The notes under the pieces: model-generated
Database searches by the model: none
Seen by the model: only the letters and a program-made list of their open reading frames with translations
What the model was told of the DNA's origin: nothing
Source of the DNA: an uncultured Candidatus Saccharibacteria bacterium
GTDB lineage: Bacteria; Patescibacteriota; Doudnabacteria; UBA920
DNA: 64,000 nt
Direction of reading: 5' to 3'
NCBI GenBank assembly: GCA_964512925.1
Contig: CAZEKH010000003.1
Coordinates: 80,772 to 144,771, forward strand
Part shown: piece by piece, positions 1-64,000 of the stretch
Layout of the letters: every line of letters begins with the position of its first letter
Position numbering within the stretch: the first letter of the stretch is position 1
Made by a program: the position numbers and the translations under genes

Positions 1-826
1 CCTGTCCGAATTTCAAGCCGAAATTTTTTAAAAAATTTCCATATTCGGATTCGGTTAACTGCGCGTTTTTAAAAAAAGATCCGGCATTGCCAAATTTTGC
101 TTGGGTTGGAAAAGGATATTTTTTGTCTCGAATTTTTGTCACAGCTTCCCTGATTTTTTTTAGCAGGATTTTTTTATTTTTAATTTCTATCAATTCAGGG
201 TTGTTTTTTAAATCCCGATAATCCAAAACCGGCTTTGGTAAAACCGACAAAGAAAAAGTAATATAAAATATAATATATTTTCCTTTTTGGCTTGTGTTAA
301 ATATGCTTTTTCTATATTCAAAACCACAGTCTTTATTTAATATTTCTGAAATCTGGTGGGTCTGTGTGTTAAAAACCGTTACGGATTTTACGATATTTTT
401 TGCTTCTTGTCCGTATGCCCCAACATTTTGAACGGCAATAGCGCCCGCAGATCCCGGGATATGAGATAAATTCTCCATTCCCCACCAGCCGTTTTTTACC
501 GCAAAATCAACCACCCCATCCCAATTTTCTCCAGCCGCGACTTTTAGAAATACCCGGTTAGGGCTAAGGGCTAAGAGTTTAGGGCTAAGAGTTATAAATT
601 CAATTCCCTTGTTCACAATTCGCACTACCAGCCCCTCGTAGCCTTTGTCGGAAACAAGTAGATTACTGCCTCCGCCAAGCACAAACACCGGCACTTTTTT
701 TTCTTTTGCAAACTCAAAAGCCGCCAAAGCGTCAAACTGGTCAGTTGCTTCACAAAAATACCTAGCCGGCCCGCCAATCTTGAAAGTCGTATACGGCGCC
801 AATAAAATGTTTTCCAAAATTTTCAT
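1..826 (-). CDS. murB: UDP-N-acetylenolpyruvoylglucosamine reductase MurB (N-terminal part; C-terminus runs off window start)
   Basis: Manual minus-strand translation from the ATG at complement 824-826 gives MKILENILLAPYTTFKIGGPARYF...VPVFVLGGGSNLLVSD...HIPGSAGAIAVQNVGAYGQE. These are classic MurB FAD-binding motifs. This ORF is not in the supplied track because it is truncated by the window edge. Confidence 0.8.
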   Translation of the reverse strand, partial: MKILENILLAPYTTFKIGGPARYFCEATDQFDALAAFEFAKEKKVPVFVLGGGSNLLVSDKGYEGLVVRIVNKGIEFITLSPKLLALSPNRVFLKVAAGENWDGVVDFAVKNGWWGMENLSHIPGSAGAIAVQNVGAYGQEAKNIVKSVTVFNTQTHQISEILNKDCGFEYRKSIFNTSQKGKYIIFYITFSLSVLPKPVLDYRDLKNNPELIEIKNKKILLKKIREAVTKIRDKKYPFPTQAKFGNAGSFFKNAQLTESEYGNFLKNFGLKFGQ

Positions 827-1299
827 TATATATTTGACAGGCTTTCAAACTTATCTGATAAAGCTTCAATAACGAGATAAATATCAGCCTCGTCTTTAAA
901 TCCATCTTCTTTTAATTCCAACAAAGCTTTAAATATAAAGAGCGCTTTATAATCATCATCAATAAAACCGTTTTCTTTTTTTGCTATACTTGCAACTTTA
1001 TTCCCAAAAAATTTATATAGTGAACTGAATTTGGTATCTGGTTGTAGGTCGTTGCTTTTTAGGCCGTTTTCAAAAAAATTTAAGGCTATTAATAATTCTT
1101 TTTTTCTTTGTGCAACTTTACTTTTTTGCTCTGCTAGCAATGAATCCAATTGTGCTTTTTCTGCATTTTCAGCAAAAAATTTATCATACTCTTCTGCTTT
1201 GCGCATTTCTTCTAAAAAGTCTTTTTGCGAAAATTGTTGTCTGTACTCGGCATCTATTTTGGATATAGTTTGATTTAAATCGGGATCCTCAAATTCCAT
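826..1299 (-). CDS. hypothetical protein (acidic, coiled-coil-like)
   Basis: 157-aa ORF in the same orientation as its neighbours. No recognisable motif. Confidence 0.35.
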   Translation of the reverse strand: MEFEDPDLNQTISKIDAEYRQQFSQKDFLEEMRKAEEYDKFFAENAEKAQLDSLLAEQKSKVAQRKKELLIALNFFENGLKSNDLQPDTKFSSLYKFFGNKVASIAKKENGFIDDDYKALFIFKALLELKEDGFKDEADIYLVIEALSDKFESLSNI

Positions 1300-1315
1300 A
1301 AAATAATAAACTTAA

Positions 1316-2782
1316 TTAAATTATCTCCTTAAATTCATAAGCCAAACGGTTGAACGCGCCGACTGCCATAACAACAATCACGTCTCCGGGCTTGGCTTCG
1401 GTTTTGAGTATATTTAGCGCTTCTTGTTTGTCTTTTACTTTTCTTACCTGCTTAGTGTTTGTCGATAAGCGGCTTTTAATTTCTTTAACCACTTCTTCGG
1501 AAGTTATATTGCCTGCCTGAATTTTTTCGCGGGCCGGATAAATCTCAGAGATTAAAACTTCGTCTGCATCTTCAAATGCTTCAGTTAATTCATTTAAAGT
1601 CGCTTTGGTTCGAGAAAAGGTGTGCGGTTCAAAGACAGCCCAAAGTTTAGGGTTTAGAGCTTGGGGGTTGGGGTTTAGTAATCCTGAAAAATATTTAAGG
1701 CGGGCGGCAGCCAGGGTTTCTTTTACCGCTGTCGGATGGTGAGCATAATCGTCAATGATTGTAATGCCGTTTTTTTCCGCCACCAATTCAAATCTTCTTT
1801 TAATGCCTCTAAAAGCCAAAACCTCTAAAGCCAGCTGTTCTGGTTTAAAACCCAAAACTCTCAAAGAGGCAACACAAGCTAAGGCATTGTAAACATTTAT
1901 TTTGCCTGGCAATTGGGTTTGATAATCTTCGGTCAAACTTAAAATTTGGGCGGTTTCGTCTTTGGAAAATTTATTTAAAACTTCAAATTTAGTGTACTGT
2001 CCATATTCTATATGCTCAACTTTAAAATCCGCATCGTTGTCAATGCCAAAACTTACGGTATTGCACGGAGCTTCTAAAGCCAATTTAGCGAGATGGATGT
2101 TGTCGGCGTTATAAACCAAAATTCCGTCTGGGGGTAGAGAATTTATCAAAAGTCTGAATTCCTCTTCCAAAGCTTCAAAACTTTCAAAAACATCCGGGTG
2201 GTCATACTCCAAGTTGGTTAAAACCAATATATCCGGTTTGTAAAAATGGAATTTCGGGGTCGGGTCGTCAAATTCTTCTTTGTATTCATCGCCCTCAAAA
2301 ACAAAATAATGTCCTTCGCCTTTATAAAAATTGGTATTTTGGCCTTGAAAAACTCCGCCGGTAAAAAAAGAACTGTCGTCTAAGGTTTTCAAAACACTGC
2401 CTAAAAAACCCGTAGTGGTGCTTTTGCCGTGCGTGCCGGTAATCACTATCCGAATTTTATCCGCTGCCAGTGTATGCAAAAATTTTCCCAAGCCGCAATG
2501 GGCCTTTAAATTTTCATATATCCATTTTACTTCCGGATTTAAAAACGTTTCTCCGGCAGAGATTACAAACAAATCAGCGTTTGAATTTTTTGCATTCTCC
2601 GCATTGTAGCCGGTAAAGTATTGGATGTGATTTTTGTCCAAAACATCTTTAGCCGGATTGTAAATTTCTTTGCTATCTGAACCTGAAACCTTCAGTCCGC
2701 TTTGCGCGGCAAGCCCCGCGGCCGCGGACATCCCGATGCCGCCGATGCCCACAAAATATACTGTATTTGCATTTATATTCAT
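1316..2782 (-). CDS. murC: UDP-N-acetylmuramate--L-alanine ligase MurC
   Basis: N-terminal VYFVGIGGIGMSAAAGLA...VSGSD and P-loop ITGTHGKSTTTG are typical of the Mur ligase family, MurC type. Confidence 0.85.
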   Translation of the reverse strand: MNINANTVYFVGIGGIGMSAAAGLAAQSGLKVSGSDSKEIYNPAKDVLDKNHIQYFTGYNAENAKNSNADLFVISAGETFLNPEVKWIYENLKAHCGLGKFLHTLAADKIRIVITGTHGKSTTTGFLGSVLKTLDDSSFFTGGVFQGQNTNFYKGEGHYFVFEGDEYKEEFDDPTPKFHFYKPDILVLTNLEYDHPDVFESFEALEEEFRLLINSLPPDGILVYNADNIHLAKLALEAPCNTVSFGIDNDADFKVEHIEYGQYTKFEVLNKFSKDETAQILSLTEDYQTQLPGKINVYNALACVASLRVLGFKPEQLALEVLAFRGIKRRFELVAEKNGITIIDDYAHHPTAVKETLAAARLKYFSGLLNPNPQALNPKLWAVFEPHTFSRTKATLNELTEAFEDADEVLISEIYPAREKIQAGNITSEEVVKEIKSRLSTNTKQVRKVKDKQEALNILKTEAKPGDVIVVMAVGAFNRLAYEFKEII

Positions 2783-3687
2783 ACAGATTTTACAGTTAAT
2801 AACTGCTCAATAACCGGCAAATATTTTTCCGCATATGCCCTGCCCTCCTCATAGTATATACGAAAAGTGTCCTGCGATAAATTGACTTTTGAAGTTTTTA
2901 AATCTTTCATAGTGATCGTCAAATCAGCCGGCCTGTTCGGCTTTTCAAATAAATTTTCGTTTTCCAAAGAAATTTGCAGGCTTTTTTCAATCACGGAAAA
3001 AATATCGTCTTCAAAGCCGTTATGTTTCTGTCCCAGCAAAGCCTTGACTTTTCCCGGCAAAGCTGCCAGTTTTTTTAAACTGTGGAAAAAAAACTTCGGA
3101 AGAACCCTGCCTGTCGCGAAATATTTATGAGCCTGAAGATTTATTTCCACCACAACATCCGGACCAAACCCGGACAATAAATCCGAAGGCAAATAAGTAA
3201 AAAGGCCCGCGTCAACCAAAATCTTATTTCCCCACTTAACCGGCTCAAACAGCCCAGGAAAAGCGCAAGACACAGTCGCGGCTTGGGCAATACTGCCCAT
3301 ACAAAGCGAAACTTTTTCACCAGAATTTATATCTATGGCCCCAAAAACCAGCTTAGTTTTAACATCCTCAAAAGTTTTACCTCCGGTTACCAGCTCCAAA
3401 TCCTCAGCAACCTTTTGTAAACTGTAAAGCCCGCTGCCGTTTCGGCTTTTTACCAAATATAGGTCTTTCATTGTGTTAAAATCCAACTGTAAAGCTTTGT
3501 TTTTTAGAATAGGTAATGTTCCGCATACATAAGCCGCCGAAACTAGCGATCCCCCGCTGCAAGCGGAAATATAATCTATGTCAACATTGTTTTCGGCTAA
3601 CACTTCCAAAAAACCTATATAAAAAGTGCTTCTGTTTCCAGCTCCGGAAAATGCCAAACCCAAAGTTGCTTTTCTTTTATTTATCAT
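2779..3687 (-). CDS. patatin-like phospholipase
   Basis: Gly-rich oxyanion region LAFSGAGNRS, GxSxG nucleophile motif ACSGGS, and a C-terminal DAG(L) Asp motif in VDAGLF. Confidence 0.7.
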   Translation of the reverse strand: MINKRKATLGLAFSGAGNRSTFYIGFLEVLAENNVDIDYISACSGGSLVSAAYVCGTLPILKNKALQLDFNTMKDLYLVKSRNGSGLYSLQKVAEDLELVTGGKTFEDVKTKLVFGAIDINSGEKVSLCMGSIAQAATVSCAFPGLFEPVKWGNKILVDAGLFTYLPSDLLSGFGPDVVVEINLQAHKYFATGRVLPKFFFHSLKKLAALPGKVKALLGQKHNGFEDDIFSVIEKSLQISLENENLFEKPNRPADLTITMKDLKTSKVNLSQDTFRIYYEEGRAYAEKYLPVIEQLLTVKSV

Positions 3688-4771
3688 TTTGAGCCAGCGC
3701 TGTGATTAAATCAGCTACTGTTTCCGCCGCATTATGCGGCATAATTTTTTTTATGTTCTCCTGCATTACAAGTTGGTATTTATGGTCAAACATTAATTTT
3801 CGTATAAGCAAAGGAAAATTTTCAGGTTTTAAAAATTGTTGAGGCGCGAACAACGCCGCCTGCTTTTGTTCCAAATATATGGCATTAAGTTCCTGATGAG
3901 ATCTGGGCATTGGGACAATAATTGCCATTTTTCCCAAAACTGATAGCTCTGAAATTGTTGAAAGCCCGGCCCTGCAAACGACAAAGTCCGCGGCTTTATA
4001 AATTTCAGGCATATTGTCCGAAAACTCAATCTGAACATAATTTCTTCCGACGACATCTTTAGTTTTACCCTTGCCGGTAATATGACAAACTTGAACTATG
4101 CGGCATAACTCTGGTAAACACTCCCAAACCAAATTATTTAGGTATTCAGATCCTGTTCCTCCCCCCAAAACCAGTAGTACGGGCAAATCGTCTGAAAAAT
4201 TCAAACAAGCCCTGGCCTCCCTTGAAGTTTTTTTTATTTCAAGTTTTCTGGTCGGATTTCCGGTAAATATAATTTTTTCCGACTTATTTTTGAAAAATAT
4301 TCCACTGCCGGAATAAAAATGTTTTAAGGACAAAGGAAAAGTTACTGTAATTTTTTTTGCAAAAAATTGACAGAGTTTATTTGACCAGGACGGCACGATA
4401 TCCTGCTGATGGATAACGGAAGGGATGCCAAACAACTTTCCCGCCCAAATAACTGGAACCTGAACAAAACTCCCGGCCGCAAAAATGCAGTTTGGGCGAA
4501 ACTTGCGTATGATTTTTATCGCCTGGAACATACCGTAAAAAAACTCAAAAAAAGTTCCGGCATTTTTCAATGAAAAATAGCGGCGCCATTTGCCAGCGCT
4601 GATAGGTAAAAACGGCACATTCAAAACTTCACACATTTCTTTTTCCGGCCCATATTTGGTGCCGACAAATAAAAATTCGGCATTCGGTTGCTTTTCTTTG
4701 ATTTTTTCATAAACAGCCAAAAGGGGCGAAGTCGGGCCTCCGCTGCCGCCGCCAGCTAGCAAAATTTTCAT
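3677..4771 (-). CDS. murG: undecaprenyldiphospho-muramoylpentapeptide beta-N-acetylglucosaminyltransferase MurG
   Basis: N-terminal MKILLAGGGSGG (MurG GGTGGH-like G-loop) and C-terminal LVLGGGTGSE, in a GT28 architecture, next to murC. Confidence 0.7.
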   Translation of the reverse strand: MKILLAGGGSGGPTSPLLAVYEKIKEKQPNAEFLFVGTKYGPEKEMCEVLNVPFLPISAGKWRRYFSLKNAGTFFEFFYGMFQAIKIIRKFRPNCIFAAGSFVQVPVIWAGKLFGIPSVIHQQDIVPSWSNKLCQFFAKKITVTFPLSLKHFYSGSGIFFKNKSEKIIFTGNPTRKLEIKKTSREARACLNFSDDLPVLLVLGGGTGSEYLNNLVWECLPELCRIVQVCHITGKGKTKDVVGRNYVQIEFSDNMPEIYKAADFVVCRAGLSTISELSVLGKMAIIVPMPRSHQELNAIYLEQKQAALFAPQQFLKPENFPLLIRKLMFDHKYQLVMQENIKKIMPHNAAETVADLITALAQNDK

Positions 4772-5940
4772 AATTGTTTGCTTAAATTGTTATTTTCCGC
4801 CGATGTTTCCAAAATCCTTAAAGTTTTTTCCGCGCAATTTTTCCAATCAAAAATAAGACTTCTTTTCCAACTTTTTTCCTTAACTGTTTGAAAAAAATCA
4901 GCGTCTCTGGCAAGCAAATTCATTTTTTCCGCAATGTCATTGGTGTCCAACCCGTCAAAATACACAGCCGCATCGTCATATATCTCGTTAAAAGTCTCGG
5001 TATTAGCCGCGAGTAGGGGCAAGCCAAAGCTCATCGCTTCCACCCCGGGCAGCCCGAATCCTTCGTTCATTGAGGCGGAAACATAGGCATAGGCCGAAGC
5101 ATACAATGCCGACAACTCAGGGTCGGAAACTTCGCCTGTAAACACCAAACGGTTTTTATGTTTAATATCCATAGCATGATGTCTAATATCAGGATAATGC
5201 TTATCGGTTTTTCCGGCAATGACAAGATCAAAGTCATAACCGTATTTTTCAATAAAAATATCAAACCCTCTGCATAGGTTTATTAAATTCTTCTTTCTCT
5301 CCAAAGTGCCGACAAAAAGAAAAAACGGCCTGCGCAAAATATATCTGGCTTTTACTTCTTCAACGAATTTTTCTTCCGGCTTGTTTAACATAGTAAAACC
5401 TTCATACACAACTGAAATTTTTTGCGGATTTACGTTCAAAAATTGTTCTATGTCTTTTTTTGCAGATTCAGAAACAGAAATCACGGCCGCTGAACGACGA
5501 GCGGCGTTTTGAATTACTTTTTTATACGCCCAAAAATGTAGTAGTCTGCTTTTTTTTGCGCCACTGATTTTATGATGCACCAAATCATGAATTGTCACAA
5601 CAAAGGGATGTGGGCATTTTATGGGTACATTAAAATTGGGGAAAAACATCAAATCCAAGGGAGTTTTTTTTAGCAGTCTCGGATAACGTATTTGTTCCGC
5701 CAAAGAATAGTGTTTGATGTTAGCGGGAATCAATTCGGCATTTTTGTATTTGTCCGTGATTTTTAAAAGCAATACCGAATCCGTTTGGTTATAAAATATT
5801 TTATAGGAATTTTTAGAGTCAATATTTAAAAGTCCGGCCAAGAGTTCCTGGCTGTATCTGCCTATCCCGCCGTTTTTAAATCCGATAAGTCTTGCGTCAA
5901 ATCCAAAAATCATATATTCATAGCTTGAAATATTTGGCAA
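4768..5940 (-). CDS. glycosyltransferase family 4 (GT1/GT4 fold)
   Basis: C-terminal EGFGLPGVEAMSFGLPLLAANTETFNEIYDDAAVYFD matches the GT4 EX7E motif region. Confidence 0.8.
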   Translation of the reverse strand: MPNISSYEYMIFGFDARLIGFKNGGIGRYSQELLAGLLNIDSKNSYKIFYNQTDSVLLLKITDKYKNAELIPANIKHYSLAEQIRYPRLLKKTPLDLMFFPNFNVPIKCPHPFVVTIHDLVHHKISGAKKSRLLHFWAYKKVIQNAARRSAAVISVSESAKKDIEQFLNVNPQKISVVYEGFTMLNKPEEKFVEEVKARYILRRPFFLFVGTLERKKNLINLCRGFDIFIEKYGYDFDLVIAGKTDKHYPDIRHHAMDIKHKNRLVFTGEVSDPELSALYASAYAYVSASMNEGFGLPGVEAMSFGLPLLAANTETFNEIYDDAAVYFDGLDTNDIAEKMNLLARDADFFQTVKEKSWKRSLIFDWKNCAEKTLRILETSAENNNLSKQL

Positions 5941-7034
5941 ATTTTTTCCGCGGATCTCCGCCAGGAAAAATCACCTGCTCTTTGCCGGCCCTTTTTAACC
6001 AAATTATCTCTTAATTCTTTGTCTAAAAAAATTCGGCTCACTGCTTCCGATATTTGCCTAAAATCAAAAGGGTTTATAAGCAAAGCTCCGCCGCCAGCCA
6101 CTTCGGGCAGGGAGCTAAAGCTGGATGTGACCACGGGGGTTTTTGTAAAAAAACTTTCCAATACCTGAAAGCCAAAACCTTCATAATACGAAGGATAAAT
6201 CAAAACTTCAGCAGCGGCAATCAGAGCTTGTTTATCCGATTCTTTGACATAACCTAAATAATGTATTTTTGATTTTTTCTTATGCTGAAGAAGTTCTTTA
6301 AAAATTTTTCCCGCTTTCCATCCTCGTTTTCCCGCAATCACCAAATAACAATCATCGTCCAGAAGGGAAAATGCGTTTAAGACGGAACTTAAATTTTTTC
6401 GCGGCTCAATGGTATTTAAAAATAAGACAAACCTGCCAGGCAGCGAGAGCCTATTTCTGGCGCTTTTGATCGCTTCGCCCATATCTTGTTCACCCAGTTC
6501 CAAAAAGTCGGTTGCCGGATATACAACTTGCAGCTTACTGTCCGGAATATTAAATATTTTTTTCAAATCATTTTTGGTGGACTCGGAAACCGGCAAAAGC
6601 ATATCAGCCCGGGCGAATGAATTTTTATAATTAAGCAGCTTATGCCAAACCTTTCTTTTAAAGTCATAAAATTGCGGCATTATAATCGGCGACAAATCGT
6701 GGACTGTAACAACCACTTTAACATGCTTTTCAACATTAAATTGGTTTAAATTCGGCATAAATAAAATATCAATTTCGCCCAAAAATTTTTCCAATTTAAC
6801 TATTTTAAACATCAATAGTATGTTTAAAAGCTTATTTGGCCAGCGGATATGCTTAAATGTTGAGTTAATAAACTGAAATTGCTGAAAGTCCGGTTTTTTT
6901 AGACCGGTATAAAACAAAACATATTGATTTTTTCTATCAACCGTTAAAAGACCTTCTACGACATTTTTCGTATAGTTTTCCACTCCGGATATGGAGCCTG
7001 ATGACAGGCTTCTGAGGTCAACAGCCACTTTCAC
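5910..7034 (-). CDS. glycosyltransferase family 4
   Basis: EGFGFQVLESFFTKTPVVTSSFSSLPEVAGGGALLINP GT4 signature. Confidence 0.75.
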   Translation of the reverse strand: MKVAVDLRSLSSGSISGVENYTKNVVEGLLTVDRKNQYVLFYTGLKKPDFQQFQFINSTFKHIRWPNKLLNILLMFKIVKLEKFLGEIDILFMPNLNQFNVEKHVKVVVTVHDLSPIIMPQFYDFKRKVWHKLLNYKNSFARADMLLPVSESTKNDLKKIFNIPDSKLQVVYPATDFLELGEQDMGEAIKSARNRLSLPGRFVLFLNTIEPRKNLSSVLNAFSLLDDDCYLVIAGKRGWKAGKIFKELLQHKKKSKIHYLGYVKESDKQALIAAAEVLIYPSYYEGFGFQVLESFFTKTPVVTSSFSSLPEVAGGGALLINPFDFRQISEAVSRIFLDKELRDNLVKKGRQRAGDFSWRRSAEKICQIFQAMNI

Positions 7035-7040
7035 AAATAT

Positions 7041-8243
7041 TTAAAAATTTTTTAATATTTCCAAAATCCTTTTTTTAAACACTTCAGTTTCAAATTTTTT
7101 TGCTTGTTTTTGCAAATTTTGAATTAAATACTTTTCAGAATCCCAGTTTAAAATCTTTTGCTTAATACTCTCCTTGTCGTATGTTCTAAAAAATTCGCCC
7201 GTAACACCCTCAATGACCGTTTCCAAAGCCCCGCCCAGCCCATAAGCCAGAGTTGGGGTGCCGGCCGCGCCTGCTTCCAGGGGCATAAGCCCGAAATCTT
7301 CCAGCTGAGGATATATAAGGGCTTTAGCTCCCCTATACTGAGTTTTTAATTCTTCATCAGAAATTTTGCCTAAAAACTTAATATTATCTTTTGCTATCAA
7401 ACGCAAGTATTTTTCCTGCCTGCCTGAGCCCGCAATATGAAGCGGTATTTTCAAATCATTGAATATTTCGATTATTAAATCATTTTTTTTATGCGCTTGC
7501 AGCCTGCCGGCTAAAAGAAAATATGTTCTATTGCGAATTTCCGAATCACCGCCAGTTGCCCAAAAATCAAAATTTATTGACGGATATATCACTACGCTGT
7601 CCCGATTGTAGAATTTTTTTATCCGGTTTTGAACTTCTTTTGAATTAGCTATCAAAAAATCAATTTTTTTTACGCCATTTAAATCCCATTTTTGCATCCA
7701 ATTGATAAATACCTTCGCAACAGGCCTTAAAATATACGGCACTTCTTGTTTTATGTATTCTTTTTCTATCCATAAAAACCTTGTGGGACTATGACAAAAA
7801 CTGATGTGTTTGGCTCCGACTTTTAACTTAATGTTGCGGATAAATCCGGAGCTGGAAGAAATGACCAGGTCATAAGCCCTTAAATCCAGACTCTCTGCCG
7901 CGAAAGGAATCAATGGGAGTAAAAATTTAATATGCGGAACAAGCCTATAAACCGCGTTCAACCAGGTTGTCCGAATGTCCCAACCTTGGTATTTTTGCCT
8001 GTTTTTTTCGTCAAACACCAAAGTATAGACCGGCGAATTTGGAAACATCTCGTGCAAAATATCCACTACCCTTTCCGCTCCACCCATTTGGGTTAAACTA
8101 TCGTGTATTAAAGCAACATTTATTTTCGTATTTTTGTGCAAATTCGTATTCGTAAAATTTAATAATTTTCTTTGGGTTTTTTTGCAAAAAATAAAAACCA
8201 AAAACTCTTTGCCAAGATTTTTAAATCGCGTATAAACGACCAA
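7041..8243 (-). CDS. glycosyltransferase family 4. The true start is probably an internal Met because the 5' end overlaps the upstream gene by 85 nt.
   Basis: ALIHDSLTQMGGAERVV N-terminal GT4 motif and GLMPLEAGAAGTPTLAYGLGGALETV C-terminal motif. Confidence 0.7.
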   Translation of the reverse strand: MVVYTRFKNLGKEFLVFIFCKKTQRKLLNFTNTNLHKNTKINVALIHDSLTQMGGAERVVDILHEMFPNSPVYTLVFDEKNRQKYQGWDIRTTWLNAVYRLVPHIKFLLPLIPFAAESLDLRAYDLVISSSSGFIRNIKLKVGAKHISFCHSPTRFLWIEKEYIKQEVPYILRPVAKVFINWMQKWDLNGVKKIDFLIANSKEVQNRIKKFYNRDSVVIYPSINFDFWATGGDSEIRNRTYFLLAGRLQAHKKNDLIIEIFNDLKIPLHIAGSGRQEKYLRLIAKDNIKFLGKISDEELKTQYRGAKALIYPQLEDFGLMPLEAGAAGTPTLAYGLGGALETVIEGVTGEFFRTYDKESIKQKILNWDSEKYLIQNLQKQAKKFETEVFKKRILEILKNF

Positions 8244-9595
8244 TTTTCAATATAGTAAGTGTTGAGGCGGATTTCTTCTTCAAAAGGCAAATCCGGCCAA
8301 GTCAGCTGCGCCAGCTGCGAATAACCGAAAATTCCCGGCTTTATTGAAAACATTCTTCGATAGCGATTGCGGTATTTGTCAACTTCATCCAATACATGAG
8401 CCCTGGGGCCCACCATACTCATATCTCCCTTTAAGACATTCCAAAACTGAGGTAGTTCGTCAAGCTTTGTTTTTCGTAAAAATTTTCCTACTTTTGTAAC
8501 TCTCGGATCATCTTTGATTTTTAAAAAAGGCCCGCTTTCCCCTCCTCGGCTGTTTTGTTGCCATAACTCTTTTCTTACTTTCTCAGCCATCTGCCCCCCA
8601 TATTCATCACCTACGGACAAGTGGCTGAACATTGTCCGGAATTTGTAAAAACGAAAATCTTTTTTACAACCGCCCCTCATAGCCGAATAAATAACTTTTC
8701 CACGACTATTAAATTTCACGGCTAAAGTGATGATTAAAAAAAGCGGGGCTGTTAAAATCAAACATAAAATGGAAGCAAAAACATCGAAAACTCTTTTTGC
8801 GACTTTACCCCAGCCGTCTAAAGGAGTATTTTTTAACAATATCAAAGGTACCCCGCCTAACTCGGTGGTCTCCACCGAATTCCTTTGCACTTCAAACAAA
8901 TTCGGTATAAAACTGAATTCCAGGCCTTTGTTTCGGCAAAATTCAACCAATTTTAAATTATCTTCTTCGGGCAAAGATGAATCAGATTGCAATATTTCAT
9001 CAAAACCCGGATTTTCATAAAGTTTTTCCAAAACAATCCAGATGTTGTCGTCAAAAGAGGTTTCCTTTAAAACCCAAAAGCCCAAATTTTTATTTTTAAA
9101 ATATTGCCTTAAAAAATCCAAAGAACTTTCTTTTTTATACACAACCACAATTCTATGTTGTCCTATGCCTTTTTTAAACAAAAATTCCTGAAAAAGCTTC
9201 AAAGAAAAACGTCCCAAAACAACAAAAAATATTCCTAAAATCCAAGTAACCAAAATAATGAATCTTGAAGGAAAAATTGATTGGTCGAAGAAAAACAGCA
9301 GTATCACGACCAACAGACCCAGCGAAACCCCTATCAAGATCTGCTTTAACTCGGATAAAAATTTCCTGGTGCCTTTCAGACCGTATAAGCCAAGTAAAGC
9401 AAAAATAACTACAATAAAAGGCACTATTTTACAAGCCGTTATTACAAATTGGTGGAAATCCAACTCGTATAAAATCGGTTTAGAAAAAACCTGTGGATTT
9501 TTCCTCAAAAAAAAGGCGGTAACCCCGGCCAAAATGAGCATCGCCCCATCAAAAGGCACGGAAACAAAATTAAATATCAATTCTGATTTTTTCAT
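8159..9595 (-). CDS. undecaprenyl-phosphate sugar phosphotransferase (WbaP/CpsE-type priming glycosyltransferase)
   Basis: Multi-TM N-terminus followed by KRVFDVFASILCLILTAPLF...FYKFRTMF...PRVTKVGKFLRKTKLDELPQFWNVLKGDMSMVGPR (bacterial sugar transferase domain). Confidence 0.85.
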   Translation of the reverse strand: MKKSELIFNFVSVPFDGAMLILAGVTAFFLRKNPQVFSKPILYELDFHQFVITACKIVPFIVVIFALLGLYGLKGTRKFLSELKQILIGVSLGLLVVILLFFFDQSIFPSRFIILVTWILGIFFVVLGRFSLKLFQEFLFKKGIGQHRIVVVYKKESSLDFLRQYFKNKNLGFWVLKETSFDDNIWIVLEKLYENPGFDEILQSDSSLPEEDNLKLVEFCRNKGLEFSFIPNLFEVQRNSVETTELGGVPLILLKNTPLDGWGKVAKRVFDVFASILCLILTAPLFLIITLAVKFNSRGKVIYSAMRGGCKKDFRFYKFRTMFSHLSVGDEYGGQMAEKVRKELWQQNSRGGESGPFLKIKDDPRVTKVGKFLRKTKLDELPQFWNVLKGDMSMVGPRAHVLDEVDKYRNRYRRMFSIKPGIFGYSQLAQLTWPDLPFEEEIRLNTYYIENWSFIRDLKILAKSFWFLFFAKKPKENY

Positions 9596-9643
9596 ATTTG
9601 GCTTATATTATAGCATTTTTATTGATGAAAGCCAAATTTACAC

Positions 9644-9672
9644 TTGACAAAAATACAAAAATGTATTAAAAT
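9644..9672 (+). promoter_or_regulatory. sigma70-type promoter of rnpB (-35 TTGACA, 17-nt spacer, -10 TAAAAT)
   Basis: TTGACA at 9644-9649 and TAAAAT at 9667-9672. The predicted TSS is about 7 nt downstream, which coincides with the start of the RNase P P1 helix at 9679. Confidence 0.6.
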
Positions 9673-9678
9673 ATATCA

Positions 9679-10064
9679 GCTTTAAGCAAATCGTATAATC
9701 GCTTAACCCATAGCCTTGCTATGGGTTGGGAGGAAAGTCCGAACACTTGGTTGATAGTCACTTAAGAATTATCAACACTGGTAGCGGGTAACACCCGTCT
9801 GGAGTAACTCCGATGTAAAAGTCGGAGCCAAGCCACGAGATGCGAACAGAAACGGTTGCGCGCGAAAGCAAGCAACCGCCCTATACCTCAAGCTTTGCTA
9901 AATGGTATAGGGCGATCTCCAAAAGTAATTTTGGAGGTGAAACGGCTAAATTCTTACCTGAGTGCAAGGCCAAATTTGGTAGGCTGCTTGACCCTTCTGG
10001 CGACAGACAGGGCAGATAGATGATTATATAAAAACAGAATTCGGCTTATGAGTTTGCTTAAAGC
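9679..10064 (+). ncRNA. rnpB: RNase P RNA (bacterial type)
   Basis: Conserved P4 strands GGGAGGAAAGTCCGAAC (5') and ACAGAATTCGGCTTAT (3'), GGTGAAACGG and GGGTAACACCCG motifs. The P1 helix pairs 9679-9692 (gctttaagcaaatcg) with 10050-10064 (gagtttgcttaaagc). No ORF is present. Confidence 0.8.
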
Positions 10065-10068
10065 AATT

Positions 10069-10106
10069 TTAAAACCCTCCCGATATATTGGAAGGGTTTT
10101 AAAATT
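10069..10106 (+). terminator. rho-independent terminator after rnpB
   Basis: aaaaccctcc-cgatatatt-ggaagggtttt hairpin followed by a T-run. Confidence 0.6.
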
Positions 10107-10113
10107 TGTGTTG

Positions 10114-10887
10114 CTATTTGACTTCAAAGGTCACTGTAACGGTTTCCACTAAATCCTGTTGTCCTGGCTGAATGTTCGGAGAACCCGCTTCCAGGCCTGA
10201 GGATCCACCCCCTCCGCCCTTTCCATAATCCATATAAGGCATTGGGAAATTTGAGGTATAATTTTCAGCAATATTTACAACTTTACCAATCTTTAAGCCT
10301 GACACTTTCGCCAAATCCTGGGCCTTGGCCTTGGCTTTCTCAATTGCCAGCTTTTGAGCCTGCATTTTCATCGCATCAGGGTCCTCAAAACCCAAAGTAA
10401 CTCCGTCAATTTGGTTTGCCCCTTGCTCCAAAGATCCTCTTAGTACCTTGTTTAAAGCTTCTGTTGATTTGTCAACTTGCTTGATTTTTATGACAATGGA
10501 CTGGTTTAACTGGTATCCGGTTATTAGATTTTTTCCGTTCGTATAGTCATATTGTGGATAGATATTAAACTGCGAAGTGGAAATGTCGTCTTTATTGACT
10601 CCGACAGACTTTACAAATTCCACGATTTTTTTTATTTTTTCGCTATTTTCCGCCTGCACATTAGCCGGATTTGCCCCTTGGGTAACAACACCCAAAGATA
10701 CAGTGGCTAAATCCGGAATAGCCTTAACTTTGCCTTCGGAAGTGACAGCCATAGTTTTTTGCGGATATATTTTACCAGACCACTTATCCGCTAAATCCTG
10801 ACCTTTGCCAATAAAAATTAGCCCCAAAACCCCTGCTAAAAGCACCAAACTCACCTTTGCGGCTTTGCCGCTTAAAATTTCGTTCAT
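10114..10887 (-). CDS. SIMPL/BP26-family periplasmic protein (DUF541)
   Basis: Signal/TM N-terminus, and C-terminus ...NIQPGQQDLVETVTVTFEVK, typical of SIMPL-domain proteins. Confidence 0.7.
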   Translation of the reverse strand: MNEILSGKAAKVSLVLLAGVLGLIFIGKGQDLADKWSGKIYPQKTMAVTSEGKVKAIPDLATVSLGVVTQGANPANVQAENSEKIKKIVEFVKSVGVNKDDISTSQFNIYPQYDYTNGKNLITGYQLNQSIVIKIKQVDKSTEALNKVLRGSLEQGANQIDGVTLGFEDPDAMKMQAQKLAIEKAKAKAQDLAKVSGLKIGKVVNIAENYTSNFPMPYMDYGKGGGGGSSGLEAGSPNIQPGQQDLVETVTVTFEVK

Positions 10888-10994
10888 AATTGAATGTCCT
10901 TTTATTTTGCGTTTGCCGAATATACGACAAACTTAATATAATGGAATTTTTAATTTTCTATATTATACTATACGGATTAAAATATAAATAGTTA

Positions 10995-11026
10995 CAAAAC
11001 CACCACCCTTTTCGGGTGGTGGTTTT
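10995..11026 (-). terminator. bidirectional rho-independent terminator. It is probably the original terminator of the rplM-rpsI operon, now displaced by the prophage.
   Basis: aaaaccaccaccc-ttttc-gggtggtggttttt is a perfect 9-bp GC-rich stem with A/T runs on both sides. On the minus strand it lies directly downstream of the remnant 'QWAKR*' rpsI 3' end at 11095-11112. Confidence 0.6.
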
Positions 11027-11263
11027 TGAGCTGTGTAATTTGTTTCTATCAGTGTTCCACCTTGCCAAGCAATGCGTGGCAGGTCTGAGGACAATTATCT
11101 CTTCGCCCACTGAAAGGGGCTTCAAGCATTTTTCAGGCCGTATAAGTCAATTTTTGGCTTTCCAGCAAGTTTCGTATATTTGGCTGTAAAAGTGCCTTTT
11201 TTACCTTACATATACAGTATATATGAAGCCTTAACACTTGTCAACTGGACTTATCCACAAGCA

Positions 11264-11422
11264 TTAACATTTATATAATTCTTTGTTCTCTTGGAATAAT
11301 TGCACACATCTTGGTCTTGAAATTTTGTAAAATTGCGCAAGTTGCCCCCAAGTCCATAACTTAGGATTTTTCAAACGCTTTTTGACCAATTCTTTATTTC
11401 GTTTTTCATTTTTTGGATACAT
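11264..11422 (-). CDS. small HTH protein (candidate excisionase/regulator), 52 aa. Not in the ORF track because it is below the size cutoff.
   Basis: Manual translation gives MYPKNEKRNKELVKKRLKNPKLWTWGQLAQFYKISRPRCVQLFQENKELYKC. The WGQLAQFYKISRPRCVQL stretch is helix-turn-helix-like. It sits between the integrase and attL. Confidence 0.35.
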   Translation of the reverse strand: MYPKNEKRNKELVKKRLKNPKLWTWGQLAQFYKISRPRCVQLFQENKELYKC

Positions 11423-11453
11423 AGAAATATAATAACTCTGTGTTAAGCCTTTG

Positions 11454-12416
11454 TCAAATTTTTTTATTTAAAATTTTATGCCTTATCAAAACCTTAGACA
11501 TTCCATAGGTTAATTCCACCGGATCGGAAAAACCTTTTTTCTCAAATATGCGCCGGTGCTCATCTTGGCTCCGCTCTTTAGTCCAAGCCGTATAGTGCCT
11601 AAGTGTTGTCCTTTCGCTTTCGTGTCTGCATAGGTTTTGTACTGTTTTAATATCAGCCCCGCCCCTCAAAAGTTCCGTTGCAAATGTTGACCTAAAAATA
11701 TGTGGGTGTATTCTTTTGGTTATGCCCGCCCGCCTCATAGCCGTATGTATTGACCGCCGTATATTGCAAGGCTTAGCCCGGCGCCCGGTAAAACTTACAA
11801 AAAGAGGCTCAAAATTATCATTGCGCATTTCCAAATAACGCCTAACCCAGCTTAAACTTTCATCAGTAAAATAGATTTTACCTTCGGAATAAGGCGCTTT
11901 TCCGCTTTTTATTTTAGCCTCTTTTTTATACCAATCAATTGTTGATCTGTCTAAACCCAAAGCCTCCCCTATCCTCATACCAGTACACCGTAAAACCTCA
12001 ACCAGCGCCCGATCCCTAAGCCCTACGATCCAATTAGTATCAAAAGCATTTTGTACTCTTTCCCATTCTTCCGGGTCTAAAAATTCAATCATTTTTTTAG
12101 GCTCTTTAGGTAACCTTATATCCCGCCAATCAAAATCTAGTTTATATCCGGACTGTTTTATATACCATAACAACTGCCGAAAAACTACGCCCGCCCTAAG
12201 TGGTCCATATTTGCCGTGGTTCCGTGCTTCCTCATAGCACAAAGCAACATCGGTCATTTTCAGGTTTTTTATATCCTTTTCGCCTACTCGCGAAAAAGCA
12301 TTTTCAAATTGTTTTTTATAATCATACAAAGTTTTTGGGTTTAAACCGAGCTTTTGCTTATGCTCAATAAGTCCATTAAAAAAATCTTTTAGCTTCATAA
12401 AATGACAAAGACCCAC
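11454..12416 (-). CDS. int: phage integrase, tyrosine recombinase family
   Basis: C-terminal catalytic region contains R...HPHIFRSTFAT...LCRHESERTTLRHY (R-H-R-Y tetrad pattern). The start is more likely the internal ATG (MKLKDFF) near 12398. Confidence 0.9.
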   Translation of the reverse strand: MGLCHFMKLKDFFNGLIEHKQKLGLNPKTLYDYKKQFENAFSRVGEKDIKNLKMTDVALCYEEARNHGKYGPLRAGVVFRQLLWYIKQSGYKLDFDWRDIRLPKEPKKMIEFLDPEEWERVQNAFDTNWIVGLRDRALVEVLRCTGMRIGEALGLDRSTIDWYKKEAKIKSGKAPYSEGKIYFTDESLSWVRRYLEMRNDNFEPLFVSFTGRRAKPCNIRRSIHTAMRRAGITKRIHPHIFRSTFATELLRGGADIKTVQNLCRHESERTTLRHYTAWTKERSQDEHRRIFEKKGFSDPVELTYGMSKVLIRHKILNKKI

Positions 12417-12435
12417 TGACGCGAATCAGTGGGTT
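12411..12435. other. perfect hairpin cccactg-acgcgaat-cagtggg overlapping the integrase start region
   Basis: 7-bp perfect stem followed by ttt. A possible operator or terminator. Seen directly in the sequence. Confidence 0.4.
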
Positions 12436-12889
12436 TATTTGCCCGTTCCAGCTTGCACCTTGCGGCGTTTGGCTGGGCGTTTAGGTTTTTGTTTCAAAAA
12501 CCCCGACAAGTTTCCCTGTCTTTTTAATTATACCAAATTAAAAAACAAGGATAAACCCTATTGTTCGCGTCAACCGCGTATTTGCGGCAAGCCTGTAAAG
12601 GCCAATAGGTATATTAATTTATAACTTTGTATTATAGGCTTATACACAACTTTGTCAAGAAAAACCCCGTATAACGCCACGGGGTAACGGCGTAGATATT
12701 GGATCACCCCCTCTCACTGCGTGTATTGGCTGAAATTCGGGCTGTATAAGCCCTCCTCTCTATGGACTCGGACAGTGGGTTTCGGGTTTAGGCAGGTACG
12801 GTGGTAGTCCTGCCCCTCAATGTTTCGGCGGTTGGGGTCGTGCGGAGCTACTTTGATGTGGCAGATTGCGCAGTGGTCTGGCAGATTGG

Positions 12890-13159
12890 TCATTCTTTAC
12901 CTTCGTCTTTCAGGCCAGAGATATGGGCTGTGGCCAAGAATTTTCGGTCGTATTCGGTCATTTCGGGTTCGGGTGGTTTGGGTGCCATTTTCGCCAAATT
13001 TTCAAACGGGGCGATGACTGCGATCTGTTGGTAGCACCTTGGGCATTTCCACTCAAACCGCATTTCTAGGTTATCGGTTACGCCGACTTCATCAACTTGG
13101 TTGACTCGGTGCTGGCAATTTTGACAAGCGAAGCCCATAACAGTATATCTGGTGGACAT
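12890..13159 (-). CDS. zinc-ribbon protein (CxxC...CxxC), hypothetical
   Basis: CQNCQH...CPRCYQ motifs. It lies in an unusually GC-rich segment with several overlapping ORFs on both strands, so the call is uncertain. Confidence 0.3.
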   Translation of the reverse strand: MSTRYTVMGFACQNCQHRVNQVDEVGVTDNLEMRFEWKCPRCYQQIAVIAPFENLAKMAPKPPEPEMTEYDRKFLATAHISGLKDEGKE

Positions 13160-13421
13160 TTTTGTGCCTCCGGCCGTATGGCATTGTTGGGTTGGTGTTT
13201 AAGACAAATTTTGGCAAGCACCGCATCACTCTGGACGAATTGGTGCGTGGTAACTGACCCGCAAAACTGGCAAAAACTGCCTTGATATCCAATTAGCATT
13301 TATCCTCCAAATTTAATGTAGACGGCCAAATTGCCCGCTTTTTTTATTTTGGTTTTTTGTAAAAAAAACAGACAGGTTATTTGATCGGGATTTAGCCGCC
13401 CCCATTAAAAAATAAACCAGC

Positions 13422-13706
13422 CTAAGCCGGTTTATTTGAATTATCGGTTATGTATTTACGGACAAAGTTAATTAAAGCACTCCAACCAACCCAAACCAAC
13501 GGCGTGAGATTATAGCTTCCGGCCGAAAAGAAAAACGCCCCGATACTAAAAGCATTCCAGTGTAAGGTAAAATCAGCACCAGTTAGTTGTGTTGTAATTT
13601 GTGTTGCAACAGCTCCACCCATTGCAATTAAAAGTCCACGTAAAACGCTTTTAACTTCGTTTGTGTTAATACTAAAATTTTCTGATCCTAAAGGAAATTT
13701 AGCCAT
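13422..13706 (-). CDS. small membrane protein (holin-like candidate)
   Basis: 94 aa with two hydrophobic segments. Adjacent to the candidate lysin. Confidence 0.3.
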   Translation of the reverse strand: MAKFPLGSENFSINTNEVKSVLRGLLIAMGGAVATQITTQLTGADFTLHWNAFSIGAFFFSAGSYNLTPLVWVGWSALINFVRKYITDNSNKPA

Positions 13707-13819
13707 ATATTTAGTAAGCTATTTTAATTTTGAAAAAATAATTTAAGTAAGCTGCGATTATTAGACAGAGGTAATATATAAGTATTAAACCTGCGCAAGC
13801 CGCGGCAAACATTAAAATT

Positions 13820-14704
13820 TTAAGCATTTGTAACTGGCAAATTTATTGTTGGTTCATCACCTTTAAATTCAAATGCCTGTTTTAAGTTTTCCAAGGCATT
13901 CATATCTTTTGCAAACCCGCCACCGAAAGTAAAACCCTCGGTCACGAGTACGCCAATTTTGTCGCCTTGTTTTATAAAAAATCTATTGACCATTATATCC
14001 TTCCAGTTTTCAGGCAAATCCCGAAAACTTTTTACCCCGGTTAGTGGATAATCGGGATTTAATTTTTTAAATTCTCGACCGATTGAATCTTGAATATACA
14101 TATAACCCAAAGCATCAATGTAGTACAGAGTTACGGCGTGGTACGCTTCTATTTTGCTTGGAGTTTGAACCATACCCTCTTTTTCCCAATTTCCGTCAAT
14201 GCCGACCGCTATTTGTAGTGGGCTATGATCTAGTGCGTCTACCATTGCCGCCCTGCCATAAACCCAGCTATGATTTCCGCCCTTATACACCTTTTGCCCG
14301 GTATTGTTTGGCAAATCAAAAATTTTCTTCCAAATAACATCGCCCCCATACTTGACCATTTCTTCGGTAAATGGACAGTCTTGTTCTTTTCTAACCCCAA
14401 CCTTTCGGAAAAATTCCGAAACCGGCTCCATGCTGTTACCTGTGATTGTTGTACCAGATATTACACCCAACTCTCTGTCAGAAAAATTTATATCAATTCC
14501 TTGTTTTTTACCTACCGCCTCGGCACAATTTAAGCGCGAAAAAGAAACACAAAACGGAATCCAGTATTGCCTCTCACGAGCGGGTAAAAATTTAATCCAA
14601 TTAAAACTTTCGCGCACTTCCCCGGCCCCGACGTTAAAAATTAGATCATATACCGCTGATCCGGGTTTTATACTTTCTGGTATGTAGCCGTATGGTTTAT
14701 ACAT
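13820..14704 (-). CDS. putative cysteine-peptidase-like protein (candidate endolysin)
   Basis: Candidate Cys in SRLNCAEAVG, and His in a papain-like EAYHAVTLYYIDALGY context. Flanked by two small membrane proteins. The assignment is weak. Confidence 0.3.
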   Translation of the reverse strand: MYKPYGYIPESIKPGSAVYDLIFNVGAGEVRESFNWIKFLPARERQYWIPFCVSFSRLNCAEAVGKKQGIDINFSDRELGVISGTTITGNSMEPVSEFFRKVGVRKEQDCPFTEEMVKYGGDVIWKKIFDLPNNTGQKVYKGGNHSWVYGRAAMVDALDHSPLQIAVGIDGNWEKEGMVQTPSKIEAYHAVTLYYIDALGYMYIQDSIGREFKKLNPDYPLTGVKSFRDLPENWKDIMVNRFFIKQGDKIGVLVTEGFTFGGGFAKDMNALENLKQAFEFKGDEPTINLPVTNA

Positions 14705-14705
14705 A

Positions 14706-15011
14706 TTATTTTAGAATTTTTTTAATCCAAATTTGTAAAATTCCAGTTGTTTCAATGCCTAACCACCCGCCAGTTCCAGCAACTGACAAAGTTAAATACT
14801 CATTAGTCCCAAATAAGCTCACCGCAATAAATCCAGTTATAATTCCAAAAAAAGAGGACATAACACTTAAAGCTATAAAATCTAAAAAACCTTTACTTTC
14901 GCCTGTTCTGTGTTTATTTATTGCGTTTGCTAAGCCGCCTATAAGAGCCACTAATCCGTGCTTATAAGCTATTGTTTCCGAAACAATTTTTGATGATTCT
15001 AAGTCTGGCAT
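14706..15011 (-). CDS. small membrane protein (holin-like candidate)
   Basis: 101 aa, with hydrophobic helices LVALIGGLANAI and FFGIITGFIAVSLFG. Confidence 0.3.
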   Translation of the reverse strand: MPDLESSKIVSETIAYKHGLVALIGGLANAINKHRTGESKGFLDFIALSVMSSFFGIITGFIAVSLFGTNEYLTLSVAGTGGWLGIETTGILQIWIKKILK

Positions 15012-15054
15012 TTTTTCTCCTAAACTTTTTTTATTTTAAAAAAGTGTTTAATTT

Positions 15055-15750
15055 TTAAATTTCTGAAATAACCGTAAAATTTACTCCTACTCCGCCGCCG
15101 CCAATTGTCCAAGTTAAAATAACATTGGTAGAATCAACGCTGATCGTTGCTATATTGTAAGTTCCGGTTCCTGCTTGGATATAAATAATATATGTGGTAT
15201 CAGTAGCCGATCCCGATGATCCGCTAGTCTGATAATATGAGGTTGCAGTAGAAGACCCATTGTATACTCCGATAGACATCACCCCAGCCGTTCCTCCATA
15301 CGCATAAATTGTTACTTTTTTGGGTATTGCTCCTAAGTTGTGGGCTATATTTTGAGTTCCACCCGAGCCGGCTGCCCTGCTGGATGTAACAACGGTAGTT
15401 ATTGGCTGGCGGTAACTGTCTAAAATAAAATCTGTCCCATCATAGTAAACCTGAACAATTTGCCCCGCCACAATATCGCCGGTTAGCAAATCATATTTTG
15501 TTGACCCAACATATTTTTTTATAGTTTTAACCCCAAGAGAATTTACATTCAAAGTCGCGGCGCCGGTATTTCCTACATCCGCTTTAAATCTAAAAACATC
15601 CCCGGTTGTTAAACTTCCAGGCGTTGGGGTAATGGTTACAACATAACTATCGTTGCCGGTAGACGATGCCGCATATCCTCCCGCCACTTGGACTATTCCG
15701 TTTAGGTCAGCCGCCGGCAAATTATTTCCTGCGCTATAAATTTTAGGCAT
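15055..15750 (-). CDS. tail fiber-like protein (Gly/Thr/Ser-rich)
   Basis: Low-complexity G/S/T-rich beta-type sequence. It lies at the distal end of the tail module. Confidence 0.4.
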   Translation of the reverse strand: MPKIYSAGNNLPAADLNGIVQVAGGYAASSTGNDSYVVTITPTPGSLTTGDVFRFKADVGNTGAATLNVNSLGVKTIKKYVGSTKYDLLTGDIVAGQIVQVYYDGTDFILDSYRQPITTVVTSSRAAGSGGTQNIAHNLGAIPKKVTIYAYGGTAGVMSIGVYNGSSTATSYYQTSGSSGSATDTTYIIYIQAGTGTYNIATISVDSTNVILTWTIGGGGVGVNFTVISEI

Positions 15751-15759
15751 AAAATTAAA

Positions 15760-16317
15760 TTAGTTAATTGTGTATTGGCACGAAACAAACAAGCTTTGCA
15801 CGCTAGATTTTACCCAGCCGCCGGTTGCGATATAACTAAAAAGTTGACCAGTGTTTGCCCCGGCTGATCCGTCAATAAAATTTCCAAACTCGGTAAAAGT
15901 TCCGCTGGTATCGGTGGAAGCATAGAAAAAGTCTATATAAGCGATGTTAGACGAGTATGTTGCGCTACTATTGAGTTTTCTGTATGTTTCCGTTCCCAAC
16001 TGTGTCGCGCCATTGACTATTGACGGGCTGGCCTGCGTTCCCAGCGCACCATAGTTTATTGCACCAGTATAGGTAGTATTTCCAGCCAGCCGGCGGGCTA
16101 AAACATTGCGTCCGGCGGTAACTACAATGTTATGTTTTTCCCAAACTTCGCCCAGCAAAACACCCTTTTCCCGCAAATACTTATAAATCAATTTGTCATT
16201 ATTTCGGATCGCCTGCCTAAGTAGATCCAAATACTTTGACCCCTCTTTAACCCACCCGGCTAAAGTGAATTTTCGGATGTTAACTTTAACCCCTAAATCA
16301 GATTTAACATTTTTCAT
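15760..16317 (-). CDS. phage tail-associated hypothetical protein
   Basis: ORF in the tail module. No motif found. Confidence 0.3.
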   Translation of the reverse strand: MKNVKSDLGVKVNIRKFTLAGWVKEGSKYLDLLRQAIRNNDKLIYKYLREKGVLLGEVWEKHNIVVTAGRNVLARRLAGNTTYTGAINYGALGTQASPSIVNGATQLGTETYRKLNSSATYSSNIAYIDFFYASTDTSGTFTEFGNFIDGSAGANTGQLFSYIATGGWVKSSVQSLFVSCQYTIN

Positions 16318-16324
16318 ATTGTTA

Positions 16325-17827
16325 TTAAGTTAATTTAAAATTTCTGTCTAAAAATCCCTCTCTTTTAGTGTCTAAAATACTGCTCGGAAAATATGGGGCC
16401 AAAACCCAGCTCGGTTCTACCCCCGCGCCCAAGGGATCTTTTTGGATGTTCTCTGTAATTGTTATGGTTATATTATCTGTTACTGCCGTGCCAACTGTAA
16501 TACTTTCAGTTATAGTTATGGTTGCGATGTCGGTTTTTATAGTTTCCGTGGTTTCCGAATCTGCGGACTTTAAATCTGTTGGCTGTAAAATACTTTGTAA
16601 TAACTCCGTTAAATCATATTTTTTTGTGGTAACCAATTGTACGCTATAAACATAGGTATCGGGTTTTAAAGGTTTAAACTTTACCGCACGAATTATAAAG
16701 TCTGTGTTTGTAGTTCGCCTGCTGCTGTTTAAATTTATAACCATCCCTGCCCTGAGTCCTGATGTATAAGTATCAAAGTTAGCTTCGGTTTGCTGGTCTT
16801 TATAGGCGGATAATTCCCCAACCGCTCTTTTTCTGGCAGTGGCTAAATCTTCAATGCTTGAATCCTCAATTAGTTTTTCTTTAACCCCATAAGTTGCAAT
16901 AGAAGCCGGATCGCTGGCAACCGCTAAAACTCTAACTTTTGGATTTCCGCTAAACTTTATTTTGTTGCCGTCAGCAAGCGCCGAGGCAAATTTAATGGTC
17001 TGATCATTGTAGTTATATAAAACATCGTGTGTAGTAAAATCATTTATGAAGTCAACACCAACGGTTTTTGAAACATAACCGGCGCCAGTATCCAGCTGAA
17101 CGGTTAAGTTTGAAAATTTATAAGGCAGTTTAAAAGTTGCCTGGGTGTTTCCATTGACCGTAATAATGTCTTGGTAAGAACTGGCTTCATATTCTCCGCC
17201 CCTAACCTTAACTTGGTTTGCAATTTGTGAACCGTCAATTTTTCTTTCTAGAGAATTAATAATATAATTTCCGCTCGTATCGGTTAAATTAAATGGTGCG
17301 GTATTGGTATACTTGCTAAAAAAATGGAGGTCTTTGTCCGGGTCTACATACCAGTCAAACTTAACCATGTCCGCAAGTCTTTTTAAACACTGGCTAATTG
17401 CAACTTGGTTAAAAACCACTTTACCTATCACAATTGGGCAATCAACATTTGTACCCGTAAAACCCGTAGCGAAGTTTGTTAGAATGTCGGCAATAATAGC
17501 ATTAACGGTCATGCCGGAATAACTTTGAGAAACTAACAAAGAATCTAAGTCGAAAGAATAATCTGCGCAATCAACTGTGTATACAATTCCATCTGCTCCA
17601 TTTAAAAACTTTTCGGAAATTCTTACAATTCTTCCGCCAAAAATTTTACTAGAACCGTCATATACCAAAACAGTATCTAGTACAGCCGGCACATAACTTC
17701 TTGATCCATATTTTCTATAACTAAATTTAGAAGTGTCGCGTTGCGCACCTAAAATTTGTTGGACTTCTAAACTGCCCTTGTCGAGCAGACTAGTTCTGTC
17801 AGTTCCATTAATAACAACTTGGATCAT
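16325..17827 (-). CDS. phage tail protein (Dit/Tal-like, immediately after the tape measure gene)
   Basis: 500-aa protein directly downstream of the tape measure gene. Assigned by position. Confidence 0.4.
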   Translation of the reverse strand: MIQVVINGTDRTSLLDKGSLEVQQILGAQRDTSKFSYRKYGSRSYVPAVLDTVLVYDGSSKIFGGRIVRISEKFLNGADGIVYTVDCADYSFDLDSLLVSQSYSGMTVNAIIADILTNFATGFTGTNVDCPIVIGKVVFNQVAISQCLKRLADMVKFDWYVDPDKDLHFFSKYTNTAPFNLTDTSGNYIINSLERKIDGSQIANQVKVRGGEYEASSYQDIITVNGNTQATFKLPYKFSNLTVQLDTGAGYVSKTVGVDFINDFTTHDVLYNYNDQTIKFASALADGNKIKFSGNPKVRVLAVASDPASIATYGVKEKLIEDSSIEDLATARKRAVGELSAYKDQQTEANFDTYTSGLRAGMVINLNSSRRTTNTDFIIRAVKFKPLKPDTYVYSVQLVTTKKYDLTELLQSILQPTDLKSADSETTETIKTDIATITITESITVGTAVTDNITITITENIQKDPLGAGVEPSWVLAPYFPSSILDTKREGFLDRNFKLT

Positions 17828-17830
17828 AAA

Positions 17831-19276
17831 TTAAAAGCTATATTTGCCGTTTAAACTTAACTTTGACATTATTGCCTCTTCAACTTTTTGCACTAACTCG
17901 TTACCGGAAATATCGCCGTAAACATTTACCACGACACTACTACCCGCATTATTTCCACCCAAAGACCCTGGGTTTTTTGTGGCTATTATAAAATCATCTG
18001 GGTGTGTAGTTATTATTTGTCCATTCTGAATAACTCCGTCATTAACACCCAAGAAATTTTTTGCCGAACTAAAACCACTTCCAATCGCCCCACCTACAGC
18101 ATTTATACCTCCCTTTAATTTATCGAGCGCATTAAATAATGGTTGTAATTTTTCATTAATCCAATCAATCGCTTTTTTAAATATATCCTTTATTCCTTCC
18201 CAAACATCAAAAAAGTATTGTTTTATTGCATTCCATTTTTCAGTAATTATTATTCTAATACCATCAAAAGTTTGATAAAAAAAGTCTTTTATTTTTGTCC
18301 AAATTTGAACGGCCTTTTGGGATATAATATCCCAGTTCATATACAACGCCACACCTATAGCAATCAAAGCTGTAATGGCAAGTATTACAAGACCAATGGG
18401 GCTAAGAAGTAATCCAATAGCTGCAATTAATCCGGGTAAAATTATTAAAAGTGGACCAACGACAACCAAAAAACCACCGAGAGCAGCTGCAACAATTATT
18501 ATTTGTTCGGTTAACTTTGGATTTTTGTCCATCCAGTCTGATAATCTATCTAACAGTGGTAATAGATGATTATTGACCAGTTTGGTCAAATGGGGATTTA
18601 ATACATTACCAATTTTTTCTCCCAAATCTCCCAATGTTTCATTTAAGATTTTGAGTTGCCCAGTTGGTGTTTTTCCGACTGCTTCAGCCAACCCGCCAAA
18701 CTGACCTTTTAAAGCCTCAATTGCCATAGCCGATCTTTCACTTTGGCTCATGTGTTTTAAAGTTTCGTCGCTAACTAATTTTAAATCCGGGACCAACCTT
18801 TTTAGTGCATCAACCTCACCTAAATATGCCAAAGACAAAACCCTTGTCGCAGCCTCGGCGTTCATTTTTCCACTAGTTTCTATATCTAATGCCAGACTAG
18901 CTAATTCTGTGGCTTTTGTAACATCCTTAACTGTTGGCAACATTAAACCCACAATTTTAGAAGAATACTCATCGGAAATACCCGTTAGTCTTTGAGTTTT
19001 GCTAGAAAATTCTTCAATTGATCTTTTAGTTTTATCAAAATCCAAACCGCTCAGTCTAATTTGTTGTCCTACTTTAGCCCATGCTTCATCGCTGTCTGCG
19101 GCGGCTTTCATTGAAAAACCTAAAGCAGCTACAATTCCACCACCAACTATCGTCGCAGCTTTACCAACCTGATTAAATTGGTCTTCCATTGACTTAATAC
19201 TTGATCCAATTTTTGATATGCTTCCTGTAGCGTTATCAATAGCATTTATTACAATTTGTAATACCGTATTAGACAT
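17831..19276 (-). CDS. tail tape measure protein
   Basis: N-terminal TMP-type region (QIVINAIDNATGSISKIG...), a long internal hydrophobic segment (LGGFLVVVGPLLIILPGLIAAIGLLLSPIGLVILAITALIAIGVALY), and a Gly-rich C-terminus. Confidence 0.55.
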   Translation of the reverse strand: MSNTVLQIVINAIDNATGSISKIGSSIKSMEDQFNQVGKAATIVGGGIVAALGFSMKAAADSDEAWAKVGQQIRLSGLDFDKTKRSIEEFSSKTQRLTGISDEYSSKIVGLMLPTVKDVTKATELASLALDIETSGKMNAEAATRVLSLAYLGEVDALKRLVPDLKLVSDETLKHMSQSERSAMAIEALKGQFGGLAEAVGKTPTGQLKILNETLGDLGEKIGNVLNPHLTKLVNNHLLPLLDRLSDWMDKNPKLTEQIIIVAAALGGFLVVVGPLLIILPGLIAAIGLLLSPIGLVILAITALIAIGVALYMNWDIISQKAVQIWTKIKDFFYQTFDGIRIIITEKWNAIKQYFFDVWEGIKDIFKKAIDWINEKLQPLFNALDKLKGGINAVGGAIGSGFSSAKNFLGVNDGVIQNGQIITTHPDDFIIATKNPGSLGGNNAGSSVVVNVYGDISGNELVQKVEEAIMSKLSLNGKYSF

Positions 19277-19423
19277 ATTTTTTATTTGCCTTTTTTAATT
19301 CGTCAGCCTGATTTTTAAGCCTGTTAGCTATAGCCACAATAAAGTCCCAGCGTTGATCTAAATACTCCTGTTCAGTCCAGCCCATCTCCAAACAAATTGC
19401 AACTTTAAAGTCTTCTATTAGGT

Positions 19424-19756
19424 CTACAGGCTCTTGTCTAAAAAACTTTTTGTTAAATCTAATTCGGAAAAAATGCTATTAATATCAGCTATGTCTATTT
19501 TTCCGACATTCTCAAGACTAACGGGTAAAACATTTCCAGCTTCGTCTTGCAAATTCCATTCCTTAATAATTTTAGTTAGCATTAAAAGTAATTTAGGCTT
19601 GCCGGTTGTTTCACTAAATACATCTATATCGGCGGCTAAAAGACCGTTATAAACTTGTATTACTCCCCCTTCAATACTCTTAAGCTTAATTTCTATTATT
19701 TTTCGTGTGTCTTTTAAAATTGGCATTTTGTTATTTTTTCCCTTACCACTTGACAT
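19424..19756 (-). CDS. hypothetical protein (tail assembly chaperone position)
   Basis: Small acidic ORF between the major tail and tape measure genes. Confidence 0.3.
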   Translation of the reverse strand: MSSGKGKNNKMPILKDTRKIIEIKLKSIEGGVIQVYNGLLAADIDVFSETTGKPKLLLMLTKIIKEWNLQDEAGNVLPVSLENVGKIDIADINSIFSELDLTKSFLDKSL

Positions 19757-19805
19757 AATTAGTTAATTGTTGTATAGTGGTCATATTAATAATTAGATTT
19801 TAAAT

Positions 19806-20072
19806 ATGGATGAAATAATACAAGAGTTTAAATTAAATTTTGGTATTTTTTATAAACTTAGACTGTATAAAGATAAGGTAGTAATTAATAAACTTTTTTC
19901 AAAGAAAGTAATACCAGTCCAAAAAATTGCAAATGTTTCTTATAACAAATTAACTGGCCGAGTATTTATAGAAACATCGGGCGGAGAAAAAACAGTAATT
20001 AGAAGTTTTATTTTTGGTAGCTGGCATAATCCCGAAAAGATACAAGAGGCTATATTAGCACTTATTAAATAA
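19806..20072 (+). CDS. moron gene 1: small bacterial-PH-domain-like protein
   Basis: 88-aa plus-strand ORF embedded in the minus-strand tail module. It resembles the short bPH/YdbT-like fold (inference from pattern only). Confidence 0.4.
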   Translation: MDEIIQEFKLNFGIFYKLRLYKDKVVINKLFSKKVIPVQKIANVSYNKLTGRVFIETSGGEKTVIRSFIFGSWHNPEKIQEAILALIK

Positions 20073-20075
20073 AAA

Positions 20076-20339
20076 ATGCCTAAAAATTTATACGATTTAG
20101 CCTCACCACACATTAATTCAAAAGCTGCAAAATCTTGGGCTGAAACAGGAATAAAGAACGCTATTATATTTTCTTGCAAAGATGAGTTGACCTGTGAAGC
20201 CTGTAAAAGAGCAGATGAACAAAAAATTTCAACTGAGTCTGCCCAAAATCCTGACAATGTTCCTCCTTGGAAATTTTGTACAAGCAAACAGGGTTGTCGC
20301 TGCATCCTAAAACCTATTGTTGATGTTAATGATTTTTAG
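20076..20339 (+). CDS. moron gene 2: Cys-rich small protein paralogous to the C-terminal ~80 aa of the portal-MuF fusion protein
   Basis: Moron SKAAKSWAETGIKNAIIFSCKDELTCEACK...GCRCILKPIV aligns with portal C-terminus NTAAKEAWKQNGISKIIWFTAEDELVCAYCN...NCRCITKPVV. Confidence 0.45.
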   Translation: MPKNLYDLASPHINSKAAKSWAETGIKNAIIFSCKDELTCEACKRADEQKISTESAQNPDNVPPWKFCTSKQGCRCILKPIVDVNDF

Positions 20340-20342
20340 TTT

Positions 20343-20374
20343 AACCCCCGCGCACAGGCGCGGGGTTTTCTTTT
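20343..20374 (+). terminator. rho-independent terminator of the plus-strand moron
   Basis: aacccccgcgc-acag-gcgcggggttttcttttaaa. Perfect 9-bp GC stem followed by a T-run. Confidence 0.65.
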
Positions 20375-20378
20375 AAAC

Positions 20379-21368
20379 TTAGTAAGAAGTTTGTGCATTT
20401 GTAACTAAGCAAGTAATTGCTTTTGAGTCACTGGAGGAATATACTGGTTTGAAACTTACATCTTGCATAATTACATCATTTAATTTAAATTCTCTCCCGA
20501 GTTGGGTGAAATAAACTTTAGCTAAGTCAATTCTAACTAGAGGAGTTGCTGAAGTTCCTATGGTGACATCCGAATTTGCAATATCTATACGAAGTGCTTT
20601 TGCAGTGTTTCCCAAAAATGTTGTTTTAAATGAAGCTTCGTCTTGCCAAAATGCTGTAACACTACCCTCAATTGAAATGTTTTTATTTAAGAAGTCGGCA
20701 GGGTCAACGCTTCCTAAAACAAAATCTTCTTCTATGTTGGCCTTGATAGAAAGTTTAAATGACTTAATTGTTACTGCAGAAGCCGCACCTAAACCTGCTA
20801 AGTTAGAAGCTAACTTAAATGTTACATGTTTGTGCGTGAAGCGGTTTTCGGTACTTGTTGCCGGGGTTAGAGTAGCCGTTGCACCTTTCTTAGCACGAAA
20901 ATCTATTTTGTAGGTTATATATTGACCTAACTCATAGCTGATTTCTAAAGAGTCAATCATTCCAAGACCATGTTTGTAATCTTGCCCACCAGCTGGATCA
21001 TCCAAAAATATAGACAAAGCTTGGTGTTGTGAAGTTTGGCCGACTGTAATTGTGTGGTCTTTTATAGTTCCGCTGCCATCAGCGTTTGCGGCTGTGCTTA
21101 AACTTCCTAAAACATTAAGTAAAATTAAAGCAAAATGTTTGTCAGAAATGGGAGCGGTTAAAGATCCTTTCATGTATTGCTTAGCAATATCCCTACTAAA
21201 TGAGTCTTCAATCACGCCGTAAGACTCTTGGTTAATAATATCTTCCTGTATTTCATCGATGTTTATATCTTTCCAAGGAATCCAAAAACTGGCTGCGGTT
21301 TCAGGTGTTCCGCGCACAGTTTCTTTTGCAATTCCGAATTGAGTTGTTCGTCCTATCGCTTTTGGCAT
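20379..21368 (-). CDS. major tail protein (putative)
   Basis: 329-aa protein in the position of the tail tube gene, downstream of the connector genes. No motif found. Confidence 0.4.
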   Translation of the reverse strand: MPKAIGRTTQFGIAKETVRGTPETAASFWIPWKDINIDEIQEDIINQESYGVIEDSFSRDIAKQYMKGSLTAPISDKHFALILLNVLGSLSTAANADGSGTIKDHTITVGQTSQHQALSIFLDDPAGGQDYKHGLGMIDSLEISYELGQYITYKIDFRAKKGATATLTPATSTENRFTHKHVTFKLASNLAGLGAASAVTIKSFKLSIKANIEEDFVLGSVDPADFLNKNISIEGSVTAFWQDEASFKTTFLGNTAKALRIDIANSDVTIGTSATPLVRIDLAKVYFTQLGREFKLNDVIMQDVSFKPVYSSSDSKAITCLVTNAQTSY

Positions 21369-21559
21369 ATATTTTTTATATTAGTTAATTTTATTAATGG
21401 GTTTTTTAATTTTTTCGTATTTTTCACAAGCCTCTTCCAAACTATCAGCTTCAATAGTAATAGGCTCAAAAAGTGTACCGCCAGAAAAAAAGTAAGCTTC
21501 TTTTGTTTTAACCTGCTCCGGCTTCATGGCTTTGTTTGGATAATCTTTTTCCATAAAAT

Positions 21560-21994
21560 TTATGTTAGTTGTTCAACTGCTCTTACTTTTAAAGTAATTA
21601 AAAATACTGTCATTGAATAATCGGTTTCGCTTATTGGCCCCACTTGGCTAACTGCTGGCTCTAACGCAATACTTAGCCCGTCTAAAGTTTCATTATCAGC
21701 AAATTTTTTTCTGATGACCTCGCTTAAATCTTCCAAGTATGTTTCACCATCAATGTTGTCAGTTTTTTCTATAACTAAAATTTCGAAGGTATGGGTAACT
21801 TCATTATCGCGGTTGGTTGCCCGTTCGCCGCTAAAGCTATTATTTGCCAATACAGCCACGGGAAATTTATCGGTTTTTAGGCTAAAAATGGCCGTTGGCT
21901 TGTTTAAAACTATGACATCGGCTAAATCCCCGGTGTTAACCAAATCGTTCAGCAAATCCCTTATTTTTAGTTTTATATCCCCTGTTTGTGACAT
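21560..21994 (-). CDS. phage head-tail joining/tail completion protein (hypothetical)
   Basis: Assigned by position only. Confidence 0.3.
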   Translation of the reverse strand: MSQTGDIKLKIRDLLNDLVNTGDLADVIVLNKPTAIFSLKTDKFPVAVLANNSFSGERATNRDNEVTHTFEILVIEKTDNIDGETYLEDLSEVIRKKFADNETLDGLSIALEPAVSQVGPISETDYSMTVFLITLKVRAVEQLT

Positions 21995-21995
21995 A

Positions 21996-22406
21996 TTAGT
22001 CGTTGGCTATTTTTTTGGTTATTTGTTCTAAAGCTTTCTTAAAAATGTCGCTAATTTTAATTTGTGATTTTTGCAATATCCTAACCATAAAAGGGTTTGG
22101 GGTTATTCTTGACGTTCCTTCATGTACATAAATTGCATATTGGGCGGTAGGTCCGATTGTACCCTCAAGCTTGCTTGGCGTTGCCCTAACCATGGCAGAC
22201 GCTTCGCTAAAACTAAGCTCTAAATATCCTGTACGTTCTGATCTTGGTGTTTTAAACAAAAACTGTGGATCTCGCGCGTTATAAACAATTTCCGCTAAAC
22301 TAAAATTGATAGCTTTTGCAAAAATTGGTTTGCTGATATCCGGATATTTTTTCAGCCGGTTTTGCAATTCTTTTAATCCCTCAATTTTTACATCTATATT
22401 TGGCAT
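21996..22406 (-). CDS. HK97 gp10-like head-tail protein
   Basis: Size and pattern (EGLKELQNRLKKYPDISKPIFAKAINFSLAEIV...TGYL) resemble the HK97 gp10 family. Confidence 0.4.
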   Translation of the reverse strand: MPNIDVKIEGLKELQNRLKKYPDISKPIFAKAINFSLAEIVYNARDPQFLFKTPRSERTGYLELSFSEASAMVRATPSKLEGTIGPTAQYAIYVHEGTSRITPNPFMVRILQKSQIKISDIFKKALEQITKKIAND

Positions 22407-23054
22407 TTAAATTATCGGCATTACTATTCTCCTATGGGCTTTTAGTGTTTCAGTGTCTTCCATATCCAATTCTTTTGACCAAGTTATGGTATTTGAATTA
22501 AAACTTTCAGACGATTTACCCGGGTGTTCCCGGCGCTGATACCATTTTGTAACTAGTTTTTCCGCAAGCTCTGTTATTTCTGCCGGCAGTGTATGAAGTG
22601 TTTTATTCCCAAAATTTTTAAAGTCAATCAAGTATCCGGCCGTGTAACTTGCGATCCTTAGAGTATTTACGCCTTGGACTAAACCTTGGTTTAAATAGGT
22701 ATAAAACTTAATCATTCCGCTTGATCCGTCCCCAACTAATTCATAGTCGTTATTTGTATATGCTGTCCAAACTGGACTGCCTACAGATCCTTGCCTGTAT
22801 TGGACGGCTCCTAAATTTGTAACAGGGGAATTTTTTAACAATACTATTGTTTCCCTTTGACCCCGCACGGTGTAAAGTTCGTTTGTATATGTGCTGTTTA
22901 AAAAACGCCTGTTGCACTGGTTTTCTATCCAATCAGTTACGCTGTTTATAATGCGTCCTAAAACAATATCTTTTCCGGGTTTGTCAATTGATAGCTTGTC
23001 CTTGACTCGGTCTAAGGTAGTTAGCGCGTATGGATAAATTATTTCGTTAGACAT
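22407..23054 (-). CDS. gp6-like head-tail connector (DNA packaging) protein
   Basis: N-terminal LTTLDRVKDKLSID pattern typical of phage gp6-like connector proteins. Confidence 0.4.
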   Translation of the reverse strand: MSNEIIYPYALTTLDRVKDKLSIDKPGKDIVLGRIINSVTDWIENQCNRRFLNSTYTNELYTVRGQRETIVLLKNSPVTNLGAVQYRQGSVGSPVWTAYTNNDYELVGDGSSGMIKFYTYLNQGLVQGVNTLRIASYTAGYLIDFKNFGNKTLHTLPAEITELAEKLVTKWYQRREHPGKSSESFNSNTITWSKELDMEDTETLKAHRRIVMPII

Positions 23055-23125
23055 AAATTTTTTTTAAAGGCTGGCTCTCTCCCCCTTTGGGTCGATTCAA
23101 AAGGGGAAATTTGCCAATTTTTAAA

Positions 23126-23434
23126 TTAAACGGCCGGGGTTTCCGGGGTGACAGGCTCGGTTGACTCAACGGGCAAAGTTTCGCTTTCCTGGACAGGGGT
23201 TTGTTCAGGCTGGACTACCGGGGTTTCCGGGGTGACAGGGGTTTGTACTTCTTCGGACATTTTAGTTTCCTCTGTGGCTACGGACTCAAAAGACTCCGCA
23301 CCAATTAAATTGATTAACTCTTCACTAAGTTCCAAAACTTTTTTATTGGGTATTATGCCGCCTACGTGGTCGATGCTATGAGAGCCAAGCAAATGCCCAA
23401 CTCCAATGCTATGTAATGCTTTAACTTTTGGCAT
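23126..23434 (-). CDS. hypothetical head protein with PE/PT-rich C-terminus
   Basis: Assigned by position, directly downstream of the capsid gene. Confidence 0.3.
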   Translation of the reverse strand: MPKVKALHSIGVGHLLGSHSIDHVGGIIPNKKVLELSEELINLIGAESFESVATEETKMSEEVQTPVTPETPVVQPEQTPVQESETLPVESTEPVTPETPAV

Positions 23435-23458
23435 AGGTTTTTTTTAATGTTTAAGGCT

Positions 23459-23490
23459 CTTAGGCCCCAAGCAAAAGCCGGGGGCCTAAG
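23459..23490 (-). other. perfect 10-bp hairpin downstream of the major capsid gene (candidate terminator/attenuator)
   Basis: cttaggcccc-aagcaaaagccg-ggggcctaag. Confidence 0.4.
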
Positions 23491-23500
23491 ATTAAAAACT

Positions 23501-24637
23501 TTAGGTGGCAGAAGTTTTTAAAACTGCAAATGCGGTTGGCAAACCAACGGCCATCGCAACTCTTTCCGTAACCCTCAAGACTTTCTGGTTAGCGGCAAAG
23601 GCGTTTACTCCGCCAACTGTCGCGGCGTCAGAAATATCTACTGTCATACCCATTCTATCGCCGAAGAATAGATATTTAAGGTTTCCAAATATGATATATT
23701 TGGTTGAAACTGCGGTGCTGGACGGCATCTTTTCTGAAAGATATACCGGGTAATTCCAGATATATGCGGCTGGAACCAATACCGGGGACTCGGCGCCTGC
23801 TCCATAAATTACCGGAGTTGGGCTGGTAACAATGTAGTTACCAGCAGTATCTTTCTGCTTTTGGGCGATCGCCAAAACCAAGCGGTGCATTATAAATGCC
23901 GCGCCAGACAAAGCGGTCGGTTTAACCTGGGCGATAAGATCGCGCAAGTTGTCGGCCGTGGTGCAAAGGGTAAAGGTACTGTTACCAGCGGACGGGGTAT
24001 TAATGGTGACGTTTGCGTCGCCCAGAATACCAGTAAAAGGAGAACCAGTGCCGGTCAAACCTTGGCTATCTTCTTCACCTGCAATGGCTTCTGCTATAAT
24101 TTCGAGTAACCAGTCGGTTACGGAAATGTTAGCGTCGGCCAAAAGTTCGTTAGAAACAGCGGTCAAAACGACGGCGGTTTTAGCGGTTAAAACCACATTA
24201 CCCAAAACCGGGTCAGAGGCTGTGCCGGCGGTGTTTTCACCCGGCCAGTAAACAGTTACCGAGCTGGTCAAACGAGGCAAATTTAAAATCTGTTCGTTCA
24301 TTGTGAATTTGGTTGCGAATTTACGAACCAAACCAAAGTCCTCAACAATGCGGGCAATGCCTTGCTGAATTTCCTGCGGGACCAAGTAACCACCGGCTGT
24401 GGTAGTACCTTCGGAAAGAGCTTTAAGCTTTTCAGCAAACTCTTTCTTTTTGGCCAAGGAAATGCCGGACTTGCGCATATTGGACACTAACCTGCTAAGG
24501 TCGATTTGTTCGATCATAGCTTTAACTCTCGCGTCAACGGATGCGTCCACCATTTGGGGAACCTGCTCCTTGATAGCAGTTGCGGCGGCTTCTTTGAATT
24601 TCTCGGTCAAAGTTGCCATTGCTTTTTCGTCAAACAT
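23501..24637 (-). CDS. major capsid protein, HK97-like
   Basis: 378 aa. N-terminal coiled-coil delta domain followed by GGYLVPQEI..., as in HK97-fold capsids. It follows the prohead protease gene. Confidence 0.8.
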   Translation of the reverse strand: MFDEKAMATLTEKFKEAAATAIKEQVPQMVDASVDARVKAMIEQIDLSRLVSNMRKSGISLAKKKEFAEKLKALSEGTTTAGGYLVPQEIQQGIARIVEDFGLVRKFATKFTMNEQILNLPRLTSSVTVYWPGENTAGTASDPVLGNVVLTAKTAVVLTAVSNELLADANISVTDWLLEIIAEAIAGEEDSQGLTGTGSPFTGILGDANVTINTPSAGNSTFTLCTTADNLRDLIAQVKPTALSGAAFIMHRLVLAIAQKQKDTAGNYIVTSPTPVIYGAGAESPVLVPAAYIWNYPVYLSEKMPSSTAVSTKYIIFGNLKYLFFGDRMGMTVDISDAATVGGVNAFAANQKVLRVTERVAMAVGLPTAFAVLKTSAT

Positions 24638-24649
24638 ATATTTTGTTTG

Positions 24650-25813
24650 TTAATTATTTAGAGCGGCTAATTTTTTATTTGCAACTGCCCCGGCCTCGCT
24701 CAATGCCGTTACAGCTGCGCCAGTAAGCTTCTTAACTAAAAGCCATTGATCCAAAGCCTTTATGTCCTCGTCGCTTAACTGAATTTGTTTTTTGGTTTCC
24801 TCGCCCTTATTTTCTAAAGGCTGATCTACCTGCTTATCACCCTGCTCGGTTGCGTCATACAACTCTTGCAAGGCGCCTTGTGTAGCCGTTAAGCCATCAA
24901 TTGTTGATTTTATAAGTGTCCTGTTTTTTTCCGAAAGCACCCGTCCAGCTTTTACTTTTAAAAATTCAATATGTTTAAATTTTTCCACTTTTACCGCCGC
25001 GGAAATTAAGCTTTTTTCTGCCATATCTTCGCCTTCCGGATCATTAGCCAACACAGTCAACATACCGGCTGTTTCAAGTAGTAATTCCTTAAACTGCTCT
25101 GGTTTAGTTTCGGGCTGTAAATACACGCCACAGAAAGCAGAAATAATATCGTATACATCATCCACGTTATCCCATTTTTCCTGCATGGTATCGAATGTGA
25201 TTGTTTCCATAGCTGCAAGCCTATCTGCAACCGCACCTTTTTCATCCTGCACATCTGCTGTAGTTTCAAATTTAGGTTCAAATCCTTTCGTTTTTAACAT
25301 TTCCATATTTACCCCAGCTTCTTCTACTTGGCGCAATGATAATGCCTGCGGGTTAGCCGGCACCGGTACTACACTAACCTCTAACAGTTCGGATTTTGTG
25401 ATTATATTGCCGTTCATTTCCTTTGGAATAAATCCAACGGAAACGGTGTTGACCATTTTAAGGTCATAAAGTTTTCGGATCTGTTGGGCAAAATCAGTCG
25501 GCGCAAATCTTCCCTCGATTATTAAATTGCCATTTTCCATTCCAGCCTTGTCTACAACCCCGATCGGCGGCTGGGTGTAGTCATGCGCCCAAAGTAGTAC
25601 CGGGTTGGTTAAATAGTTAGCCAAATCCCAGCCTTTTTGGTCGATGCTTTCGCCTTGCCTATCAATGGCTGGGGTGGAAGCCACAAACTTAAAAGTTCCA
25701 GTATCAGTTTTAGCTTTAGTTTCAATTATAAGATCCTGATTTTCTTTTGTTGAAAGACTGGCAAATAACTGTGCTTTTAAATCCTCTGTAAGTTTTTTGA
25801 AAATATCTTGCAT
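24650..25813 (-). CDS. prohead protease (HK97/U35-like) with C-terminal scaffold-like coiled coil
   Basis: LLEVSVVPVPANPQA serine-protease motif region, then a long charged coiled-coil tail. Confidence 0.75.
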   Translation of the reverse strand: MQDIFKKLTEDLKAQLFASLSTKENQDLIIETKAKTDTGTFKFVASTPAIDRQGESIDQKGWDLANYLTNPVLLWAHDYTQPPIGVVDKAGMENGNLIIEGRFAPTDFAQQIRKLYDLKMVNTVSVGFIPKEMNGNIITKSELLEVSVVPVPANPQALSLRQVEEAGVNMEMLKTKGFEPKFETTADVQDEKGAVADRLAAMETITFDTMQEKWDNVDDVYDIISAFCGVYLQPETKPEQFKELLLETAGMLTVLANDPEGEDMAEKSLISAAVKVEKFKHIEFLKVKAGRVLSEKNRTLIKSTIDGLTATQGALQELYDATEQGDKQVDQPLENKGEETKKQIQLSDEDIKALDQWLLVKKLTGAAVTALSEAGAVANKKLAALNN

Positions 25814-25831
25814 ATTTTTATTATTTTTAAT

Positions 25832-26158
25832 TTAAGATTTAGGTAATTTAGGCAATACTCTGATTTTTATTCCCGAGTAAGTAACTGTTTGTCCTGAAAT
25901 AGTCACCTTAATTTCTGCATCAAATTCCCCTATTTCGTCAAAATTTCCTGTGGCCACGGTATATTTGCAAGTGCCGGCGGGGCCGCTTACAATACTCATC
26001 GATCCAGTAAACTTAAGTCCTGTGTTGTGTTGTTTTTGAACATTCAACACAATTGTCGCGCCGGTTATGTTAATAACCCCGCCTGAATAGTCCTGTAATG
26101 TGAAATTCAGATCATAACCTACATCGTCTTGTATAACTTCGGTATTAGTTATTTGCAT
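25832..26158 (-). CDS. hypothetical Ig/beta-sandwich-like structural protein
   Basis: 108 aa. Assigned by position. Confidence 0.3.
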   Translation of the reverse strand: MQITNTEVIQDDVGYDLNFTLQDYSGGVINITGATIVLNVQKQHNTGLKFTGSMSIVSGPAGTCKYTVATGNFDEIGEFDAEIKVTISGQTVTYSGIKIRVLPKLPKS

Positions 26159-26159
26159 A

Positions 26160-27683
26160 TTATTTGGGCAGTCTTAAAGTATTATTTTTTTTAGTATCTT
26201 TAAGTCCAATGGAATTTTTAAATACTTGTTTTAAAATATAACTTTTGATTTTTGAAAACCCTGCCATACTGGCTGAAAAAACATTCAACAAATCAACAAA
26301 TAAATTGCTTTCAACAAAAGTTTTATAGATTTTTTTTACTAGACTATCAGTTACCGAAACTACTTCCGACAATGTTTTAAGAAAAACTCTGATTGAAGTT
26401 ACAATATCTGTATACACCGCTGATTCCGTAAATGTTTTTGTTATTTGTTTAACAAGACTATCCACATAACTCTGAATTTCGCTAAATGTTTTAGTTACTG
26501 ACTTAACCAAACTATCACTGCTTGTTACAGTTTCGGTTAGAGTTTTTAAAAAAACCCTTATTGTGGTTAAAACATCGCTGTTGGTTACTGCATCTGTTAA
26601 CCTTTTTGTGACACTTTTTGTCAAAGTATCAACTATAGACCGTGCTTCGCTTAATATCTTGTTGACCGATTTAACTAAACTATCAGTATTGGTTACAGTT
26701 TCAACCAAATTTTTAAGAAAAATTCGGATTGTTGTTAATGTATCGCTGTTGTTTATACTTTCGTTTAATCTTTTTAAGACACTGCGTATTAATGAGTCAG
26801 TAAAGTTTTGAATTTCAGTATTATTTTTTGATACACTTTTAACAAGGATATTTCCCATCAAATTATTTTCCGCAAACAGTTTTGCAACTTGTTTTGTTAA
26901 AGTATCATTTATTGAAGTTAATTCGGTTAATGTTTGAAAGTATGAACCAGCATTCAAATTTCCCATTATTTTGTCAGGAAAAACAAGTAAACTGTAAGGA
27001 TTGCGACTGATAATTCTAACTTCATGAGGACTTAAAACGCGATTATATTTAAGAAAATATCCTATATTTCCATCATAAAATTTTTCTGCGGCTGGCCAGT
27101 GACCGGCTCCTATTGCGGTGTTAGACAAATTAAATCCTTGTATATTTGTCCCATTTCCATCTTTATTACCATCTAAATAAAATTGATAGTCTCCAGTAGT
27201 GGAGTTATAACTTAATCCACCGTGGTGAAATTTATTTGCTGTAAGCGCGGTGTTGCTTTGGCCTAATTGCAAAGTTTGCGAAGATAAAAATCCTTGAACC
27301 GATGCATACCATCTGTATTCAATTCCTGCGCTTGCATTTGTTGTATAAATTCCGTTTACTTGCGCCCCTGGGTTATCCAGCTCCGCCCCAACTAACAAAG
27401 TAAATGTTTGGCTCATATACTTTGCGTCAGTACCCATATCTATATACATCGTTCCCGAGTAAAATCTCGGCGTTACCCCATCACCTTGCACCGATGTCCA
27501 TTTTTGATCATTTGGGTTTGTTAAAGTAAATGTTTTGTTATCAACCAAATTTCGGACAGTATTGCCTCCGCGTTCCAAAAAGAAAAAAGCAATATCAAGT
27601 CCTCTGGTCAACGGATTATTTCTATCCAAAACCGCTCCAGCTGGTGGTTTTATTTTCCAAGTTTTTGGACGTAAAATAATCAT
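26160..27683 (-). CDS. LamG/concanavalin-like domain protein with about five tandem ~40-aa repeats (candidate head fibre/adhesin)
   Basis: N-terminal lectin-like domain (...YFLKYNRVLSPHEV...). C-terminal imperfect repeats such as TDSLVKSVTKTFSEIQSYVDSLVKQITKTFTE, with visible ~120-nt DNA periodicity at 26300-26850. Confidence 0.45.
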   Translation of the reverse strand: MIILRPKTWKIKPPAGAVLDRNNPLTRGLDIAFFFLERGGNTVRNLVDNKTFTLTNPNDQKWTSVQGDGVTPRFYSGTMYIDMGTDAKYMSQTFTLLVGAELDNPGAQVNGIYTTNASAGIEYRWYASVQGFLSSQTLQLGQSNTALTANKFHHGGLSYNSTTGDYQFYLDGNKDGNGTNIQGFNLSNTAIGAGHWPAAEKFYDGNIGYFLKYNRVLSPHEVRIISRNPYSLLVFPDKIMGNLNAGSYFQTLTELTSINDTLTKQVAKLFAENNLMGNILVKSVSKNNTEIQNFTDSLIRSVLKRLNESINNSDTLTTIRIFLKNLVETVTNTDSLVKSVNKILSEARSIVDTLTKSVTKRLTDAVTNSDVLTTIRVFLKTLTETVTSSDSLVKSVTKTFSEIQSYVDSLVKQITKTFTESAVYTDIVTSIRVFLKTLSEVVSVTDSLVKKIYKTFVESNLFVDLLNVFSASMAGFSKIKSYILKQVFKNSIGLKDTKKNNTLRLPK

Positions 27684-27685
27684 AT

Positions 27686-28165
27686 TTATACCGCTTGCGC
27701 ATACAAACCTTGATAAATTTTGGCGTGGTTGCCTTCGGTAGAATCCAAGGCAGCGCCGGATTTATTTTCAACAACAATACCCCACTTTTCAGGCATAACG
27801 CCGCCAAACGCTTGTGCTACTGAAAATGTAGCTTTGTAAGTTGTAGCGTTTGAAACAACATTGATTACGCCCAAAAATTTAAGGTTTGTTGGTGAAATTA
27901 AAGTTATAGCCGCATCAGTAGAGCCGGCATTTTCGGTTCTATTGGTCCCGCCATCAGCCGTACCATACGCATAAACATTCACATAACCGGTAGTTAACAC
28001 GCCGGACGCTCCGCTCTTAATGTTTAGGTGCAAAATTACATCCATAAAAACATTTGTGCTGTTGTCAATTTCTGTGGACTGCCTAGCCGAGTTATTAGCT
28101 AAAGAGGCTAAAGAGCAAGTGATGCTTTGATTATTGGTTCCAAATTTTTGTTTAATATCAGCCAT
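27686..28165 (-). CDS. hypothetical structural protein
   Basis: Assigned by position between portal and protease. Confidence 0.3.
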   Translation of the reverse strand: MADIKQKFGTNNQSITCSLASLANNSARQSTEIDNSTNVFMDVILHLNIKSGASGVLTTGYVNVYAYGTADGGTNRTENAGSTDAAITLISPTNLKFLGVINVVSNATTYKATFSVAQAFGGVMPEKWGIVVENKSGAALDSTEGNHAKIYQGLYAQAV

Positions 28166-28169
28166 ATTT

Positions 28170-28673
28170 TTATATTGCCAACGCTTGTGCTATATCGTCA
28201 GCGGTTATGGAATTATTTATGTAAGGAATACCAGAGGTTATAACATTGAAGCGTGGGGCAAAATCCTGTTTAACTGTTCTTTCTTTTTCTACATCCCTTG
28301 CTGGATGTACTTTACTGTTTGCTGTTGAAACAATACTCGCAAATTCAGTATTAAGTGTGGTAGTTCCTGAAACAACCGAACCATCTGGTTTTACAATTCT
28401 GTTATCCCCAATATATGGGTAAGATTTAGTAACTTCCTCGTATGCTTGCCTAAAAGTTACCTCTGGCTCGTGGATAGTATCTACAACCACGTGGCTTATT
28501 GAATAAGGACTATTCATCAAGTCCGCAATTTCTTGATTGTTTTTGCCGGCATATCCCTGCTCTGCCGGATCATTTTGTATTTCTTCTTTAACTTTCAAAA
28601 GTGCTTGATTCAAATAAGCCTGGGCTTGTTCTGGCGAAACTCCGTCAGATATTAATGCGTTGTTATTAATCAT
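28170..28673 (-). CDS. hypothetical structural protein
   Basis: Assigned by position. Confidence 0.3.
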   Translation of the reverse strand: MINNNALISDGVSPEQAQAYLNQALLKVKEEIQNDPAEQGYAGKNNQEIADLMNSPYSISHVVVDTIHEPEVTFRQAYEEVTKSYPYIGDNRIVKPDGSVVSGTTTLNTEFASIVSTANSKVHPARDVEKERTVKQDFAPRFNVITSGIPYINNSITADDIAQALAI

Positions 28674-28685
28674 ATTTTTTATAAA

Positions 28686-29288
28686 TTAAGAGGCTTGAAT
28701 TTTCCAAGTAAACTGCAAGCTGTCGCCGGATGCTAAGTTGACGGCAGTAAATACTTGCCTGCAAAGCATTGTCCCAGCTGTAGCGGCATTAAATACCCCA
28801 CTTTCGGTAACCGCAATTGTAGCGGACGCGGTAGCAGTTCCCTGCAATTGGGCAGTGTCGTTGGTAACAGTGGTTGTTACGCGCGAGGCGGTTGGCGCGG
28901 CAATAACATGGGTTGTAGTTGCGCCGTTCGAGGCATCTTTTTCGGTTTGTAGCGCGGTGTCGCCGGCAGCGGCCGCGGTTGTACCAGTCCCCCAGCCAAT
29001 ATATGCAAATACTGCTTCGGCGCCCGATCCGTTGATCCTTGAAGCAATAGCGGCTTTACCAGCCGAAACGACGAGGTTTGCTACAACTCTTTTGTTGGAC
29101 CAAGAGCCAAACAAAAAATCCAATTTGCCTAAAGCCCCATTAATCCAGTTAGGATTTAACAAATTCTTTTTTAACAAAAACCTAGTCAAAGAGTTTTCCT
29201 GAAACATTGGTTTAATGTTTCCGTCTTTGTCAAAATGCTGGTACTCAACAACCCCCAGCGGGGTTAAATTTTCGCTTTTCAATTCCAT
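28686..29288 (-). CDS. hypothetical Ala/Thr-rich structural protein
   Basis: Assigned by position. Low-complexity A/T/G-rich C-terminal half. Confidence 0.3.
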   Translation of the reverse strand: MELKSENLTPLGVVEYQHFDKDGNIKPMFQENSLTRFLLKKNLLNPNWINGALGKLDFLFGSWSNKRVVANLVVSAGKAAIASRINGSGAEAVFAYIGWGTGTTAAAAGDTALQTEKDASNGATTTHVIAAPTASRVTTTVTNDTAQLQGTATASATIAVTESGVFNAATAGTMLCRQVFTAVNLASGDSLQFTWKIQAS

Positions 29289-29320
29289 ATTTTTTTACTT
29301 AATTTTTTAAGTTTATAAAT

Positions 29321-31450
29321 TTATAAATCATCTGCGCTAACTACTGGTTTTGTTATACATCGGCAATTAGTATGCAATGCGCCGGCCTCAATGTTCGCAT
29401 AGTTGAAATTCAATGTTTGACCATCTACCGTCAAGCTATCGCCTTTGTTAAAAAAGTTTTCTTCAATACCTATCTCTTTGCCGTCCATGTCGTTACAATA
29501 CGCGCAAACTAATTCATCCTCGGCCGTAAACCAGATTATTTTAGATATACCGTTCTGTTTCCAAGCTTCTTTGGCGGCAGTATTAGCCACTCGGAAAGTT
29601 TCGGTTTTAGCGACGGCTTCGGCGCGGCTTTTGTCGAAATACTCCTCAATTTCGGCTATACGATCCGGTATACTTACGCCGTCAGTTATTGCGGCTTCTA
29701 AACTTCCTTTTAAAAGTTCTTTCGTAACATCGCTATAACTTTGACCTAAAAGATTTATGGCTTTGTCTAAAGCTTTTTGGAGTTCGGGAGTGAATTTAAA
29801 ATCGTCCCTATTGATCAATTTTGCCCCCGCCAAGCCCTCTTTTTTGTAAAGTTCAGTAAGTGTTGGTTTATTTAAATCAACACTTAAAGTAACTATTTCG
29901 TCCTCGTCATACAGATCATCTGGATCAATTGCCTTGCTTTTTATTTTGTCGATATTTTTTCTAACCTGTTTAAAAATTTCTTTGTTTACCTTGCGCGTGT
30001 TTTCTGTCATTTGCTTTTCAAACGGGGCAACCCTTGACACCATACCTTTCCAAACCGCCTGCATTTTTTCCCGATTGAAATCCTTTTCGTTTTTAATAGG
30101 TATTTCCGAAACTGCTTTAATCGCACTAGCTACCAAATTATCCGCAACTTTGTTTATTGGATTTTCTTTCCTTGGCATTTTGTTTATAACAACGCCCTTT
30201 GCCTGCGGTTTGTATTTTTTTGTGCTTTTTACTGCTTCGCCTAAAGGAGATTTGCTAAAGTCGGTCATGACCGCATCGCCGTTAGCAATTGGTACTAAAC
30301 CGTGTTCTTCCCTAACCTCGTTAACAGTTTTATACGGCTGTTGGGCTAAAGCTGCCTGATCTTCTTCAATTTCCAACTGTTTATTTTCCGGCGTTGGATC
30401 TACATAACCTAAAACTAAATCCTCTCCAAATCTTGGGATTAAATAGGTATTGAAAAATTCGGTTATTAAATCTAACTTTGGTTTTATTGTTCTTGTGGCA
30501 AAAATATAGTCAGTAGCTTCGGCGTTAGCTCGGTTAACATCCTCTGTTAAACCCAAGACAGACTTAGGTACACGAAAACCTGCCATAATCTTGTCTCGCA
30601 TATCCTTAGAGCTATTTGTAAAATCCATTTCCTGCTGCGTACGCTGGGCAGGAGTAAATTTTGTACCCTGCGGCATTGCAACTGTTTTGTAGGCATTTTT
30701 AGATCCGGCGTGGAGTTCTTGAAACTTTGTAGCCATATAATCCAGCATTTCCGGGCTGGTATAATCCGAGCTTTCCAAGTAACCCCCAACCATTGCAAAA
30801 TTTTCAAAGAATTTTCGGTTAAATTCAGTAGCAAAATTATCGCTATCAATCCAGCCAGGTATGCCAGCAACTACGCCCATGCCGTCAAAAAGTTTTACCG
30901 GGGACGGATATCGGACGCATAAAACTTGGTCAATGGTATATTGCTGTGTTTTATCTGACCTAAGTGTGTATTTATAGCCTTTAATCAAGTCTTGAATTGT
31001 ATCCCCCATTATTGGGGTCAAATACTGCGGATAAAGCGGGTATATTCCTTTTGGCTTGCCCAAAGCATCAGTTACGCCGTCTAAATACAAATATGCTTTT
31101 CCTACCAAAACCAAATGCACACCCAACAAAAATTTAAGTTCCCATCCTGTCTGATAGCTGTTCGGCTTATTTAAAATATCTAAAAGTTCGTGGTTAAAAA
31201 TTTCTTCCTGCTCATCATTTTTGTTTGTTTTAAAAAGCCTAAATTTAGTTTTAGCAATTTCCTCGCCAATAACCGAAGCACAAGCATAAACCCAGCCATT
31301 ATATGCTTCCATTGCCGCGCGTGGGTCAATATCTTTGCCCGAAAGGATAGCCAAAAGCCCGCTGGAATTACCGGCAGCGGTCATGTAAGGCGCCAAGCCT
31401 TTTTTACTCAGATATCCGAGCTTTTCAAAAACTCGGTCTAAAAAATTCAT
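29321..31450 (-). CDS. portal protein fused to Mu-F/SPP1-gp7-like head morphogenesis domain
   Basis: 709 aa. N-terminal portal-like region, and a C-terminus ending ...ALHTNCRCITKPVV (the HxNCRC motif typical of the MuF family). Confidence 0.7.
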   Translation of the reverse strand: MNFLDRVFEKLGYLSKKGLAPYMTAAGNSSGLLAILSGKDIDPRAAMEAYNGWVYACASVIGEEIAKTKFRLFKTNKNDEQEEIFNHELLDILNKPNSYQTGWELKFLLGVHLVLVGKAYLYLDGVTDALGKPKGIYPLYPQYLTPIMGDTIQDLIKGYKYTLRSDKTQQYTIDQVLCVRYPSPVKLFDGMGVVAGIPGWIDSDNFATEFNRKFFENFAMVGGYLESSDYTSPEMLDYMATKFQELHAGSKNAYKTVAMPQGTKFTPAQRTQQEMDFTNSSKDMRDKIMAGFRVPKSVLGLTEDVNRANAEATDYIFATRTIKPKLDLITEFFNTYLIPRFGEDLVLGYVDPTPENKQLEIEEDQAALAQQPYKTVNEVREEHGLVPIANGDAVMTDFSKSPLGEAVKSTKKYKPQAKGVVINKMPRKENPINKVADNLVASAIKAVSEIPIKNEKDFNREKMQAVWKGMVSRVAPFEKQMTENTRKVNKEIFKQVRKNIDKIKSKAIDPDDLYDEDEIVTLSVDLNKPTLTELYKKEGLAGAKLINRDDFKFTPELQKALDKAINLLGQSYSDVTKELLKGSLEAAITDGVSIPDRIAEIEEYFDKSRAEAVAKTETFRVANTAAKEAWKQNGISKIIWFTAEDELVCAYCNDMDGKEIGIEENFFNKGDSLTVDGQTLNFNYANIEAGALHTNCRCITKPVVSADDL

Positions 31451-31568
31451 TGTGTTTGGTTTTTATTGCTTTTACCCGCTCTTGAAGTTTTTACAAACTT
31501 CCCGATTTTGCGGGTATTGCTTGGCATTGCCAGCGTTTTATGATCCTTCGGGAAAGGGTAAAGGCAAT

Positions 31569-31622
31569 AAAAAAAAGGACTTACGTCCGAAATCAAATTT
31601 AATTGATTCAAAACGTAAGTCC
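31569..31622 (-). terminator. rho-independent terminator between the terminase and portal genes
   Basis: Minus-strand ggacttacgt...acgtaagtcc 10-bp stem followed by T8. Confidence 0.5.
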
Positions 31623-31709
31623 TGCAGTGGTCTGCTCAGACGGATATTTATTTGTTACTTACAACTTACACCCAATAAAAAAAATTGTCAAATATATTTC
31701 TGTGGATAT

Positions 31710-31877
31710 CTAATTAAATCTTTTCCTGCGCAATAATTCCACTATTTCCACCGGCTCCCCATTATGAAAAATAACCCGAGCTTCGCCAAACGCCAAATGT
31801 TCAGCGGATATTTCCCTCATAAGCCAGTCCCATTGCGGGCTGACTTGCCGGGTTATTTTTTGGTTTACGGCTTCCAT
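31710..31877 (-). CDS. small hypothetical protein (55 aa), untracked
   Basis: Manual translation gives MEAVNQKITRQVSPQWDWLMREISAEHLAFGEARVIFHNGEPVEIVELLRRKRFN. It starts 7 nt after the terminase stop. Confidence 0.25.
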   Translation of the reverse strand: MEAVNQKITRQVSPQWDWLMREISAEHLAFGEARVIFHNGEPVEIVELLRRKRFN

Positions 31878-31883
31878 TTTGTT

Positions 31884-33239
31884 TTATCCTAATACTCTAA
31901 ACTCTGGCAGTCTTAATTTTTTTATTTCAAATACCATTCGCATTATAAAAGTATCCAGTAAGTCGGGGGATCTGCCTATTTTCTTTTTGATCTCGTCTTT
32001 GAGTATAATTTTAAACTTCCCGTCTTTATCCGCGTCTTTGCTTTTTAATTGCTCAAATTCCTGTATGAGTTCCTTTTTGATTTTTTCTTCCGCAATAGAA
32101 ACTTTGATTTTACGGCCGTTACACAACTCGGCCAGCTTATAAGCGCATTGGGCTTTCAAATTTTCGTAATTTTCGGGCTTCCTTGTTACCGGGTTAATTG
32201 TTGGCTGGGTATTAGCCATAAATCCCCTACACCCGGGCAAGCCGTCCACCACCCCGCCGCCAACACCGTCCTCGTCAACAACTATGTGGCTACGCGGTAT
32301 TTTTTCAAGTTCCTGTAATTGTTTGGCAAACTCTATGGTTTGCTGGGTAGAAAATTTTTGTTTAATAATCAATTTTTCGCAATGCAAACCTTTCCAAATT
32401 GCAAACACTGTTTTATCTTTTCCAAAACGCGCCACGTCAATACTTAAATACTTTTCTTCTACAACTTCAATCGGGTTAGTAAATAAATCAATTATAATCT
32501 CGTAAGCAATCATAACACTTGGATCGTCATCATATTCCCAATTTCCAAACATTAAACGCTCTTTTGTTGACGGGTTTGATATACTTTCCAGCTGGGTTTT
32601 ATATTGGCCCGCGGTGTAATTATTATCGCCAAACAAGGACTGTATAAAAGCATATTCCGGGGGTAGTCTACCCTCTTTCCACGGCAAATAAAAAGTGTTG
32701 TACAGCCAATTTTTTTTTGGGTTACAGGTACTTAAAATTTTAGGCGGGATATTATAAATCTCATTCATGTGCCGGCCAACTGCCGCTTTTAAACGATCAA
32801 ATGCCTCAAACTCAATTTCGCCCGCTTCCTCCACCCACCCCCCTGTATATTCCAAAGATCCAAACCTTTCAAACAATGGGTCACTGGGTAGGTATTTTAA
32901 ATCTAAAAAATCAATTCTACTTCCTTTTGCCCTACCGTCAATAAATTCTATGTAGTTATATTTCCCGTTTAGCTTCCAGTCCGTTCTTGGTATGCCATGC
33001 TTTTTAAAAACTTTCATTAAAGTTAAAAAAGTCGTTTGATATAACCGCGTCAATTCCTCACGGCCAATAAACCAGCGGGTTTCCGGGTAAAAATAACAGT
33101 TGGTAGTTTCCCATTCAGATCCTAACCAAGACTTTCCCCCGCCCGCTCCACCACCGAACATTGGATATTTAATTATTGGGTCTTTCAATGCTTGGTACGC
33201 TAGATGCTGTTTCCAAGTCGGTTTTATTATTGGGATCAT
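31884..33239 (-). CDS. terL: terminase large subunit
   Basis: Walker A MFGGGAGGGKS near the N-terminus. 451 aa. Followed by the portal gene. Confidence 0.85.
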   Translation of the reverse strand: MIPIIKPTWKQHLAYQALKDPIIKYPMFGGGAGGGKSWLGSEWETTNCYFYPETRWFIGREELTRLYQTTFLTLMKVFKKHGIPRTDWKLNGKYNYIEFIDGRAKGSRIDFLDLKYLPSDPLFERFGSLEYTGGWVEEAGEIEFEAFDRLKAAVGRHMNEIYNIPPKILSTCNPKKNWLYNTFYLPWKEGRLPPEYAFIQSLFGDNNYTAGQYKTQLESISNPSTKERLMFGNWEYDDDPSVMIAYEIIIDLFTNPIEVVEEKYLSIDVARFGKDKTVFAIWKGLHCEKLIIKQKFSTQQTIEFAKQLQELEKIPRSHIVVDEDGVGGGVVDGLPGCRGFMANTQPTINPVTRKPENYENLKAQCAYKLAELCNGRKIKVSIAEEKIKKELIQEFEQLKSKDADKDGKFKIILKDEIKKKIGRSPDLLDTFIMRMVFEIKKLRLPEFRVLG

Positions 33240-33657
33240 TTGGAATTATGTATTGAAAACCAGTTATGCGGTTGTCGTTTATTTGTATGTTGTTTTGTAT
33301 CGTTGGCTTGTCCGGGTTGCCCAGTGTATACCTTAAAATAATCTCGGCCGCGGTGTTCGCTGGCGCGCCGTAACCCTTAGCGGCAACAATGCGCGATCTA
33401 ACAATATCCGGCAGGTGACCAAACATCATATCCAAAGCCTCCTCAATACTATTTTTTTTAGCCGTTTCTTTCCATTGCTCGTATAAATCGTGTAATACCC
33501 CATTCTTTGAAAATAATCTTTTAACGTGGGAATGCGAATAATTGGTCTTTGCCGCTATCTGCTCATAATTAAGCCCCATAAATCTTAAATACAACATTTC
33601 GTAATATGCTGTTGGGACTAGCGTTTTAGTATCATTTGGTATTATTTGTTCAGCCAT
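33169..33657 (-). CDS. terS: terminase small subunit (HTH-type)
   Basis: 162-aa protein overlapping the terL start. HTH-like YEQIAAKTNYSHSHVKRL. Confidence 0.5.
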   Translation of the reverse strand: MAEQIIPNDTKTLVPTAYYEMLYLRFMGLNYEQIAAKTNYSHSHVKRLFSKNGVLHDLYEQWKETAKKNSIEEALDMMFGHLPDIVRSRIVAAKGYGAPANTAAEIILRYTLGNPDKPTIQNNIQINDNRITGFQYIIPNDPNNKTDLETASSVPSIERPNN

Positions 33658-34204
33658 TTTGTTTTGCTTTGTAAATCGACTTTATTTTAAATTGCTCTCT
33701 AAATTTTTTATCATAATCGGCATGGCATTTAATACAAAGCCTTACCCAATCACTCTTTAGCCTTTTATACTGTTGGCTCTTATTTGCCCACTGAATAGAT
33801 TTTGGCTTTAGAAATATATTCTTGCAGTGTTCGCACTTATTGGGATTACCTAAAACCCTAACTACCCATTTGTGCAAACCATGGTAGCCAACTTTATCGC
33901 CTTTCCAAAAGTAACTTTTCTCAAATTCATATTTGCCCTTTTTTGCACTGGATAATTTGGCCTTATGAAAATCGGTGAAGGGTTTGCCGGTTTGGGCAAG
34001 GAATTTACATTTATTTGAGCAAAACTTTTTGTTATGCCAGTAATAAAACTGCTTTTTGCAAAAGGCACACGATTTCCATTTTGCTGTTGATTTTCCATAG
34101 CAAACACGACTACAAAACTTTTGTATTCTAGTTTTGCAATCTTTTGTAGAAATAAACTCCTTATTGCATTGTTGGCATTTTTTTACTTTCATTTTCAAAT
34201 TCAA
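33650..34204 (-). CDS. HNH endonuclease with Zn-ribbon repeats
   Basis: Multiple CxxC pairs and a C-terminal ...CEHCKN...LCIKCH pattern. Its position immediately upstream of the terminase is classic for packaging-associated HNH enzymes. Confidence 0.7.
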   Translation of the reverse strand: MNLKMKVKKCQQCNKEFISTKDCKTRIQKFCSRVCYGKSTAKWKSCAFCKKQFYYWHNKKFCSNKCKFLAQTGKPFTDFHKAKLSSAKKGKYEFEKSYFWKGDKVGYHGLHKWVVRVLGNPNKCEHCKNIFLKPKSIQWANKSQQYKRLKSDWVRLCIKCHADYDKKFREQFKIKSIYKAKQNG

Positions 34205-34664
34205 AATTACAGTTCGGACACTTAATCATTTTAACAGTTTTAGGGGGTTTCGGGGTTGTTTCCGATTCTGCCTTAATACTATTGCCATTTAATTCTAAAT
34301 CCGAAAATCCACAATCTTTTAGTAGGTCAACCTCAAAACTATTGGCTAAAAGTTCAAAATCAAAACTTCCTTCATGCCTATTACTTTCAATAGCCACCGC
34401 ATCCCGTTCTTTTTCAGTAAGTGCGCGGTTCGGAATAATGCAGTCAACCTCTGTCACACCTAATTGCAATAGTGCGGTTTTGCGCTGGTTACCGGAAAGT
34501 ACAGTATTGTCTGTATCAATTTTTATAACATCGTGAAAGCCGCGCTCTACTATTCTTTGCTTAAGCCTTTTAAAAGCTTCCTCAGTTATAATGCGCGGGT
34601 TTTTGTCCCAGCTTTTTAATTCCGAAACTTTGCGCTTTTCTATGTACCAAGATAGTTGATCCAT
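34161..34664 (-). CDS. ParB-like nuclease domain protein
   Basis: DKNPRIITEEAFKRLKQRIVERGFHDVIKI...SGNQRKTAL (ParB/Srx fold motifs). Confidence 0.6.
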   Translation of the reverse strand: MDQLSWYIEKRKVSELKSWDKNPRIITEEAFKRLKQRIVERGFHDVIKIDTDNTVLSGNQRKTALLQLGVTEVDCIIPNRALTEKERDAVAIESNRHEGSFDFELLANSFEVDLLKDCGFSDLELNGNSIKAESETTPKPPKTVKMIKCPNCNFEFENESKKMPTMQ

Positions 34665-34895
34665 ATTTTTTAGTTTTGCTATTTTAAATGTTTAATTTTA
34701 ATTGGCAGCACAATATAAAATCTTTTTTTAGCAATGTAAAAATTCCACTGGTGAAGTATAATCTCCCAATGATTAAAAAAATCATATTCCCAAAAAATAC
34801 CTTTGTAGTTTGACTTTGTTAATTGTGTGCCTTCCTCTGGGAAAGATAGTAATTTAAAGCAAGCCAATTGTATATAAGGAAAAAACCCTTTTTTC

Positions 34896-34955
34896 CAAGG
34901 AACATTTTTAGAGATTATAAATCTAAAAGGAACATTTTTAGAGATTATAAATCTA
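34896..34955. repeat. 2 x 30-bp perfect tandem direct repeat (ggaacatttttagagattataaatcta)
   Basis: Copies at 34896-34925 and 34926-34955 are identical except for the first base. The ORF-track protein 34679..34999 that spans it (FRFIISKNVP x2) is doubtful. Confidence 0.8.
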
Positions 34956-35019
34956 AATTGCCACTGATTTAATTTTCTTTCTATTTTTCCAATTTGCATT
35001 TGATTTTACTAGCCGCGAA

Positions 35020-35052
35020 AAATCTAGAGTTTCTCGCGGCTATCGACCTTAA
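35020..35052. other. near-perfect 11-bp hairpin tagccgcgaaaa/ttctcgcggcta
   Basis: Directly downstream of the 35056..35520 gene and 65 nt from the tandem repeat. Confidence 0.5.
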
Positions 35053-35055
35053 TTG

Positions 35056-35520
35056 TTAAACCAACTTTTTGACTAATTCTATACGCTCCATATTAAAGTC
35101 AAAATTCTTAAAACTTAATTCAGCTTGCATTAGTCTGTTTTTTATATCGTCAGGAAAAATTTTGGTTTCATTCTCCAACGCCTCTAATTCCTTACTTAAA
35201 GTTTTAACCTCTTCCCTGATTTCTTTTTTGTGATAATCAGGATTTTGACCGGCAGACAAAGCTTCAATTTCCTTATTTTTAACTTCAATCAGTGTTGGTA
35301 ATTCCTCAAGCCTTTTTTTAGCCCTTTTTACACTTTCCAGATGATCCAGACCTTCGATTAAAAATTTAAACGCCTGTTGACCATAAAAATTTAAAAATTC
35401 ACCTCTGACTTTGTCTTTTTGTTCAGAGCCGTTTATAACCTTTAAACACTCCGAGTATTTAGTTTCTACAGTTTCGAGCGTTAATTCTTTATTTTCCATA
35501 TTTATTTCCCTTTCGCACAC
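35056..35520 (-). CDS. hypothetical coiled-coil protein
   Basis: Charged coiled-coil ORF. Confidence 0.3.
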   Translation of the reverse strand: MCEREINMENKELTLETVETKYSECLKVINGSEQKDKVRGEFLNFYGQQAFKFLIEGLDHLESVKRAKKRLEELPTLIEVKNKEIEALSAGQNPDYHKKEIREEVKTLSKELEALENETKIFPDDIKNRLMQAELSFKNFDFNMERIELVKKLV

Positions 35521-35770
35521 TCTTTACAGAGTGGCTTATTTTTAATTTTAGATTTAAAATGTTGCTTGCATTTTATACAAACACATTTATTTTTTTTGTT
35601 ACTACTCATCTTTTTCTGTCATTTTAAAAAATTGATTTAGTGTTATAGACACAAAAGTAGCACCTAAAAGCCAATACGGGGGTGTCCATACATGGGAAAA
35701 AAACAAAACCGTAAAAGTAAAATATAAACAGAAAAATATAAATTCTAACAGCTTAATCCAATCCATAGTT

Positions 35771-36145
35771 TTAATTTTCTTTAATTGTTATTAGAACCTC
35801 GACCTTTGGTTTGCCATCAATGGCAATTTGGCTTTTAAATGATCCGTCTAAATTGTTGTCATTAACAAACAGTGCGTCAGCAATACCCTTAAAAATGTTG
35901 TCCGGATCTGCGTGTTTTCCGTTTTTCCAATAAATATCCAAATGCATTTCAGCTTTTATTTTGCTAGTAAAAATTACTGGGCTTAACCTAGTTTGCCTTT
36001 TAAATTCAGCCCTTACATATTCTTTCCAGTTGTAATACCTCCTAGCCGCCGGCAACCACAAAGCGCGTCCTACAACCCGAACATACGGGATAGGACTTCC
36101 GTCCTGTTTTTCTTGGTTTCCATAAATTGTAAATTTTATTTGCAT
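35771..36145 (-). CDS. rusA: RusA-family Holliday junction resolvase
   Basis: DPDNIFKGIADAL (D-x-D-N...K...DAL), the catalytic signature of RusA. 124 aa. Confidence 0.7.
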   Translation of the reverse strand: MQIKFTIYGNQEKQDGSPIPYVRVVGRALWLPAARRYYNWKEYVRAEFKRQTRLSPVIFTSKIKAEMHLDIYWKNGKHADPDNIFKGIADALFVNDNNLDGSFKSQIAIDGKPKVEVLITIKEN

Positions 36146-36439
36146 TTATTTTTTTAATAAAGTTTTTTTGTAGAAAAATGGTAAAATTCTCCGTCTTTTG
36201 ATACAAAATATCTAATTTTTGTTTTTTTATTAGCATTTTCTTCAAAAGAAGCCCACGCACTTAACATACTTATTAAAGAATCTAGCGCACATTCCCTTCT
36301 AAATTTAGATCCAAATTCTGCTGTTATAGTTATGTTTATTAACATTTTTTATGTTTTAATTTTCTCAAAACAAACCCTCAAAAATTCCCCCAAGAACCAA
36401 CCAAAAGCAAAACCTATAAAGTATTTTTCCATATTTTTT

Positions 36440-36691
36440 TTATTGATAATATCCTAATTCTTTTGCTTTAGCTGCTATCTTTAAAAATGCTTTTCCGACA
36501 TTTTCAATTGCACTGACTTTCCGCCCGCGCCCTTGTTTATATTCTTTCCCAAAAACTAACTTTGTGTCGCCCTCCTTGCTTTCAATTATCACCCTCCCGT
36601 TCGGTTTTATTTCAAAATGTAAATTAACCATATTTTTTTCTTCCGGGGCCAGCCCAGTTTCCCAATCAACTAAAACATATCCGCGTGTCAT
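36440..36691 (-). CDS. hypothetical protein
   Basis: 83-aa ORF in the operon. Confidence 0.25.
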   Translation of the reverse strand: MTRGYVLVDWETGLAPEEKNMVNLHFEIKPNGRVIIESKEGDTKLVFGKEYKQGRGRKVSAIENVGKAFLKIAAKAKELGYYQ

Positions 36692-37371
36692 TTTAGATAA
36701 TGGTTAATTGTAAATTTTAAATCTTCGCTTAAATTATCTTGATATTTTAGCCATATTAAATAATCTTTCGGAATATCCTTAAATTCTTTTCCTTGGTGTT
36801 TTCCAAAACCAATGAGACGTAACAACACTGGCTTTTCTGTCCACTCGAGCATTTTTTCAATTATTTGCGCCTGGCTTAATTCCGGATTTTCCCGAACCAT
36901 AAAATGCACCAAATAATTAAATAGCGCCTCCAAAACTTCAATATCCCCCTCCGCATCGTGCGCCCGTACTTGTGTAACATCAAGGCCAAAGTTATACCGT
37001 AAAAATTGCAATTTATACATTGAAAGGTCAAATAAATTTTGTACAACTTTCAAAGTATCAATCATCTTTCCAACTTTTAAACCCTCCCTGCTTAAAATTT
37101 CCGCATCAAAAGCCGCATTGTGGGCAACCATTATCACCTGATTTAAATCTGCCTGTAATTTATTTCTAATATCGCTTCCAATAAATGACTCCTTGTTTTC
37201 CACCATTTCATTTGTGATATGGTGGACGCTCATAGCCTCAAAACTAATTGGCACTGGCGGTTTAAAAAGCAAGTTAGCTTTAATCTGCCCGCATTTGTAG
37301 GCCAGTTGCACCAACCGGGCATTTTCATCTTTTCCAGTAGTTTCTGTATCGAGAAATAATAAATTATTCAT
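36688..37371 (-). CDS. DnaQ-like (DEDDh) 3'-5' exonuclease
   Basis: Exo I FLDTETTG and Exo II VAHNAAFDAEIL motifs. Confidence 0.8.
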   Translation of the reverse strand: MNNLLFLDTETTGKDENARLVQLAYKCGQIKANLLFKPPVPISFEAMSVHHITNEMVENKESFIGSDIRNKLQADLNQVIMVAHNAAFDAEILSREGLKVGKMIDTLKVVQNLFDLSMYKLQFLRYNFGLDVTQVRAHDAEGDIEVLEALFNYLVHFMVRENPELSQAQIIEKMLEWTEKPVLLRLIGFGKHQGKEFKDIPKDYLIWLKYQDNLSEDLKFTINHYLK

Positions 37372-37528
37372 TTTGAAATAATGTTAATTGATTCGGATCT
37401 ACTACATTACCCTTACACTTTTTGCAAACTCTTACCTTAGCTTTTTTCCGTTTAAAGCTATGCCGATTTTGTTTTCCGCATTGTTCACACGTGTAATAGT
37501 AAAGCCTGCGCTCTTTAAAAATTCTCAT
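37364..37528 (-). CDS. small Zn-ribbon protein (54 aa), untracked
   Basis: Manual translation gives MRIFKERRLYYYTCEQCGKQNRHSFKRKKAKVRVCKKCKGNVVDPNQLTLFQNE (CxxC...CxxC). Confidence 0.3.
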   Translation of the reverse strand: MRIFKERRLYYYTCEQCGKQNRHSFKRKKAKVRVCKKCKGNVVDPNQLTLFQNE

Positions 37529-37904
37529 GTATTGAATAATTATATTTTGTTTTTATTTCCCCATTTTCTTTTACAGCGGTTTTTGAAATTTTAACTTTTT
37601 GGTTATTTTCAAAAACAAACTCACACTTACTCAAGTCAATCCCGGCGCCGGCTAAATACTCGATATAAACTAAAAACCAGTTTTTACCCGCACCCTCAAT
37701 ATCCTGTCCGCTTGAGTCCGTAACAAACGACTGCCCGGTGTTATAAATTAAAACCTTTATGCTTTTATCCCCTTTTAACTCCGTAACAGTTTTATTTTTG
37801 CCAAAGATTTTAGACAGCATGTTTTTGAGTTTCATTTTAATGTTGTACATTAATTTTTCGTGGTTTAGTAAATTTATATGGGTTTTTGTTTGATTGCTGT
37901 TCAC
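37515..37904 (-). CDS. hypothetical protein
   Basis: 129-aa ORF. Confidence 0.25.
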   Translation of the reverse strand: MNSNQTKTHINLLNHEKLMYNIKMKLKNMLSKIFGKNKTVTELKGDKSIKVLIYNTGQSFVTDSSGQDIEGAGKNWFLVYIEYLAGAGIDLSKCEFVFENNQKVKISKTAVKENGEIKTKYNYSIHENF

Positions 37905-38253
37905 TTTTTGTTGCCCATTTACAATTTTTTATTTCGTAATTACCATTGTTATTTATTCTATCTATTGATGTATTTTTTTCACCAAATTCTAAACAATGTT
38001 TTAAATAAGCTTTAAGCATGTCGTCTCTGAAATTTTCAAATTTAATCCACCGTTCGCAAATTTTTATACCTCGTCCACCATATTTAGAGTAGTGAGAATC
38101 AAAAGTATTTAAACAACGCCTTTTCATTCCGTCCCAAATTCTATAAAATCTAGTTTTTTTCATTCCATGAGTTTTGCTTTGTTTAATTAACTTATTATTT
38201 CTATAACATCCACAACTAATCACTTTTCCTGCTCTTAAATCACCGGTACGCAT
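37837..38253 (-). CDS. AP2-like DNA-binding domain protein (phage homing-endonuclease-associated type)
   Basis: RFYRIWDGMKRRC...YSKYGGRGIKICERW pattern characteristic of bacterial/phage AP2-type domains. Confidence 0.4.
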   Translation of the reverse strand: MRTGDLRAGKVISCGCYRNNKLIKQSKTHGMKKTRFYRIWDGMKRRCLNTFDSHYSKYGGRGIKICERWIKFENFRDDMLKAYLKHCLEFGEKNTSIDRINNNGNYEIKNCKWATKSEQQSNKNPYKFTKPRKINVQH

Positions 38254-38372
38254 GGTTGTTTTATTTCCACATTCACAAACACATTCCCATAAATACTGAT
38301 AAAATTTATCTTTTCCAATACATTTTATTACCAGTAATTTATTAACTTTTTTGCCTGTTAAATTTATTCTAT

Positions 38373-38900
38373 TTATATTGATACTATTTCCTTCCTAAGA
38401 ACAAAATTAAAACTCAATGTTTGTTGTCCTTGCCGTTCTAGCGGATCAATTAAGTCAATAATGTTTTTTTCTGCACCATCCCAATAAGGCATTTCCGAGT
38501 CATTTAATAATTCCTTAAAAGTTATTTGGTTTTCTTCCGGCTTCCAGTACTGCTCATTATGTTTAGTAATTTTTGACCTTATAAGGTATCGGGGTATAGA
38601 CTCGCCGCGCAGAAATTTACCGGCTTTTTTTGTTAAACAGTAATAACCTTTTTTATTAACAGAGGCAATTAGGCCATGAAATTTATTCCTAGATAAGTTT
38701 GTTAGCTTCCATTTTTCGCCGTCTTTCCAATTAAGCTCTCGCGCCGGATGAATTTCATTAACACCTTTGGCACTTACTGCTTTTAAAATCTGCATAAGAG
38801 TTTCGGCACAACCTTTATCTAACCCAATTAAATAACTGGCCGTCTGGTGACAGTGGGGGCAAACTTCTTCTTTGTATTTTTCGACCTTTATTTTTGACAT
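38373..38900 (-). CDS. hypothetical protein (Cys-containing N-terminus; possible regulator)
   Basis: 175-aa ORF. CPHCHQ motif. Confidence 0.3.
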   Translation of the reverse strand: MSKIKVEKYKEEVCPHCHQTASYLIGLDKGCAETLMQILKAVSAKGVNEIHPARELNWKDGEKWKLTNLSRNKFHGLIASVNKKGYYCLTKKAGKFLRGESIPRYLIRSKITKHNEQYWKPEENQITFKELLNDSEMPYWDGAEKNIIDLIDPLERQGQQTLSFNFVLRKEIVSI

Positions 38901-38962
38901 TTATTTTAACTTACTTAGTCTTACCCCCATTAAAACTTAGGGGTAAAGAAAGAAAACTATTA

Positions 38963-39040
38963 ACTCCAACTCCTACTCCAACTCCAACTCCAACTCCTAC
39001 TCCAACTCCTACTCCTACTCCTACTCCAACTCCCACTCCT
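38963..39040. repeat. hexanucleotide microsatellite (A/T/C)ACTCC x 13
   Basis: aactcc/tactcc units counted directly. Intergenic between two minus-strand phage genes. Confidence 0.9.
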
Positions 39041-39083
39041 TACGCCAAAATAATTTTTTTGTGAAAATAAATTCATATAAATT

Positions 39084-39578
39084 CTATTTTTGTTTTTTAG
39101 GTAGCTTATAATTCCAAGGGCTAAAATCAGTTATGCTTTCAATTGCAATACCTGTTCCATTAGGTAGTGGCTCTATTTCGCTAGCACTTAATTCTTCAAG
39201 TTTTCCATCTTTCACAGCGTCTGAATATCTGCCGGTATCAAACACACAAGAAATATCCTTCATTATAAGAAATTTACCGAATAATCCCTCAACAGTTCCT
39301 ACAAAAAAATATCCAACTGTTCTGATAAAATAACTTTCCCCAACTTCAAAAGGTGTTTCGGTCAAATTATTTTCATCTTCCAAAACTAACTTTAACAATT
39401 TTGTTACTAATTTTTCGTTCATATTTTTTGCGTTTTGAAGTACGCTACTTATTTTAATTTTAGTAAAGAAACTTTTTATAATTTCCGTTATTGTACGCAA
39501 CCCATGGCGACCAGCCCTGAGCTTTAAATATCTCATAAGCAAAATCAACATTTTTTTGACAGTCCACCAGATCCACAA
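39084..39578 (-). CDS. hypothetical protein. The true start is probably near 39422 (MNEKLV...), because the 5' end overlaps the transglycosylase gene.
   Basis: ORF-track call. The overlap with the upstream gene in another frame suggests a later start. Confidence 0.3.
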   Translation of the reverse strand: MWIWWTVKKMLILLMRYLKLRAGRHGLRTITEIIKSFFTKIKISSVLQNAKNMNEKLVTKLLKLVLEDENNLTETPFEVGESYFIRTVGYFFVGTVEGLFGKFLIMKDISCVFDTGRYSDAVKDGKLEELSASEIEPLPNGTGIAIESITDFSPWNYKLPKKQK

Positions 39579-40047
39579 GCTTCCAGCCCTTTTTCATGTG
39601 TACAGAATTTATTTGGAAAACTCCTAGATCAATCGTGCCGTTGGTGTTAATTCCAAACCTATCGCATTGCATTGTTCCATTTTCTGCCCGGCTTACGGCC
39701 AGCGCCATTTTACAGTCGGGCCCAAACTTGTCGCATATGTATTGCTGTATTTCATTTAGGGGGCTATTAGCTTTAATTTCTTGAATTATTGTTTTTGATT
39801 CTGGTTTTTCCCGCTTGGTAATATATACCGGGGCATAAAACCCAATCCTTACTGGGTTTTGGAAAACCAATTTATTGTTTTCAAAAAACTGGTTAATTTT
39901 ATAAATCCCATAAAATCCAAGTCCTACAAGTACAACTAAACCAACTAAAACCAAATAATTTTTTGCGCGGGTTTTGGTTTTAGTTTTGCTTTCAATTTTC
40001 CGTTGAATGAAATCAGGTATTTTCGCGATGTTTTTGTTTTCTTGCAT
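39460..40047 (-). CDS. membrane-anchored lytic transglycosylase (SLT-like) domain protein
   Basis: N-terminal TM, then ALAVSRAENG...DLGVFQINS resembling the SLT family 1 E-S/N...GLMQI motif. Confidence 0.5.
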   Translation of the reverse strand: MQENKNIAKIPDFIQRKIESKTKTKTRAKNYLVLVGLVVLVGLGFYGIYKINQFFENNKLVFQNPVRIGFYAPVYITKREKPESKTIIQEIKANSPLNEIQQYICDKFGPDCKMALAVSRAENGTMQCDRFGINTNGTIDLGVFQINSVHMKKGWKLVDLVDCQKNVDFAYEIFKAQGWSPWVAYNNGNYKKFLY

Positions 40048-40070
40048 ATTTTTGTTTTTATTTTTTTAAT

Positions 40071-40487
40071 TTAAACTGGTAACATTTCGGCTTCCCTTGC
40101 CACTTCCCAGGCGTATTTAATTATTTCGCCTTTGTTATTTTTTATATGGTTATATTTAACTTCCTTTTTTTCAGGTTTAAAAAATTTTTCCAAATCCTCC
40201 AGCTTTGCGGTTGGTTTTCTTTTTTTGAAACCCTTTAACATTAATTCTTTTGCGTTTTTAGTTGACCGGCTAAAAACATTTCCAGACAACATTTTTTGAT
40301 TAGTTTCATACGGCTGGTGATAGTCATACGATTTTTCGCAAATTTCCTTGATACTTGGAAAAGCAATATAATTTGACCCTAGCCATATTCCATTTTGTTT
40401 GCCTTCCGTACTTGCCAGCATTATTTTTTCGACTTGCTCGTCAGTTATGTCATAAACCTTATTTTCATAGGTAATTATTTGTTTCAT
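40071..40487 (-). CDS. hypothetical protein
   Basis: 138-aa ORF. Confidence 0.3.
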   Translation of the reverse strand: MKQIITYENKVYDITDEQVEKIMLASTEGKQNGIWLGSNYIAFPSIKEICEKSYDYHQPYETNQKMLSGNVFSRSTKNAKELMLKGFKKRKPTAKLEDLEKFFKPEKKEVKYNHIKNNKGEIIKYAWEVAREAEMLPV

Positions 40488-41188
40488 ATTCTTACGGCGT
40501 TAGTTTGTTTTTTTTCCTGAAAGCCTCCGGCCCTTGAAAGCCAAGTTTCAAACCTCCTGCTGACCTCAAAAGTTTTTTCCGTTTCCCAGCGTTGCCTACT
40601 TCCGGATTTATTGGGTTCGGTCCAATAGCGAGTAAATTTTCTTATTTCTTCCGCTATGGCCTGTATATTAACATCGTACTTTTGCGAAAACATAACCCCA
40701 ACTTTCCTCCGCGTGTCTTCATCCTCAAAAAACTTTTTAGCAATTTCCTTGGGCGTGGGCGGCGAAAAGCCGCCACTCTCTAGACTAACCTTATCTAACC
40801 TAACCTTACCTATACTGCGTGACGGTTCCGTCGACGAGCCGTCGACGGCATCGGTGTATGATCCGTTTTCTTTGATTGTTAAGGTATTTTTTTCTTGAAA
40901 ATACTTTGTCGGCTCGTATGTGTCTTTCCGGATGTAGTTATGTATCAGCCAATGCTTAATTACACAGATTCCGGACTCAAAAGGCAATATAAATCTTTTA
41001 GCACAAAGTATTTTAAAATCATCGTCAGTAGATCCCAAAAGCCTCATTATTTTTTTGGGTGAAGATACAAAACCGTCATCGTCGGCTTCCATATTCAGGT
41101 GAAAATATAACAGCTGGGTACTGGCCGGCATATCGAGAAATGCGTCGGTGCTAATTACCAGCCTTGAGAACATTCTCTTTTGTGCCAT
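40484..41188 (-). CDS. putative phage replication/replisome-organizer protein
   Basis: Assigned by position next to recT, and by a winged-helix-like N-terminus. Weak. Confidence 0.3.
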   Translation of the reverse strand: MAQKRMFSRLVISTDAFLDMPASTQLLYFHLNMEADDDGFVSSPKKIMRLLGSTDDDFKILCAKRFILPFESGICVIKHWLIHNYIRKDTYEPTKYFQEKNTLTIKENGSYTDAVDGSSTEPSRSIGKVRLDKVSLESGGFSPPTPKEIAKKFFEDEDTRRKVGVMFSQKYDVNIQAIAEEIRKFTRYWTEPNKSGSRQRWETEKTFEVSRRFETWLSRAGGFQEKKQTNAVRI

Positions 41189-42065
41189 TTTTATTTTTAG
41201 TTAATTCTTCTAACTTTTTCAGATAAATTGGCTTGATTATTTGCCAATCATAATCAGATATCTTTTTCTCTTTTTTAGCCTCGTTTATTCCAGAGCCTAA
41301 AAATGACAATTCTTCTTTGGTAAAACAAACCTCAATTTCGCCCTTTATTTTTTCTCCCAAAACTGTCATTTTCTGCTCTACTGGTTTTTGCTCAACTTTT
41401 TGAGTAATCTCTGCCGGCGCTGTTACTGTCTTTGTAACTTCCGCTGCCTCAACAAAACCTTTATCCGCTTGTTGCATTTCCTCGTGGGTATATAACCCGC
41501 TTAAATCGTTTGGAAAAGCTTTGCGTAAAGCCAATGCCTCGGCACATTTTCCAAGCATTAAATGTGGCATTTTATTCCACATAAATCCTTGTTTTTCCCC
41601 GGGATAGTATTGCTCCCAGCGTGCGGTTGCCGTAAATGGGCATCTAACTCCTTGAACAATTTTATAAACTGTAACCGTTGCTTTTTTTGGCATCTTTTCG
41701 TTGTCAAAAGTTGGATCGTCATTCCCGGCATATGATCCTGTCCTTTCGGCAATTGTCCTAAAACCGTCAATCCCAACTTGGTGCGTTCCAACTTCGTCAT
41801 AGCCGTTTGTTTGTTTATTCCAAACTTTTCGCTTAACAAAATGAATTTGTTTAGTAAAAGGATCTAATCCGGTTTTGTTCGCAACAACCATAAACAATTT
41901 AAGCTCATCATTTGTTGCTCCTTTTGCTACGGTGTTTTTTATTAATTCAATCTGTTCTTGGTTGTATGGTTTGACAGCCTGTGAAGATTGAAGTATAATT
42001 TGCTTAGAGTTTTTACTTTCAGACGCCGTTTCCGCGGTGTCTTTTTTATTATTTTGATCGGTCAT
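41151..42065 (-). CDS. recT: RecT-family single-strand annealing recombinase
   Basis: GLDPFTKQIHFV...GIDGFRTIAERTG...LGKCAEALALRKAFP matches conserved RecT blocks. Confidence 0.8.
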   Translation of the reverse strand: MTDQNNKKDTAETASESKNSKQIILQSSQAVKPYNQEQIELIKNTVAKGATNDELKLFMVVANKTGLDPFTKQIHFVKRKVWNKQTNGYDEVGTHQVGIDGFRTIAERTGSYAGNDDPTFDNEKMPKKATVTVYKIVQGVRCPFTATARWEQYYPGEKQGFMWNKMPHLMLGKCAEALALRKAFPNDLSGLYTHEEMQQADKGFVEAAEVTKTVTAPAEITQKVEQKPVEQKMTVLGEKIKGEIEVCFTKEELSFLGSGINEAKKEKKISDYDWQIIKPIYLKKLEELTKNKNGTKENVLKAGN

Positions 42066-42385
42066 TATTTTAAAATCTTAAAAATAAATTGGCTGGTTAC
42101 ATCCTGCTTGCATACAGAGCTTTTATACTCCGCTACACAAGTTACATAGCTTAGAGCCCAAAGCGCTAACCAAAATACGCTAAAGCCTATCAAACCCGCA
42201 AGGGTTTTTTTAATTATTTGCATACCGTTCGACCTTTCGCCCGCCGGTAAATACTGCGGGAAACTACTGTTATATTTATTTACCCTTATGTACTTAGTCA
42301 TATTTTTGTCCCTTTCCTTTTTTAATTTTTGTTTTTCCCTCCGGTTAAGCGGGGGTCTCGAGCCTTTAAACCCGCCTAACCGCAA
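42065..42385 (-). CDS. small basic membrane protein, hypothetical (first gene inside attR)
   Basis: One clear TM segment LAGLIGFSVFWLALWALSYV. It overlaps the GC-rich structured region. Confidence 0.3.
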   Translation of the reverse strand: MRLGGFKGSRPPLNRREKQKLKKERDKNMTKYIRVNKYNSSFPQYLPAGERSNGMQIIKKTLAGLIGFSVFWLALWALSYVTCVAEYKSSVCKQDVTSQFIFKILK

Positions 42386-42541
42386 GGGGTTAGCTTTTTA
42401 ACTTGCACCCCGTCCGCGGGAAACAAAGACTCCGCGGGGGTCCCGGACTAGTCGGTTTCAGGGCGCAAATAAAAAAGCTAACCATTGCTGGTTAGCTTTA
42501 AAATTGTACCTATTGCCTAATTTTGCCCAAAAGCGGGGTTA

Positions 42542-43111
42542 TTACCGCTTCGCCCACTGTGGGGATCTACGGGCACGTTTTAAACCTGGTTTCTTTCTTT
42601 CTTTTTTACGGTCATCGCGGGTTAATAGTCCGTTCTTTTTTAACACTTTTCTGACTTCTTCGGAAAGTTTAGACAAAGCTATGGAAATACCGTGCCTTAA
42701 AGCCTGCGCCTGGGAGTGAAGTCCCCCGCCGTTGACTGTGGCAGTGAAATAAAAATTTGGCCTCTGTCCGGTAACATCAAAAGGCTTTAAAGCCACATCC
42801 ACAAACTGAGCAAAAGAAAAATATTTTTCCAAAGGCTTTTTGTTAACCAAGCTGTCGCCTTTTCCGGAAAACATCCGGACATTGGCTACAGAAGTTTTTC
42901 TTCTGCCGGTTGCGAATATGTATCGTCCGTCTTCAATCGGGGCAATATCAAAAATTTCCATCTTAGGCGCTGCAGCTTGAGACTGCGCGGGTAAAATTTC
43001 AGCTGCTGGATGAGAAGCTGGATGGTGCGTTGCTGTTTTTTTTGCCTTGGCGGCTTTAGGCTTGGCTGAGTGGGCCGCTGGCTTTTTGGCTGCTGGTTTT
43101 TCGTTTACCAT
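42542..43111 (-). CDS. rpsI: 30S ribosomal protein S9 with Ala/Lys/Pro-rich N-terminal extension. The 3' end is reconstituted by the prophage.
   Basis: C-terminus ...GGGLHSQAQALRHGISIALS...KKPGLKRARRSPQWAKR. Confidence 0.9.
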   Translation of the reverse strand: MVNEKPAAKKPAAHSAKPKAAKAKKTATHHPASHPAAEILPAQSQAAAPKMEIFDIAPIEDGRYIFATGRRKTSVANVRMFSGKGDSLVNKKPLEKYFSFAQFVDVALKPFDVTGQRPNFYFTATVNGGGLHSQAQALRHGISIALSKLSEEVRKVLKKNGLLTRDDRKKERKKPGLKRARRSPQWAKR

Positions 43112-43524
43112 ACTTTATCAATTTTAAAATTATGAGTTTTTCCTTTTACGGATTTAAGTCTGAGTAGCATAGCTTTTCTAAAAGAAACTTCATCAAGCAT
43201 ACTATTTACAGCGGCGCGTAAAACTTTTTCCGGAGATTTTTCCAAACGAAGTTTTAGTGATTCGGACTTAATGCCTCCCAAATACCCGGAATGCCTGTAA
43301 TATTGCTTTTGGTCAATTTTTCGGCCGGTCAGAACAAGTTTATCAATATTTACAGCAACAACAAAATCACCCATATCCATATGCGGCGTAAAATCCCGCT
43401 TGCCTTTGCCTCTGAGCAAATTGGCTATTTGGGTAGCCACTCTGCCTAAAGAATTTTTTGACACATCAATTTCGTGCCAAACTCTTTTAACATTTTTTGC
43501 TAATGTAATCTTTTGAGATTTCAT
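43105..43524 (-). CDS. rplM: 50S ribosomal protein L13
   Basis: MKSQKITLAKNVKRVWHEIDV...FVVAVNIDKLVLTG. Confidence 0.9.
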   Translation of the reverse strand: MKSQKITLAKNVKRVWHEIDVSKNSLGRVATQIANLLRGKGKRDFTPHMDMGDFVVAVNIDKLVLTGRKIDQKQYYRHSGYLGGIKSESLKLRLEKSPEKVLRAAVNSMLDEVSFRKAMLLRLKSVKGKTHNFKIDKVW

Positions 43525-43529
43525 GGAAA

Positions 43530-43871
43530 TTATAGTAATTCTAATCTTACTTGGGACGCTCCAGCTTTGGGGTCGTTTAGCTTGGTTAAACGGACATATC
43601 CGCCTTTTCTTTCTTTGTATTTAGGACCGAGAACTTCAGCCGCTTTTTTTGCCGCCATAGCTGTCAAGCTCGAGATCAGCTGCCTGCGGGAATGCAGGGT
43701 GCCTTCTTTGGCCTTTGTAATAAGTTTTTCAGCATGACTTTTAAGCGCTCTCCCGTTTGCGTAAGAAGTTTTGATAGTTTCGTATAAAAACAAGGAAGAT
43801 GCCAAAGTTCTGAGCAATTTACGTCTGTGATCATTGCCTTTGCCGATTTTTTTCTTTTTTAAATGCCGCAT
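43530..43871 (-). CDS. rplQ: 50S ribosomal protein L17
   Basis: MRHLKKKKIGKGNDHRRKLLRTLASSL...GGYVRLTKL. Confidence 0.85.
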   Translation of the reverse strand: MRHLKKKKIGKGNDHRRKLLRTLASSLFLYETIKTSYANGRALKSHAEKLITKAKEGTLHSRRQLISSLTAMAAKKAAEVLGPKYKERKGGYVRLTKLNDPKAGASQVRLELL

Positions 43872-43923
43872 ATACTTGTGCCGCTTATTTGGTTAATGCT
43901 TGAAAATAAATATATCAAAATGC

Positions 43924-44874
43924 TTAACGTTGCAGGAATTCCAAAATTTCATTGATAGTTTTGTCTCCCAAACCGGAAAGGTTTGAGATGTCTTCGGAGC
44001 TTAAAGCTTTTAATTCCGCAAAACTGGTAATGTGGTTTTTTAACAAAGCGTTTTTTGCCCTGGTAGACAAAGCTGAAGTGGAAATTTCATTTTCGGACTC
44101 AACTTCATTTTTCTGCATTTCAGTCTCATCTTGAACCACAGCTTCAGACTGCTCTGGCACAACAACCTTAGCGCTTTCAGCATCAATAAAACTGCTGTTA
44201 AAAAGCATTGAAAAATGGTCCACCAAAATATGCGAAGCAATATCTATGACTTCTTCGCCGGCAATGCTTCCGTCAGTCTCCATAAATAAATCCAGTTTGT
44301 CAAAGTTTGTAAACTGACCGACACGCACGTTTGAAACGTCAAAATGCACGGATTTAACTGGAGTATAGATAGCGTCTAAGGCAATCATACCGCTTTCCAG
44401 GTGGTGGTTGTCGCGGGCTTCCACAGGCACATATCCCCTGCCTTGCTGAACAATGATTTCCATTTCCAAATCGGAATTTTTGTTATCCAAAGTTGCGATA
44501 TGCAAGTCTTTGTTGACAATTTCAACCTGGTCGGTTTCCTTAAAACTGGCAGCTGTAACTGTTTTCTCTCCCTTTTCTTTTAAAGATATTCTGACCGGCT
44601 CAGCGCTGTGGCATTTTAACCTCAGCTGTTTCAAATTCAAAATAATCTGTATTACATCTTCCTTTACGTTCGGTATGGTGGAAAATTCGTGATCCGCAAA
44701 TTTTATTTTTACGGCAGTGACAGCCGCCCCCGGCATTGAAGACAAAAGCACGCGCCGCAAAGAATTTCCTATAGTAATTCCATAACCCGGGTACAGGGGT
44801 TCTAAAACCATACTATATTTGTTATTTCCCAAGCTTGATACTCGGGCCTTGTTAGGCAACGGAATAGCTTCCAT
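43924..44874 (-). CDS. rpoA: DNA-directed RNA polymerase alpha subunit
   Basis: GYGITIGNSLRRVLLSSMPGAAVTAVKI N-terminal domain. C-terminal domain with ...LKNHITSFAELKALSSEDISNLSGLG. Confidence 0.9.
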   Translation of the reverse strand: MEAIPLPNKARVSSLGNNKYSMVLEPLYPGYGITIGNSLRRVLLSSMPGAAVTAVKIKFADHEFSTIPNVKEDVIQIILNLKQLRLKCHSAEPVRISLKEKGEKTVTAASFKETDQVEIVNKDLHIATLDNKNSDLEMEIIVQQGRGYVPVEARDNHHLESGMIALDAIYTPVKSVHFDVSNVRVGQFTNFDKLDLFMETDGSIAGEEVIDIASHILVDHFSMLFNSSFIDAESAKVVVPEQSEAVVQDETEMQKNEVESENEISTSALSTRAKNALLKNHITSFAELKALSSEDISNLSGLGDKTINEILEFLQR

Positions 44875-44961
44875 AAAAATTACCTCCGGATAACTTATAG
44901 CGGGTTTTAACCGCTAAAGATTAATAAATTAAGTTAAAAATGCTTATAAATTTGAAAAACT

Positions 44962-45570
44962 TTATGTGCGGCTGTAGTGCTCGACAATCAGCTGGGTGTT
45001 GATCAAATTTCCAATCATTTCCGGCGTGGGGTTTGTCAAAATTTTGGCAGAAAGTTTAGCCGGGTCTACTGAAAGCCATTCTTGAGATTTAAATGACTTA
45101 ATTTTTTCTTTTAACTTGCCGATATAAGCGGATTTAGTTTTCTGTTCACGAATGGAGAACACATCTCCCACTCTGGCGTTGTAAGAAGGGATGTCTGTTT
45201 TTTTACCATTTATTTCCAAAAATCCATGGCTGACCAGTTGTCTTGCCTGCATACGGCTTTCTGCAAAACCTGCTCTAAAAACCAAATTATCAAGCCTCAT
45301 TTCTAAAAGATTGAGCAGATGGTCTCCAGTGATACCCGGTTTTTTTAAGGCTTTTTTGAAAGAATTCTCAAACTGTTTTTCAGTCAAACCATAAAGTATC
45401 TTGGCCTTTTGCTTTTCACGGAGCTGGATTCCATATTCAGACAAACGGGCGCGGTTTTGACCGTGCTGCCCTGGAGCATAGCTGCGCTTCTGGAGGATTT
45501 TTGCGTCTTTGTTGGTGAAAGCCATACCTAGACGTCTGGCTTTTTTTGCTTTGGGACCTGTATATCTCAT
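44962..45570 (-). CDS. rpsD: 30S ribosomal protein S4
   Basis: MRYTGPKAKKARRLG... and an S4 domain. Confidence 0.9.
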   Translation of the reverse strand: MRYTGPKAKKARRLGMAFTNKDAKILQKRSYAPGQHGQNRARLSEYGIQLREKQKAKILYGLTEKQFENSFKKALKKPGITGDHLLNLLEMRLDNLVFRAGFAESRMQARQLVSHGFLEINGKKTDIPSYNARVGDVFSIREQKTKSAYIGKLKEKIKSFKSQEWLSVDPAKLSAKILTNPTPEMIGNLINTQLIVEHYSRT

Positions 45571-45606
45571 TTTTAAAATAAAAATTGAATAGTAAAAATA
45601 TAAATA

Positions 45607-46053
45607 TTATACTCTTCTGGGTTTTTTCTGCCTGACACCGCCGTGTGCTGTTGGGGTTTTATCCTGGATGGTCAAAACATTGAGTCCAGATCCTTGCAAG
45701 GCTCTGATAGCCGACTCGCGGCCGCTGCCCACGCCTTTGATTAAAACATCAACCTCTTGCAAGCCTCTTTCTTTCAGTCTAAACAAAGTATCTTCCATAG
45801 TTCTCTGGCCAGCGTAAGGGGTGGATTTTTTTGAACCTTTAAAGCCGATTTTTCCGGCGCTTGCCCATAAAATAACATTCCCCGCCTGGTCGGTGGCAGA
45901 AATGATGGTATTGTTATAAGTGGAATTTATATAAATTTTTCCGCGGGTAACTTTGGCTTTGGCCTTTTTTTTCTTAGACTTGATTTTTGCCTCTGCTAAC
46001 AGCGGAGCTTCTTCCTGCTTATCTGTATTTGTTGTAGATATTTCTTCTGCCAT
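45607..46053 (-). CDS. rpsK: 30S ribosomal protein S11
   Basis: ...AHGGVRQKKPRRV C-terminus. Conserved core. Confidence 0.9.
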   Translation of the reverse strand: MAEEISTTNTDKQEEAPLLAEAKIKSKKKKAKAKVTRGKIYINSTYNNTIISATDQAGNVILWASAGKIGFKGSKKSTPYAGQRTMEDTLFRLKERGLQEVDVLIKGVGSGRESAIRALQGSGLNVLTIQDKTPTAHGGVRQKKPRRV

Positions 46054-46094
46054 ATTCTCAATAATTTCAAAATAATAATTGTCAATTTTGTGGT

Positions 46095-46487
46095 TTAGGT
46101 CTTGTCAGCGGAATTCTTTCTACCGCTACCTGCTGTTTTTCTCACATTTCCGCGTCTGGTTCTGGAATTCGTCTTAGTTCTCTGACCTCTGACGGGAAGA
46201 CCGCGTATATGCCGGATACCCCTGTAAGCGCCCATTTCTTTTAGTCTTTTGATGTTTAGCAACACCTGCTGCCTGAGTTCGCCCTCAACCTTGATGCCAT
46301 TTTTATCAATATGATCGCGGATCATATTGATTTCCACTTCTGTCAAATCTTTGGTTCTTTTATCTGGGTTGATTTTGGTAGCAGCCAATATTTTTTTTGT
46401 CATACTCAAACCGATGCCATACACAAAAGGCAAAGCTGCTTCTATTCTTTTTTCGTTTGGAATATTTATTCCTGCTATACGAGCCAT
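46095..46487 (-). CDS. rpsM: 30S ribosomal protein S13
   Basis: [26 protein letters not shown]. Confidence 0.9.
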
Positions 46488-46520
46488 TTTATAAAAAATT
46501 AATTAGTTGGATTAGAAAAA

Positions 46521-46634
46521 TTACCCTTGCCTTTGTTTATGCTTGGGTGTTTGACAAATAACATATATCCTTCCAAATCTTCGGACTATCTTACAATTCT
46601 TACATCTGGGTTTGACACTGGCTTTAACTTTCAT
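46521..46634 (-). CDS. rpmJ: 50S ribosomal protein L36 (37 aa), untracked
   Basis: Manual translation gives [37 protein letters not shown]. Confidence 0.8.
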
Positions 46635-46890
46635 TTGCTTTTAGTCTCCTTACTATTCTGCCCTTGGTTAAATCATAGGGCGTCATTTGAATTATAACTC
46701 TATCACCTGGCAAAACTTTGATGAAATTTACTCTCATTTTTCCGGCCAAGTGTCCTATCACAGTCTGACCGTTATCCAACTGGACGCGAAAAATAGCATT
46801 AGGCAAATTTTCAGTTACTTTGCCCTGCAATTCAATAATGTCTTTGTTGTGGTTTCCGGTCGACCCGAGATCTTGATGGCTGGGATTCAA
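46624..46890 (-). CDS. infA: translation initiation factor IF-1. The annotated N-terminus is probably too long.
   Basis: ...[31 protein letters not shown]...IVRRL (S1-like OB fold). Confidence 0.85.
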
Positions 46891-46994
46891 ATTGATTAAG
46901 ATTTACGCTTAATTTAAATTATTTTACCAGAAAAGAAAAAAAAGTCAAATATTTTAAAATAAATAATATATTTTGTTTTATTTAAGCCAAAAAA

Positions 46995-48632
46995 TTATTT
47001 TTCTTGAACTGTCACTTTTATCTTGTTGGAGATTAAGGGTAAATTTTTACGCCAGGAAGGAGCAATTACTACATCAACCCTTTCAACTTCGCTCTCTCTC
47101 CTTATAAGCTCGTCAGCCTGATCTGCGGTTTTGTTTTTTAGCCTGCCAGCTAAATTTTGCATATTGACTGAAAAAAAAGCTTTTCCTTCAAAATGTACTG
47201 ACAAAGACCCCTTCAAACTTGCTATGTCAGAATCTTTTACCGCATAGGAAATAGAGCTACTTTCCGGTTTTTTTAAAATTTTATTTTTTGAAACTGTGTT
47301 TACAACCCTGGCATAAACCAAATCTTCAAGGTCTTTCTTAAAAAATACAAAGCCTGATATTTTTATTTTTAGCTGAGCGTTAAAACTCGGGCTTTCCGTA
47401 CCAGAAGGTTTGTCAGCGGAAAATTCCTGAACTTCTATTTGGAAAGATTTATCCAATAAAACCTTTCCCTGACTGGATAAATTATTCCTTAACGAGTTTA
47501 AAATTTTGTCAGCTAAAGATTTTTGAGCATTGGCAATATCCTGATCTGTAACGACTGATAAATATCTTGTTGTGCCGCCAACTATGGCTGAATCTATGCG
47601 CGCATAGATAACCTGGGGTTTACTGCCTAAAACCTGATTAGTGATTTCCAGTCTGGTTCCCGCGGGCAGGTTATAATTCTCACCGCCCTGTTCAGCCACG
47701 ACTTCGTAAGAATCTCCCAAAGATGCTTCGTCAATTTCTTTGGTTTTTGCATTTGAATATTTTGTGGGCTTAAGGGAAAGCACATCAGAGGTTAGGCGGA
47801 AATTTTTCTCCCCAATGCTAATAATTGTTGTGGCAGCTTTTAAATTTAAAGGCAAGGCCGTAAAATTATAAATTTTAACAGTGCCGGAAGCCTTATTGCC
47901 AACGCTTTTTTTACCCTGGCTTTCAAACTTGCCGCTTTCAAATTTTTCTTCAAAAAGAGCATCTGACTTAATAGCCAGTTTATTTGGGTCTATCCCGCTG
48001 TTTTGCGGGTCTAAAACCACCTCCATATCGCGGATAATTTGTTCAGATTTGGGAAAAATGACAACCTCCCCTTTTGGCAATGCAAACAAAACAAGCCACG
48101 AGGCGCAAAAAAGAGAGACTATAAGAAAAACTGCAGTTAATTTTGTCGGGGTAAAAATACTTTTCTTTTCTACAGCGGGTTTTGTTATAAAAACAGGCTT
48201 TTCTAATTCGGCAGGCGGTGGGGTTTTTGCTATAAAAGTCGAAAAAGCAGGCTTTACTTGCGCAGGTTTGGGCAATTCTTCAGTTTTATTTTCAGGCTTT
48301 ACTGAAGCAACAACGGGTTGTTCAATAATTTTTTGAGTTTGTTGCTTAATGTCAGAAATACCAGTCTGTGTTTTTTTTGCAAACACATCCCTCAGCTCAA
48401 AGCCGGCAGCCAAAGCATATTGCTGGCCTTTTTCATCCATTGTAAAAACAAAAACCTTTTTGTCTAAAATTTCTACTTGTTTTTTTAATAACAACAAGTT
48501 AACCGAATCATGAAATAAAAAACATCTTTTTGGGCACACCAAAATCACCTCGCGGGCTTTTTCTTTTTTTAAACGCGCCGCAACCTTGCTGACATCATCT
48601 TCCAGATTTATGTAGACGCTTGGTAAATTCAT
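46995..48632 (-). CDS. hypothetical single-pass membrane protein (545 aa)
   Basis: Cytoplasmic N-domain, a Pro/Lys-rich linker, TM LTAVFLIVSLFCASWLVLFAL, and a large extracytoplasmic beta-rich domain. No motif recognised. Confidence 0.4.
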   Translation of the reverse strand: MNLPSVYINLEDDVSKVAARLKKEKAREVILVCPKRCFLFHDSVNLLLLKKQVEILDKKVFVFTMDEKGQQYALAAGFELRDVFAKKTQTGISDIKQQTQKIIEQPVVASVKPENKTEELPKPAQVKPAFSTFIAKTPPPAELEKPVFITKPAVEKKSIFTPTKLTAVFLIVSLFCASWLVLFALPKGEVVIFPKSEQIIRDMEVVLDPQNSGIDPNKLAIKSDALFEEKFESGKFESQGKKSVGNKASGTVKIYNFTALPLNLKAATTIISIGEKNFRLTSDVLSLKPTKYSNAKTKEIDEASLGDSYEVVAEQGGENYNLPAGTRLEITNQVLGSKPQVIYARIDSAIVGGTTRYLSVVTDQDIANAQKSLADKILNSLRNNLSSQGKVLLDKSFQIEVQEFSADKPSGTESPSFNAQLKIKISGFVFFKKDLEDLVYARVVNTVSKNKILKKPESSSISYAVKDSDIASLKGSLSVHFEGKAFFSVNMQNLAGRLKNKTADQADELIRRESEVERVDVVIAPSWRKNLPLISNKIKVTVQEK

Positions 48633-48681
48633 CGCATCTATAGTTTATATTTTTTATTTATTTTAATCAAACAAAGTTATA

Positions 48682-49848
48682 TCATAACAAACCTTTATAT
48701 TGAAGCCTTTTTGCAAATGAAATATTTTTACTATTTTCCACCTGTGGCTGATTGAACGGATCAACAGCCCTCAGGACGGAGCTATAAACCGCAAAGAGTT
48801 GCCAAAAGGCCGTAAATTGACCAACTTCATCGGGCGAAAGGCCTAATACTGCCAGGTGAGCGCAAGGAATTCCGGAAACTTTTGCGTCTTCCAAAGTACC
48901 TTGAAGCTCGTACGCAAAAGCCTGCTCTAAAGGAATTTTATTGATATCAAAAAGCGGATGCCCTTTGATCTGCACGCTGTGGGCCTCAGTCGGGTATAAA
49001 TTCAGGCTTGGGCGCATAACCATATCTGTGCCGATAAAAAATCCAATCATATTTTTTATGCCGCCAAAAAATCTTTGGTTGGTGTGATGCTGGCTTTCGG
49101 GCGCTTCTGAAGTTAAAAATGTCTGACCATTGCCTTCTTTGCCAAAAGATTCATGACAAAGCTGTACAACCAACGCTGACATCGGAAAAAGATAGTGGGA
49201 ATAAAAAGGCATAAACACATCAACATATCCTTGCTTTTCTAGTTGCCATAAAACCGATGCGGCTTTAAACGCGAGATTATCTTCAGGATATTTTTGCAGA
49301 ACTTTTTTTCCGCCTTTATACAAAGCTTTAACATCAATGCCACAAAAAGCAGCGGGCAGAAGTCCGACCTCGGTAAAACCCGTATATCTTCCCCCGATTT
49401 TCGGATGCTCCACCACGGTTAGTTTAAGTTTTTCCGCAATATGAAACAGCGGGGTATTTTTTTCCGTTACTACCAGCATCGGAAAAGACACAAACGGCAT
49501 CGTCATTTCCAGCTGCATTGTGTTTTCCCCAGATTTGCTAATGCAAAAAACCAAAGTATTTTCCGGCCTTAAAGTTTGTTTTAGCTCATAGATATAATCC
49601 GGATCCAAAGTGCTTAAAAAATACGCTTGTTTTTTTGTTTGGTACTTCAAAGCGTGGTAAAACCCGTAAAAACTGGAGATGCTTCCACCATTGGCAATAA
49701 TCAAAATGTTTTCATACTTGCCGTATTCTGAAACCAATTTTTCCATAGCCTCAAAATCCGGCTCATACGACAAAAACAGCGGGTCTTCCGGCAATTTAAT
49801 TTCCGAGATTTTCTGAGGCGCTGGACAGTTGTAAAAATTGAGGTTCAT
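48682..49848 (-). CDS. pgi: glucose-6-phosphate isomerase-like SIS-domain protein (short form)
   Basis: IIANGGSISSFYG SIS nucleotide-loop-like motif and overall PGI-like layout. Medium confidence. Confidence 0.55.
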   Translation of the reverse strand: MNLNFYNCPAPQKISEIKLPEDPLFLSYEPDFEAMEKLVSEYGKYENILIIANGGSISSFYGFYHALKYQTKKQAYFLSTLDPDYIYELKQTLRPENTLVFCISKSGENTMQLEMTMPFVSFPMLVVTEKNTPLFHIAEKLKLTVVEHPKIGGRYTGFTEVGLLPAAFCGIDVKALYKGGKKVLQKYPEDNLAFKAASVLWQLEKQGYVDVFMPFYSHYLFPMSALVVQLCHESFGKEGNGQTFLTSEAPESQHHTNQRFFGGIKNMIGFFIGTDMVMRPSLNLYPTEAHSVQIKGHPLFDINKIPLEQAFAYELQGTLEDAKVSGIPCAHLAVLGLSPDEVGQFTAFWQLFAVYSSVLRAVDPFNQPQVENSKNISFAKRLQYKGLL

Positions 49849-49892
49849 TTTTTAGGACTGAGATTATAGGGCTAAGGTTATAGGGCTAAGGG

Positions 49893-51683
49893 CTAACTTA
49901 TTACCGCTTTAATCCTTCTTACTCCCGCAGAGGAGGCTTCTTCTTTTTGGATTTTAAAATTACCGATTATTCCCGTATGCTCAACGTGGGGGCCGCCGCA
50001 GAACTCGCGCGACACAACTTCATTTGTTTTAGGGTCAAAAACCGTATATATGGAAACAGTGTCCGCGTATTTTTCGCCGAACACGCCGATAGCGCCAAGC
50101 TCTTTGGCTTTTTCCTGGGGCATAATTTCTTTTTTTACTTGCAAATCCCTGGAAATCCAGTCGTTAACCAAAGCCTCCACCGAAGCTATTTCTTCAGAAG
50201 ACATCTTTTGGCTGTGGGTAAAGTCAAACCTGGTGCGCTCTTCGGTGATATTGCTCCCCTTTTGCCATACATTGTCGCCCAAAACTTGGCGTAAAGCCGC
50301 GTTCATCAGGTGCGTTGCGGTATGAAGCCTGACTATTTTTTCACTATGAGAAGCAAGTCCCCCTTTAAACTGTCCTGCTGAGGCAGTGCGGGAAAGCTCT
50401 TGGTGTTTTTTAAATTCTTCTTCAAACTGGGTTTTGTCTATTTTTTGCCCGAACTGTTCAGCCAATTCTTTAGTTAGCTCCCAAGGAAACCCGTAAGTCT
50501 GGTAAAGATCAAACGCATCTTTCCCGGATATTAGTGTCATTCGGGTGTCATTTGCAGATTCGTGTCGAGTTAACTTTTCAAATTCTTTCAACCCTTTCTC
50601 TAAAGTGCTTTCAAACTTCTTCTGTTCTCCCTCAATGATTGAAAAAATATTTTCTGACTTTTCTACAAGCTCAGGATAGCTTTCCGCATAAACGGTGATT
50701 ACCTGCCCAACCAAAGCTTTTAGCCAGTGGTTTTTGAGGTTCAAAAGCCGCCCCATTACCAAAGCCCGACGTAGCAAACGCCTTAAAACATATCCGCGGT
50801 CTTTGTTGGAAGGCTCCACGCCGTCAGACACCATAAACACGCTGGCGCGGATGTGGTCTAAAACAATGCGGCCTTTTTTCACTTCGTCGTTGGACATAAT
50901 CTCCTGATCCAAAGCCAAAACATCCCACATCGGTTTAAACAGTTCAGTGTCATAAACCGAACGTTGTCCCGACAATACCGCTAAAACGCGGTCCAGCCCC
51001 ATACCCGTGTCTACATTCTGCTTTTTTAACGGCACGAGTTTTCCGTCAGGCAATTTTTCAAACTGCATAAACACGTCATTCCAAATCTCAACCCATCTGG
51101 GCTCGTTGACATCATAAGAAGCCGGCGCTGGAGTGCCGTCGTCTATCCAGTAGTGCATCTCCGTATCCGGGCCGCAAGGACCGGTATTTCCCGCTATCCA
51201 CCAATTTTTTTCTTTAGGCAAAAACGAAATCCGGTTTTCAGGCACGCCCAAAGCTTTCCAGATTTCCGCGGATTCTTCGTCCCTTGGCGTATCTTCATCC
51301 CCGGCAAAACAGGTAAAAGCCAGTCGTTCTAGAGGGATGCCGAGCCACTCTTTGGAAGTCAAAAATTCAAAACTCCACTCTATGGCTTCTTTTTTAAAAT
51401 AGTCGCCAAAACTCCAGTTGCCCAACATTTCAAAAAATGTGAGATGAGTATCATCCCCAACTTCGTCTATATCGCCAGTCCTGACGCACTTTTGCACATT
51501 GGCGACCCTTTTGCCGCCCGGATGCTCCTGGCCAAGCAAAAAAGGCACCAAAGGATGCATCCCGGCCGTGGTAAACAAAACCGAAGAGTCGCCCTCCGGA
51601 ACCAAAGAAGCTGAAGGGATGATGGTATGCCCCTTTGACTTAAAAAAGTCCAGATATTTTTTTCTTAAACCTTGCGAGTACAT
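49893..51683 (-). CDS. alaS: alanine--tRNA ligase (catalytic plus editing domains; 596 aa, lacks the long C-terminal extension)
   Basis: FFKSKGHTIIPSASLVP...FTTAGMHPLVPF...VRTGDIDEVGDDTHLTFFEMLGNWSFGDYFK class-II AlaRS core. HTATHLMNAALRQVLG...CGGPHV editing-domain motifs. Confidence 0.85.
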   Translation of the reverse strand: MYSQGLRKKYLDFFKSKGHTIIPSASLVPEGDSSVLFTTAGMHPLVPFLLGQEHPGGKRVANVQKCVRTGDIDEVGDDTHLTFFEMLGNWSFGDYFKKEAIEWSFEFLTSKEWLGIPLERLAFTCFAGDEDTPRDEESAEIWKALGVPENRISFLPKEKNWWIAGNTGPCGPDTEMHYWIDDGTPAPASYDVNEPRWVEIWNDVFMQFEKLPDGKLVPLKKQNVDTGMGLDRVLAVLSGQRSVYDTELFKPMWDVLALDQEIMSNDEVKKGRIVLDHIRASVFMVSDGVEPSNKDRGYVLRRLLRRALVMGRLLNLKNHWLKALVGQVITVYAESYPELVEKSENIFSIIEGEQKKFESTLEKGLKEFEKLTRHESANDTRMTLISGKDAFDLYQTYGFPWELTKELAEQFGQKIDKTQFEEEFKKHQELSRTASAGQFKGGLASHSEKIVRLHTATHLMNAALRQVLGDNVWQKGSNITEERTRFDFTHSQKMSSEEIASVEALVNDWISRDLQVKKEIMPQEKAKELGAIGVFGEKYADTVSIYTVFDPKTNEVVSREFCGGPHVEHTGIIGNFKIQKEEASSAGVRRIKAVIS

Positions 51684-52314
51684 TTTCTGTAGTACTAATA
51701 CTTTTAATTTTATCTAATTCAGATTGTGTTATTATTTCTCTCAGTTTAACTTTTTTTACAGGATATCCTTCTTTTGAATTATTTGGTCTGATATCAATCT
51801 CCCAATCATCACTATAAGAATCATTATGAAAATTTGGATTATTATGTATCTTAACTACTTTATATGATTGATTTAAATCTGCATAATAAACTATAGTCCC
51901 TATATCACATTCAAATTTGTGAACCCTTTCATTAAAAATCAAAAAATTATGCCTTCTTAAATTTTCAAAAGCTTCTTTCTTTTGTAAAGATAAGTCCTCA
52001 ACGCTTATTTCTTTTTTTGCTTTTTGAAAATTTGTTTCTGTAACCAAATCGGAAAGAGGAAATTGTTTTTTTATTATTTCACCATCAGGTTTTGTTAACT
52101 CAGCATATTCTGTATTTCCTTCACTAATAAAACTTTTAATTTTAAGTCGCAAACCTTCAAAATCAGGATGATATACCGTATCCCCCACTTGATAAAGTGT
52201 AGCAGCGCCTTTTAAGTCCTGTTCGGCAAATGCATTATCCAATACATAACGAAAACTGTCTGAATGTTTGGGTGTTTCTTGATCTCCTTTAGGGCCCAAA
52301 TGTTCACCCCGCAT
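51640..52314 (-). CDS. hypothetical protein
   Basis: 224-aa ORF. No motif. Confidence 0.3.
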   Translation of the reverse strand: MRGEHLGPKGDQETPKHSDSFRYVLDNAFAEQDLKGAATLYQVGDTVYHPDFEGLRLKIKSFISEGNTEYAELTKPDGEIIKKQFPLSDLVTETNFQKAKKEISVEDLSLQKKEAFENLRRHNFLIFNERVHKFECDIGTIVYYADLNQSYKVVKIHNNPNFHNDSYSDDWEIDIRPNNSKEGYPVKKVKLREIITQSELDKIKSISTTENVLARFKKKISGLF

Positions 52315-52315
52315 A

Positions 52316-53590
52316 TTATTTTCCTATCTCTTCCAAAGCCTTGTCCATTTGGGGGTCTTTGGAATTATTAATATCATCTTCGGTGAGTTTCACCTCGATG
52401 TCGGGGTTAAGCCCGTCTTTGTTTAAATTTTTCCCTCCCGGGGTTACCCATTTGGCGATAGTAACTTTTACAGCCGCTCCGCCTGACAAATTCACGAGCT
52501 CCTGGACACTGCCTTTGCCAAAAGTTTTTTCGCCAATCAAACTTGCTTTGCTATGGTCCTTTAAAGCTCCGGCTAAAATCTCGGAAGCGGAAGCGCTGCC
52601 GCCGTTTATTAAAACCAAAGTTTTTATACCCAAAAGCCTTTGGTCCCTTAATACCTTGTGTACCACAGGTTCGCTGCTAGTTCGCTCTTCGGTCACGGCG
52701 GTTTTACCTTCTTCAACCCAGGCTGAGATCAGGTTCACCGAGGTTTCAAGGTACCCTCCGGGGTTGTTGCGAAGGTCTAAAACTATTCCTTGCACTTTTT
52801 TGGTTAATATTTCGTTGACTGCGGCGGAAAAAAGACTATCCGTATCGTCGCCGAACCTGGAAATACTTAGTAAGGCGATAGTTTCTTTTTTTCCATTTTT
52901 TTCAACTTCTTTAAATTCCAGTTTTACGCTTTTATTTTTTATACTATCCCGGACAATAGTCAGGTCAAAAGGCTTCAACCTGCTGGCTCTGTAAATATTC
53001 AGCACGACCGAGGTGCCTTTTTTTCCGCGGATTTTTGACACCGCTTCCTCTACTGTCCAGTTCTCCGTGCTTTGACCATCAACTTTGAGGATGATATCCT
53101 GAGCCAGGATGCCGGCTTTTTTCGCCGGAGTATCGTCTAAAGGCGCAACTACTGTTATTACTCCATTTTTTTTACTAATCTCGGCGCCAATGCCGTCGAA
53201 TTCCCCTTTTAAGTCGGTTTTAAAAGTTTCCAAATCTTTGGGTTCAAAAAAAGCCGTATATGGGTCGCCGGTTGAAGCAACCGCCCCTCGGATAGCTCCA
53301 TATAAATACTGCTGGGCTGTTGGCGGTTTTTCTATGTATTTTTTATTTACCACGTCTATGGCTTCGTTTAAAAGCCCATAATCAACATCTTTCGGCAGCT
53401 GATCCTGGTTTACGACCTGAAAAGTTTTAGGCTGAAAAACATAACCCTGTTTGCCATATTTATTGCCCACCAAAAATCCTATCATAAGCAGCAAAAACAC
53501 GGTTACGGTTTTGCGAATTTGGTTGGAATTTTCAGGCTTATGAGGCACCGGGATTTCTACCCTACCTGCTTTTTCATTTTCTATGTCCAT
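52316..53590 (-). CDS. ctpA: carboxyl-terminal processing protease (S41) with PDZ domain
   Basis: N-terminal TM, PDZ region, and LDLRNNPGGYLETSVNLISAWVEEG S41 catalytic region. Confidence 0.85.
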   Translation of the reverse strand: MDIENEKAGRVEIPVPHKPENSNQIRKTVTVFLLLMIGFLVGNKYGKQGYVFQPKTFQVVNQDQLPKDVDYGLLNEAIDVVNKKYIEKPPTAQQYLYGAIRGAVASTGDPYTAFFEPKDLETFKTDLKGEFDGIGAEISKKNGVITVVAPLDDTPAKKAGILAQDIILKVDGQSTENWTVEEAVSKIRGKKGTSVVLNIYRASRLKPFDLTIVRDSIKNKSVKLEFKEVEKNGKKETIALLSISRFGDDTDSLFSAAVNEILTKKVQGIVLDLRNNPGGYLETSVNLISAWVEEGKTAVTEERTSSEPVVHKVLRDQRLLGIKTLVLINGGSASASEILAGALKDHSKASLIGEKTFGKGSVQELVNLSGGAAVKVTIAKWVTPGGKNLNKDGLNPDIEVKLTEDDINNSKDPQMDKALEEIGK

Positions 53591-53647
53591 AGTGTGATTT
53601 TAATATGATTTATTATACCAAAACTTAATTTCAAACGCTAATTTTCC

Positions 53648-54679
53648 TTAACCGCTGACTTTGGGAGATTTTTTAAAATAATTTATTGCGGTTAAAAGAA
53701 ATAGTCTGATATAGATGGCTAAAAACACCGCCCAATTAAAAATAAAAAGATATTTTTTAGCGTAGTATTTCTGATAAAAAATCCACATCGCCTCGTGAAA
53801 CCACTTTAAAGCACGAAACGGGACTTTACGGGAGGACGAGCCTTTAAAGTGGGTGATAAATGCCGTAGGGTGATACCAGACTTTAAACCCGGCTTCTTTG
53901 CATCGCCAGCACCAGTCAATATCTTCCCCATACATAAAAAACTTTTCATCAAGCAAACCAATTTTTTCTACAACTGATTTTCGGATAAGCAAAAACGCGC
54001 CCATACAACTATCTATCTCCATACTCTGGTTTTCATCCGTGTCCAGCATATTATAACTTGTTCCCTCTCCCCGTCTAAACGGGGGGAGGGATTGAGGGAG
54101 GGGGTTGAATAACCCATCAACCCTCAAAAACCTCGCCAAAGCATTCCAAGGATTTGGAAACCTTCTTCTGCAAGCTAAGTCCAATTTTCCATTTTCTAAT
54201 ATTACTTTACAAGTTACAATACCCACATCTTCCCGCTTCTCAATAAACTCCAAAGTCGTTTTTAAAGTATCTTTTTCTACTTTTGTATCCGGATTGAGCA
54301 AAAGTATATATTTTCCTCTAGCCCGCCTAATCCCTAAATTATTTCCGTGCGCAAACCCAGTATTAGTATTGCGAAGCAATTCAAATTTTCCCTCCCCAGG
54401 CGTGGGGAGGGTGTCCCGATGGACATCGGGACGGGAGAGGTCGAACGAAGGATTATTTAACAAACCTTCAAGCCATTGCCCAGTTCCGTCAGTTGAACCG
54501 TTATCTATAACAATCACCTCAGCCAAGTACCCATTATCTCCCCTCTTTACTAAAGTGGGGACTTGGGAGTTCTTTCCACTGGTAAACAAAACCCCCTCGC
54601 TCCCCCCCAAACTCAAAAACAACCGCTCTAAATCGGTTTTGGAGTTGTAGGAAAGGATTATTATTGAGAGTTTTACCAT
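53648..54679 (-). CDS. glycosyltransferase family 2 carrying three in-frame GC-rich palindromic insertions
   Basis: LSIIILSYNS...VIVIDNGSTDGT...FAHGNNLGIRRARGKYILLLNPD GT2 core. It is interrupted by segments encoded by GC-rich palindromes at about 54061-54112, 54389-54446 and 54533-54610. Confidence 0.75.
   Translation of the reverse strand: MVKLSIIILSYNSKTDLERLFLSLGGSEGVLFTSGKNSQVPTLVKRGDNGYLAEVIVIDNGSTDGTGQWLEGLLNNPSFDLSRPDVHRDTLPTPGEGKFELLRNTNTGFAHGNNLGIRRARGKYILLLNPDTKVEKDTLKTTLEFIEKREDVGIVTCKVILENGKLDLACRRRFPNPWNALARFLRVDGLFNPLPQSLPPFRRGEGTSYNMLDTDENQSMEIDSCMGAFLLIRKSVVEKIGLLDEKFFMYGEDIDWCWRCKEAGFKVWYHPTAFITHFKGSSSRKVPFRALKWFHEAMWIFYQKYYAKKYLFIFNWAVFLAIYIRLFLLTAINYFKKSPKVSG
54061..54112. 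repeat. GC-rich palindromic element (ccctctccccg-tctaaa-cggggggaggg...) in-frame inside the GT2 gene
   Basis: Seen directly: CCCTCCCC/GGGGAGGG inverted repeat within AT-rich coding sequence. Confidence 0.6.
54389..54446. repeat. GC-rich palindromic element (ccctcccca-ggcg-tggggaggg + gtcccgatg-ga-catcgggac) in-frame inside the GT2 gene
   Basis: Two adjacent perfect hairpins. Translated as DLSRPDVHRDTLPTPGEGKFE. Confidence 0.6.
54533..54610. repeat. GC-rich imperfect palindromic element in-frame inside the GT2 gene
   Basis: cccctctttact-aaagtgggga ... accccctcgctccccccc. Confidence 0.45.
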
Positions 54680-54957
54680 TGATTTTTTAAAAATAATATG
54701 ATATACAAACTAAGTCCGAAATCGAGAAATTGGAGGAGAGTATGGCAGAGGCTAAACAAGCTTGGCGGAGTTCCAATTCTGCTTCGCTTAGACGAGTCAG
54801 CCCAGCAGGGACAAGGCTGGTGGAGCAAATTTTGTGATATGGGTATTGAAAGTGGCGTCATGATGCGGGTAGTAGAGCTGCAATACTTTAAACTCCCAGC
54901 AGCCACTGCCGCCGAATAGGCCGCCGCCGCAAACGCAGTTTCTTCTGCCGCGCCTTG

Positions 54958-56019
54958 TTAGGCCTCCGGCAGTTTTTTTATTATGCTTCTCTTTTTCCAC
55001 ATCATCGGCAAAGTTTTAAAAAAATCCGGAAGAACTTTTAAGGTACTTATTTCAAACAGCAATATGTAGATTAACATAAAAAACTCGCGGAAGAAAAATT
55101 GGGGGTAAAAGTACTTGGAGTTTTTTATGTACATGTAAATATGGTTGGTCCAATTGAGTTGTTTGATTTTTGGATTTAATTGTTTATGATGCTTAATAAA
55201 AGCCAAAACATTTAAGTAACCTTTTTTTGAAGACCCGGCAGTACGGCCGTGGAAAGCTATGGCCTTTGGCGCAAACTTGCATTTCCATCCTTTGTTCACC
55301 ATCCGCCAAGCTAAATCCACATCTTCCCAGTAGCTATGGAAATCGGAGTCAAAATATTCTGTATTAGCTTTTAGCTTATAGCTTATAGCCTTTAGGGCAG
55401 AAGCCCTGTACATTGCCCCGGCTCCGGACACTGCTTGAACATCGGTTAGTAAATCATATTGCCCGAGGTCAGTCTCCCACTGCCCCCTATCCCTCGCCCT
55501 TCCCGACTTACTAATTGTCACCCCAGTTGTATCTAATGTTTTACAATCTTCAATCTTCAATTTTAAATCTTCAATTTTAAACAGTTTTCCCGTCGCGGCT
55601 CCGACTTTTTCATCTTCAAAAACTTCAAGCATCTTTTCCATATAATCCGCCTGCATTATTAAATCCGGATTTACAAGTTGAAAAAATTCTGGGCTACATT
55701 CAACCTCTCCCCGACCCTCCCCACCCGCCTGCAGCGTTATGCGCAGCATTTCGGGCAGGAGTCTTGGGGAGGGAGACAAATTTGAATACTTCTCAAACAC
55801 CAAATTATGCCCTTTGGCAAAACCTATGTTATAGCCCGGATCAATGATTTCCACCTGCGGGAATTTTTCCATCAAAAGTTCCTTGCCCCCGTCATCATTT
55901 CCAGCCACTACCACCACGGCTTTAAAATCTTTAAAGGTTTGGTTAAAAAGCGCGGTAAAAACAGGCTCAATCCATTTTTTACTATTGTAAATAACTTGTA
56001 CGACTATAACTTTAGGCAT
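54958..56019 (-). CDS. glycosyltransferase family 2 carrying two in-frame GC-rich palindromic insertions
   Basis: KVIVVQVIYNSKKWIEPVFTALFNQTFKDFKAVVVVAGNDDGG GT2 N-terminus. Insert-encoded segments SPSPRLLPEMLRITLQAGGEGRGEVEC (55703-55775) and SGRARDRGQWETDLG (55465-55525). Confidence 0.75.
   Translation of the reverse strand: MPKVIVVQVIYNSKKWIEPVFTALFNQTFKDFKAVVVVAGNDDGGKELLMEKFPQVEIIDPGYNIGFAKGHNLVFEKYSNLSPSPRLLPEMLRITLQAGGEGRGEVECSPEFFQLVNPDLIMQADYMEKMLEVFEDEKVGAATGKLFKIEDLKLKIEDCKTLDTTGVTISKSGRARDRGQWETDLGQYDLLTDVQAVSGAGAMYRASALKAISYKLKANTEYFDSDFHSYWEDVDLAWRMVNKGWKCKFAPKAIAFHGRTAGSSKKGYLNVLAFIKHHKQLNPKIKQLNWTNHIYMYIKNSKYFYPQFFFREFFMLIYILLFEISTLKVLPDFFKTLPMMWKKRSIIKKLPEA
55703..55775. repeat. 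GC-rich palindromic element (ctccccgaccctcccc ... ggggagggagac) in-frame inside the second GT2 gene
   Basis: Seen directly. The same CCCTCCCC/GGGGAGGG core as the elements in the neighbouring gene. Confidence 0.55.
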
Positions 56020-57574
56020 TGGATTTAAGTTTTTTATAGTTAGTAACCACCACTCCGGAAAGCAGGAGGTTGATAAAAAAATACATCAGCACTTTGTCGT
56101 TAAACAAAGTAATGTCAAAAAACCCGGCTGCCAGAACCCATAGCGCGGCGAGAAAAAACTGCGCTGCCAAATAAATATAAAAATCTTTTTCTTTTAGATG
56201 CGCTTTTAAAAACTCAAACAATGTTTTTAAAACTTTGTAAAAAAACAGTAGGAATAAGCCCAAACCCACAAACCCTGTTTCCACAAACACCTGCAAAAAC
56301 AAACTATGCGCCGAGACAAACCTGGCTGGCAAATTATATTTCTCATTTACCCTACCTGCCAAATCTTCATAGGAAATTTTGCTTTCAGGATCTGCTGCCG
56401 CAACTAAAAAATTCTGCAGTCCAATGCCCCAGGGGTGTTTGGTGCCATAAATCAAACTGCTTTTCCAAATCTCAATTCGTCCCGCGTTAGAAGACTCTTT
56501 TAGATCATAAATGCTTTTCGCCCTGTCTAAAAAATTCTCTTCAAATTTTCCAATTCTGAGCGTTGACAATCCTTTGTTGATTAGTGGGGAAATAATCAGC
56601 AGTAAAAACAAAATCACAAACGGCCATTTAAATTTTTTTACCAAAGCCGGCATAAAATCCTTAAGCCAGGCTATGGCCACAGCCAAAACCGGAAGCATTG
56701 CTCCCGCCCAAACCGCCCGAGTGCCGGAAAGCATCACCCCCATACCGGCAAACCGAATGCCTGACCACAACCATTTTCGTATATGCACAAAAACTTCACG
56801 AGTCAATGCAGTCCCCAGACACAAACCGAACATACAAACATAAGCGAAAGACTGGGAATCCGGCATTATAGAAAACATTCTGAGATTTCTTCCGCCCACA
56901 TACGAAAACCAGGAATTGGAATATAAAGCTACGCTGGAAAAATAACTGCCATAGTACAGCTGGCTTATGTTGGAAGCCCAATACACCCAAAAAGTATCAA
57001 GGTTGGTTAAAAAAGTTCCAATCAGCTGGGCAAAACCCAAAGTTACTATAATTGTCAAAGACCAGATGGTAAATTTCACGGTTTGGGAAACCTGCTCTTT
57101 TGTTTTTATCACATTGCTTCCCACCAGATAAAACAAGTAAATATTCAAAAAAAATATCAACTGTTTTATTCCCGGAATTTTATATTCCGCAAAAGCCAGA
57201 ACAGAAAACACGGCTGCCAAAAAAAACCACAGCAAGTATTTGTCCCAAGGCAAAAATTCCACTGATTTTAACTGGAGTTTTTTTTCTTTTATTAACCAAA
57301 CCATAAAGAGCAAAACAAACAACGGCCGCCACATCGACAAGCTGTCAAAGGGCAGACCCGGCAAAACTAAAAAAAACGGAATAGATAATAATAAAAGTAA
57401 AAAACCTTTATAAGCGCCAAATAAAAAGATAAAAACAGAGATCAAAGTAAAATTCACCCAAACCAAATTCGGTGAGACACCAAGCATCCCTGTAAGGAGG
57501 ATAGAAATGTATTGCCAGATCACGAGCAAAATTATCAGGCTAAGTGTTTTATTTGATGTAAAATATTGAATCAT
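56012..57574 (-). CDS. O-antigen ligase/polymerase-like polytopic membrane protein (Wzy_C-type)
   Basis: At least 10 TM segments and a central periplasmic loop with ...SGTRAVWAGAML, typical of the O-antigen ligase family. Confidence 0.55.
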   Translation of the reverse strand: MIQYFTSNKTLSLIILLVIWQYISILLTGMLGVSPNLVWVNFTLISVFIFLFGAYKGFLLLLLSIPFFLVLPGLPFDSLSMWRPLFVLLFMVWLIKEKKLQLKSVEFLPWDKYLLWFFLAAVFSVLAFAEYKIPGIKQLIFFLNIYLFYLVGSNVIKTKEQVSQTVKFTIWSLTIIVTLGFAQLIGTFLTNLDTFWVYWASNISQLYYGSYFSSVALYSNSWFSYVGGRNLRMFSIMPDSQSFAYVCMFGLCLGTALTREVFVHIRKWLWSGIRFAGMGVMLSGTRAVWAGAMLPVLAVAIAWLKDFMPALVKKFKWPFVILFLLLIISPLINKGLSTLRIGKFEENFLDRAKSIYDLKESSNAGRIEIWKSSLIYGTKHPWGIGLQNFLVAAADPESKISYEDLAGRVNEKYNLPARFVSAHSLFLQVFVETGFVGLGLFLLFFYKVLKTLFEFLKAHLKEKDFYIYLAAQFFLAALWVLAAGFFDITLFNDKVLMYFFINLLLSGVVVTNYKKLKSNA

Positions 57575-58680
57575 TGGTTTTTAGTTAAAACCTTTAATGT
57601 CTCTTCAGCGCATTTTTTCCAGGAAAAATCTTTAAGTCTCATAGGTCCTTTGTCTGAAAGTTTTTGGGCAAAACTTTTATCAAGCAAAACCGCCTTAATG
57701 GCATTTTTTATTTCCTGGATATTTTTCGGGTCAAAATACACAGCCGCCTCCCCGGCCACTTCTGGCATACTGGAAATATTGGACGTTGCAACTGGCACAC
57801 CAACAGAGAACGCTTCCAAAATCTGCATACCAAACCCTTCATAAAAAGATGGCAAGACCAACAAATCCGCATTTTTCATAATTTCCATCCGATCGGAATC
57901 GCTGATATGGTTTAAATATATAACAAAATCTTTATTTTGTTCAATTTGTTCCAATATATTGCCGAATTTCCATCCTGGTTTCCCTACAACCACGAGCTTA
58001 TGCTTTATCTCCGGATTTTCGTTTTTTAAAAGTTTAAATGCGTCAATCAAACCTTCCAGATTTTTTCTGGGCTGTAAAGTTGAAAGAAACAAAACGTATT
58101 TAATATTATGTATTTGGTATTTTACAGTTACATCTGCCGTTAGCTCCTTTGAATTTAAATGATTATTAGCGATTTCTTCAAACCCGTGGTAAATAACATT
58201 AATATTTTCATTTTTTATGTTATAAAATTTTAAAATATCTTTTTTAGTGCTTTGTGAGACCGCGATGATTTTGGCCGCATTTTTTACCGCGAATCTCGTT
58301 GACCACTCCAAAAAATTCCTATTAAACCAGGTAAAAGTTTTTGGAAAAAATTTCCAAGCTAAATCGTGGATTGTGACAACTGACATTTTCGGGTGAAGAA
58401 GAGGCAGAGCCGAGGCGGGTATAAACAAAACATCCGGTTTATGCCAAAACATCTCCCAAGACAAACGGATTTGCGTCCAAAAAACCGGAAACGGCATTAT
58501 CTTCAAAGTAAAATTTTCCGGCAAACTTGAAAACCAGGCTTCAGGCCTGGTTCTTAAATACAAAACATACTTATTCTGCCTGTCAATTTCCGCCAAATGC
58601 AAGATTAATTGCTTTGCATAATGCTCAACGCCGGTTTTAACAGGGTTATTTGCTCGTTCAGCTTCTATGCCAATGATCAT
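57571..58680 (-). CDS. glycosyltransferase family 4
   Basis: EGFGMQILEAFSVGVPVATSNISSMPEVAGEAAVYFDP. Confidence 0.8.
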   Translation of the reverse strand: MIIGIEAERANNPVKTGVEHYAKQLILHLAEIDRQNKYVLYLRTRPEAWFSSLPENFTLKIMPFPVFWTQIRLSWEMFWHKPDVLFIPASALPLLHPKMSVVTIHDLAWKFFPKTFTWFNRNFLEWSTRFAVKNAAKIIAVSQSTKKDILKFYNIKNENINVIYHGFEEIANNHLNSKELTADVTVKYQIHNIKYVLFLSTLQPRKNLEGLIDAFKLLKNENPEIKHKLVVVGKPGWKFGNILEQIEQNKDFVIYLNHISDSDRMEIMKNADLLVLPSFYEGFGMQILEAFSVGVPVATSNISSMPEVAGEAAVYFDPKNIQEIKNAIKAVLLDKSFAQKLSDKGPMRLKDFSWKKCAEETLKVLTKNQ

Positions 58681-58775
58681 AAACTCTTATATTTGCCTTG
58701 CCAGCCCAGCAAATTGATTAAAATATTTTTCCAAATTTTCCGCGTTTTTTATACTCATTTTTTTTAAAGTAAATA

Positions 58776-59006
58776 TCAGCAAATAATTCTTTGGATATAT
58801 ATCTCCTTTTTTCTCAAATGATTTTTTTTATCAGCTATGGTTGCGTCAAAAAGTTCTATTGCTCGTAAAAAAGCCGATTCTGACCTTAGAGGGATATTTT
58901 GTGTTTGCCATTTTAAAGCTCTACCAACCTCGCTGAGCACATTGGCCAACTGCATATAAACAGACAAGCTTTCCCATTTTTCTTTTAATATTAAATCGTT
59001 ATGCAT
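58776..59006 (-). CDS. hypothetical small protein
   Basis: 76-aa ORF. Confidence 0.25.
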   Translation of the reverse strand: MHNDLILKEKWESLSVYMQLANVLSEVGRALKWQTQNIPLRSESAFLRAIELFDATIADKKNHLRKKEIYIQRIIC

Positions 59007-59023
59007 TTATCCAAATAATGATA

Positions 59024-59251
59024 TTATTTGATGCTTCTCTGGGAATTTAAATCAACATTTTTCATATGCCTGTTCTGGGAAAAGCCACTTCCCGGCCTTA
59101 AGTCGGACAACTGTTCGTCAAGCCCAGAGTTATAGATAATCCAAACCAACCCGCCTCCGACTATTGCCGAAACAACAGCAATAAAAATTATAGGCCAAAT
59201 GCCTTGTCTTAAAAAAGGTTTGCGTTCAACAGCAATTTGTTTATTTTCCAT
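59024..59251 (-). CDS. hypothetical small membrane protein
   Basis: One TM segment IWPIIFIAVVSAIVGGGLVWIIY. Confidence 0.3.
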   Translation of the reverse strand: MENKQIAVERKPFLRQGIWPIIFIAVVSAIVGGGLVWIIYNSGLDEQLSDLRPGSGFSQNRHMKNVDLNSQRSIK

Positions 59252-59276
59252 ATGTTTATTTTAAATATTTGTATTT

Positions 59277-59711
59277 TTATTTTACCATATTTTTAAGGAT
59301 AATAGAAGTTTTGTATTTTCCTGAGAAATAAGATTTAAGCCTGTAAATTTTAGGCCGTGCGCCAAGACCTGCTAAAAGTTTTTTTAGGCCTTTTACATAA
59401 GCTTTTTGATCATAACCAAGAGCAATAATTTGAGGGTCTTCTTTTACTATATGATTCAAATAGTTTACTTTGGCCCCCAAAAGTGCCCGATCCACCAAAC
59501 TGCAGCTTCGGACATTTTGTAGCCGTTTTTTGTCATTATTAATCGGCTTATGTTTTTTGATTTTTTTTACATTGACTCCCCTAGCGACAGAAACGATCAA
59601 AAATGGGCTTTTTGACAAAGCGCGAGCCTGTTTAAAAAAATTAAGATGTCCTTTATGCAAAACATCAAATGTCCCGAAAACCATAATTTTTTCTTTTATA
59701 GTCTTCATCAA
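59277..59711 (-). CDS. cytidylyltransferase-like nucleotidyltransferase (HxGH family)
   Basis: VFGTFDVLHKGHLNFF HIGH-type motif near the N-terminus. 144 aa. Confidence 0.6.
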   Translation of the reverse strand: MMKTIKEKIMVFGTFDVLHKGHLNFFKQARALSKSPFLIVSVARGVNVKKIKKHKPINNDKKRLQNVRSCSLVDRALLGAKVNYLNHIVKEDPQIIALGYDQKAYVKGLKKLLAGLGARPKIYRLKSYFSGKYKTSIILKNMVK

Positions 59712-61156
59712 TTATTTTTTAAAAATGATTTTATAAAAATCAAATCTTCGCGGTTAAAAAATTTAGCCATATACAAACCGAGAGCATAGACAAAAACTCC
59801 CAGCGGGAGAACGAAGATCAAAGGTTGGGCGACAAAATAATATATAACTATTCCCATTAACAATGAAGCAAAAAAGGGCTTGCCAACATACTTAAAAAAA
59901 GAAAAATCCGTAATTTTGGTTTTTACAAAATAAAAATAAAAAATTGCTTGGATACTTTCCGATGCTACTGTCAAAAAAGCCGCCGCCAACACTCCGTATT
60001 TGGGAACTAAAATAATATTACCTATTATATTAAACAGCATATTCGCGCCCGTGATCGCCGCGGCTTTTTTGGTTTGTTGGGATATAACCAGCGAATTAAC
60101 CGGTATATACACAAACAAAATAGCAATCGCCCAAACCAAAACCGACAAAACCGGAGCTGAAGCGGCAAAATCCTTTCCCGCAACCAAAAGCACCAGAGGC
60201 TTAGCCAGCACAAAGCCGCCTACCGCCAACGGCAAAGCCACTGCTATCATCAGCCTTAAATATTTTTCCAAAGTCTCCCGCGCTTTTAAAACCTGCCCTC
60301 CGGCCACCAAAGCGGCAAAAATCGGAAATAAAATATGGGAAACCGAAGCCGGAAAAAAATTCAACAAATCCACGAATTTATATGCGGCTGTATAGATGCC
60401 GGTCTGTGCATAGCCTGTAAAATGGGAGATTATAACCACATCAATCCTGTTATAGATTGCGCTAAAGCCCGCCAGCAACGCAAACGGCCAGGCAGAGGAC
60501 AAAATATTTTTTATATTGCCAAAATGCCAAACCCTTATATTTTTTAAAATCTGCAAGCTGGGAATATGCGCTGTTATAAACCTGCGATACAATACAATAT
60601 CCACGAGCGCAAATACCGGCTGTATAACAGCTAAAAATACAATATACTTTTTTAAAAGCACGGCCAAAAATATCACAGCGATATTGACCAGGGAATTTAA
60701 AAAATTTATGAAAGCGACTTTTTTCAAATCCCCTTTTACAGTCATAACTGACAAAAAAGGAAAGGTTAAAGCGTTCAGACACATCCCCAGACCCGCAACT
60801 GCCACAGCCTGAAAAACAACCATTTCCAAATTTTTTAGCCAAGCGGTAAAAACTAAAGCGGTGAATAAAAAAACAGACAACAAAATTTCAAAGTTTAAAA
60901 AATCCTGAAAATACTCCTTCAGTTTTTCAGGATTTTCGCTCATTTTTTTGGTAATAAACTGCTGTACGCCAAAATCGGAAATTATGCCGAAAATCAACAC
61001 AAAGGACAATACAAACTGGTACTGCCCAGAACCGTACGGACCAAGATATCTGAACAAAACCGCATAAGCAAAAAACAGCATTGCAAGAGCGAGCGCGCGG
61101 GATGCTGACATCCAAAAAATATTTTTTGAAGCGTTGGGCATAAGGCAAATCTGCAA
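59708..61156 (-). CDS. polysaccharide flippase (Wzx / MOP superfamily)
   Basis: About 12 predicted TM helices. N-terminal pattern AYAVLFRYLGPYGSGQYQFVLSFVLIFGIISDFG typical of Wzx-type transporters. Confidence 0.7.
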   Translation of the reverse strand: MQICLMPNASKNIFWMSASRALALAMLFFAYAVLFRYLGPYGSGQYQFVLSFVLIFGIISDFGVQQFITKKMSENPEKLKEYFQDFLNFEILLSVFLFTALVFTAWLKNLEMVVFQAVAVAGLGMCLNALTFPFLSVMTVKGDLKKVAFINFLNSLVNIAVIFLAVLLKKYIVFLAVIQPVFALVDIVLYRRFITAHIPSLQILKNIRVWHFGNIKNILSSAWPFALLAGFSAIYNRIDVVIISHFTGYAQTGIYTAAYKFVDLLNFFPASVSHILFPIFAALVAGGQVLKARETLEKYLRLMIAVALPLAVGGFVLAKPLVLLVAGKDFAASAPVLSVLVWAIAILFVYIPVNSLVISQQTKKAAAITGANMLFNIIGNIILVPKYGVLAAAFLTVASESIQAIFYFYFVKTKITDFSFFKYVGKPFFASLLMGIVIYYFVAQPLIFVLPLGVFVYALGLYMAKFFNREDLIFIKSFLKNN

Positions 61157-61162
61157 AAACCG

Positions 61163-63034
61163 CTACTTGGTTATAACGTCGCCTTTGGCATACGCATCAA
61201 CTTCCGCTTGGGGCAAGTTAGCGACATTTTTAAAACTCAATCTTCGATTTTTAAAAGCCGCCGCTGTAAGCGCCCTAAGCTGGCCTTTTTCCACCAAGTA
61301 CACGGTTTTTTCCTTATCACCAGAAACCAATGCGCCGTTTTTCGGAGGATAAGCTATTCCTTCCGGCCATTCGGCTATCTCGCCAGGACTAAAGAAATAA
61401 TCCGGGGTAATTTTTCTGGTTTTGGCCACATAGGAAGAAATTTTATGCAATGAACCTTCTTTAAACAAATACATTTGTCCGGTTTTGGCATCAGCCAACC
61501 AAGTTACATCTTTTGGCACTGCAAACGAACCAATTGGAATTGAACTGACTTCTTCATCCGCTAAAACTGCAATATTTTTATAACTTAAGCCGCGATTTTT
61601 AAAGATCTCGGAAGAAAACGGGTGTTTAAAACCATTCTCTATCAAATAGACTGTTTGGTTTTTTTCCGACTTAACCAAAGTGCCGTCCAACGGAGCGACA
61701 AAGCCTTGCTTTAGATAAGTATTCAGCTCGTCATCCGGCACCAAGACCACCTGACTGGTTTTTACTTTCCGCTGCTTAAAAGTAAAAGAACTAAAAAGTT
61801 TTAAAGTACTGCCTTCAACCAGGTAAACCGCCTGGCCGATGTTGCCGCGAATTATTGTCCCCTCAGAAGGAGGCAAAACCGCTCCGGTTTCAAACAAAGA
61901 GCCTTCAGCCGCAGAAATGCTCAAAGCCAAAGAATTTAAAAGCCCTCTTTGTTTTAAAACAAATTCCGAAGCAGGGTATTTGATGTTGTTTAAAAATACG
62001 TATTGCTTCGGGTCCTGATCAATCTTTACAATAGTGTTATCAGCAGGTCCATAAACTTTGCTATCCGAATATGCGGAAAGCTCCGTTGGCGAAACAATAA
62101 TTTTTTTGCTTAAATCCAAAGTTCTGGCTTTTACCACAAAATCCGGAACAAGTTGTTTTAAGCCGTTTTGAATAATATAAATTTTTGAATCCGAAGCCAA
62201 AGAAAGAAGCGTGCCGTTCGGATATTTAAACCATTCTTGAAAATATTTCCAGAAATTATAATTGCCGTTAAAAACGTGAGGCGTATAGCGGTATAAAGCT
62301 GCGGTAGCTTTGTTTGACAGTGTGACTGATTGGCTAGGCTGGGCATTGTAAGGCTCGCCGGTAGTGTTTTCTATAATAACAGTTTCGCCCACCTGGGCTG
62401 CACGGCCATTGTATAAAGGACCCCTGCCGTTGGGTGATGAATAAGACTTAACCAATGACCTGGCGGCCCCCAAATACCTGTTGCCTTGCGAGTCAAAATT
62501 CCCAAAAAGCTGAAAGTAAAAACCTGGCAAAACATCCCCGCATCCCCCGCTGTCAGGACAAGCAAAACCCAAAGCCGCATTTAAGATTTTTTGCAGTTTT
62601 TCCGGCGGAACATTGGAATGGTTTGTAATCAATCCTTGTTCTTTTTGCAAAGTCACGAGTATCACCTGTGGGTTTAAACCGCTTTGTAAAGAAGCATCCC
62701 AAATCAGCTCGGCCGCTGTCCTTAGCCTTCCCAAGTTTGGCCGCGGATCCTCCAAACCCTCTTTTAAAATAGTGGCGGTCGGTTCTTTAAGCATAACTAA
62801 AAAAGCCGGATCCGTATTTGCTAAAACAGATTTTTTATTTTCTAAAAACTTTTGTATGCCTTCAGGACCGCCAAAAGTTTTAGTGTCAACAAAAACCCCG
62901 TCTTCTATCAGCTTGTTAGGGTTAAACAGCGGATCAACTGTCTGCGCCAAAACCAAGGTTGGAGCTTGAACAAGTAAAAAAGAAAAAAAATATACTAGAA
63001 GTTTTTTGATTTTGAACATTTTTGTTTTTTTCAT
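61163..63034 (-). CDS. secreted protein with five ~30-aa beta-type repeats (xTVYLIENGxKHPFxSxxFKxRxL)
   Basis: Signal peptide MKKTKMFKIKKLLVYFFSFLLVQAPTLVLAQT. Repeats such as QTVYLIENGFKHPFSSEIFKNRGLSYKN, KTVYLVEKGQLRALTAAAFKNRRLSFKN and GQMYLFKEGSLHKISSYVAKTRKITPD. Confidence 0.5.
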   Translation of the reverse strand: MKKTKMFKIKKLLVYFFSFLLVQAPTLVLAQTVDPLFNPNKLIEDGVFVDTKTFGGPEGIQKFLENKKSVLANTDPAFLVMLKEPTATILKEGLEDPRPNLGRLRTAAELIWDASLQSGLNPQVILVTLQKEQGLITNHSNVPPEKLQKILNAALGFACPDSGGCGDVLPGFYFQLFGNFDSQGNRYLGAARSLVKSYSSPNGRGPLYNGRAAQVGETVIIENTTGEPYNAQPSQSVTLSNKATAALYRYTPHVFNGNYNFWKYFQEWFKYPNGTLLSLASDSKIYIIQNGLKQLVPDFVVKARTLDLSKKIIVSPTELSAYSDSKVYGPADNTIVKIDQDPKQYVFLNNIKYPASEFVLKQRGLLNSLALSISAAEGSLFETGAVLPPSEGTIIRGNIGQAVYLVEGSTLKLFSSFTFKQRKVKTSQVVLVPDDELNTYLKQGFVAPLDGTLVKSEKNQTVYLIENGFKHPFSSEIFKNRGLSYKNIAVLADEEVSSIPIGSFAVPKDVTWLADAKTGQMYLFKEGSLHKISSYVAKTRKITPDYFFSPGEIAEWPEGIAYPPKNGALVSGDKEKTVYLVEKGQLRALTAAAFKNRRLSFKNVANLPQAEVDAYAKGDVITK

Positions 63035-63060
63035 TGTATAAATATGTTTAAAAATTTAAT

Positions 63061-64000
63061 CTATTTAAGATACGGCTCCCCTTTTGGCAGAGCTTCAAGG
63101 TCAGATGCGGAAACATTAGTTATTTTAAATGCTTTCAACCCTTTGTCCTGGTAAAAACCGGCGTTGATAGGGTGCAAAACTTCATTTACCACCCAAAACA
63201 AAGTTTTACTATTTTGAGCCCTAACAACCACCCCTTCTTCTAAAGGCCAAAAGTCTCCAGTGGGCCAAGAATCCATTTCCTCAAAAGATACTTGCTTCAC
63301 CTGGGAAAAATTATATTTTCTGGACTTAAAAACAGACAAGAGCACCGGGCGCTTTTTTCCTTTTGAAATGACAAATACGGAATTATCGCCAAACTGCTTT
63401 ACTAACGTACCCTCTTTAGGCATAGAAAAATACCCGGTGCTTAAACGGTCTATCTGGTATTGCGGCAAAATTTTTATTTCAGTTTTGGCAAATTTATCGG
63501 CCATCACCCACAAGGAAACAGGACGTTTTTCGCCCCCTAAGTATTCGTACACTTGACCGCCTTTTTCAGACTGCACAAGCTCGCCCTCTTTGGCATTTAC
63601 TCCGATACTAAAATCCGAACTTAAAGCTTTTTGCGCATTTATTCTGCCCTTGCCTAAAAGGCCATTGCAGTTCTGACCTAAGCAATTGGTTAAATTCAGA
63701 TAATCAACAGGGTCGGCTGTTTCAATAATCTTATCCCGGATTTGAGCATTAGTTGCCTGAGGGTAAAGAGAAAACAGCAAAGCCGCCTCTCCGGAAACCA
63801 GCGGCGCGGCCAGCGAAGTTCCAGTGCCGTAAGCGTATGAATTTGAAGCTTTCACTCTGGTTAAAGGGTCAAAATTTATGGAAGACAACATCCTTTTTCC
63901 CGGCGCTGACACATCAATACAATTTTTTCCAAAGTTGGCAAAAGCGGGCTTCTGATCTTTCTCGTCCAAGGCCGTGACACCCAATACCATATTTTGAGTA
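63061..64000 (-). CDS. subtilisin-like serine peptidase (S8), C-terminal part with the same repeat type. The N-terminus lies beyond the window end.
   Basis: GTSLAAPLVSGEAALLFS (catalytic Ser motif GTSxAAP), followed by repeats such as NSVFVISKGKKRPVLLSVFKSRKYNFSQV. The reading frame continues past 63990 to the window edge. Confidence 0.6.
   Translation of the reverse strand, partial: TQNMVLGVTALDEKDQKPAFANFGKNCIDVSAPGKRMLSSINFDPLTRVKASNSYAYGTGTSLAAPLVSGEAALLFSLYPQATNAQIRDKIIETADPVDYLNLTNCLGQNCNGLLGKGRINAQKALSSDFSIGVNAKEGELVQSEKGGQVYEYLGGEKRPVSLWVMADKFAKTEIKILPQYQIDRLSTGYFSMPKEGTLVKQFGDNSVFVISKGKKRPVLLSVFKSRKYNFSQVKQVSFEEMDSWPTGDFWPLEEGVVVRAQNSKTLFWVVNEVLHPINAGFYQDKGLKAFKITNVSASDLEALPKGEPYLK

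Follow-up and report, generated by a model that had tools for sequence, protein, structure and literature searches.

The question raised by this locus is whether a short word that ends the gene for ribosomal protein S9 (rpsI), and that recurs about 31 kb away, marks the two ends of an integrated phage, and, if it does, how rpsI has kept its reading frame. A word search of the window, by which we mean the whole stretch of 64,000 nucleotides that was analyzed, found exactly two copies of the 12-mer CTTCGCCCACTG, at 11101-11112 and 42548-42559 and in direct orientation, as a preliminary description of this DNA had reported; the number of matches expected from shuffled sequences was 0. On the minus strand, the left copy is part of 11095-11112, which reads CAGTGGGCGAAGAGATAA, and the right copy is part of 42542-42559, which reads CAGTGGGCGAAGCGGTAA. 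Both encode QWAKR-stop and differ synonymously in the Arg codon (AGA TAA on the left, CGG TAA on the right), in agreement with the earlier reading of the right copy as the end of rpsI and of the left copy as a second S9 terminus. The repeat widens imperfectly to 17 of 19 positions (ATTAyCkCTTCGCCCACTG; repeat family D9, spacing 31,447). The two sites and the host genes at the right end are as follows.

11095-11112, minus strand: attL, the host's own final five S9 codons and stop (CAG TGG GCG AAG AGA TAA), now displaced, with the core at 11101-11112
42542-42559, minus strand: attR, the core at 42548-42559 plus the phage-derived CGG TAA that completes rpsI
42542-43524, minus strand: host genes rpsI (42542-43111, 189 aa; PF00380, 2.4e-39) and rplM (43105-43524; PF00572, 3.6e-35)

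The direct repeats that flank the element thus comprise one functional rpsI end and one displaced copy. The former is the true end of the S9 open reading frame (ORF), which matches the Pfam Ribosomal_S9 profile up to its last position (121/121). Among close relatives, the S9 tail reads PQWAKR-stop in 65 of 65 cases, with the exact 12-mer present in 18 of the 65. Downstream of each copy on the minus strand lies a hairpin, and downstream of the left one a host gene as well.

42474-42499, minus strand: phage-supplied intrinsic terminator, 43 nt past the rebuilt rpsI stop; an 11-bp stem and then a T-run (terminator scan), -15.7 kcal/mol
10995-11027, minus strand: hairpin of the original terminator of the rpsI operon, now stranded; its 13-bp stem is A/U-flanked and its shape bidirectional, RNAfold -23.9 kcal/mol
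10114-10887, minus strand: host SIMPL (DUF541) gene (Pfam PF04402, E = 3.6e-53), the ancestral downstream neighbor of rpsI

A simple terminator scanner made no call at the 10995-11027 hairpin, because its T-run is absorbed into the stem. Comparable hairpins follow the rpsI stop directly in L015, L019, L026, L029, L030, L032, and L073, and SIMPL lies downstream of rpsI in 27 relatives, following it directly at 110 to 300 nt in about 10. It had been proposed that the phage brings its own copy of the S9 terminus and leaves the old 3' end and terminator stranded beside SIMPL. Indeed, DNA on the phage side supplies the end of the rpsI frame, using a synonymous codon for Arg, and the displaced tail and hairpin adjoin SIMPL, the neighbor of rpsI in relatives. 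Other kinds of target were considered as well: a tRNA or tmRNA gene was excluded, since ARAGORN found none in the window, and Rfam gave only a sub-threshold chance match to a known RNA near attR.

The interval between the copies, 31,447 bp with one copy of the core included, appears to be a complete tailed prophage, and its genes fall into the following modules.

13820-15011, minus strand: lysis region, with a LydA-type holin at 14706-15011 (PF16083, E = 2.7e-09) and an adjoining 294-aa ORF
15055-23054, minus strand: tail and neck module (PHROG tail and tape-measure matches; PF18906, 6.7e-21; PF05135, 2.7e-09)
Within it, minus strand: tail proteins 15055-17827; tape measure 17831-19276; tail tube 20379-21368
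Also within it, minus strand: Neck1 21996-22406; head-tail connector 22407-23054
23501-33239, minus strand: head and packaging module (PF05065, 2e-49; PF04586; PF04860, 1.5e-48; PF04233; PF03237)
Within it, minus strand: HK97-type major capsid 23501-24637; prohead protease 24650-25813
Also within it, minus strand: portal fused to a Mu-F domain 29321-31450; large terminase 31884-33239
33650-42385, minus strand: early/replication-recombination module (profile matches)
Within it, minus strand: HNH 33650-34204 and 37837-38253; ParB-like 34161-34664; RusA-like (weak) 35771-36145
Also within it, minus strand: RNase T-type exonuclease 36688-37371; DnaD-like loader 40484-41188; RecT 41151-42065
42065-42385, minus strand: first phage ORF, with a homologue (46% identity) directly after rpsI in L008

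The hallmark set of a tailed phage is complete (terminase, portal, maturation protease, HK97-type capsid, tail tube, tape measure, and lysis gene). The earlier identification of the interval as a prophage is borne out by the joint presence of an integrase, structural and packaging genes, and RecT, DnaD-like, and exonuclease early genes. The 294-aa ORF, which had no family match in Pfam and PHROG profile searches, is a possible endolysin from its position beside the holin. GC content and skew did not distinguish the prophage from the host.

An element that integrated at the rpsI tail could since have become fixed, cryptic, or domesticated and no longer excise. Profile searches recognized neither a repressor nor a canonical excisionase (Xis) in the prophage, which fits such decay; on the other side, every module is present, the large ORFs are all uninterrupted, and the catalytic residues of Int are preserved, as are the two cores. 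Loss of excision would also fit the junctions found for this species. When S9, SIMPL, the first phage ORF, and Int were looked up by exact protein identity, the outcome was either filled junctions alone or no record, every contig with an identical S9 or SIMPL protein being filled, and neither an empty attB nor a circular attP junction of this species was found in these look-ups, in IMG/VR (exact attP string), or in JGI metagenomes (exact core-plus-host-flank string). However, the absence of excision products carries little weight, because these look-ups comprise only five short contigs from one sample series. We consider the loss of excision unlikely, and an integrated prophage that can presumably still excise remains our preferred reading.

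The end of the prophage next to attL holds the integrase gene (int), the phage arm of attP, and a small ORF.

11454-12416, minus strand: tyrosine integrase, a 320-aa ORF (314 aa in the NCBI call; PF00589, E = 2.1e-32), identical to P0001
11113-11453, minus strand: phage arm of attP from int to the core, 341 nt, a spacing in line with that of family members
11264-11422, minus strand: 52-aa HTH-like ORF between int and the core

The PF00589 match scores 112.7 bits, against a cut-off of 27.1, over residues 112 to 281. An alignment of 39 family members (A1) shows no variation at R142, K167, R236, H259, or Y269, and at least 90% of the members retain H233; these residues would make up the catalytic R-K-H-R-H-Y set, the columns being assigned by pattern rather than by structure. 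Recombination between attP and attB would presumably be catalyzed by this Int. In L090, L087, and L255, int is likewise followed by a small homologous ORF (alignment A3), the L090 homologue having a weak HTH_23 match, and the 52-aa ORF is a candidate recombination directionality factor or regulator. Immediately 5' of the core, the phage arm carries GAAGCCCC-TTT, which resembles AGAAGCCCA of other Doudnabacteria rpsI genes.

At 12 bp the core is short, and 12-nt direct repeats as such are common, with 1,100 exact pairs in the window. On those grounds the two 12-mers might match by chance, with the phage sitting in the rpsI-SIMPL spacer between other, unrecognized ends. The significance of the repeat comes from position and comparative evidence. 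The G+C-rich core word is expected about 0.002 times per strand, and a comparison of the 450 nt downstream of int with the 100 nt around the rpsI stop should yield about 0.003 matches; moreover, both copies are in-frame QWAKR-stop. The comparative evidence comes from the integrase, one of about 40 proteins (P0001-P0042) that form a tight family. All members with enough flank have an S9-tail mimic 240 to 355 nt after int or an element end that abuts rpsI. The motif lies 242 to 346 nt after int in L086/087, L090/091/093, L252/253, L254, and L255; L094 and L172 have it about 355 to 400 nt past the end of a partial Int match, and L088 and L092 have it where the element ends. At least eight family members, independent of one another and with free phage genomes among them, have the same motif at the same distance from int, and none was found in 1.54 Mb of control loci holding unrelated integrases. 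A chance match, which we regard as very improbable, is already effectively refuted.

Several family members show what the partners of such a reaction look like. In a circular 37.2-kb free phage genome (L090/L093/L256/L257; IMG/VR contig 3300005683_000006), int is followed by GSKRAPRSPQWAKR-stop, which is its attP; circularity shows in a 144-bp terminal repeat and in an independent assembly that reads through the junction. The phage contig L254 likewise has an attP with a gene-end mimic adjoining int. From CCACAGTGGGCG onward, contigs L253 (phage-int-tail) and L010 (rpsI-tail) match at 100% identity, and ahead of it they share nothing; by this comparison they are a natural filled/phage-free (attL/attB) pair in a relative of this phage. 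The attP tail variants in the family are QWAKR, QWQKR, and QWSKR. This integrase as a single sequence had no match in IMG/VR, and profile scans of IMG/VR and metagenomes returned mostly remote XerC/D-like integrases and few true family members; these loci were reused as the motif control. The closest integrase among 50,697 phage records has at most about 28% identity. The nearest in that collection come from "Listeria phage" records, unverified contigs of wastewater origin that lack the S9-tail motif and are uninformative on shared specificity.

The proposed comparison with empty sites is answered only at the level of synteny, by the rpsI-hairpin-SIMPL order in relatives, and in a related phage/host pair, L253/L010. 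The look-ups and string searches above found no empty site of this species, and the flanking DNA is not alignable at the nucleotide level because the closest sequenced relatives share only 60 to 74% S9 identity. Since the source is a metagenome-assembled genome and attP and attB share 12 to 19 bp, an assembler could in principle have joined a free phage contig to a host contig at the common S9-tail sequence. That shared stretch is, however, shorter than assembly k-mers, two symmetric mis-joins would be required, and the junctions recur in independent Logan assemblies from four different SRA runs (attR in L001 and L002, attL in L004 and L005), which leaves a chimera with almost no probability.

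We therefore hold, with high confidence, to Campbell-type integration of a temperate tailed phage at the end of rpsI, with the gene end rebuilt. The host is a Patescibacteria/CPR bacterium, probably of Ca. Doudnabacteria, and the phage one with an HK97-fold capsid and a siphovirus-like tail. Its attP, with the S9 C-terminal mimic CAGTGGGCGAAG-CGG-TAA 341 nt downstream of int, would recombine with the host attB, CAGTGGGCGAAG-AGA-TAA, strand exchange probably taking place within the 12-bp identity at a crossover position we can only infer. The attB string predicted earlier (the rpsI-SIMPL junction ...TCCCCACAGTGGGCGAAGAGATAATTGTCC...) and the attP string are correctly derived from the sequence. 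The S9 protein would be unchanged (..SPQWAKR), its gene now ending in phage DNA and terminated by the phage hairpin; the original tail and terminator would be left at attL, beside int and SIMPL, and the phage early genes would lie just downstream of rpsI, behind the phage-supplied terminator. The S9 C-terminal tail reaches the ribosomal P site. Because it is nearly invariant, the rpsI tail is an attractive target, and one integrase clade can therefore serve many hosts.

The preliminary description regarded a ribosomal-protein ORF as an uncommon attB, which overstates the case: published work on Firmicutes describes the rpsI 3' end as a hot spot for integrative conjugative and mobilizable elements (ICEs and IMEs), prophages, and resistance islands (PMC4701971, PMC7487436, PMC5341023), including streptococcal ICEs/IMEs of the ICESt3 type, the GBS prophage integrase type GBSInt5, and Macrococcus McRImecD islands, and rplL, rpmG, rplS, rpsD, and rpsR are further documented targets. 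Those elements share with this prophage the gene end, a tyrosine integrase, direct repeats that include the rpsI stop, and a displaced 3' end at the far junction, and in both settings the site is a hot spot common to phages, islands, and other elements, with tandem accretion. The hosts belong to different phyla (CPR here, Firmicutes there), and the core is not the same either: it is QWAKR-stop with 12 bp of identity here, compared with another S9 tail in Firmicutes, where the Macrococcus elements have a 61-bp consensus att and direct repeats that extend over about 160 bp. The att core differs because the S9 tail differs (PMC5341023), and in the one Clostridia genome among the fetched loci the tail is QFSKR-stop. 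Int may work like the Firmicute GBSInt5, McRImecD Int, and ICESt3-type Int_rpsI, a likeness by target and not by class membership.

An attB within a protein-coding gene, with a substitute 3' end borne by the element, has a further parallel. Phage 21 and e14 reportedly integrate at the icd 3' end in E. coli, according to Campbell's review of chromosomal insertion sites. They substitute an icd 3' end of about 165 bp with synonymous or conservative differences, and the gene stays functional. The substitute here is much shorter, 18 nt clearly retained plus a degenerate upstream trace, and the related free phage L090 has about 45 nt of S9-tail substitute. Lambdoid, P4-like, and other temperate phages in tRNA/tmRNA 3' ends likewise use a short conserved target, an attP-restored end, and an int adjoining attP. 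Unlike those targets, this one is a protein-coding tail constrained by amino acids rather than RNA structure, so attP variants differ at synonymous or tail-variant positions.

No concept is changed, as the mechanism is classical and rpsI an established target in Firmicutes; what is new here is a CPR-wide rpsI hot spot with a dedicated integrase clade. We think it somewhat probable that the rpsI 3' tail is the landing pad of a CPR-specific integrase clade of about 40 or more members, used by unrelated elements that accrete in tandem between rpsI and SIMPL, and that the attP S9-tail variant (QWAKR, QWQKR, or QWSKR) tracks the host S9 tail. These elements would include tailed phages, inovirus-like Zot/Rep elements, and restriction-modification or defense islands. 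The window gains a clean, correctly delimited prophage annotation from an uncultivated CPR bacterium, with both att sites resolved to the base, and a recurrent integration and defense-island hot spot is identified in very small genomes. An int with an S9-tail mimic on a phage contig provides a sequence-based link from virus to hosts with that S9 tail. If the landing pad is real, the attP tail variant could assign uncultivated phages to Patescibacteria hosts, and the Int/att pair could be a site-specific integration tool for genetically intractable Patescibacteria.

Exactly two copies of the 12-mer CTTCGCCCACTG are present in the window. They lie at 11101-11112 and 42548-42559 as direct repeats, just where the preliminary description had located them, and no match arose in 100 shuffles of the sequence. 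On the minus strand, the left copy (11095-11112) reads CAG TGG GCG AAG AGA TAA and the right copy (42542-42559) CAG TGG GCG AAG CGG TAA; the claim that both encode QWAKR-stop with a different Arg codon, AGA at left and CGG at right, was likewise correct. The core repeat extends imperfectly to 17 of 19 positions alike, taking in the stop codon and one more base (direct-repeat family D9), with a spacing of 31,447 bp. At the right, the repeat forms the true end of a 189-aa ORF matched by Pfam Ribosomal_S9 through the last profile position, and rplM lies directly upstream of this rpsI gene. A 12-nt repeat by itself is weak evidence, because the window holds 1,100 exact 12-mer direct-repeat pairs. 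The significance of this pair comes from its location, for which about 0.003 chance matches are expected (the 450 nt or so past the integrase gene compared with 100 nt around the rpsI stop), plus the comparative data from relatives.

Junctions of the element, observed (attL, attR) and predicted (attB, the empty host site; attP, the site on the free phage)
attL junction: ...CCCCTTTCAGTGGGCGAAGAGATAATTGTCC
attR junction: ...GATCCCCACAGTGGGCGAAGCGGTAATAACCCC
attB, predicted: GATCCCCACAGTGGGCGAAGAGATAATTGTCC
attP, predicted: GAAGCCCCTTTCAGTGGGCGAAGCGGTAATAACCCC

The attR junction was recovered in the independent Logan assemblies L001 and L002 and attL in L004 and L005, four sequencing runs in all. 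Since both junctions recur in this way, an assembly chimera is excluded.

The host S9 shares 60 to 74% identity with its counterparts in metagenome-assembled genomes of Candidatus Doudnabacteria and other Patescibacteria. The SIMPL (DUF541) gene lies downstream of rpsI in 27 relatives and follows it directly in about 10 of these, 110 to 300 nt past the stop with a hairpin terminator between. Removing 11113-42547 and one core copy from the window would give the order seen in these relatives, namely, rpsI, AGA TAA, a hairpin (approximately 10995-11027; -23.9 kcal/mol), and SIMPL at 10887. The rpsI-terminator-SIMPL arrangement proposed earlier for relatives lacking the element was thus found as gene order in about 10 of them; sequence look-ups yielded neither an empty site nor an attP junction of this same species. 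That the prophage is fixed and no longer excises is possible but unlikely. For the integrated element, a phage-side terminator is found 43 nt past the rebuilt rpsI stop (minus strand, 42499 to 42474). All 65 Doudnabacteria-like relatives encode PQWAKR-stop, with differences at synonymous positions only; the exact core 12-mer is present in 18 of the 65, and 40 have at most one mismatch. Near invariance makes the rpsI end well suited as a target, and the constraint is explained by the S9 protein, whose C-terminal tail extends to the P site of the ribosome and ends in a universally conserved Arg. At the other end of the protein, S9 carries a Lys/Ala-rich N-terminal extension of about 60 residues (42932-43111, minus strand; MVNEKPAAKKPAAHSAKPKAAKAKK...) that is partly common to many Doudnabacteria relatives. 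A bacterial class A RNase P RNA is placed between SIMPL and the next host gene (9683-10064, plus strand), with a score (100.3 bits) that barely reaches the gathering threshold of 100.

The substantial ORFs from 11454 to 42385 are all on the minus strand and, judged by gene content, read as a complete temperate tailed-phage genome.

Features of the prophage
11264-11422, minus, conserved 52-aa HTH-like ORF
11454-12416, minus, tyrosine integrase (PF00589, E = 2e-32)
14706-15011, minus, LydA-type holin, adjoining a 294-aa ORF without family assignment
15055-19276, minus, tail proteins and tape measure
20379-21368, minus, tail tube
21996-23054, minus, Neck1 and head-tail connector
23501-24637, minus, HK97-type capsid (E = 2e-49)
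24650-25813, minus, prohead protease
29321-31450, minus, portal fused to a Mu-F-like head-morphogenesis domain in a single 709-aa ORF
31884-33239, minus, large terminase
33650-42065, minus, early region with two HNH nucleases, ParB-like, RusA-like (weak match), RNase-T-type exonuclease, DnaD-like loader, and RecT

No close cultured phage was found among 50,697 phage records, to which the portal showed 22 to 24% identity and the integrase at most 28%. Base composition did not distinguish the prophage from the host, and no tRNA or tmRNA genes are present in the window. The 156 nt separating the phage-supplied terminator from the first phage ORF (42320-42475, minus strand) are G+C rich and strongly structured (minimum free energy, -60.6 kcal/mol; z = -2.8 on the minus strand versus -0.7 on the plus strand) and contain the repeats GACCCCCGC and AAGCTAACC; they match no Rfam family and are not conserved in the related locus L008. 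A 6/12-nt-period array, (AACTCC/TACTCC)n, at 38950-39040 separates prophage ORFs 38373-38900 and 39084-39578 and on the minus strand would encode (Gly-Val)n. A perfect tandem duplication of 30 bp (34897-34956) lies within prophage ORF 34679-34999.

The window integrase belongs to a compact family (P0001 to P0042; 35 to 67% identity, E < 1e-50) that is set off from XerC/D-like proteins by a clear gap and has conserved catalytic R, K, H, R, H, and Y positions. Genomic context was checked for every member with a fetchable long contig.

Integrase (Int) family loci, with Int identity to the window enzyme
L086/L087, 56%: Int, 346 nt, QWAKR-stop, restriction-modification/defence island, second tail copy, SIMPL
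L252/L253, 65%: Int, 316 nt, tail, Tsp45I/methylase cassette, SIMPL
L088/L089 and L092, 51% and 59%: rpsI, inovirus-like element (Zot, REP_ORF2-G2P), Int, restriction/defence genes
L090/L091/L093 and L254, 52% and 44%: phage genes flanking Int and tail on both sides; gaps of 327 and 242 nt
L255, 47%: QWQKR-stop 319 nt after Int
L094, 36%: QWSKR-stop about 355 nt past the end of the Int match

QWQKR and QWSKR are S9 tail variants also found in other Patescibacteria, and the L088 element ends in a second tail copy. The strict nucleotide tail motif was absent from the unrelated-integrase loci (1.54 Mb), occurring there only in the close family members L093 and L172. The L086 locus (10001-20465; its genome is shared with L043) holds two tandem elements at the rpsI site, set apart by tail copies at 11292 and 20226. 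A phage with Int at its end comes first. Next is a 9-kb island, which carries RadC, two D12 methylases, RE_AlwI, and AAA_13, and beyond it lies SIMPL. The inovirus-like elements (L088:4240-15017 and L092:38-9000), which carry Zot and the rolling-circle initiator REP_ORF2-G2P, sit at a Patescibacteria rpsI tail and have an integrase of the same family as the tailed prophage. The L088 cargo between Int and the distal tail comprises C5 methylase/RE_NgoFVII, GmrSD, and HEPN.

The IMG/VR contig 3300005683_000006 is a circular phage genome of 37,236 bp, since its last 144 bp duplicate the beginning of the contig and an ENA assembly made independently spans the junction. It carries int and then ...GSKRAPRSPQWAKR-stop, which is an attP with about 45 nt of the rpsI 3' end. 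From CCACAGTGGGCG on, loci L253 (phage-int-tail) and L010 (rpsI-tail) match at 100% for >200 nt, and upstream they are unrelated, which makes them a natural pair of attL and phage-free site; the breakpoint falls no more than 2 bases from the rpsI-proximal (5') edge of the window core. In L008, a homologue of the first phage ORF of the window (46% identical) directly follows rpsI, a fossil of a related right end.

Replacement of the 3' end of a protein gene by an incoming element is classical, as with phage 21 and e14 in icd. Use of a ribosomal-protein ORF as attB had been called uncommon in the preliminary description, a view that overstates the case, as the 3' end of rpsI is well established as an attachment site among Firmicutes. 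It is among 18 target genes of streptococcal ICEs (PMC4701971), is a hot spot common to ICEs and PICI-like elements for the group B Streptococcus prophage integrase type GBSInt5 (PMC7487436), and in Macrococcus mecD islands has its stop within a 61-bp att consensus, with the displaced 3' end at the far repeat (PMC5341023). The ribosomal protein genes rplL, rpmG, rplS, rpsD, and rpsR are used likewise. Prophages in Patescibacteria have been reported in general terms; the literature searched yielded no report of an rpsI attachment site outside Firmicutes. On this comparison of attachment sites, the window element works like the known systems, with which it shares target end and mode; its core sequence cannot be the same, given a different S9 tail.

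The data agree with integration of the classical Campbell type, carried out by a tyrosine integrase. Strand exchange would occur within the 12-bp identity, with everything up to the crossover contributed by the host and CGG TAA plus the terminator by the phage, leaving the S9 protein unchanged. The window integrase is presumably active, the overlap region probably lies inside the 12-bp core, and the 52-aa HTH ORF, conserved after int (alignment A3), is a candidate directionality factor or regulator. A promoter-like site directed across the core (11244-11216) was given no weight because the scan yielded no more such sites than shuffled sequence.

Among relatives, the rpsI-SIMPL interval is highly variable, from 110 nt to >5 kb, and occupied intervals contain restriction-modification cassettes and Schlafen/AlbA_2, NYN, and IS200-like genes. 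The types seen in L010 (6510-8959), L038 (534-2903), L035, L014, and L036 are Tsp45I with N6/N4 methylase, Eco47II with C5 methylase, Schlafen/AlbA_2-HATPase, NYN, and IS200-like transposase. In these very small genomes, such cassettes mark the interval as a variable defence locus. Several genomes have extra rpsI-tail copies. In L069 (6343-6679; also L049, L067, L070, and L048), the last ~35 nt of rpsI and ~110 nt downstream form a tandem repeat (146-bp unit, 2.3 copies, 96% identical), and other Patescibacteria loci have a second tail copy 80 to 160 nt past the stop. Repeated rounds of integration and excision may have left these tails as scars, or the tails may be small non-autonomous elements. 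In several different species (L007:6420-6465, L012:6510-6554, L034, L046, L020, and L088:15018-15060), a short unit, GACCAyCCTGAGC..GTCGAA..TGGGCnAAnCGTTAA, comes after the rpsI stop or an att copy; of the gene itself, no more than the final ~14 nt are duplicated there. Taken together, the variable interval, the extra tail copies, and the Int-family loci suggest that at the level of the phylum the rpsI tail is a hot spot for integration and that a single integrase clade serves it, the most interesting extension of the finding.

Follow-up and report, generated by a model that had tools for sequence, protein, structure and literature searches.

Morons are phage genes carried as independent promoter-terminator units (PMC3594210); they are the main route by which prophages give their hosts new traits, and most of these small genes are functionally obscure. 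The type moron is HK97 gp15 (Juhala et al. 2000; Cumby et al. 2012), a gene within the tail operon that confers superinfection exclusion (PMC3594210); it encodes a single YebO-like inner-membrane protein for which an exclusion phenotype has been shown. The two-gene cassette described here resembles gp15 in several respects: it has its own predicted promoter and terminator, lies in the tail operon of an integrated temperate phage beside a tail-assembly-chaperone-like gene, and occurs in some phages but not in related ones. Unlike gp15, the cassette consists of two genes on the strand opposite to the operon and encodes soluble and unrelated products, a PH fold and a MuF core.

The second gene of the cassette, ORF2, leads to another well-described group, the MuF proteins of the SPP1 gp7 and Mu gpF type (PF04233, TIGR01641). 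The muf gene usually lies beside the portal gene, and phages with two of them are exceptional, 614 genes being recorded in 611 phage genomes (PMC5576092). SPP1 gp7 binds strongly to the portal, passes into the capsid and helps infection to begin, at which stage the module binds both portal and DNA; of virions made without gp7, about 25% are infectious (PMC6316719). MuF also serves widely to target effectors to the capsid (PMC5576092, PMC5512222). The phage studied here has a second MuF-related gene in addition to its portal-fused MuF, a rare situation by the published count (PMC5576092). ORF2 shares with the MuF proteins the fold and the C-terminal core motifs W..G, PP.. and CRC, with CxxC in place of R..H, and the core motifs are also found in the portal-MuF of this phage. 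It is unlike MuF minor capsid proteins in comprising ~60% of the domain, in being encoded in the tail module on the opposite strand, and in having no effector extension. We consider with good confidence that the cassette is an accessory moron rather than a tail component; its architecture is that of a textbook moron, and its new content is a rare family of stand-alone, shortened MuF proteins.

Prophage setting and probable host

The window, by which we mean the whole stretch of DNA that was analysed (64,000 nucleotides), carries nearly all of its genes on the minus strand. Host genes flank both ends, with murC/murG-like and glycosyltransferase genes on one side and, on the other side from 42.5 kb, a ribosomal-protein/rpoA cluster and alaS, which were assigned by eye from their translations. 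Between these blocks lies an integrated, siphovirus-type prophage of ~31 kb, which also carries a RecT-like gene and genes for a prohead protease, a major capsid protein and a large terminase. The landmarks used below are as follows.

11454-12416: tyrosine integrase (Pfam 2.1e-32)
17831-19276, minus strand: tape-measure gene (PHROG matches)
19269-19391: T-like ORF of 40 aa, after the chaperone gene
19424-19756, minus strand: tail assembly chaperone-like gene, 110 aa, downstream flank of the cassette (position and synteny in relatives)
20379-21368, minus strand: tail tube (major tail) gene, upstream flank of the cassette (Pfam Phage_tube_2 6.7e-21)
29321-31450, minus strand: portal-MuF fusion, 709 aa (Pfam Phage_portal 1.5e-48 and Phage_Mu_F 7.9e-12)
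29321-29704, minus strand: MuF domain of the portal-MuF, residues 583-709, the resident paralogue of ORF2

A 12-nt core, CTTCGCCCACTG, is duplicated at 11101-11112 and 42548-42559, and each copy completes the last codons of rpsI (..QWAKR-stop), which fits integration of the prophage at the 3′ end of that gene. A search at near-identity of 20 kb of this DNA against GenBank phages gave zero matches. The sole genome-resolved relative of the tail tube protein comes from a Candidatus Kaiserbacteria MAG, and Shine-Dalgarno sequences are almost absent from the window (8/67 genes). For these two reasons the host is probably a CPR/Patescibacteria bacterium; the phage lineage seems to infect this group, whose prophage biology is almost unexplored.

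Architecture of the opposite-strand cassette

An earlier note, made by inspection of the letters, had described two plus-strand genes, alone among minus-strand phage genes, between a tail-chaperone gene and the major-tail gene and with a strong terminator of their own. The re-analysis agrees on each of these points, and resolves the unit into four features.

19750-19778, plus strand: predicted sigma-70-type promoter, TTGACA-17-TATAGT (11/12 consensus matches)
19806-20072, plus strand: ORF1, 88 aa, soluble PH-fold protein, the variable or swappable gene
20076-20339, plus strand: ORF2, 87 aa, Cys-rich mini-MuF, the constant gene
20346-20375, plus strand: intrinsic terminator of the cassette (hairpin and T-run)

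All convincing genes around the cassette are on the minus strand. The remaining plus-strand ORFs of the prophage look non-coding, and the cassette is therefore its only convincing opposite-strand unit. On one flank the tube gene is identified by its Phage_tube_2 domain; on the other, the 110-aa gene has zero family matches and is called chaperone-like from its position and synteny. ORF1 and ORF2 are separated by 3 nt, forming a compact two-gene operon, and their leaders resemble those of other genes in this Shine-Dalgarno-poor genome. Comparison of ORF2 with its 61%-identical homologue P0002 gave pN 0.24 and pS 0.81, which indicates purifying selection. An antisense ORF of 121 aa (19940-20305) was considered as a real gene and rejected, being interrupted in both relatives checked, L003 and L006.

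The –35 hexamer of the predicted promoter overlaps the opening two codons of the divergently oriented chaperone gene. Over both strands of the 64-kb window (128 kb), 7 sites reach 11/12 matches or better, versus 3.3 expected; of the other six, several are in or close to the integrase end and the far, RecT-side end of the prophage. The promoter had gone unmentioned in the earlier note. At the other end of the cassette, the terminator stem (20346-20365) consists of 8 bp, all of them G:C, and is followed by TTTTCTTTT; the T-run is present on the plus strand only, and the fold has an energy of –19.6 kcal/mol (z –3.45). The hairpin stands 14 nt past the stop codon of the convergent tube gene.

Distribution in related phages

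Mini-MuFs of this kind are scarce. HMMER, run exhaustively over 1.8 billion representatives, returned seven proteins at E<=0.001, ORF2 included, and a profile search returned eleven at E<=0.01, a count that includes ORF2 and the members of the query alignment. Counted over both the 1.8 billion cluster representatives and a database of 5.8 billion proteins, the family amounts to about a dozen proteins. Scans of IMG/VR gave no true relatives, whether the query was the tube protein, ORF2 by itself or an alignment of four mini-MuF sequences; two weak matches in IMG/VR to ORF2 residues 1-34 were disregarded. Among ~35 related tail modules, the mini-MuF cassette was found in only four phage types, and statements about cassette-bearing phages refer to this small sample (n=4).

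Window: PH-like gene, then mini-MuF; tube/chaperone junction
L003: 102-aa protein with a Zn-ribbon and two TM segments, then mini-MuF (61% identity); tube/chaperone junction
L006/L007: 59-aa two-TM peptide, then mini-MuF (35% identity); tube/chaperone junction
L011: mini-MuF first, then an 88-aa protein starting MDEI; between the tape-measure 3′ end and a 500-aa Dit-like gene

The mini-MuF always lies in an opposite-strand unit with a terminator (4/4 types), and a promoter-like site accompanies it in 3/4. In L003 this site occupies the same place and reads, by eye, TTGACA-17-TATGGT; in L006, again at the same place, it is TTGTAA-17-TATAGT with a TG (9/12). Terminator hairpins are found at the equivalent place in L003, L006 and L011, with differing sequences. 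In L011 the order of the two genes is reversed relative to the window.

Thirty-one further loci were gathered through alignment of the tube protein. An hmmsearch over all of their ORFs revealed no mini-MuF near the tail genes in these 31 loci, the only matches being portal-MuF C-termini. In ~18 loci that extend far enough on either side, nothing interrupts the run of tube, chaperone and tape-measure genes, and no spacer with a hairpin is present at the tube/chaperone junction of relatives that do not carry the cassette. The existence of an orthologous cassette in every relative is ruled out by the ~18 uninterrupted loci and by the use of two different junctions. The survey thus describes a patchy and mobile element, found at two junctions and absent from 31 loci. 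Together with the predicted promoter and terminator, the uninterrupted relatives and the change of junction uphold the earlier proposal that the cassette is accessory and not structural to the tail.

The same slots are occupied by other inserts in further relatives.

L044: homologue of ORF1 alone (E 4e-8), with TTGACA-17-TATTAT and a terminator, opposite strand; between the chaperone and tape-measure genes
L015: DUF350 membrane protein and a secreted protein, opposite strand; after the tube gene
L035: membrane-anchored OB-fold protein, opposite strand, in the tail module (PHROG 8545 ‘superinfection exclusion Sie-like’, 5e-23)

Because of these inserts, the tail-module junctions of this lineage are a hot spot for small opposite-strand units. 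The cassette and the other junction inserts, as small, self-contained units on the opposite strand, fall within the definition of morons. Sie-like morons (PHROG 8545) provide a further comparison: L035 has one inserted on the opposite strand in this part of the tail module, and its presence indicates that these slots host exclusion-type morons. For an exclusion role of the cassette studied here it is no more than contextual support. ORF1 and ORF2 lack a membrane anchor and are dissimilar in sequence to the L035 protein. The list of inserts also revises the earlier picture of a fixed pair: the mini-MuF is constant, its partner may be PH-like, a Zn-ribbon protein with TM segments, or a two-TM peptide, and the PH-like gene occurs by itself in L044.

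ORF2 as a predicted stand-alone MuF core

ORF2 residues 14-87 align with residues 623-709 of the portal-MuF at 29% identity, with the CxxC and CRC motifs included (BLASTP E 5e-10), and a profile of the ORF2 family aligns with the portal C-terminus in hhalign (96.9%, E 1.6e-10). The resemblance first noticed by eye is therefore significant when the alignment is run formally. Searches against PHROGs matched ORF2 to minor head protein families (PHROG 2841, 1.4e-5). Of the two domain models, TIGR01641 (the SPP1 gp7 domain) aligned over its positions 46-107/109 with 17 bits, against a cut-off of 39.65, and PF04233 gave no match at E<=1. The connection to MuF also runs through P0004, a protein of 172 aa that passes both PF04233 and TIGR01641; aligned with P0004 and the portal, ORF2 is without the N-terminal helices that bear the (T/N)E.FR.AN motif. 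The AF2 model of ORF2 has a pLDDT of 88.4. In a Foldseek search against BFVD with this protein, every named match among the top 50 was a MuF-type minor capsid or head-morphogenesis protein, with 8 matches at E<=0.001 (TMq 0.49-0.72).

The portal-MuF alignment and the profile, PHROG and partial TIGR01641 matches identify ORF2 as a stand-alone MuF core. As judged from these comparisons, it is a free core without the N-terminal 40% (~45 positions) of the domain. The earlier description of a stand-alone MuF C-terminal domain is thus borne out in homology and fold and needs amending in extent, as only about the C-terminal 60% is present and scores lie below the Pfam and TIGRFAM thresholds. Five cysteines (C40, C43, C68, C74 and C76) are invariant in the ORF2 family, which suggests a zinc site. 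The ORF2 gene lies 9 kb from the portal, in the tail module and on the opposite strand, and is neither next to nor fused to the portal gene. PF04233 itself was considered as a BECR-fold toxin and rejected; the literature places BECR domains as C-terminal additions to MuF.

ORF1, the PH-like protein

The topology of ORF1, with seven strands and a C-terminal helix, is that of a PH fold, in agreement with the earlier assignment of this protein as PH-like. Its profile matches lie below the Pfam thresholds (bPH_5, 18.5 bits vs 22.5; bPH_8, 13.4 bits vs 27), so that its likeness to the bacterial PH domains (bPH_5, PF10882; SunI-like bPH_8, PF23491) consists of topology and weak profile matches. Many bPH proteins carry a transmembrane anchor; unlike these, ORF1 has none. 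ORF1 is probably related to the 88-aa protein of L011. BLASTP gave no match between the two, a Smith-Waterman comparison gave z 4.6 against shuffles, and the kinship is put no higher than probable because its support consists of this score and a transitive link via L044.

Proposed function and alternatives

Database searches for function were negative within their scope: PADLOC had no significant match for ORF1, ORF2, their homologues or their partners, NCBIfam held no functional family for the cassette proteins, and PHROGs gave no Sie match for ORF1 or ORF2. Unlike typical Sie proteins, ORF1 and ORF2 have no visible TM segment, signal peptide or hydrophobic segment; TM segments or a Sie-like match were found only in the L003 and L006 partners and in the L035 gene.

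We propose, as a reading that may equally well prove right or wrong, that the cassette is an accessory moron expressed in lysogeny and acting on other phages through decoy or exclusion. Its sigma-70-type promoter would allow the cassette to be transcribed in the repressed prophage, with the head-on late operon switched off. Transcription from a repressed prophage is standard moron logic (PMC3594210). The cassette product would then alter how the lysogen deals with other phages. Specifically, the free MuF core could act as a decoy for the usual binding partners of the MuF module, and the decoy could disturb infection or assembly of superinfecting relatives, with the PH-like or membrane partner localising or modulating the MuF core. 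Taken separately, the decoy or exclusion mechanism must be called unlikely. The basis of the decoy idea, SPP1 gp7, is a distant relative of ORF2, and the shortened core, minus the N-terminal ~45 positions, may keep different contacts than a full MuF.

A bolder form of the proposal is that a capsid-internal ‘pilot’ domain has here been exapted as a prophage-expressed decoy, which would be the first such case. A Zn-bound free core made in the lysogen would attach to the portal-MuF or the DNA end of related phages, whether incoming or in assembly, and so prevent productive infection; the setting would be phages of the little-known CPR/Patescibacteria. The exchangeable partner would then set location or specificity, and the tail that ORF2 shares with the resident portal-MuF after the CRC motif (below) would represent molecular mimicry. 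We regard this form as unlikely. If a free MuF core does interfere with other phages, it would offer a handle on the molecular job of the widespread MuF domain; if it does not, the cassette would be a well-documented but ordinary moron.

Alternatively, the cassette could serve the lytic cycle, with the mini-MuF acting as an extra or free MuF subunit in assembly (for example in packaging inside the capsid, DNA-end binding or ejection) that complements the portal-MuF, and the partner acting as a co-factor. The mini-MuF does have the MuF fold and the Zn motif, and in the L003 comparison ORF2 diverges at the rate of the tube gene (61% identity to P0002, and 58% for the tube gene). The residues after the CRC motif also hint at co-evolution with the head machinery. 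In ORF2 and P0002 these read KP(I/L)VDV.D(F/L), similar to KPVVSADDL in the portal-MuF of the same phage, whereas the seven related portal-MuFs have an unlike tail, RPEE(I/L)S/T.., often ending ISIE. However, most relatives, whose particles are built from the same head and tail genes, have no mini-MuF, transcription of the cassette is head-on to the late operon, and its position varies within the tail module. In addition, the partners in L003 and L006 are membrane peptides and thus cannot be capsid cargo. A lytic-cycle helper is in our view distinctly unlikely, and we continue to prefer a moron expressed in lysogeny.

A two-gene toxin-antitoxin or abortive-infection module, with one product toxic and neutralised by the other, which would stabilise the prophage or kill infected cells, is suggested by the compact operon with its 3-nt spacing and its own signals, and by the frequent association of MuF domains with toxin domains and small immunity genes (PMC5576092, PMC5512222). 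In MuF toxins, MuF is the capsid-targeting part and not the toxin (PMC5512222; bioRxiv 10.64898/2026.08.28.747851). Against such a module, Pfam, NCBIfam, PHROGs and PADLOC revealed no toxin, nuclease or antitoxin domain. The partner varies (PH-like, Zn-ribbon-TM or two-TM) and the PH-like gene occurs alone, and the genes are therefore a poor fit to a cognate pair. We consider this explanation very unlikely.

Origin and age of the two genes

The earlier note had interpreted ORF2 as an intra-phage duplication of the portal C-terminus, a claim that did not survive comparison with other mini-MuFs. ORF2 is 61% identical to P0002 and 46% to P0004, versus 29% to its own portal-MuF, and it is closer to P0002, P0004 and P0005-P0009 than to the latter. 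The portal-MuF domains of the lineage form a group of their own, with 47-49% mutual identity and a ~20-residue insert that the mini-MuFs are without. Identity at third codon positions between ORF2 and the 3′ end of the portal gene is ~30-36%, about that expected by chance, and no sign of recent copying is seen in the nucleotides. Because of the same third-position identity, recent gene conversion linking ORF2 with the 3′ end of the portal gene was also rejected. These sequence relationships make ORF2 and the portal-MuF paralogues, whose split would be old unless the gene was acquired horizontally.

A more specific version of the duplication, in which a recent copy of the portal C-terminal module has been kept by chance and is drifting without function, would account for the significant similarity to the resident portal-MuF in particular (42 bits, with the portal-MuFs of other phages at or below 25). 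It is contradicted by the 29% identity and near-chance third positions, by the greater closeness of ORF2 to P0002, P0004, P0005, P0006 and P0007, and by purifying selection on a gene conserved across three diverged phages, and we regard it as highly improbable. Next to no probability attaches to the suggestion that these are chance ORFs in an AT-rich spacer, the real element being either the 121-aa minus-strand ORF or a terminator or attenuator behind the tube gene; the hairpin just past the tube stop codon, the existence of that antisense ORF and the want of a Shine-Dalgarno sequence speak for it, but it is refuted for ORF2 by significant homologies, a confident fold and protein-level conservation with saturated synonymous sites, and it conflicts with the interruption of the antisense ORF in L003 and L006, with a T-run on the plus strand only, with a genome that hardly uses Shine-Dalgarno sequences (8/67), and with relatives that have neither cassette nor hairpin spacer.

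Base composition adds to the history of the preferred accessory cassette. The GC content of ORF2 is 36%, as in the neighbouring genes, and the cassette as a whole lies at the 9th percentile. The neighbour-like GC and the tube-like divergence indicate that ORF2 is a long-term resident of the sub-lineage and not a recent import; it looks like a selected gene of that sub-lineage. ORF1, at 26.9% GC (GC3 17%) vs 37.8% for the prophage, looks like a later arrival than ORF2.

Relationship of the mini-MuF to other MuF cores

The residues that follow the CRC motif provide an opportunity to compare the mini-MuF, the stand-alone shortened MuF core encoded by the second gene of the opposite-strand cassette (20076-20339), with the portal-MuF fusion of the same prophage (29321-31450). 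The two are similar here (ILKPIVDVNDF versus ITKPVVSADDL), whereas seven portal-MuFs of related phages (L014, L017, L020, L023, L025, L028 and L044) differ after CRC, ending RPEE(I/L)S/T.., often ISIE. No recent gene conversion between the mini-MuF and the resident portal-MuF is visible at the nucleotide level, and their likeness may reflect co-evolution or mimicry.

In addition, MuF-core domains occur as fusions with N-terminal zinc ribbons in the loci and proteins below, one of these fusions also carrying a C-terminal TM segment:
L008, 8001-8501
L010, 8001-8390
P0005, P0008 and P0010-P0014

On the large contigs with readable context (L008 and L010), no phage structural genes are obvious near the fusions, and the MuF core therefore occurs beyond the portal-adjacent setting too.

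Other genes of the tail and head modules

In three related phages, the tail module that holds the cassette here carries other opposite-strand morons:
L044, 7520-7783, minus strand: homologue of the PH-like first cassette protein (ORF1), alone
L035, 7555-8049, minus strand: OB-fold membrane protein with matches to PHROG 8545 'Sie-like' (5e-23) and to Pfam tRNA_anti-like (7e-23)
L015, 1666-2089, minus strand: DUF350 membrane protein and a small secreted protein

The interval from the portal-MuF gene to the prohead protease is occupied as follows:
25832-29288, minus strand: five same-strand genes

Among their products are a BppU_N-like protein of 108 aa, identified by a sub-threshold match, and one of 507 aa that contains internal ~40-aa repeats and whose L006 homologue weakly matches Laminin_G_3. 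A head module with fibre- or baseplate-like genes is unusual.

Prophage ends, probable integration site and likely host

The prophage is flanked on either side by a direct repeat:
11101-11112 and 42548-42559: 12-nt repeat CTTCGCCCACTG

Chance would be expected to yield ~0.15 such matches between the two regions compared. This repeat brackets the prophage, and the codons after each copy complete the ribosomal protein S9 C-terminus (..QWAKR*). The arrangement suggests site-specific integration into the rpsI 3′ end, with the replacement gene end supplied by the phage.

The host flanks (800-9600 and 42500-64000), the near absence of Shine-Dalgarno sequences (8/67 genes in the window), the single-strand gene orientation and the fact that a Candidatus Kaiserbacteria MAG (L014) carries a related prophage together point to a CPR/Patescibacteria host. 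Going by contig names, many related contigs come from groundwater fractions of 0.1-0.2 μm.

Other sequence features

Two further features lie within the prophage:
38962-39039, intergenic, early region: hexanucleotide tandem array (AACTCC)x13
41971-41999, plus strand: perfect sigma-70 consensus TTGACA-17-TATAAT, antisense within the RecT-like gene (41151-42065)

If translated, the array would encode (TP)n or (GV)n. The sigma-70 consensus lies close to the prophage's far end, where transcription from it may yield a regulatory or antisense RNA.

What the first reader, a model, noticed from the sequence alone, without database searches (positions are those of the whole stretch)
54061..55775. GC-rich palindromic elements inserted in-frame into two adjacent GT2 glycosyltransferase genes (RPE-like behaviour)
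At least five 50-80-bp segments sit inside the coding sequences of the GT2 genes 53648..54679 and 54958..56019. They are built around CCCTCCCC...GGGGAGGG inverted repeats, and one has an extra gtcccgatg-ga-catcgggac hairpin. They are far more GC-rich than the surrounding AT-rich genes. All preserve the reading frame and add peptide segments such as DLSRPDVHRDTLPTPGEGKFE and SPSPRLLPEMLRITLQAGGEGRGEVEC. Both contain a P/G-G-E-G core, so the elements are read in the same frame. This resembles Rickettsia palindromic elements (RPEs), which are MITE-like repeats that insert in-frame into ORFs. The insertions are concentrated in surface-glycan genes.
Basis: seen in the sequence. Interest (0 to 1): 0.7.

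Follow-up and report, generated by a model that had tools for sequence, protein, structure and literature searches.

The report
Hairpin repeats inserted inside glycosyltransferase genes
Two neighbouring sugar-transferase genes of a tiny Patescibacteria-type bacterium carry short GC-rich hairpin repeats that were inserted into their coding sequence and are read through as extra floppy protein loops. The same repeat family is spread across many bacteria and regularly brackets a small nuclease gene of unknown function (DUF559).

Summary
Three of the five segments are real palindromic, GC-rich, in-frame insertions: E2 54390-54441, E3 54063-54106 and E5 55696-55785. A fourth, E1 (54536-54595), is an insertion with only weak palindromy. 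The fifth (55459-55507) is the conserved core of the GT2-B family, not an insertion. Orthologues from Doudnabacteria-like genomes lack these inserts or carry different palindromes at the same loop positions. In the AlphaFold model of GT2-A, the only low-confidence segments are the three inserts.

The elements share a consensus: an AACCTCNCC box, a spacer, then a CCCTCYCC-loop-GGRGAGGG hairpin. This consensus recurs in other genes (GT4, Wzy, PGI, DNA polymerase III delta', trigger factor) and in intergenic DNA of many phyla. The pattern matched at least 120 metagenome contigs and 37 viral contigs. Hairpin arm positions covary, with 167 of 168 copies Watson-Crick.

All 11 DUF559 (Vsr-like endonuclease) genes examined have copies at their ends, and 10 have an inverted copy upstream of the start. 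That layout resembles REP repeats around RAYT transposase genes.

The RPE-like reading is right in kind, but the elements are not RPEs. Mobilisation by DUF559 is inferred, not shown.

The parts
53648..54679 (-). GT2-A, a family-2 glycosyltransferase gene (343 aa) that hosts three insertions
   Evidence: Pfam PF00535, PF13641 and PF13632. Orthologues have a base length of about 283-289 aa. The AlphaFold model has pLDDT 82, with low confidence only at residues 38-48, 86-97 and 192-206.
54063..54106 (-). E3, a sense-oriented element. On the coding strand it reads AACCCCCTCCCTC-AAT-CCCTCCCCCC-GTTTAGAC-GGGGAGAGGG. It lies inside a 51-nt (17-codon) insertion (about 54065-54115) that encodes GLFNPLPQSLPPFRRGE.
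   Evidence: None of the closer orthologues aligned has an insertion here; a distant clade has a 6-8-residue segment at this column. Fold z = -3.9 as RNA and -4.25 as DNA. nhmmer E = 8e-4. Covariance-model hit at 54063-54101(-).
54390..54441 (-). E2, a sense-oriented composite element. It reads ACCTCTCCC-[GTCCCGATG-TC-CATCGGGAC]-A-CCCTCCCC-ACGCCT-GGGGAGGG and encodes DLSRPDVHRDTLPTPGEG.
   Evidence: Two perfect 9-bp hairpins. Fold z = -4.3 and -4.7. Absent from orthologues. The same box/hairpin-2/hairpin-1 architecture, with the identical second hairpin, occurs in the Wzy gene of L050 at 3540-3600. Covariance-model hit.
54536..54595 (-). E1, an insertion at the site-1 hot spot (GVLFTSGKNSQVPTLVKRGD). 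It contains an imperfect palindrome, TCCCCACTTTA-G-TAAAGAGGGGA, at 54539-54561. It may be a decayed relative of the family.
   Evidence: Absent from the short orthologues, while other orthologues carry different inserts here, including canonical elements in L019 and L010. Folding is weak, z = -1.1 to -1.45. Neither nhmmer nor the covariance model finds it.
54958..56019 (-). GT2-B, a family-2 glycosyltransferase gene (353 aa) that hosts one insertion
   Evidence: Pfam. Orthologues have a base length of about 313-325 aa.
55696..55785 (-). E5, a 30-codon insertion (SNLSPSPRLLPEMLRITLQAGGEGRGEVEC). On the + strand it reads AACCTCTCCCC-GA-CCCTCCCC (55702-55722), then a 43-nt loop with a nested hairpin, then GGGGAGGG (55766-55773). 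By its box it is antisense to the gene.
   Evidence: Fold z = -2.7 and -3.7. It is the best covariance-model hit in the window, 55701-55736(+). Its first 21 nt are identical to the PGI-gene copies in L027 and L033.
55459..55507 (-). Not an element. This G-rich stretch encodes the conserved GT2-B core motif SKSGRARDRGQWETDLGQYD.
   Evidence: The columns are invariant or nearly invariant in 22 orthologues. Fold z = -1.2.

Best explanation
The GC-rich segments E2, E3 and E5, and probably E1, are solo copies of a short, polar, hairpin-forming repeat family. The family has a 5' box AACCTCNCC, a short spacer, and then a C-rich/G-rich hairpin CCCTCYCC-loop-GGRGAGGG. Some copies add a second hairpin in the spacer or loop, or a 3' complement of the box. 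These behave as REP- or MITE-like selfish DNA.

Copies have been inserted into coding DNA. They persist only where they add a whole number of stop-free codons in a loop that the fold tolerates. There they are transcribed and translated as disordered P/S/L/G/E-rich loops, as RPEs are in Rickettsia.

Shown here:
- The segments are insertions relative to orthologues.
- They form hairpins.
- The consensus recurs in unrelated genes, in intergenic DNA and across phyla.
- The hairpin arms covary.
- The inserts coincide with the only low-confidence loops of GT2-A.
- All 11 DUF559 (Vsr-like PD-(D/E)xK) endonuclease genes examined have copies of the family at their ends, and this cassette is present or absent at a syntenic site.

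Inferred:
- The DUF559 nuclease, or some other enzyme acting in trans, mobilises the hairpins. I put about 0.35 on DUF559 specifically.
- Frame and stop-codon filtering by selection explains why the retained copies are in frame.
- The inserted loops are neutral or nearly so for enzyme function.
For: **Insertions**
- Protein and codon alignments show empty versus filled sites.
- The window's own PGI gene is an empty site for a copy that L027, L033 and L001 carry.

**Family**
- A consensus is shared by 13 seed copies.
- nhmmer and regex searches find copies in GT2-A, GT2-B, GT4, Wzy and PGI genes and in intergenic DNA of Doudnabacteria-like loci.
- The composite form of E2 recurs in the Wzy gene of L050.
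- In-frame copies sit in DNA polymerase III delta', the type I restriction R subunit, trigger factor and topoisomerase.

**Structure**
- Fold z-scores are given.
- The one arm position the search pattern left free is T-A in 153 copies, C-G in 14, T-G in 1 and C-A in 0.
- Stem pairs that the pattern did not constrain covary.
- A covariance model built from 37 unrelated copies ranks E5, E2 and E3 as the top independent hits in the window.

**Protein**
- In the AlphaFold model of GT2-A, residues below pLDDT 50 fall only at 38-48, 86-97 and 192-206.

**DUF559 link**
- All 11 independently obtained DUF559 genes have adjacent copies. Ten have an inverted copy upstream of the start, directly adjacent in most.
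- About a third of 120 DUF559 homologues end in NLT or in hairpin-encoded tails.
- The cassette is present, absent, or reduced to hairpins only at the alaS/PGI spacer.
Against: - The window has no extragenic copy and no DUF559 gene, so activity in this genome is not shown.
- Each window copy is a weak match on its own to the independent covariance model (E = 0.2-1.4).
- No target-site duplication or conserved target is evident.
- Only 10 of 170 metagenome and viral copies lie within 150 bp of a DUF559 gene.
- The related loci were fetched around the GT2 genes, so the enrichment in glycan genes is biased by sampling.
- Unrelated palindromes occupy the same hot spots. Some process other than transposition of one family therefore also makes or keeps palindromes there.
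- The GT2-B model is too poor (pLDDT 58) to place E5.
Confidence: 0.75

Rival explanations
1. The palindromes arise in place. Replication template switching or fold-back synthesis at fragile loop-coding sites would create and then perfect inverted repeats locally, with no mobile element involved.
For: - Unrelated palindromes occupy exactly the same sites in orthologues. Examples are L024 TCCGCCAAAGGCGG-TT-CCGCCTTTGGCGGA and L032 TCCGCCGGAGGCGG-TT-CCGCCTCCGGCGGA, which differ by changes on both arms, and the TRGILV.HKDSPCV type.
- Nested hairpins sit inside loops (E5, and L001).
- The arms are near-perfect.
Against: - The same 35-56-nt polar sequence, including the non-palindromic AACCTCNCC box and even the second hairpin of E2, occurs in non-homologous genes and genomes.
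- It also brackets DUF559 genes in several phyla.
- Local fold-back synthesis would copy adjacent native sequence, which is not what is seen.
Confidence: 0.1
2. The hairpins are functional parts of the genes. They could be mRNA structures that tune translation or mRNA stability, since the G-rich arm is Shine-Dalgarno-like and the C-rich arm anti-Shine-Dalgarno-like. Or they could be selected flexible loops, or homopolymer tracts for phase variation of surface-glycan synthesis.
For: - About 13 in-gene copies in the Doudnabacteria-like loci are sense, against 4 antisense.
- The hairpin is maintained by covariation.
- C7 and G6 runs occur at about 54600-54607 and 54081-54086.
- Upstream of DUF559 genes, the box complement GGGAGGT sits 4-9 nt before the start codon.
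Against: - Presence is patchy, and sister orthologues lack the inserts.
- Both orientations occur.
- The peptides are predicted to be disordered.
- Most copies elsewhere are intergenic.
- No orthologue is frameshifted at the homopolymer runs.
Confidence: 0.1
3. The segments are not insertions at all. They would be ancestral variable loops that happen to be GC-rich, or assembly artefacts of a metagenome-assembled genome.
For: The insert sites are variable in length across the family.
Against: - The shortest orthologues lack the segments entirely.
- Equivalent elements are seen in many independently assembled genomes.
- The palindromy is far beyond what shuffles give.
- There is a DNA-level consensus across different genes.
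Confidence: 0.03

Closest known systems
Rickettsia palindromic elements (RPEs)
   Same: Both are palindromic selfish repeats inserted into protein-coding genes in frame. Both are translated as extra surface segments compatible with the fold, and both also occur between genes (PMC10969869).
   Different: RPEs are about 150 bp, fall into ten Rickettsia families, and encode a conserved peptide. The elements here are 35-90 nt with a C-rich/G-rich hairpin and an AACCTC box. They occur in Patescibacteria and many other phyla and are linked to DUF559 genes. Sequence similarity to RPEs was not tested.
REP/REPIN elements with RAYT transposases (REPtrons)
   Same: Both are 20-40-nt imperfect palindromes with an unpaired polar tag at one end. 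Solo copies greatly outnumber the associated gene, and that gene is flanked by copies in inverted orientation. Intragenic REPs are known (PMC2817692, PMC3337134, PMC3733652).
   Different: The tag is AACCTCNCC, not GTAG or CGTC. The bracketed gene is a Vsr-like PD-(D/E)xK nuclease (DUF559), not an HUH tyrosine transposase. The window shows no high extragenic copy number.
Bacterial MITEs found inside genes (ERIC, BOX, Correia/NEMIS, Anabaena MITEs)
   Same: Both are small non-autonomous repeats that can create in-frame fusions with host ORFs (PMC10969869).
   Different: The elements here are shorter. No target-site duplication is seen, and no related insertion sequence with a transposase was found.
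Very small nested dispersed repeats of cyanobacteria, and GC clusters of yeast mitochondria (recalled from my own knowledge, not checked here)
   Same: Both are tiny palindromic repeats that insert into one another and into coding sequence of AT-rich genomes. The nested hairpins in E2, E5 and L001 match this behaviour.
   Different: The sequences and taxa are different, and no link to DUF559 is known for them.
Vsr-like homing endonucleases (I-Bth0305I family)
   Same: DUF559 shares the Vsr-like PD-(D/E)xK fold with a proven mobility nuclease (PMC3424549 and PMC3239194).
   Different: Those enzymes sit in introns or inteins and home to a single target. DUF559 genes are free-standing and bracketed by hairpins.

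Membership tests
Rickettsia palindromic elements (RPE) | Palindromic repeat retained in frame inside ORFs, at positions compatible with the protein fold | tested here: met
Rickettsia palindromic elements (RPE) | Length of about 100-150 bp and membership of one of the Rickettsia RPE sequence families | tested here: not met
   The elements are 35-90 nt, and the host is Doudnabacteria-like Patescibacteria. RPE size comes from PMC10969869. A direct sequence comparison with RPE consensus sequences was not possible.
REP / REPIN | Short (20-40 nt) imperfect palindrome with a conserved unpaired tag at one end | tested here: met
   A box of 9-10 nt is followed by an 8-9-bp stem.
REP / REPIN | The tag fits GTAG or CGTC | tested here: not met
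   The tag is AACCTC[A/T]CC in 162 of 168 copies. The definition comes from PMC3733652.
REP / REPIN | High extragenic copy number (more than 100 per genome) | not testable with these tools
   Only 64 kb of the source genome and stretches of about 20 kb or less from other genomes were available. The window has 0 extragenic copies.
REP / REPIN | A RAYT (HUH tyrosine transposase) gene flanked by inverted copies | tested here: not met
   The flanked gene is DUF559, PF04480. No RAYT-specific search was run.
MITE | Terminal inverted repeats | tested here: met
   Two-tier copies have AACC(C)CTCCC...GGGGAGAGGTT outer arms in L004, L005, L059 and L120. Most copies lack the 3' arm: only 9 of 168 show an outer arm.
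MITE | Target-site duplication | tested here: inconclusive
   No consistent duplication appears at the junctions compared. The sample is small.
MITE | A parent insertion sequence that encodes a transposase and shares the ends | tested here: not met
   The only ORF that shares the ends is a 120-aa DUF559 nuclease.
Glycosyltransferase family 2 (host genes) | GT-A fold domain with Pfam GT2 signatures above the curated threshold | tested here: met
   PF00535, PF13641 and PF13632. The GT2-A model is confident outside the inserts.
DUF559-bracketing hairpin family (defined here) | Box AACCTCNCC, a spacer, then a CCCTCYCC/GGRGAGGG hairpin | tested here: met
   E3, E2 (with a nested hairpin) and E5 (box on the + strand) are the top independent hits in the window with the independent model R1, although E = 0.2-1.4 each. 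E1 and the 55459-55507 segment are not hit.

The most novel reading that the evidence does not exclude
DUF559 proteins would be the nucleases of a second, previously unrecognised REPtron-like system: a Vsr-like PD-(D/E)xK enzyme bracketed by inverted copies of a polar hairpin repeat that it recognises and spreads. This system would be present across many bacterial phyla and some phage-like contigs. In small, gene-dense Patescibacteria genomes its hairpins would survive mainly as in-frame passengers inside tolerant genes, so that they remodel protein loops.
Probability: 0.3. Interest if true: 0.8.

Novelty: new variant of a known kind. Interest (0 to 1): 0.62.

Why it matters
In-frame palindromic repeats are mostly discussed as a Rickettsia peculiarity. 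This window shows the same behaviour in a Patescibacteria genome. The repeat involved is not local: it recurs in contigs spanning GC 0.18-0.73 and sits inside housekeeping genes elsewhere.

The repeat also brackets DUF559 genes. DUF559 is a very large family annotated only as 'endonuclease domain-containing' or 'very-short-patch-repair endonuclease'. The bracketing gives a concrete, testable idea of what these proteins act on. It may also explain a published result that DUF559 genes score as targets of programmed inversion (PMC9881135).

There are practical consequences. Such inserts lengthen proteins, create spurious low-complexity tails on annotated DUF559 proteins, and can mislead alignment and gene calling in metagenome-assembled genomes.

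Tried and rejected
- **Rfam.** No curated family covers the elements. Only sub-threshold generic hairpin (miRNA) hits appeared.
- **GC-richness as a marker.** Rejected, because the window has 38 comparable GC islands.
- **DUF559 in the window.** None was found with tblastn or with a 120-sequence profile run on all stop-to-stop frames.
- **Spacer between the two GT2 genes (54680-54957).** I tested it as a decayed cassette. It has no similarity to DUF559 or to the spacers of other loci.
- **Source contig.** An exact look-up of the GT2-A protein found no record, so the rest of the source genome could not be reached.
- **Alignment for the model.** The MAFFT alignment of 90 copies put the 3' arms out of register and was not used for the model. 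A gap-free subset was used instead.
- **GT2-B structure.** The model was too poor (pLDDT 58) to place E5.
- **Literature.** Searches on Patescibacteria plus palindromic in-frame insertions, on DUF559, PF04480 and Vsr-like endonucleases found no description of this repeat or of its link to DUF559.
- **Single ancestral insertion at GT2-B site 1.** A neighbour-joining tree shows patchy presence, but the tree is not supported well enough to separate repeated gain from loss or recombination.
Full report
**Setting**

The window has 38.6% GC. Every ORF of 150 aa or more that looks like a gene lies on the minus strand. The finding covers two adjacent family-2 glycosyltransferase genes: GT2-A at 53648-54679(-) and GT2-B at 54958-56019(-). 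They lie next to a Wzy-type gene and a GT4 gene. Further along are a polysaccharide flippase-type gene, alaS and a PGI-like gene. The best-named homologues are from Candidatus Doudnabacteria and other Patescibacteria.

**Check of the observation**

- All five exact CCCTCCCC/GGGGAGGG octamers of the 64-kb window lie in these two genes, against 1.41 expected.
- Perfect 9-bp inverted repeats lie at 54390-54411, 54413-54432 and 55715/55765.
- Three segments fold much better than dinucleotide shuffles, as RNA and as DNA. E2 gives z = -4.3/-4.7, E3 gives -3.9/-4.25 and E5 gives -2.7/-3.7.
- The 54533-54612 segment (E1) gives z = -1.1/-1.45 and the 55459-55507 segment gives -1.2/-1.3, so neither stands out.
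- GC-richness alone is not special, because the window has 38 comparable GC islands.

**Are they insertions?**

GT2-A orthologues have a base length of about 283-289 aa. The window protein (343 aa) has three extra segments at residues about 29-48, 78-94 and 189-205. The short orthologues lack all three. The third is a 51-nt insertion not seen in any of the closer orthologues aligned; a distant clade has a 6-8-residue segment at that column.

GT2-B orthologues have a base length of about 313-325 aa. The window protein has one 30-codon insertion after FEKY.

It is native sequence.

The AlphaFold model of GT2-A is confident (pLDDT 82). Its only segments below pLDDT 50 are 38-48, 86-97 and 192-206, which are exactly the three inserts. 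The first two lie in helix-to-strand connections. The GT2-B model is poor overall and is not informative.

**A repeat family, not random loops**

In 59 orthologous Doudnabacteria-like loci, hairpins with the same arms and spacing recur. Thirteen copies align to a consensus: cAACC[T/C]C[T/A]CCC, 2-5 nt of spacer, CCCTC[C/T]CC, a 4-9-nt loop, then GG[G/A]GAGGG. Some copies add a 3' complement of the box, GGGGAGAGGTT.

Copies lie in several places:
- At the same GT2-B site as in the window (L003, L004, L005, L016, L025, L051, L059).
- At other GT2-B and GT2-A sites (L055, L019 twice, L027, L010).
- In GT4 genes (L012, L005, L016).
- In a Wzy gene (L050, twice).
- In the PGI-like gene (L027, L033, L001).

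The window's own PGI gene is an empty site for that last copy.

E2 is a composite: box, a second hairpin GTCCCGATG..CATCGGGAC, then the main hairpin. The same composite with the same second hairpin sits in a different gene (Wzy) of a different genome, read in a different frame. That is hard to explain except by copying of a unit.

E5 carries on the + strand the 21-nt string AACCTCTCCCCGACCCTCCCC. This is identical to the PGI copies of L027 and L033. E5 also has a 43-nt nested hairpin in its loop.

A covariance model built only from 37 unrelated metagenome copies ranks E5, E2 and E3 as the best independent hits in the whole window. Each hit is weak (E = 0.2-1.4), because the model is short and the copies are interrupted. 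E1 is not detected and remains only a possible decayed relative.

**Distribution beyond this lineage**

The pattern AACCTCNCC-N3-5-CCTCYCC-N4-9-GGRGAGG matches 37 IMG/VR contigs. Contig GC ranges from 0.18 to 0.73.

Among 168 distinct copies, the one stem position that the pattern left free is T-A in 153, C-G in 14, T-G in 1 and C-A in 0. Stem pairs outside the pattern also covary.

Most of these copies are intergenic or at gene ends. Twenty-two of 170 lie deep inside long reading frames. Pfam confirms hosts that include DNA polymerase III delta', a type I restriction R subunit, trigger factor, a type IX secretion substrate and a topoisomerase.

In-frame carriage is therefore not limited to glycan genes or to Patescibacteria. 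The concentration in the glycan cluster is real within this window, but the sampling of related loci around the GT2 genes biases that picture.

**The DUF559 link**

In the Doudnabacteria-like loci, every intergenic copy found lies at the alaS/PGI spacer. There the copies flank DUF559 genes (PF04480, E = 2.9e-33) in L018, L005 and L004, precede a truncated one in L008, or stand alone as two hairpins in L020.

I fetched eight further DUF559 genes by protein identity. Four of them I chose because their termini showed no hairpin-encoded tail. They include genes from a Planctomycetes and a Chloroflexi assembly.

- All 11 independent DUF559 genes have adjacent copies.
- Ten have an inverted copy upstream of the start. 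In most it lies directly before the start, and in seven the box complement GGGAGGT lies 4-9 nt upstream, in the position of a ribosome-binding site.
- Nine have a copy at or just after the stop codon. The stop is often the TAA of AACCTCACC-TAA, which explains the C-terminal '...NLT' of many annotated proteins.
- Roughly a third of 120 homologues show such termini or longer hairpin-encoded tails.

The cassette is a presence/absence unit. The alaS/PGI spacer is 44 bp in the window and 2-55 bp in eight other loci. In the remaining loci it holds one of the following:
- A DUF559 cassette (L004, L005, L018), or hairpins followed by what reads as the start of a DUF559 gene (L008).
- Only two hairpins (L020).
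- Other small cassettes: 23S_rRNA_IVP genes, a truncated GIY-YIG gene, or unassigned ORFs.

In L004 and L005 the DUF559-flanking copies share box or spacer variants (AACCCCTCC, TTAAT) with the in-gene copy of the same genome. This is suggestive, but n = 2.

The layout, a small nuclease gene between inverted copies of a polar hairpin repeat with many solo copies elsewhere, is the one described for RAYT transposases and REP/REPIN repeats (PMC2817692, PMC3337134, PMC3733652). Here both the tag and the enzyme class differ. A published screen found DUF559 proteins enriched 14-fold among predicted programmed-inversion targets (PMC9881135). Flanking inverted hairpins would produce that signal. I found no paper that describes the repeat or this association.

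**Mechanism and its limits**

The best-supported reading is that the window's segments are solo copies of this selfish hairpin family, retained because they add stop-free whole codons in tolerant loops.

The consensus has open frames in two of three phases in either orientation. This follows from the sequence itself: the only stop is the TAA, or TTA on the other strand, of the spacer.

Not shown:
- Which enzyme moves the elements.
- Whether they are still active in this genome. The 64-kb window has no DUF559 gene and no extragenic copy.
- Why the glycan genes collect them.
- Whether the GT2-B site-1 inserts stem from one event or several. The neighbour-joining tree shows patchy presence with empty sister lineages. 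Sense copies without a 3' box (L003, L025), two-tier copies (L004, L005, L059) and the window's copy differ in form. However, the window shares its 3' junction GGGGAGAGGTTGA with the two-tier group.

Unrelated palindromes at the same hot spots, with changes on both arms (L024 and L032), show that a local process that makes or maintains palindromes also operates. I keep this as a contributing rival.

**Verdict**

The RPE-like interpretation is right in kind and wrong as to family. In-frame palindromic repeats are a known kind of thing, so the novelty is moderate. It lies in three points: the host lineage, the pan-bacterial polar hairpin family, and its consistent bracketing of DUF559 genes. The last point yields a testable function for a large family of uncharacterised nucleases.

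Noticed in passing
window 9683-10064 (+): A bacterial class A RNase P RNA gene (Rfam RF00010, 100.3 bits against a gathering score of 100) lies on the + strand, while all protein genes of the window are on the - strand.
   Followed up: no
window 54680-54957: The 278-bp spacer between the two GT2 genes has GC of about 0.48-0.57. In orthologous loci this spacer is 0-30 bp in about half the cases, and 330-520 bp (GC 0.43-0.51) or up to 1.3 kb in the others. The window's version has no DNA similarity to them and no DUF559 signal. It holds an unassigned 73-aa ORF at 54698-54919(+).
   Followed up: partly
window 49849-49892 (alaS/PGI spacer); L001-L058 equivalents: This spacer is a hot spot for small cassettes. 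It is 44 bp in the window, with the direct repeat CCCTTAGCCCTATAACCTTAGCCCTATAATC. In other genomes the same spot holds DUF559 cassettes (L004, L005, L018; L008 has hairpins followed by an apparent DUF559 start), 23S_rRNA_IVP four-helix-bundle genes (L001 confirmed by Pfam; L006, L009 and L011 by sequence resemblance), a truncated GIY-YIG gene (L003), unassigned ORFs of about 400 bp, or only two hairpins (L020).
   Followed up: partly
L024 and L032, GT2-B site 1; several orthologues, GT2-B site after core column 124: Other palindrome families occupy the same insertion hot spots. One is TCCGCC(AAA/GGA)GGCGG-TT-CCGCC(TTT/TCC)GGCGGA, with matching changes on both arms. Another encodes TRGILV.HKDSPCV.
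   Followed up: partly
window 40828-40848, 58532-58552, 20346-20365: There are further GC-rich perfect palindromes. CCGTCGACG-AGC-CGTCGACGG lies inside ORF 40484-41188. AACCAGGC-TTCAG-GCCTGGTT lies inside the GT4 gene 57571-58680. CCCCGCGC-ACAG-GCGCGGGG lies just downstream of ORF 20379-21368 and looks like a terminator. Whether the first two are insertions was not tested.
   Followed up: no
L124:4623-4659, L126:3717-3750, L189:1176-1210, L229:230-268, L234:2669-2703: The same element sits in frame inside DNA polymerase III delta', a type I restriction R subunit, trigger factor (between the N- and C-terminal domains), a topoisomerase, and a type IX secretion substrate, all in unrelated metagenome contigs.
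   Followed up: partly
P0241-P0360 (DUF559 homologues): Many annotated DUF559 proteins carry N- or C-terminal tails such as ...NLT, TSPxPSLxxRG or PLLxKEG. These are translations of the flanking hairpins, so gene calls run into the repeat. The flanking inverted hairpins may also explain why DUF559 scores as a programmed-inversion target in PMC9881135.
   Followed up: partly
window 54600-54607, 54081-54086, 54100-54104: Homopolymer runs (C7, G6, G5) created by the elements lie inside GT2-A. Runs of this kind cause phase variation in the surface-glycan genes of some pathogens. No evidence of length variation was sought.
   Followed up: no
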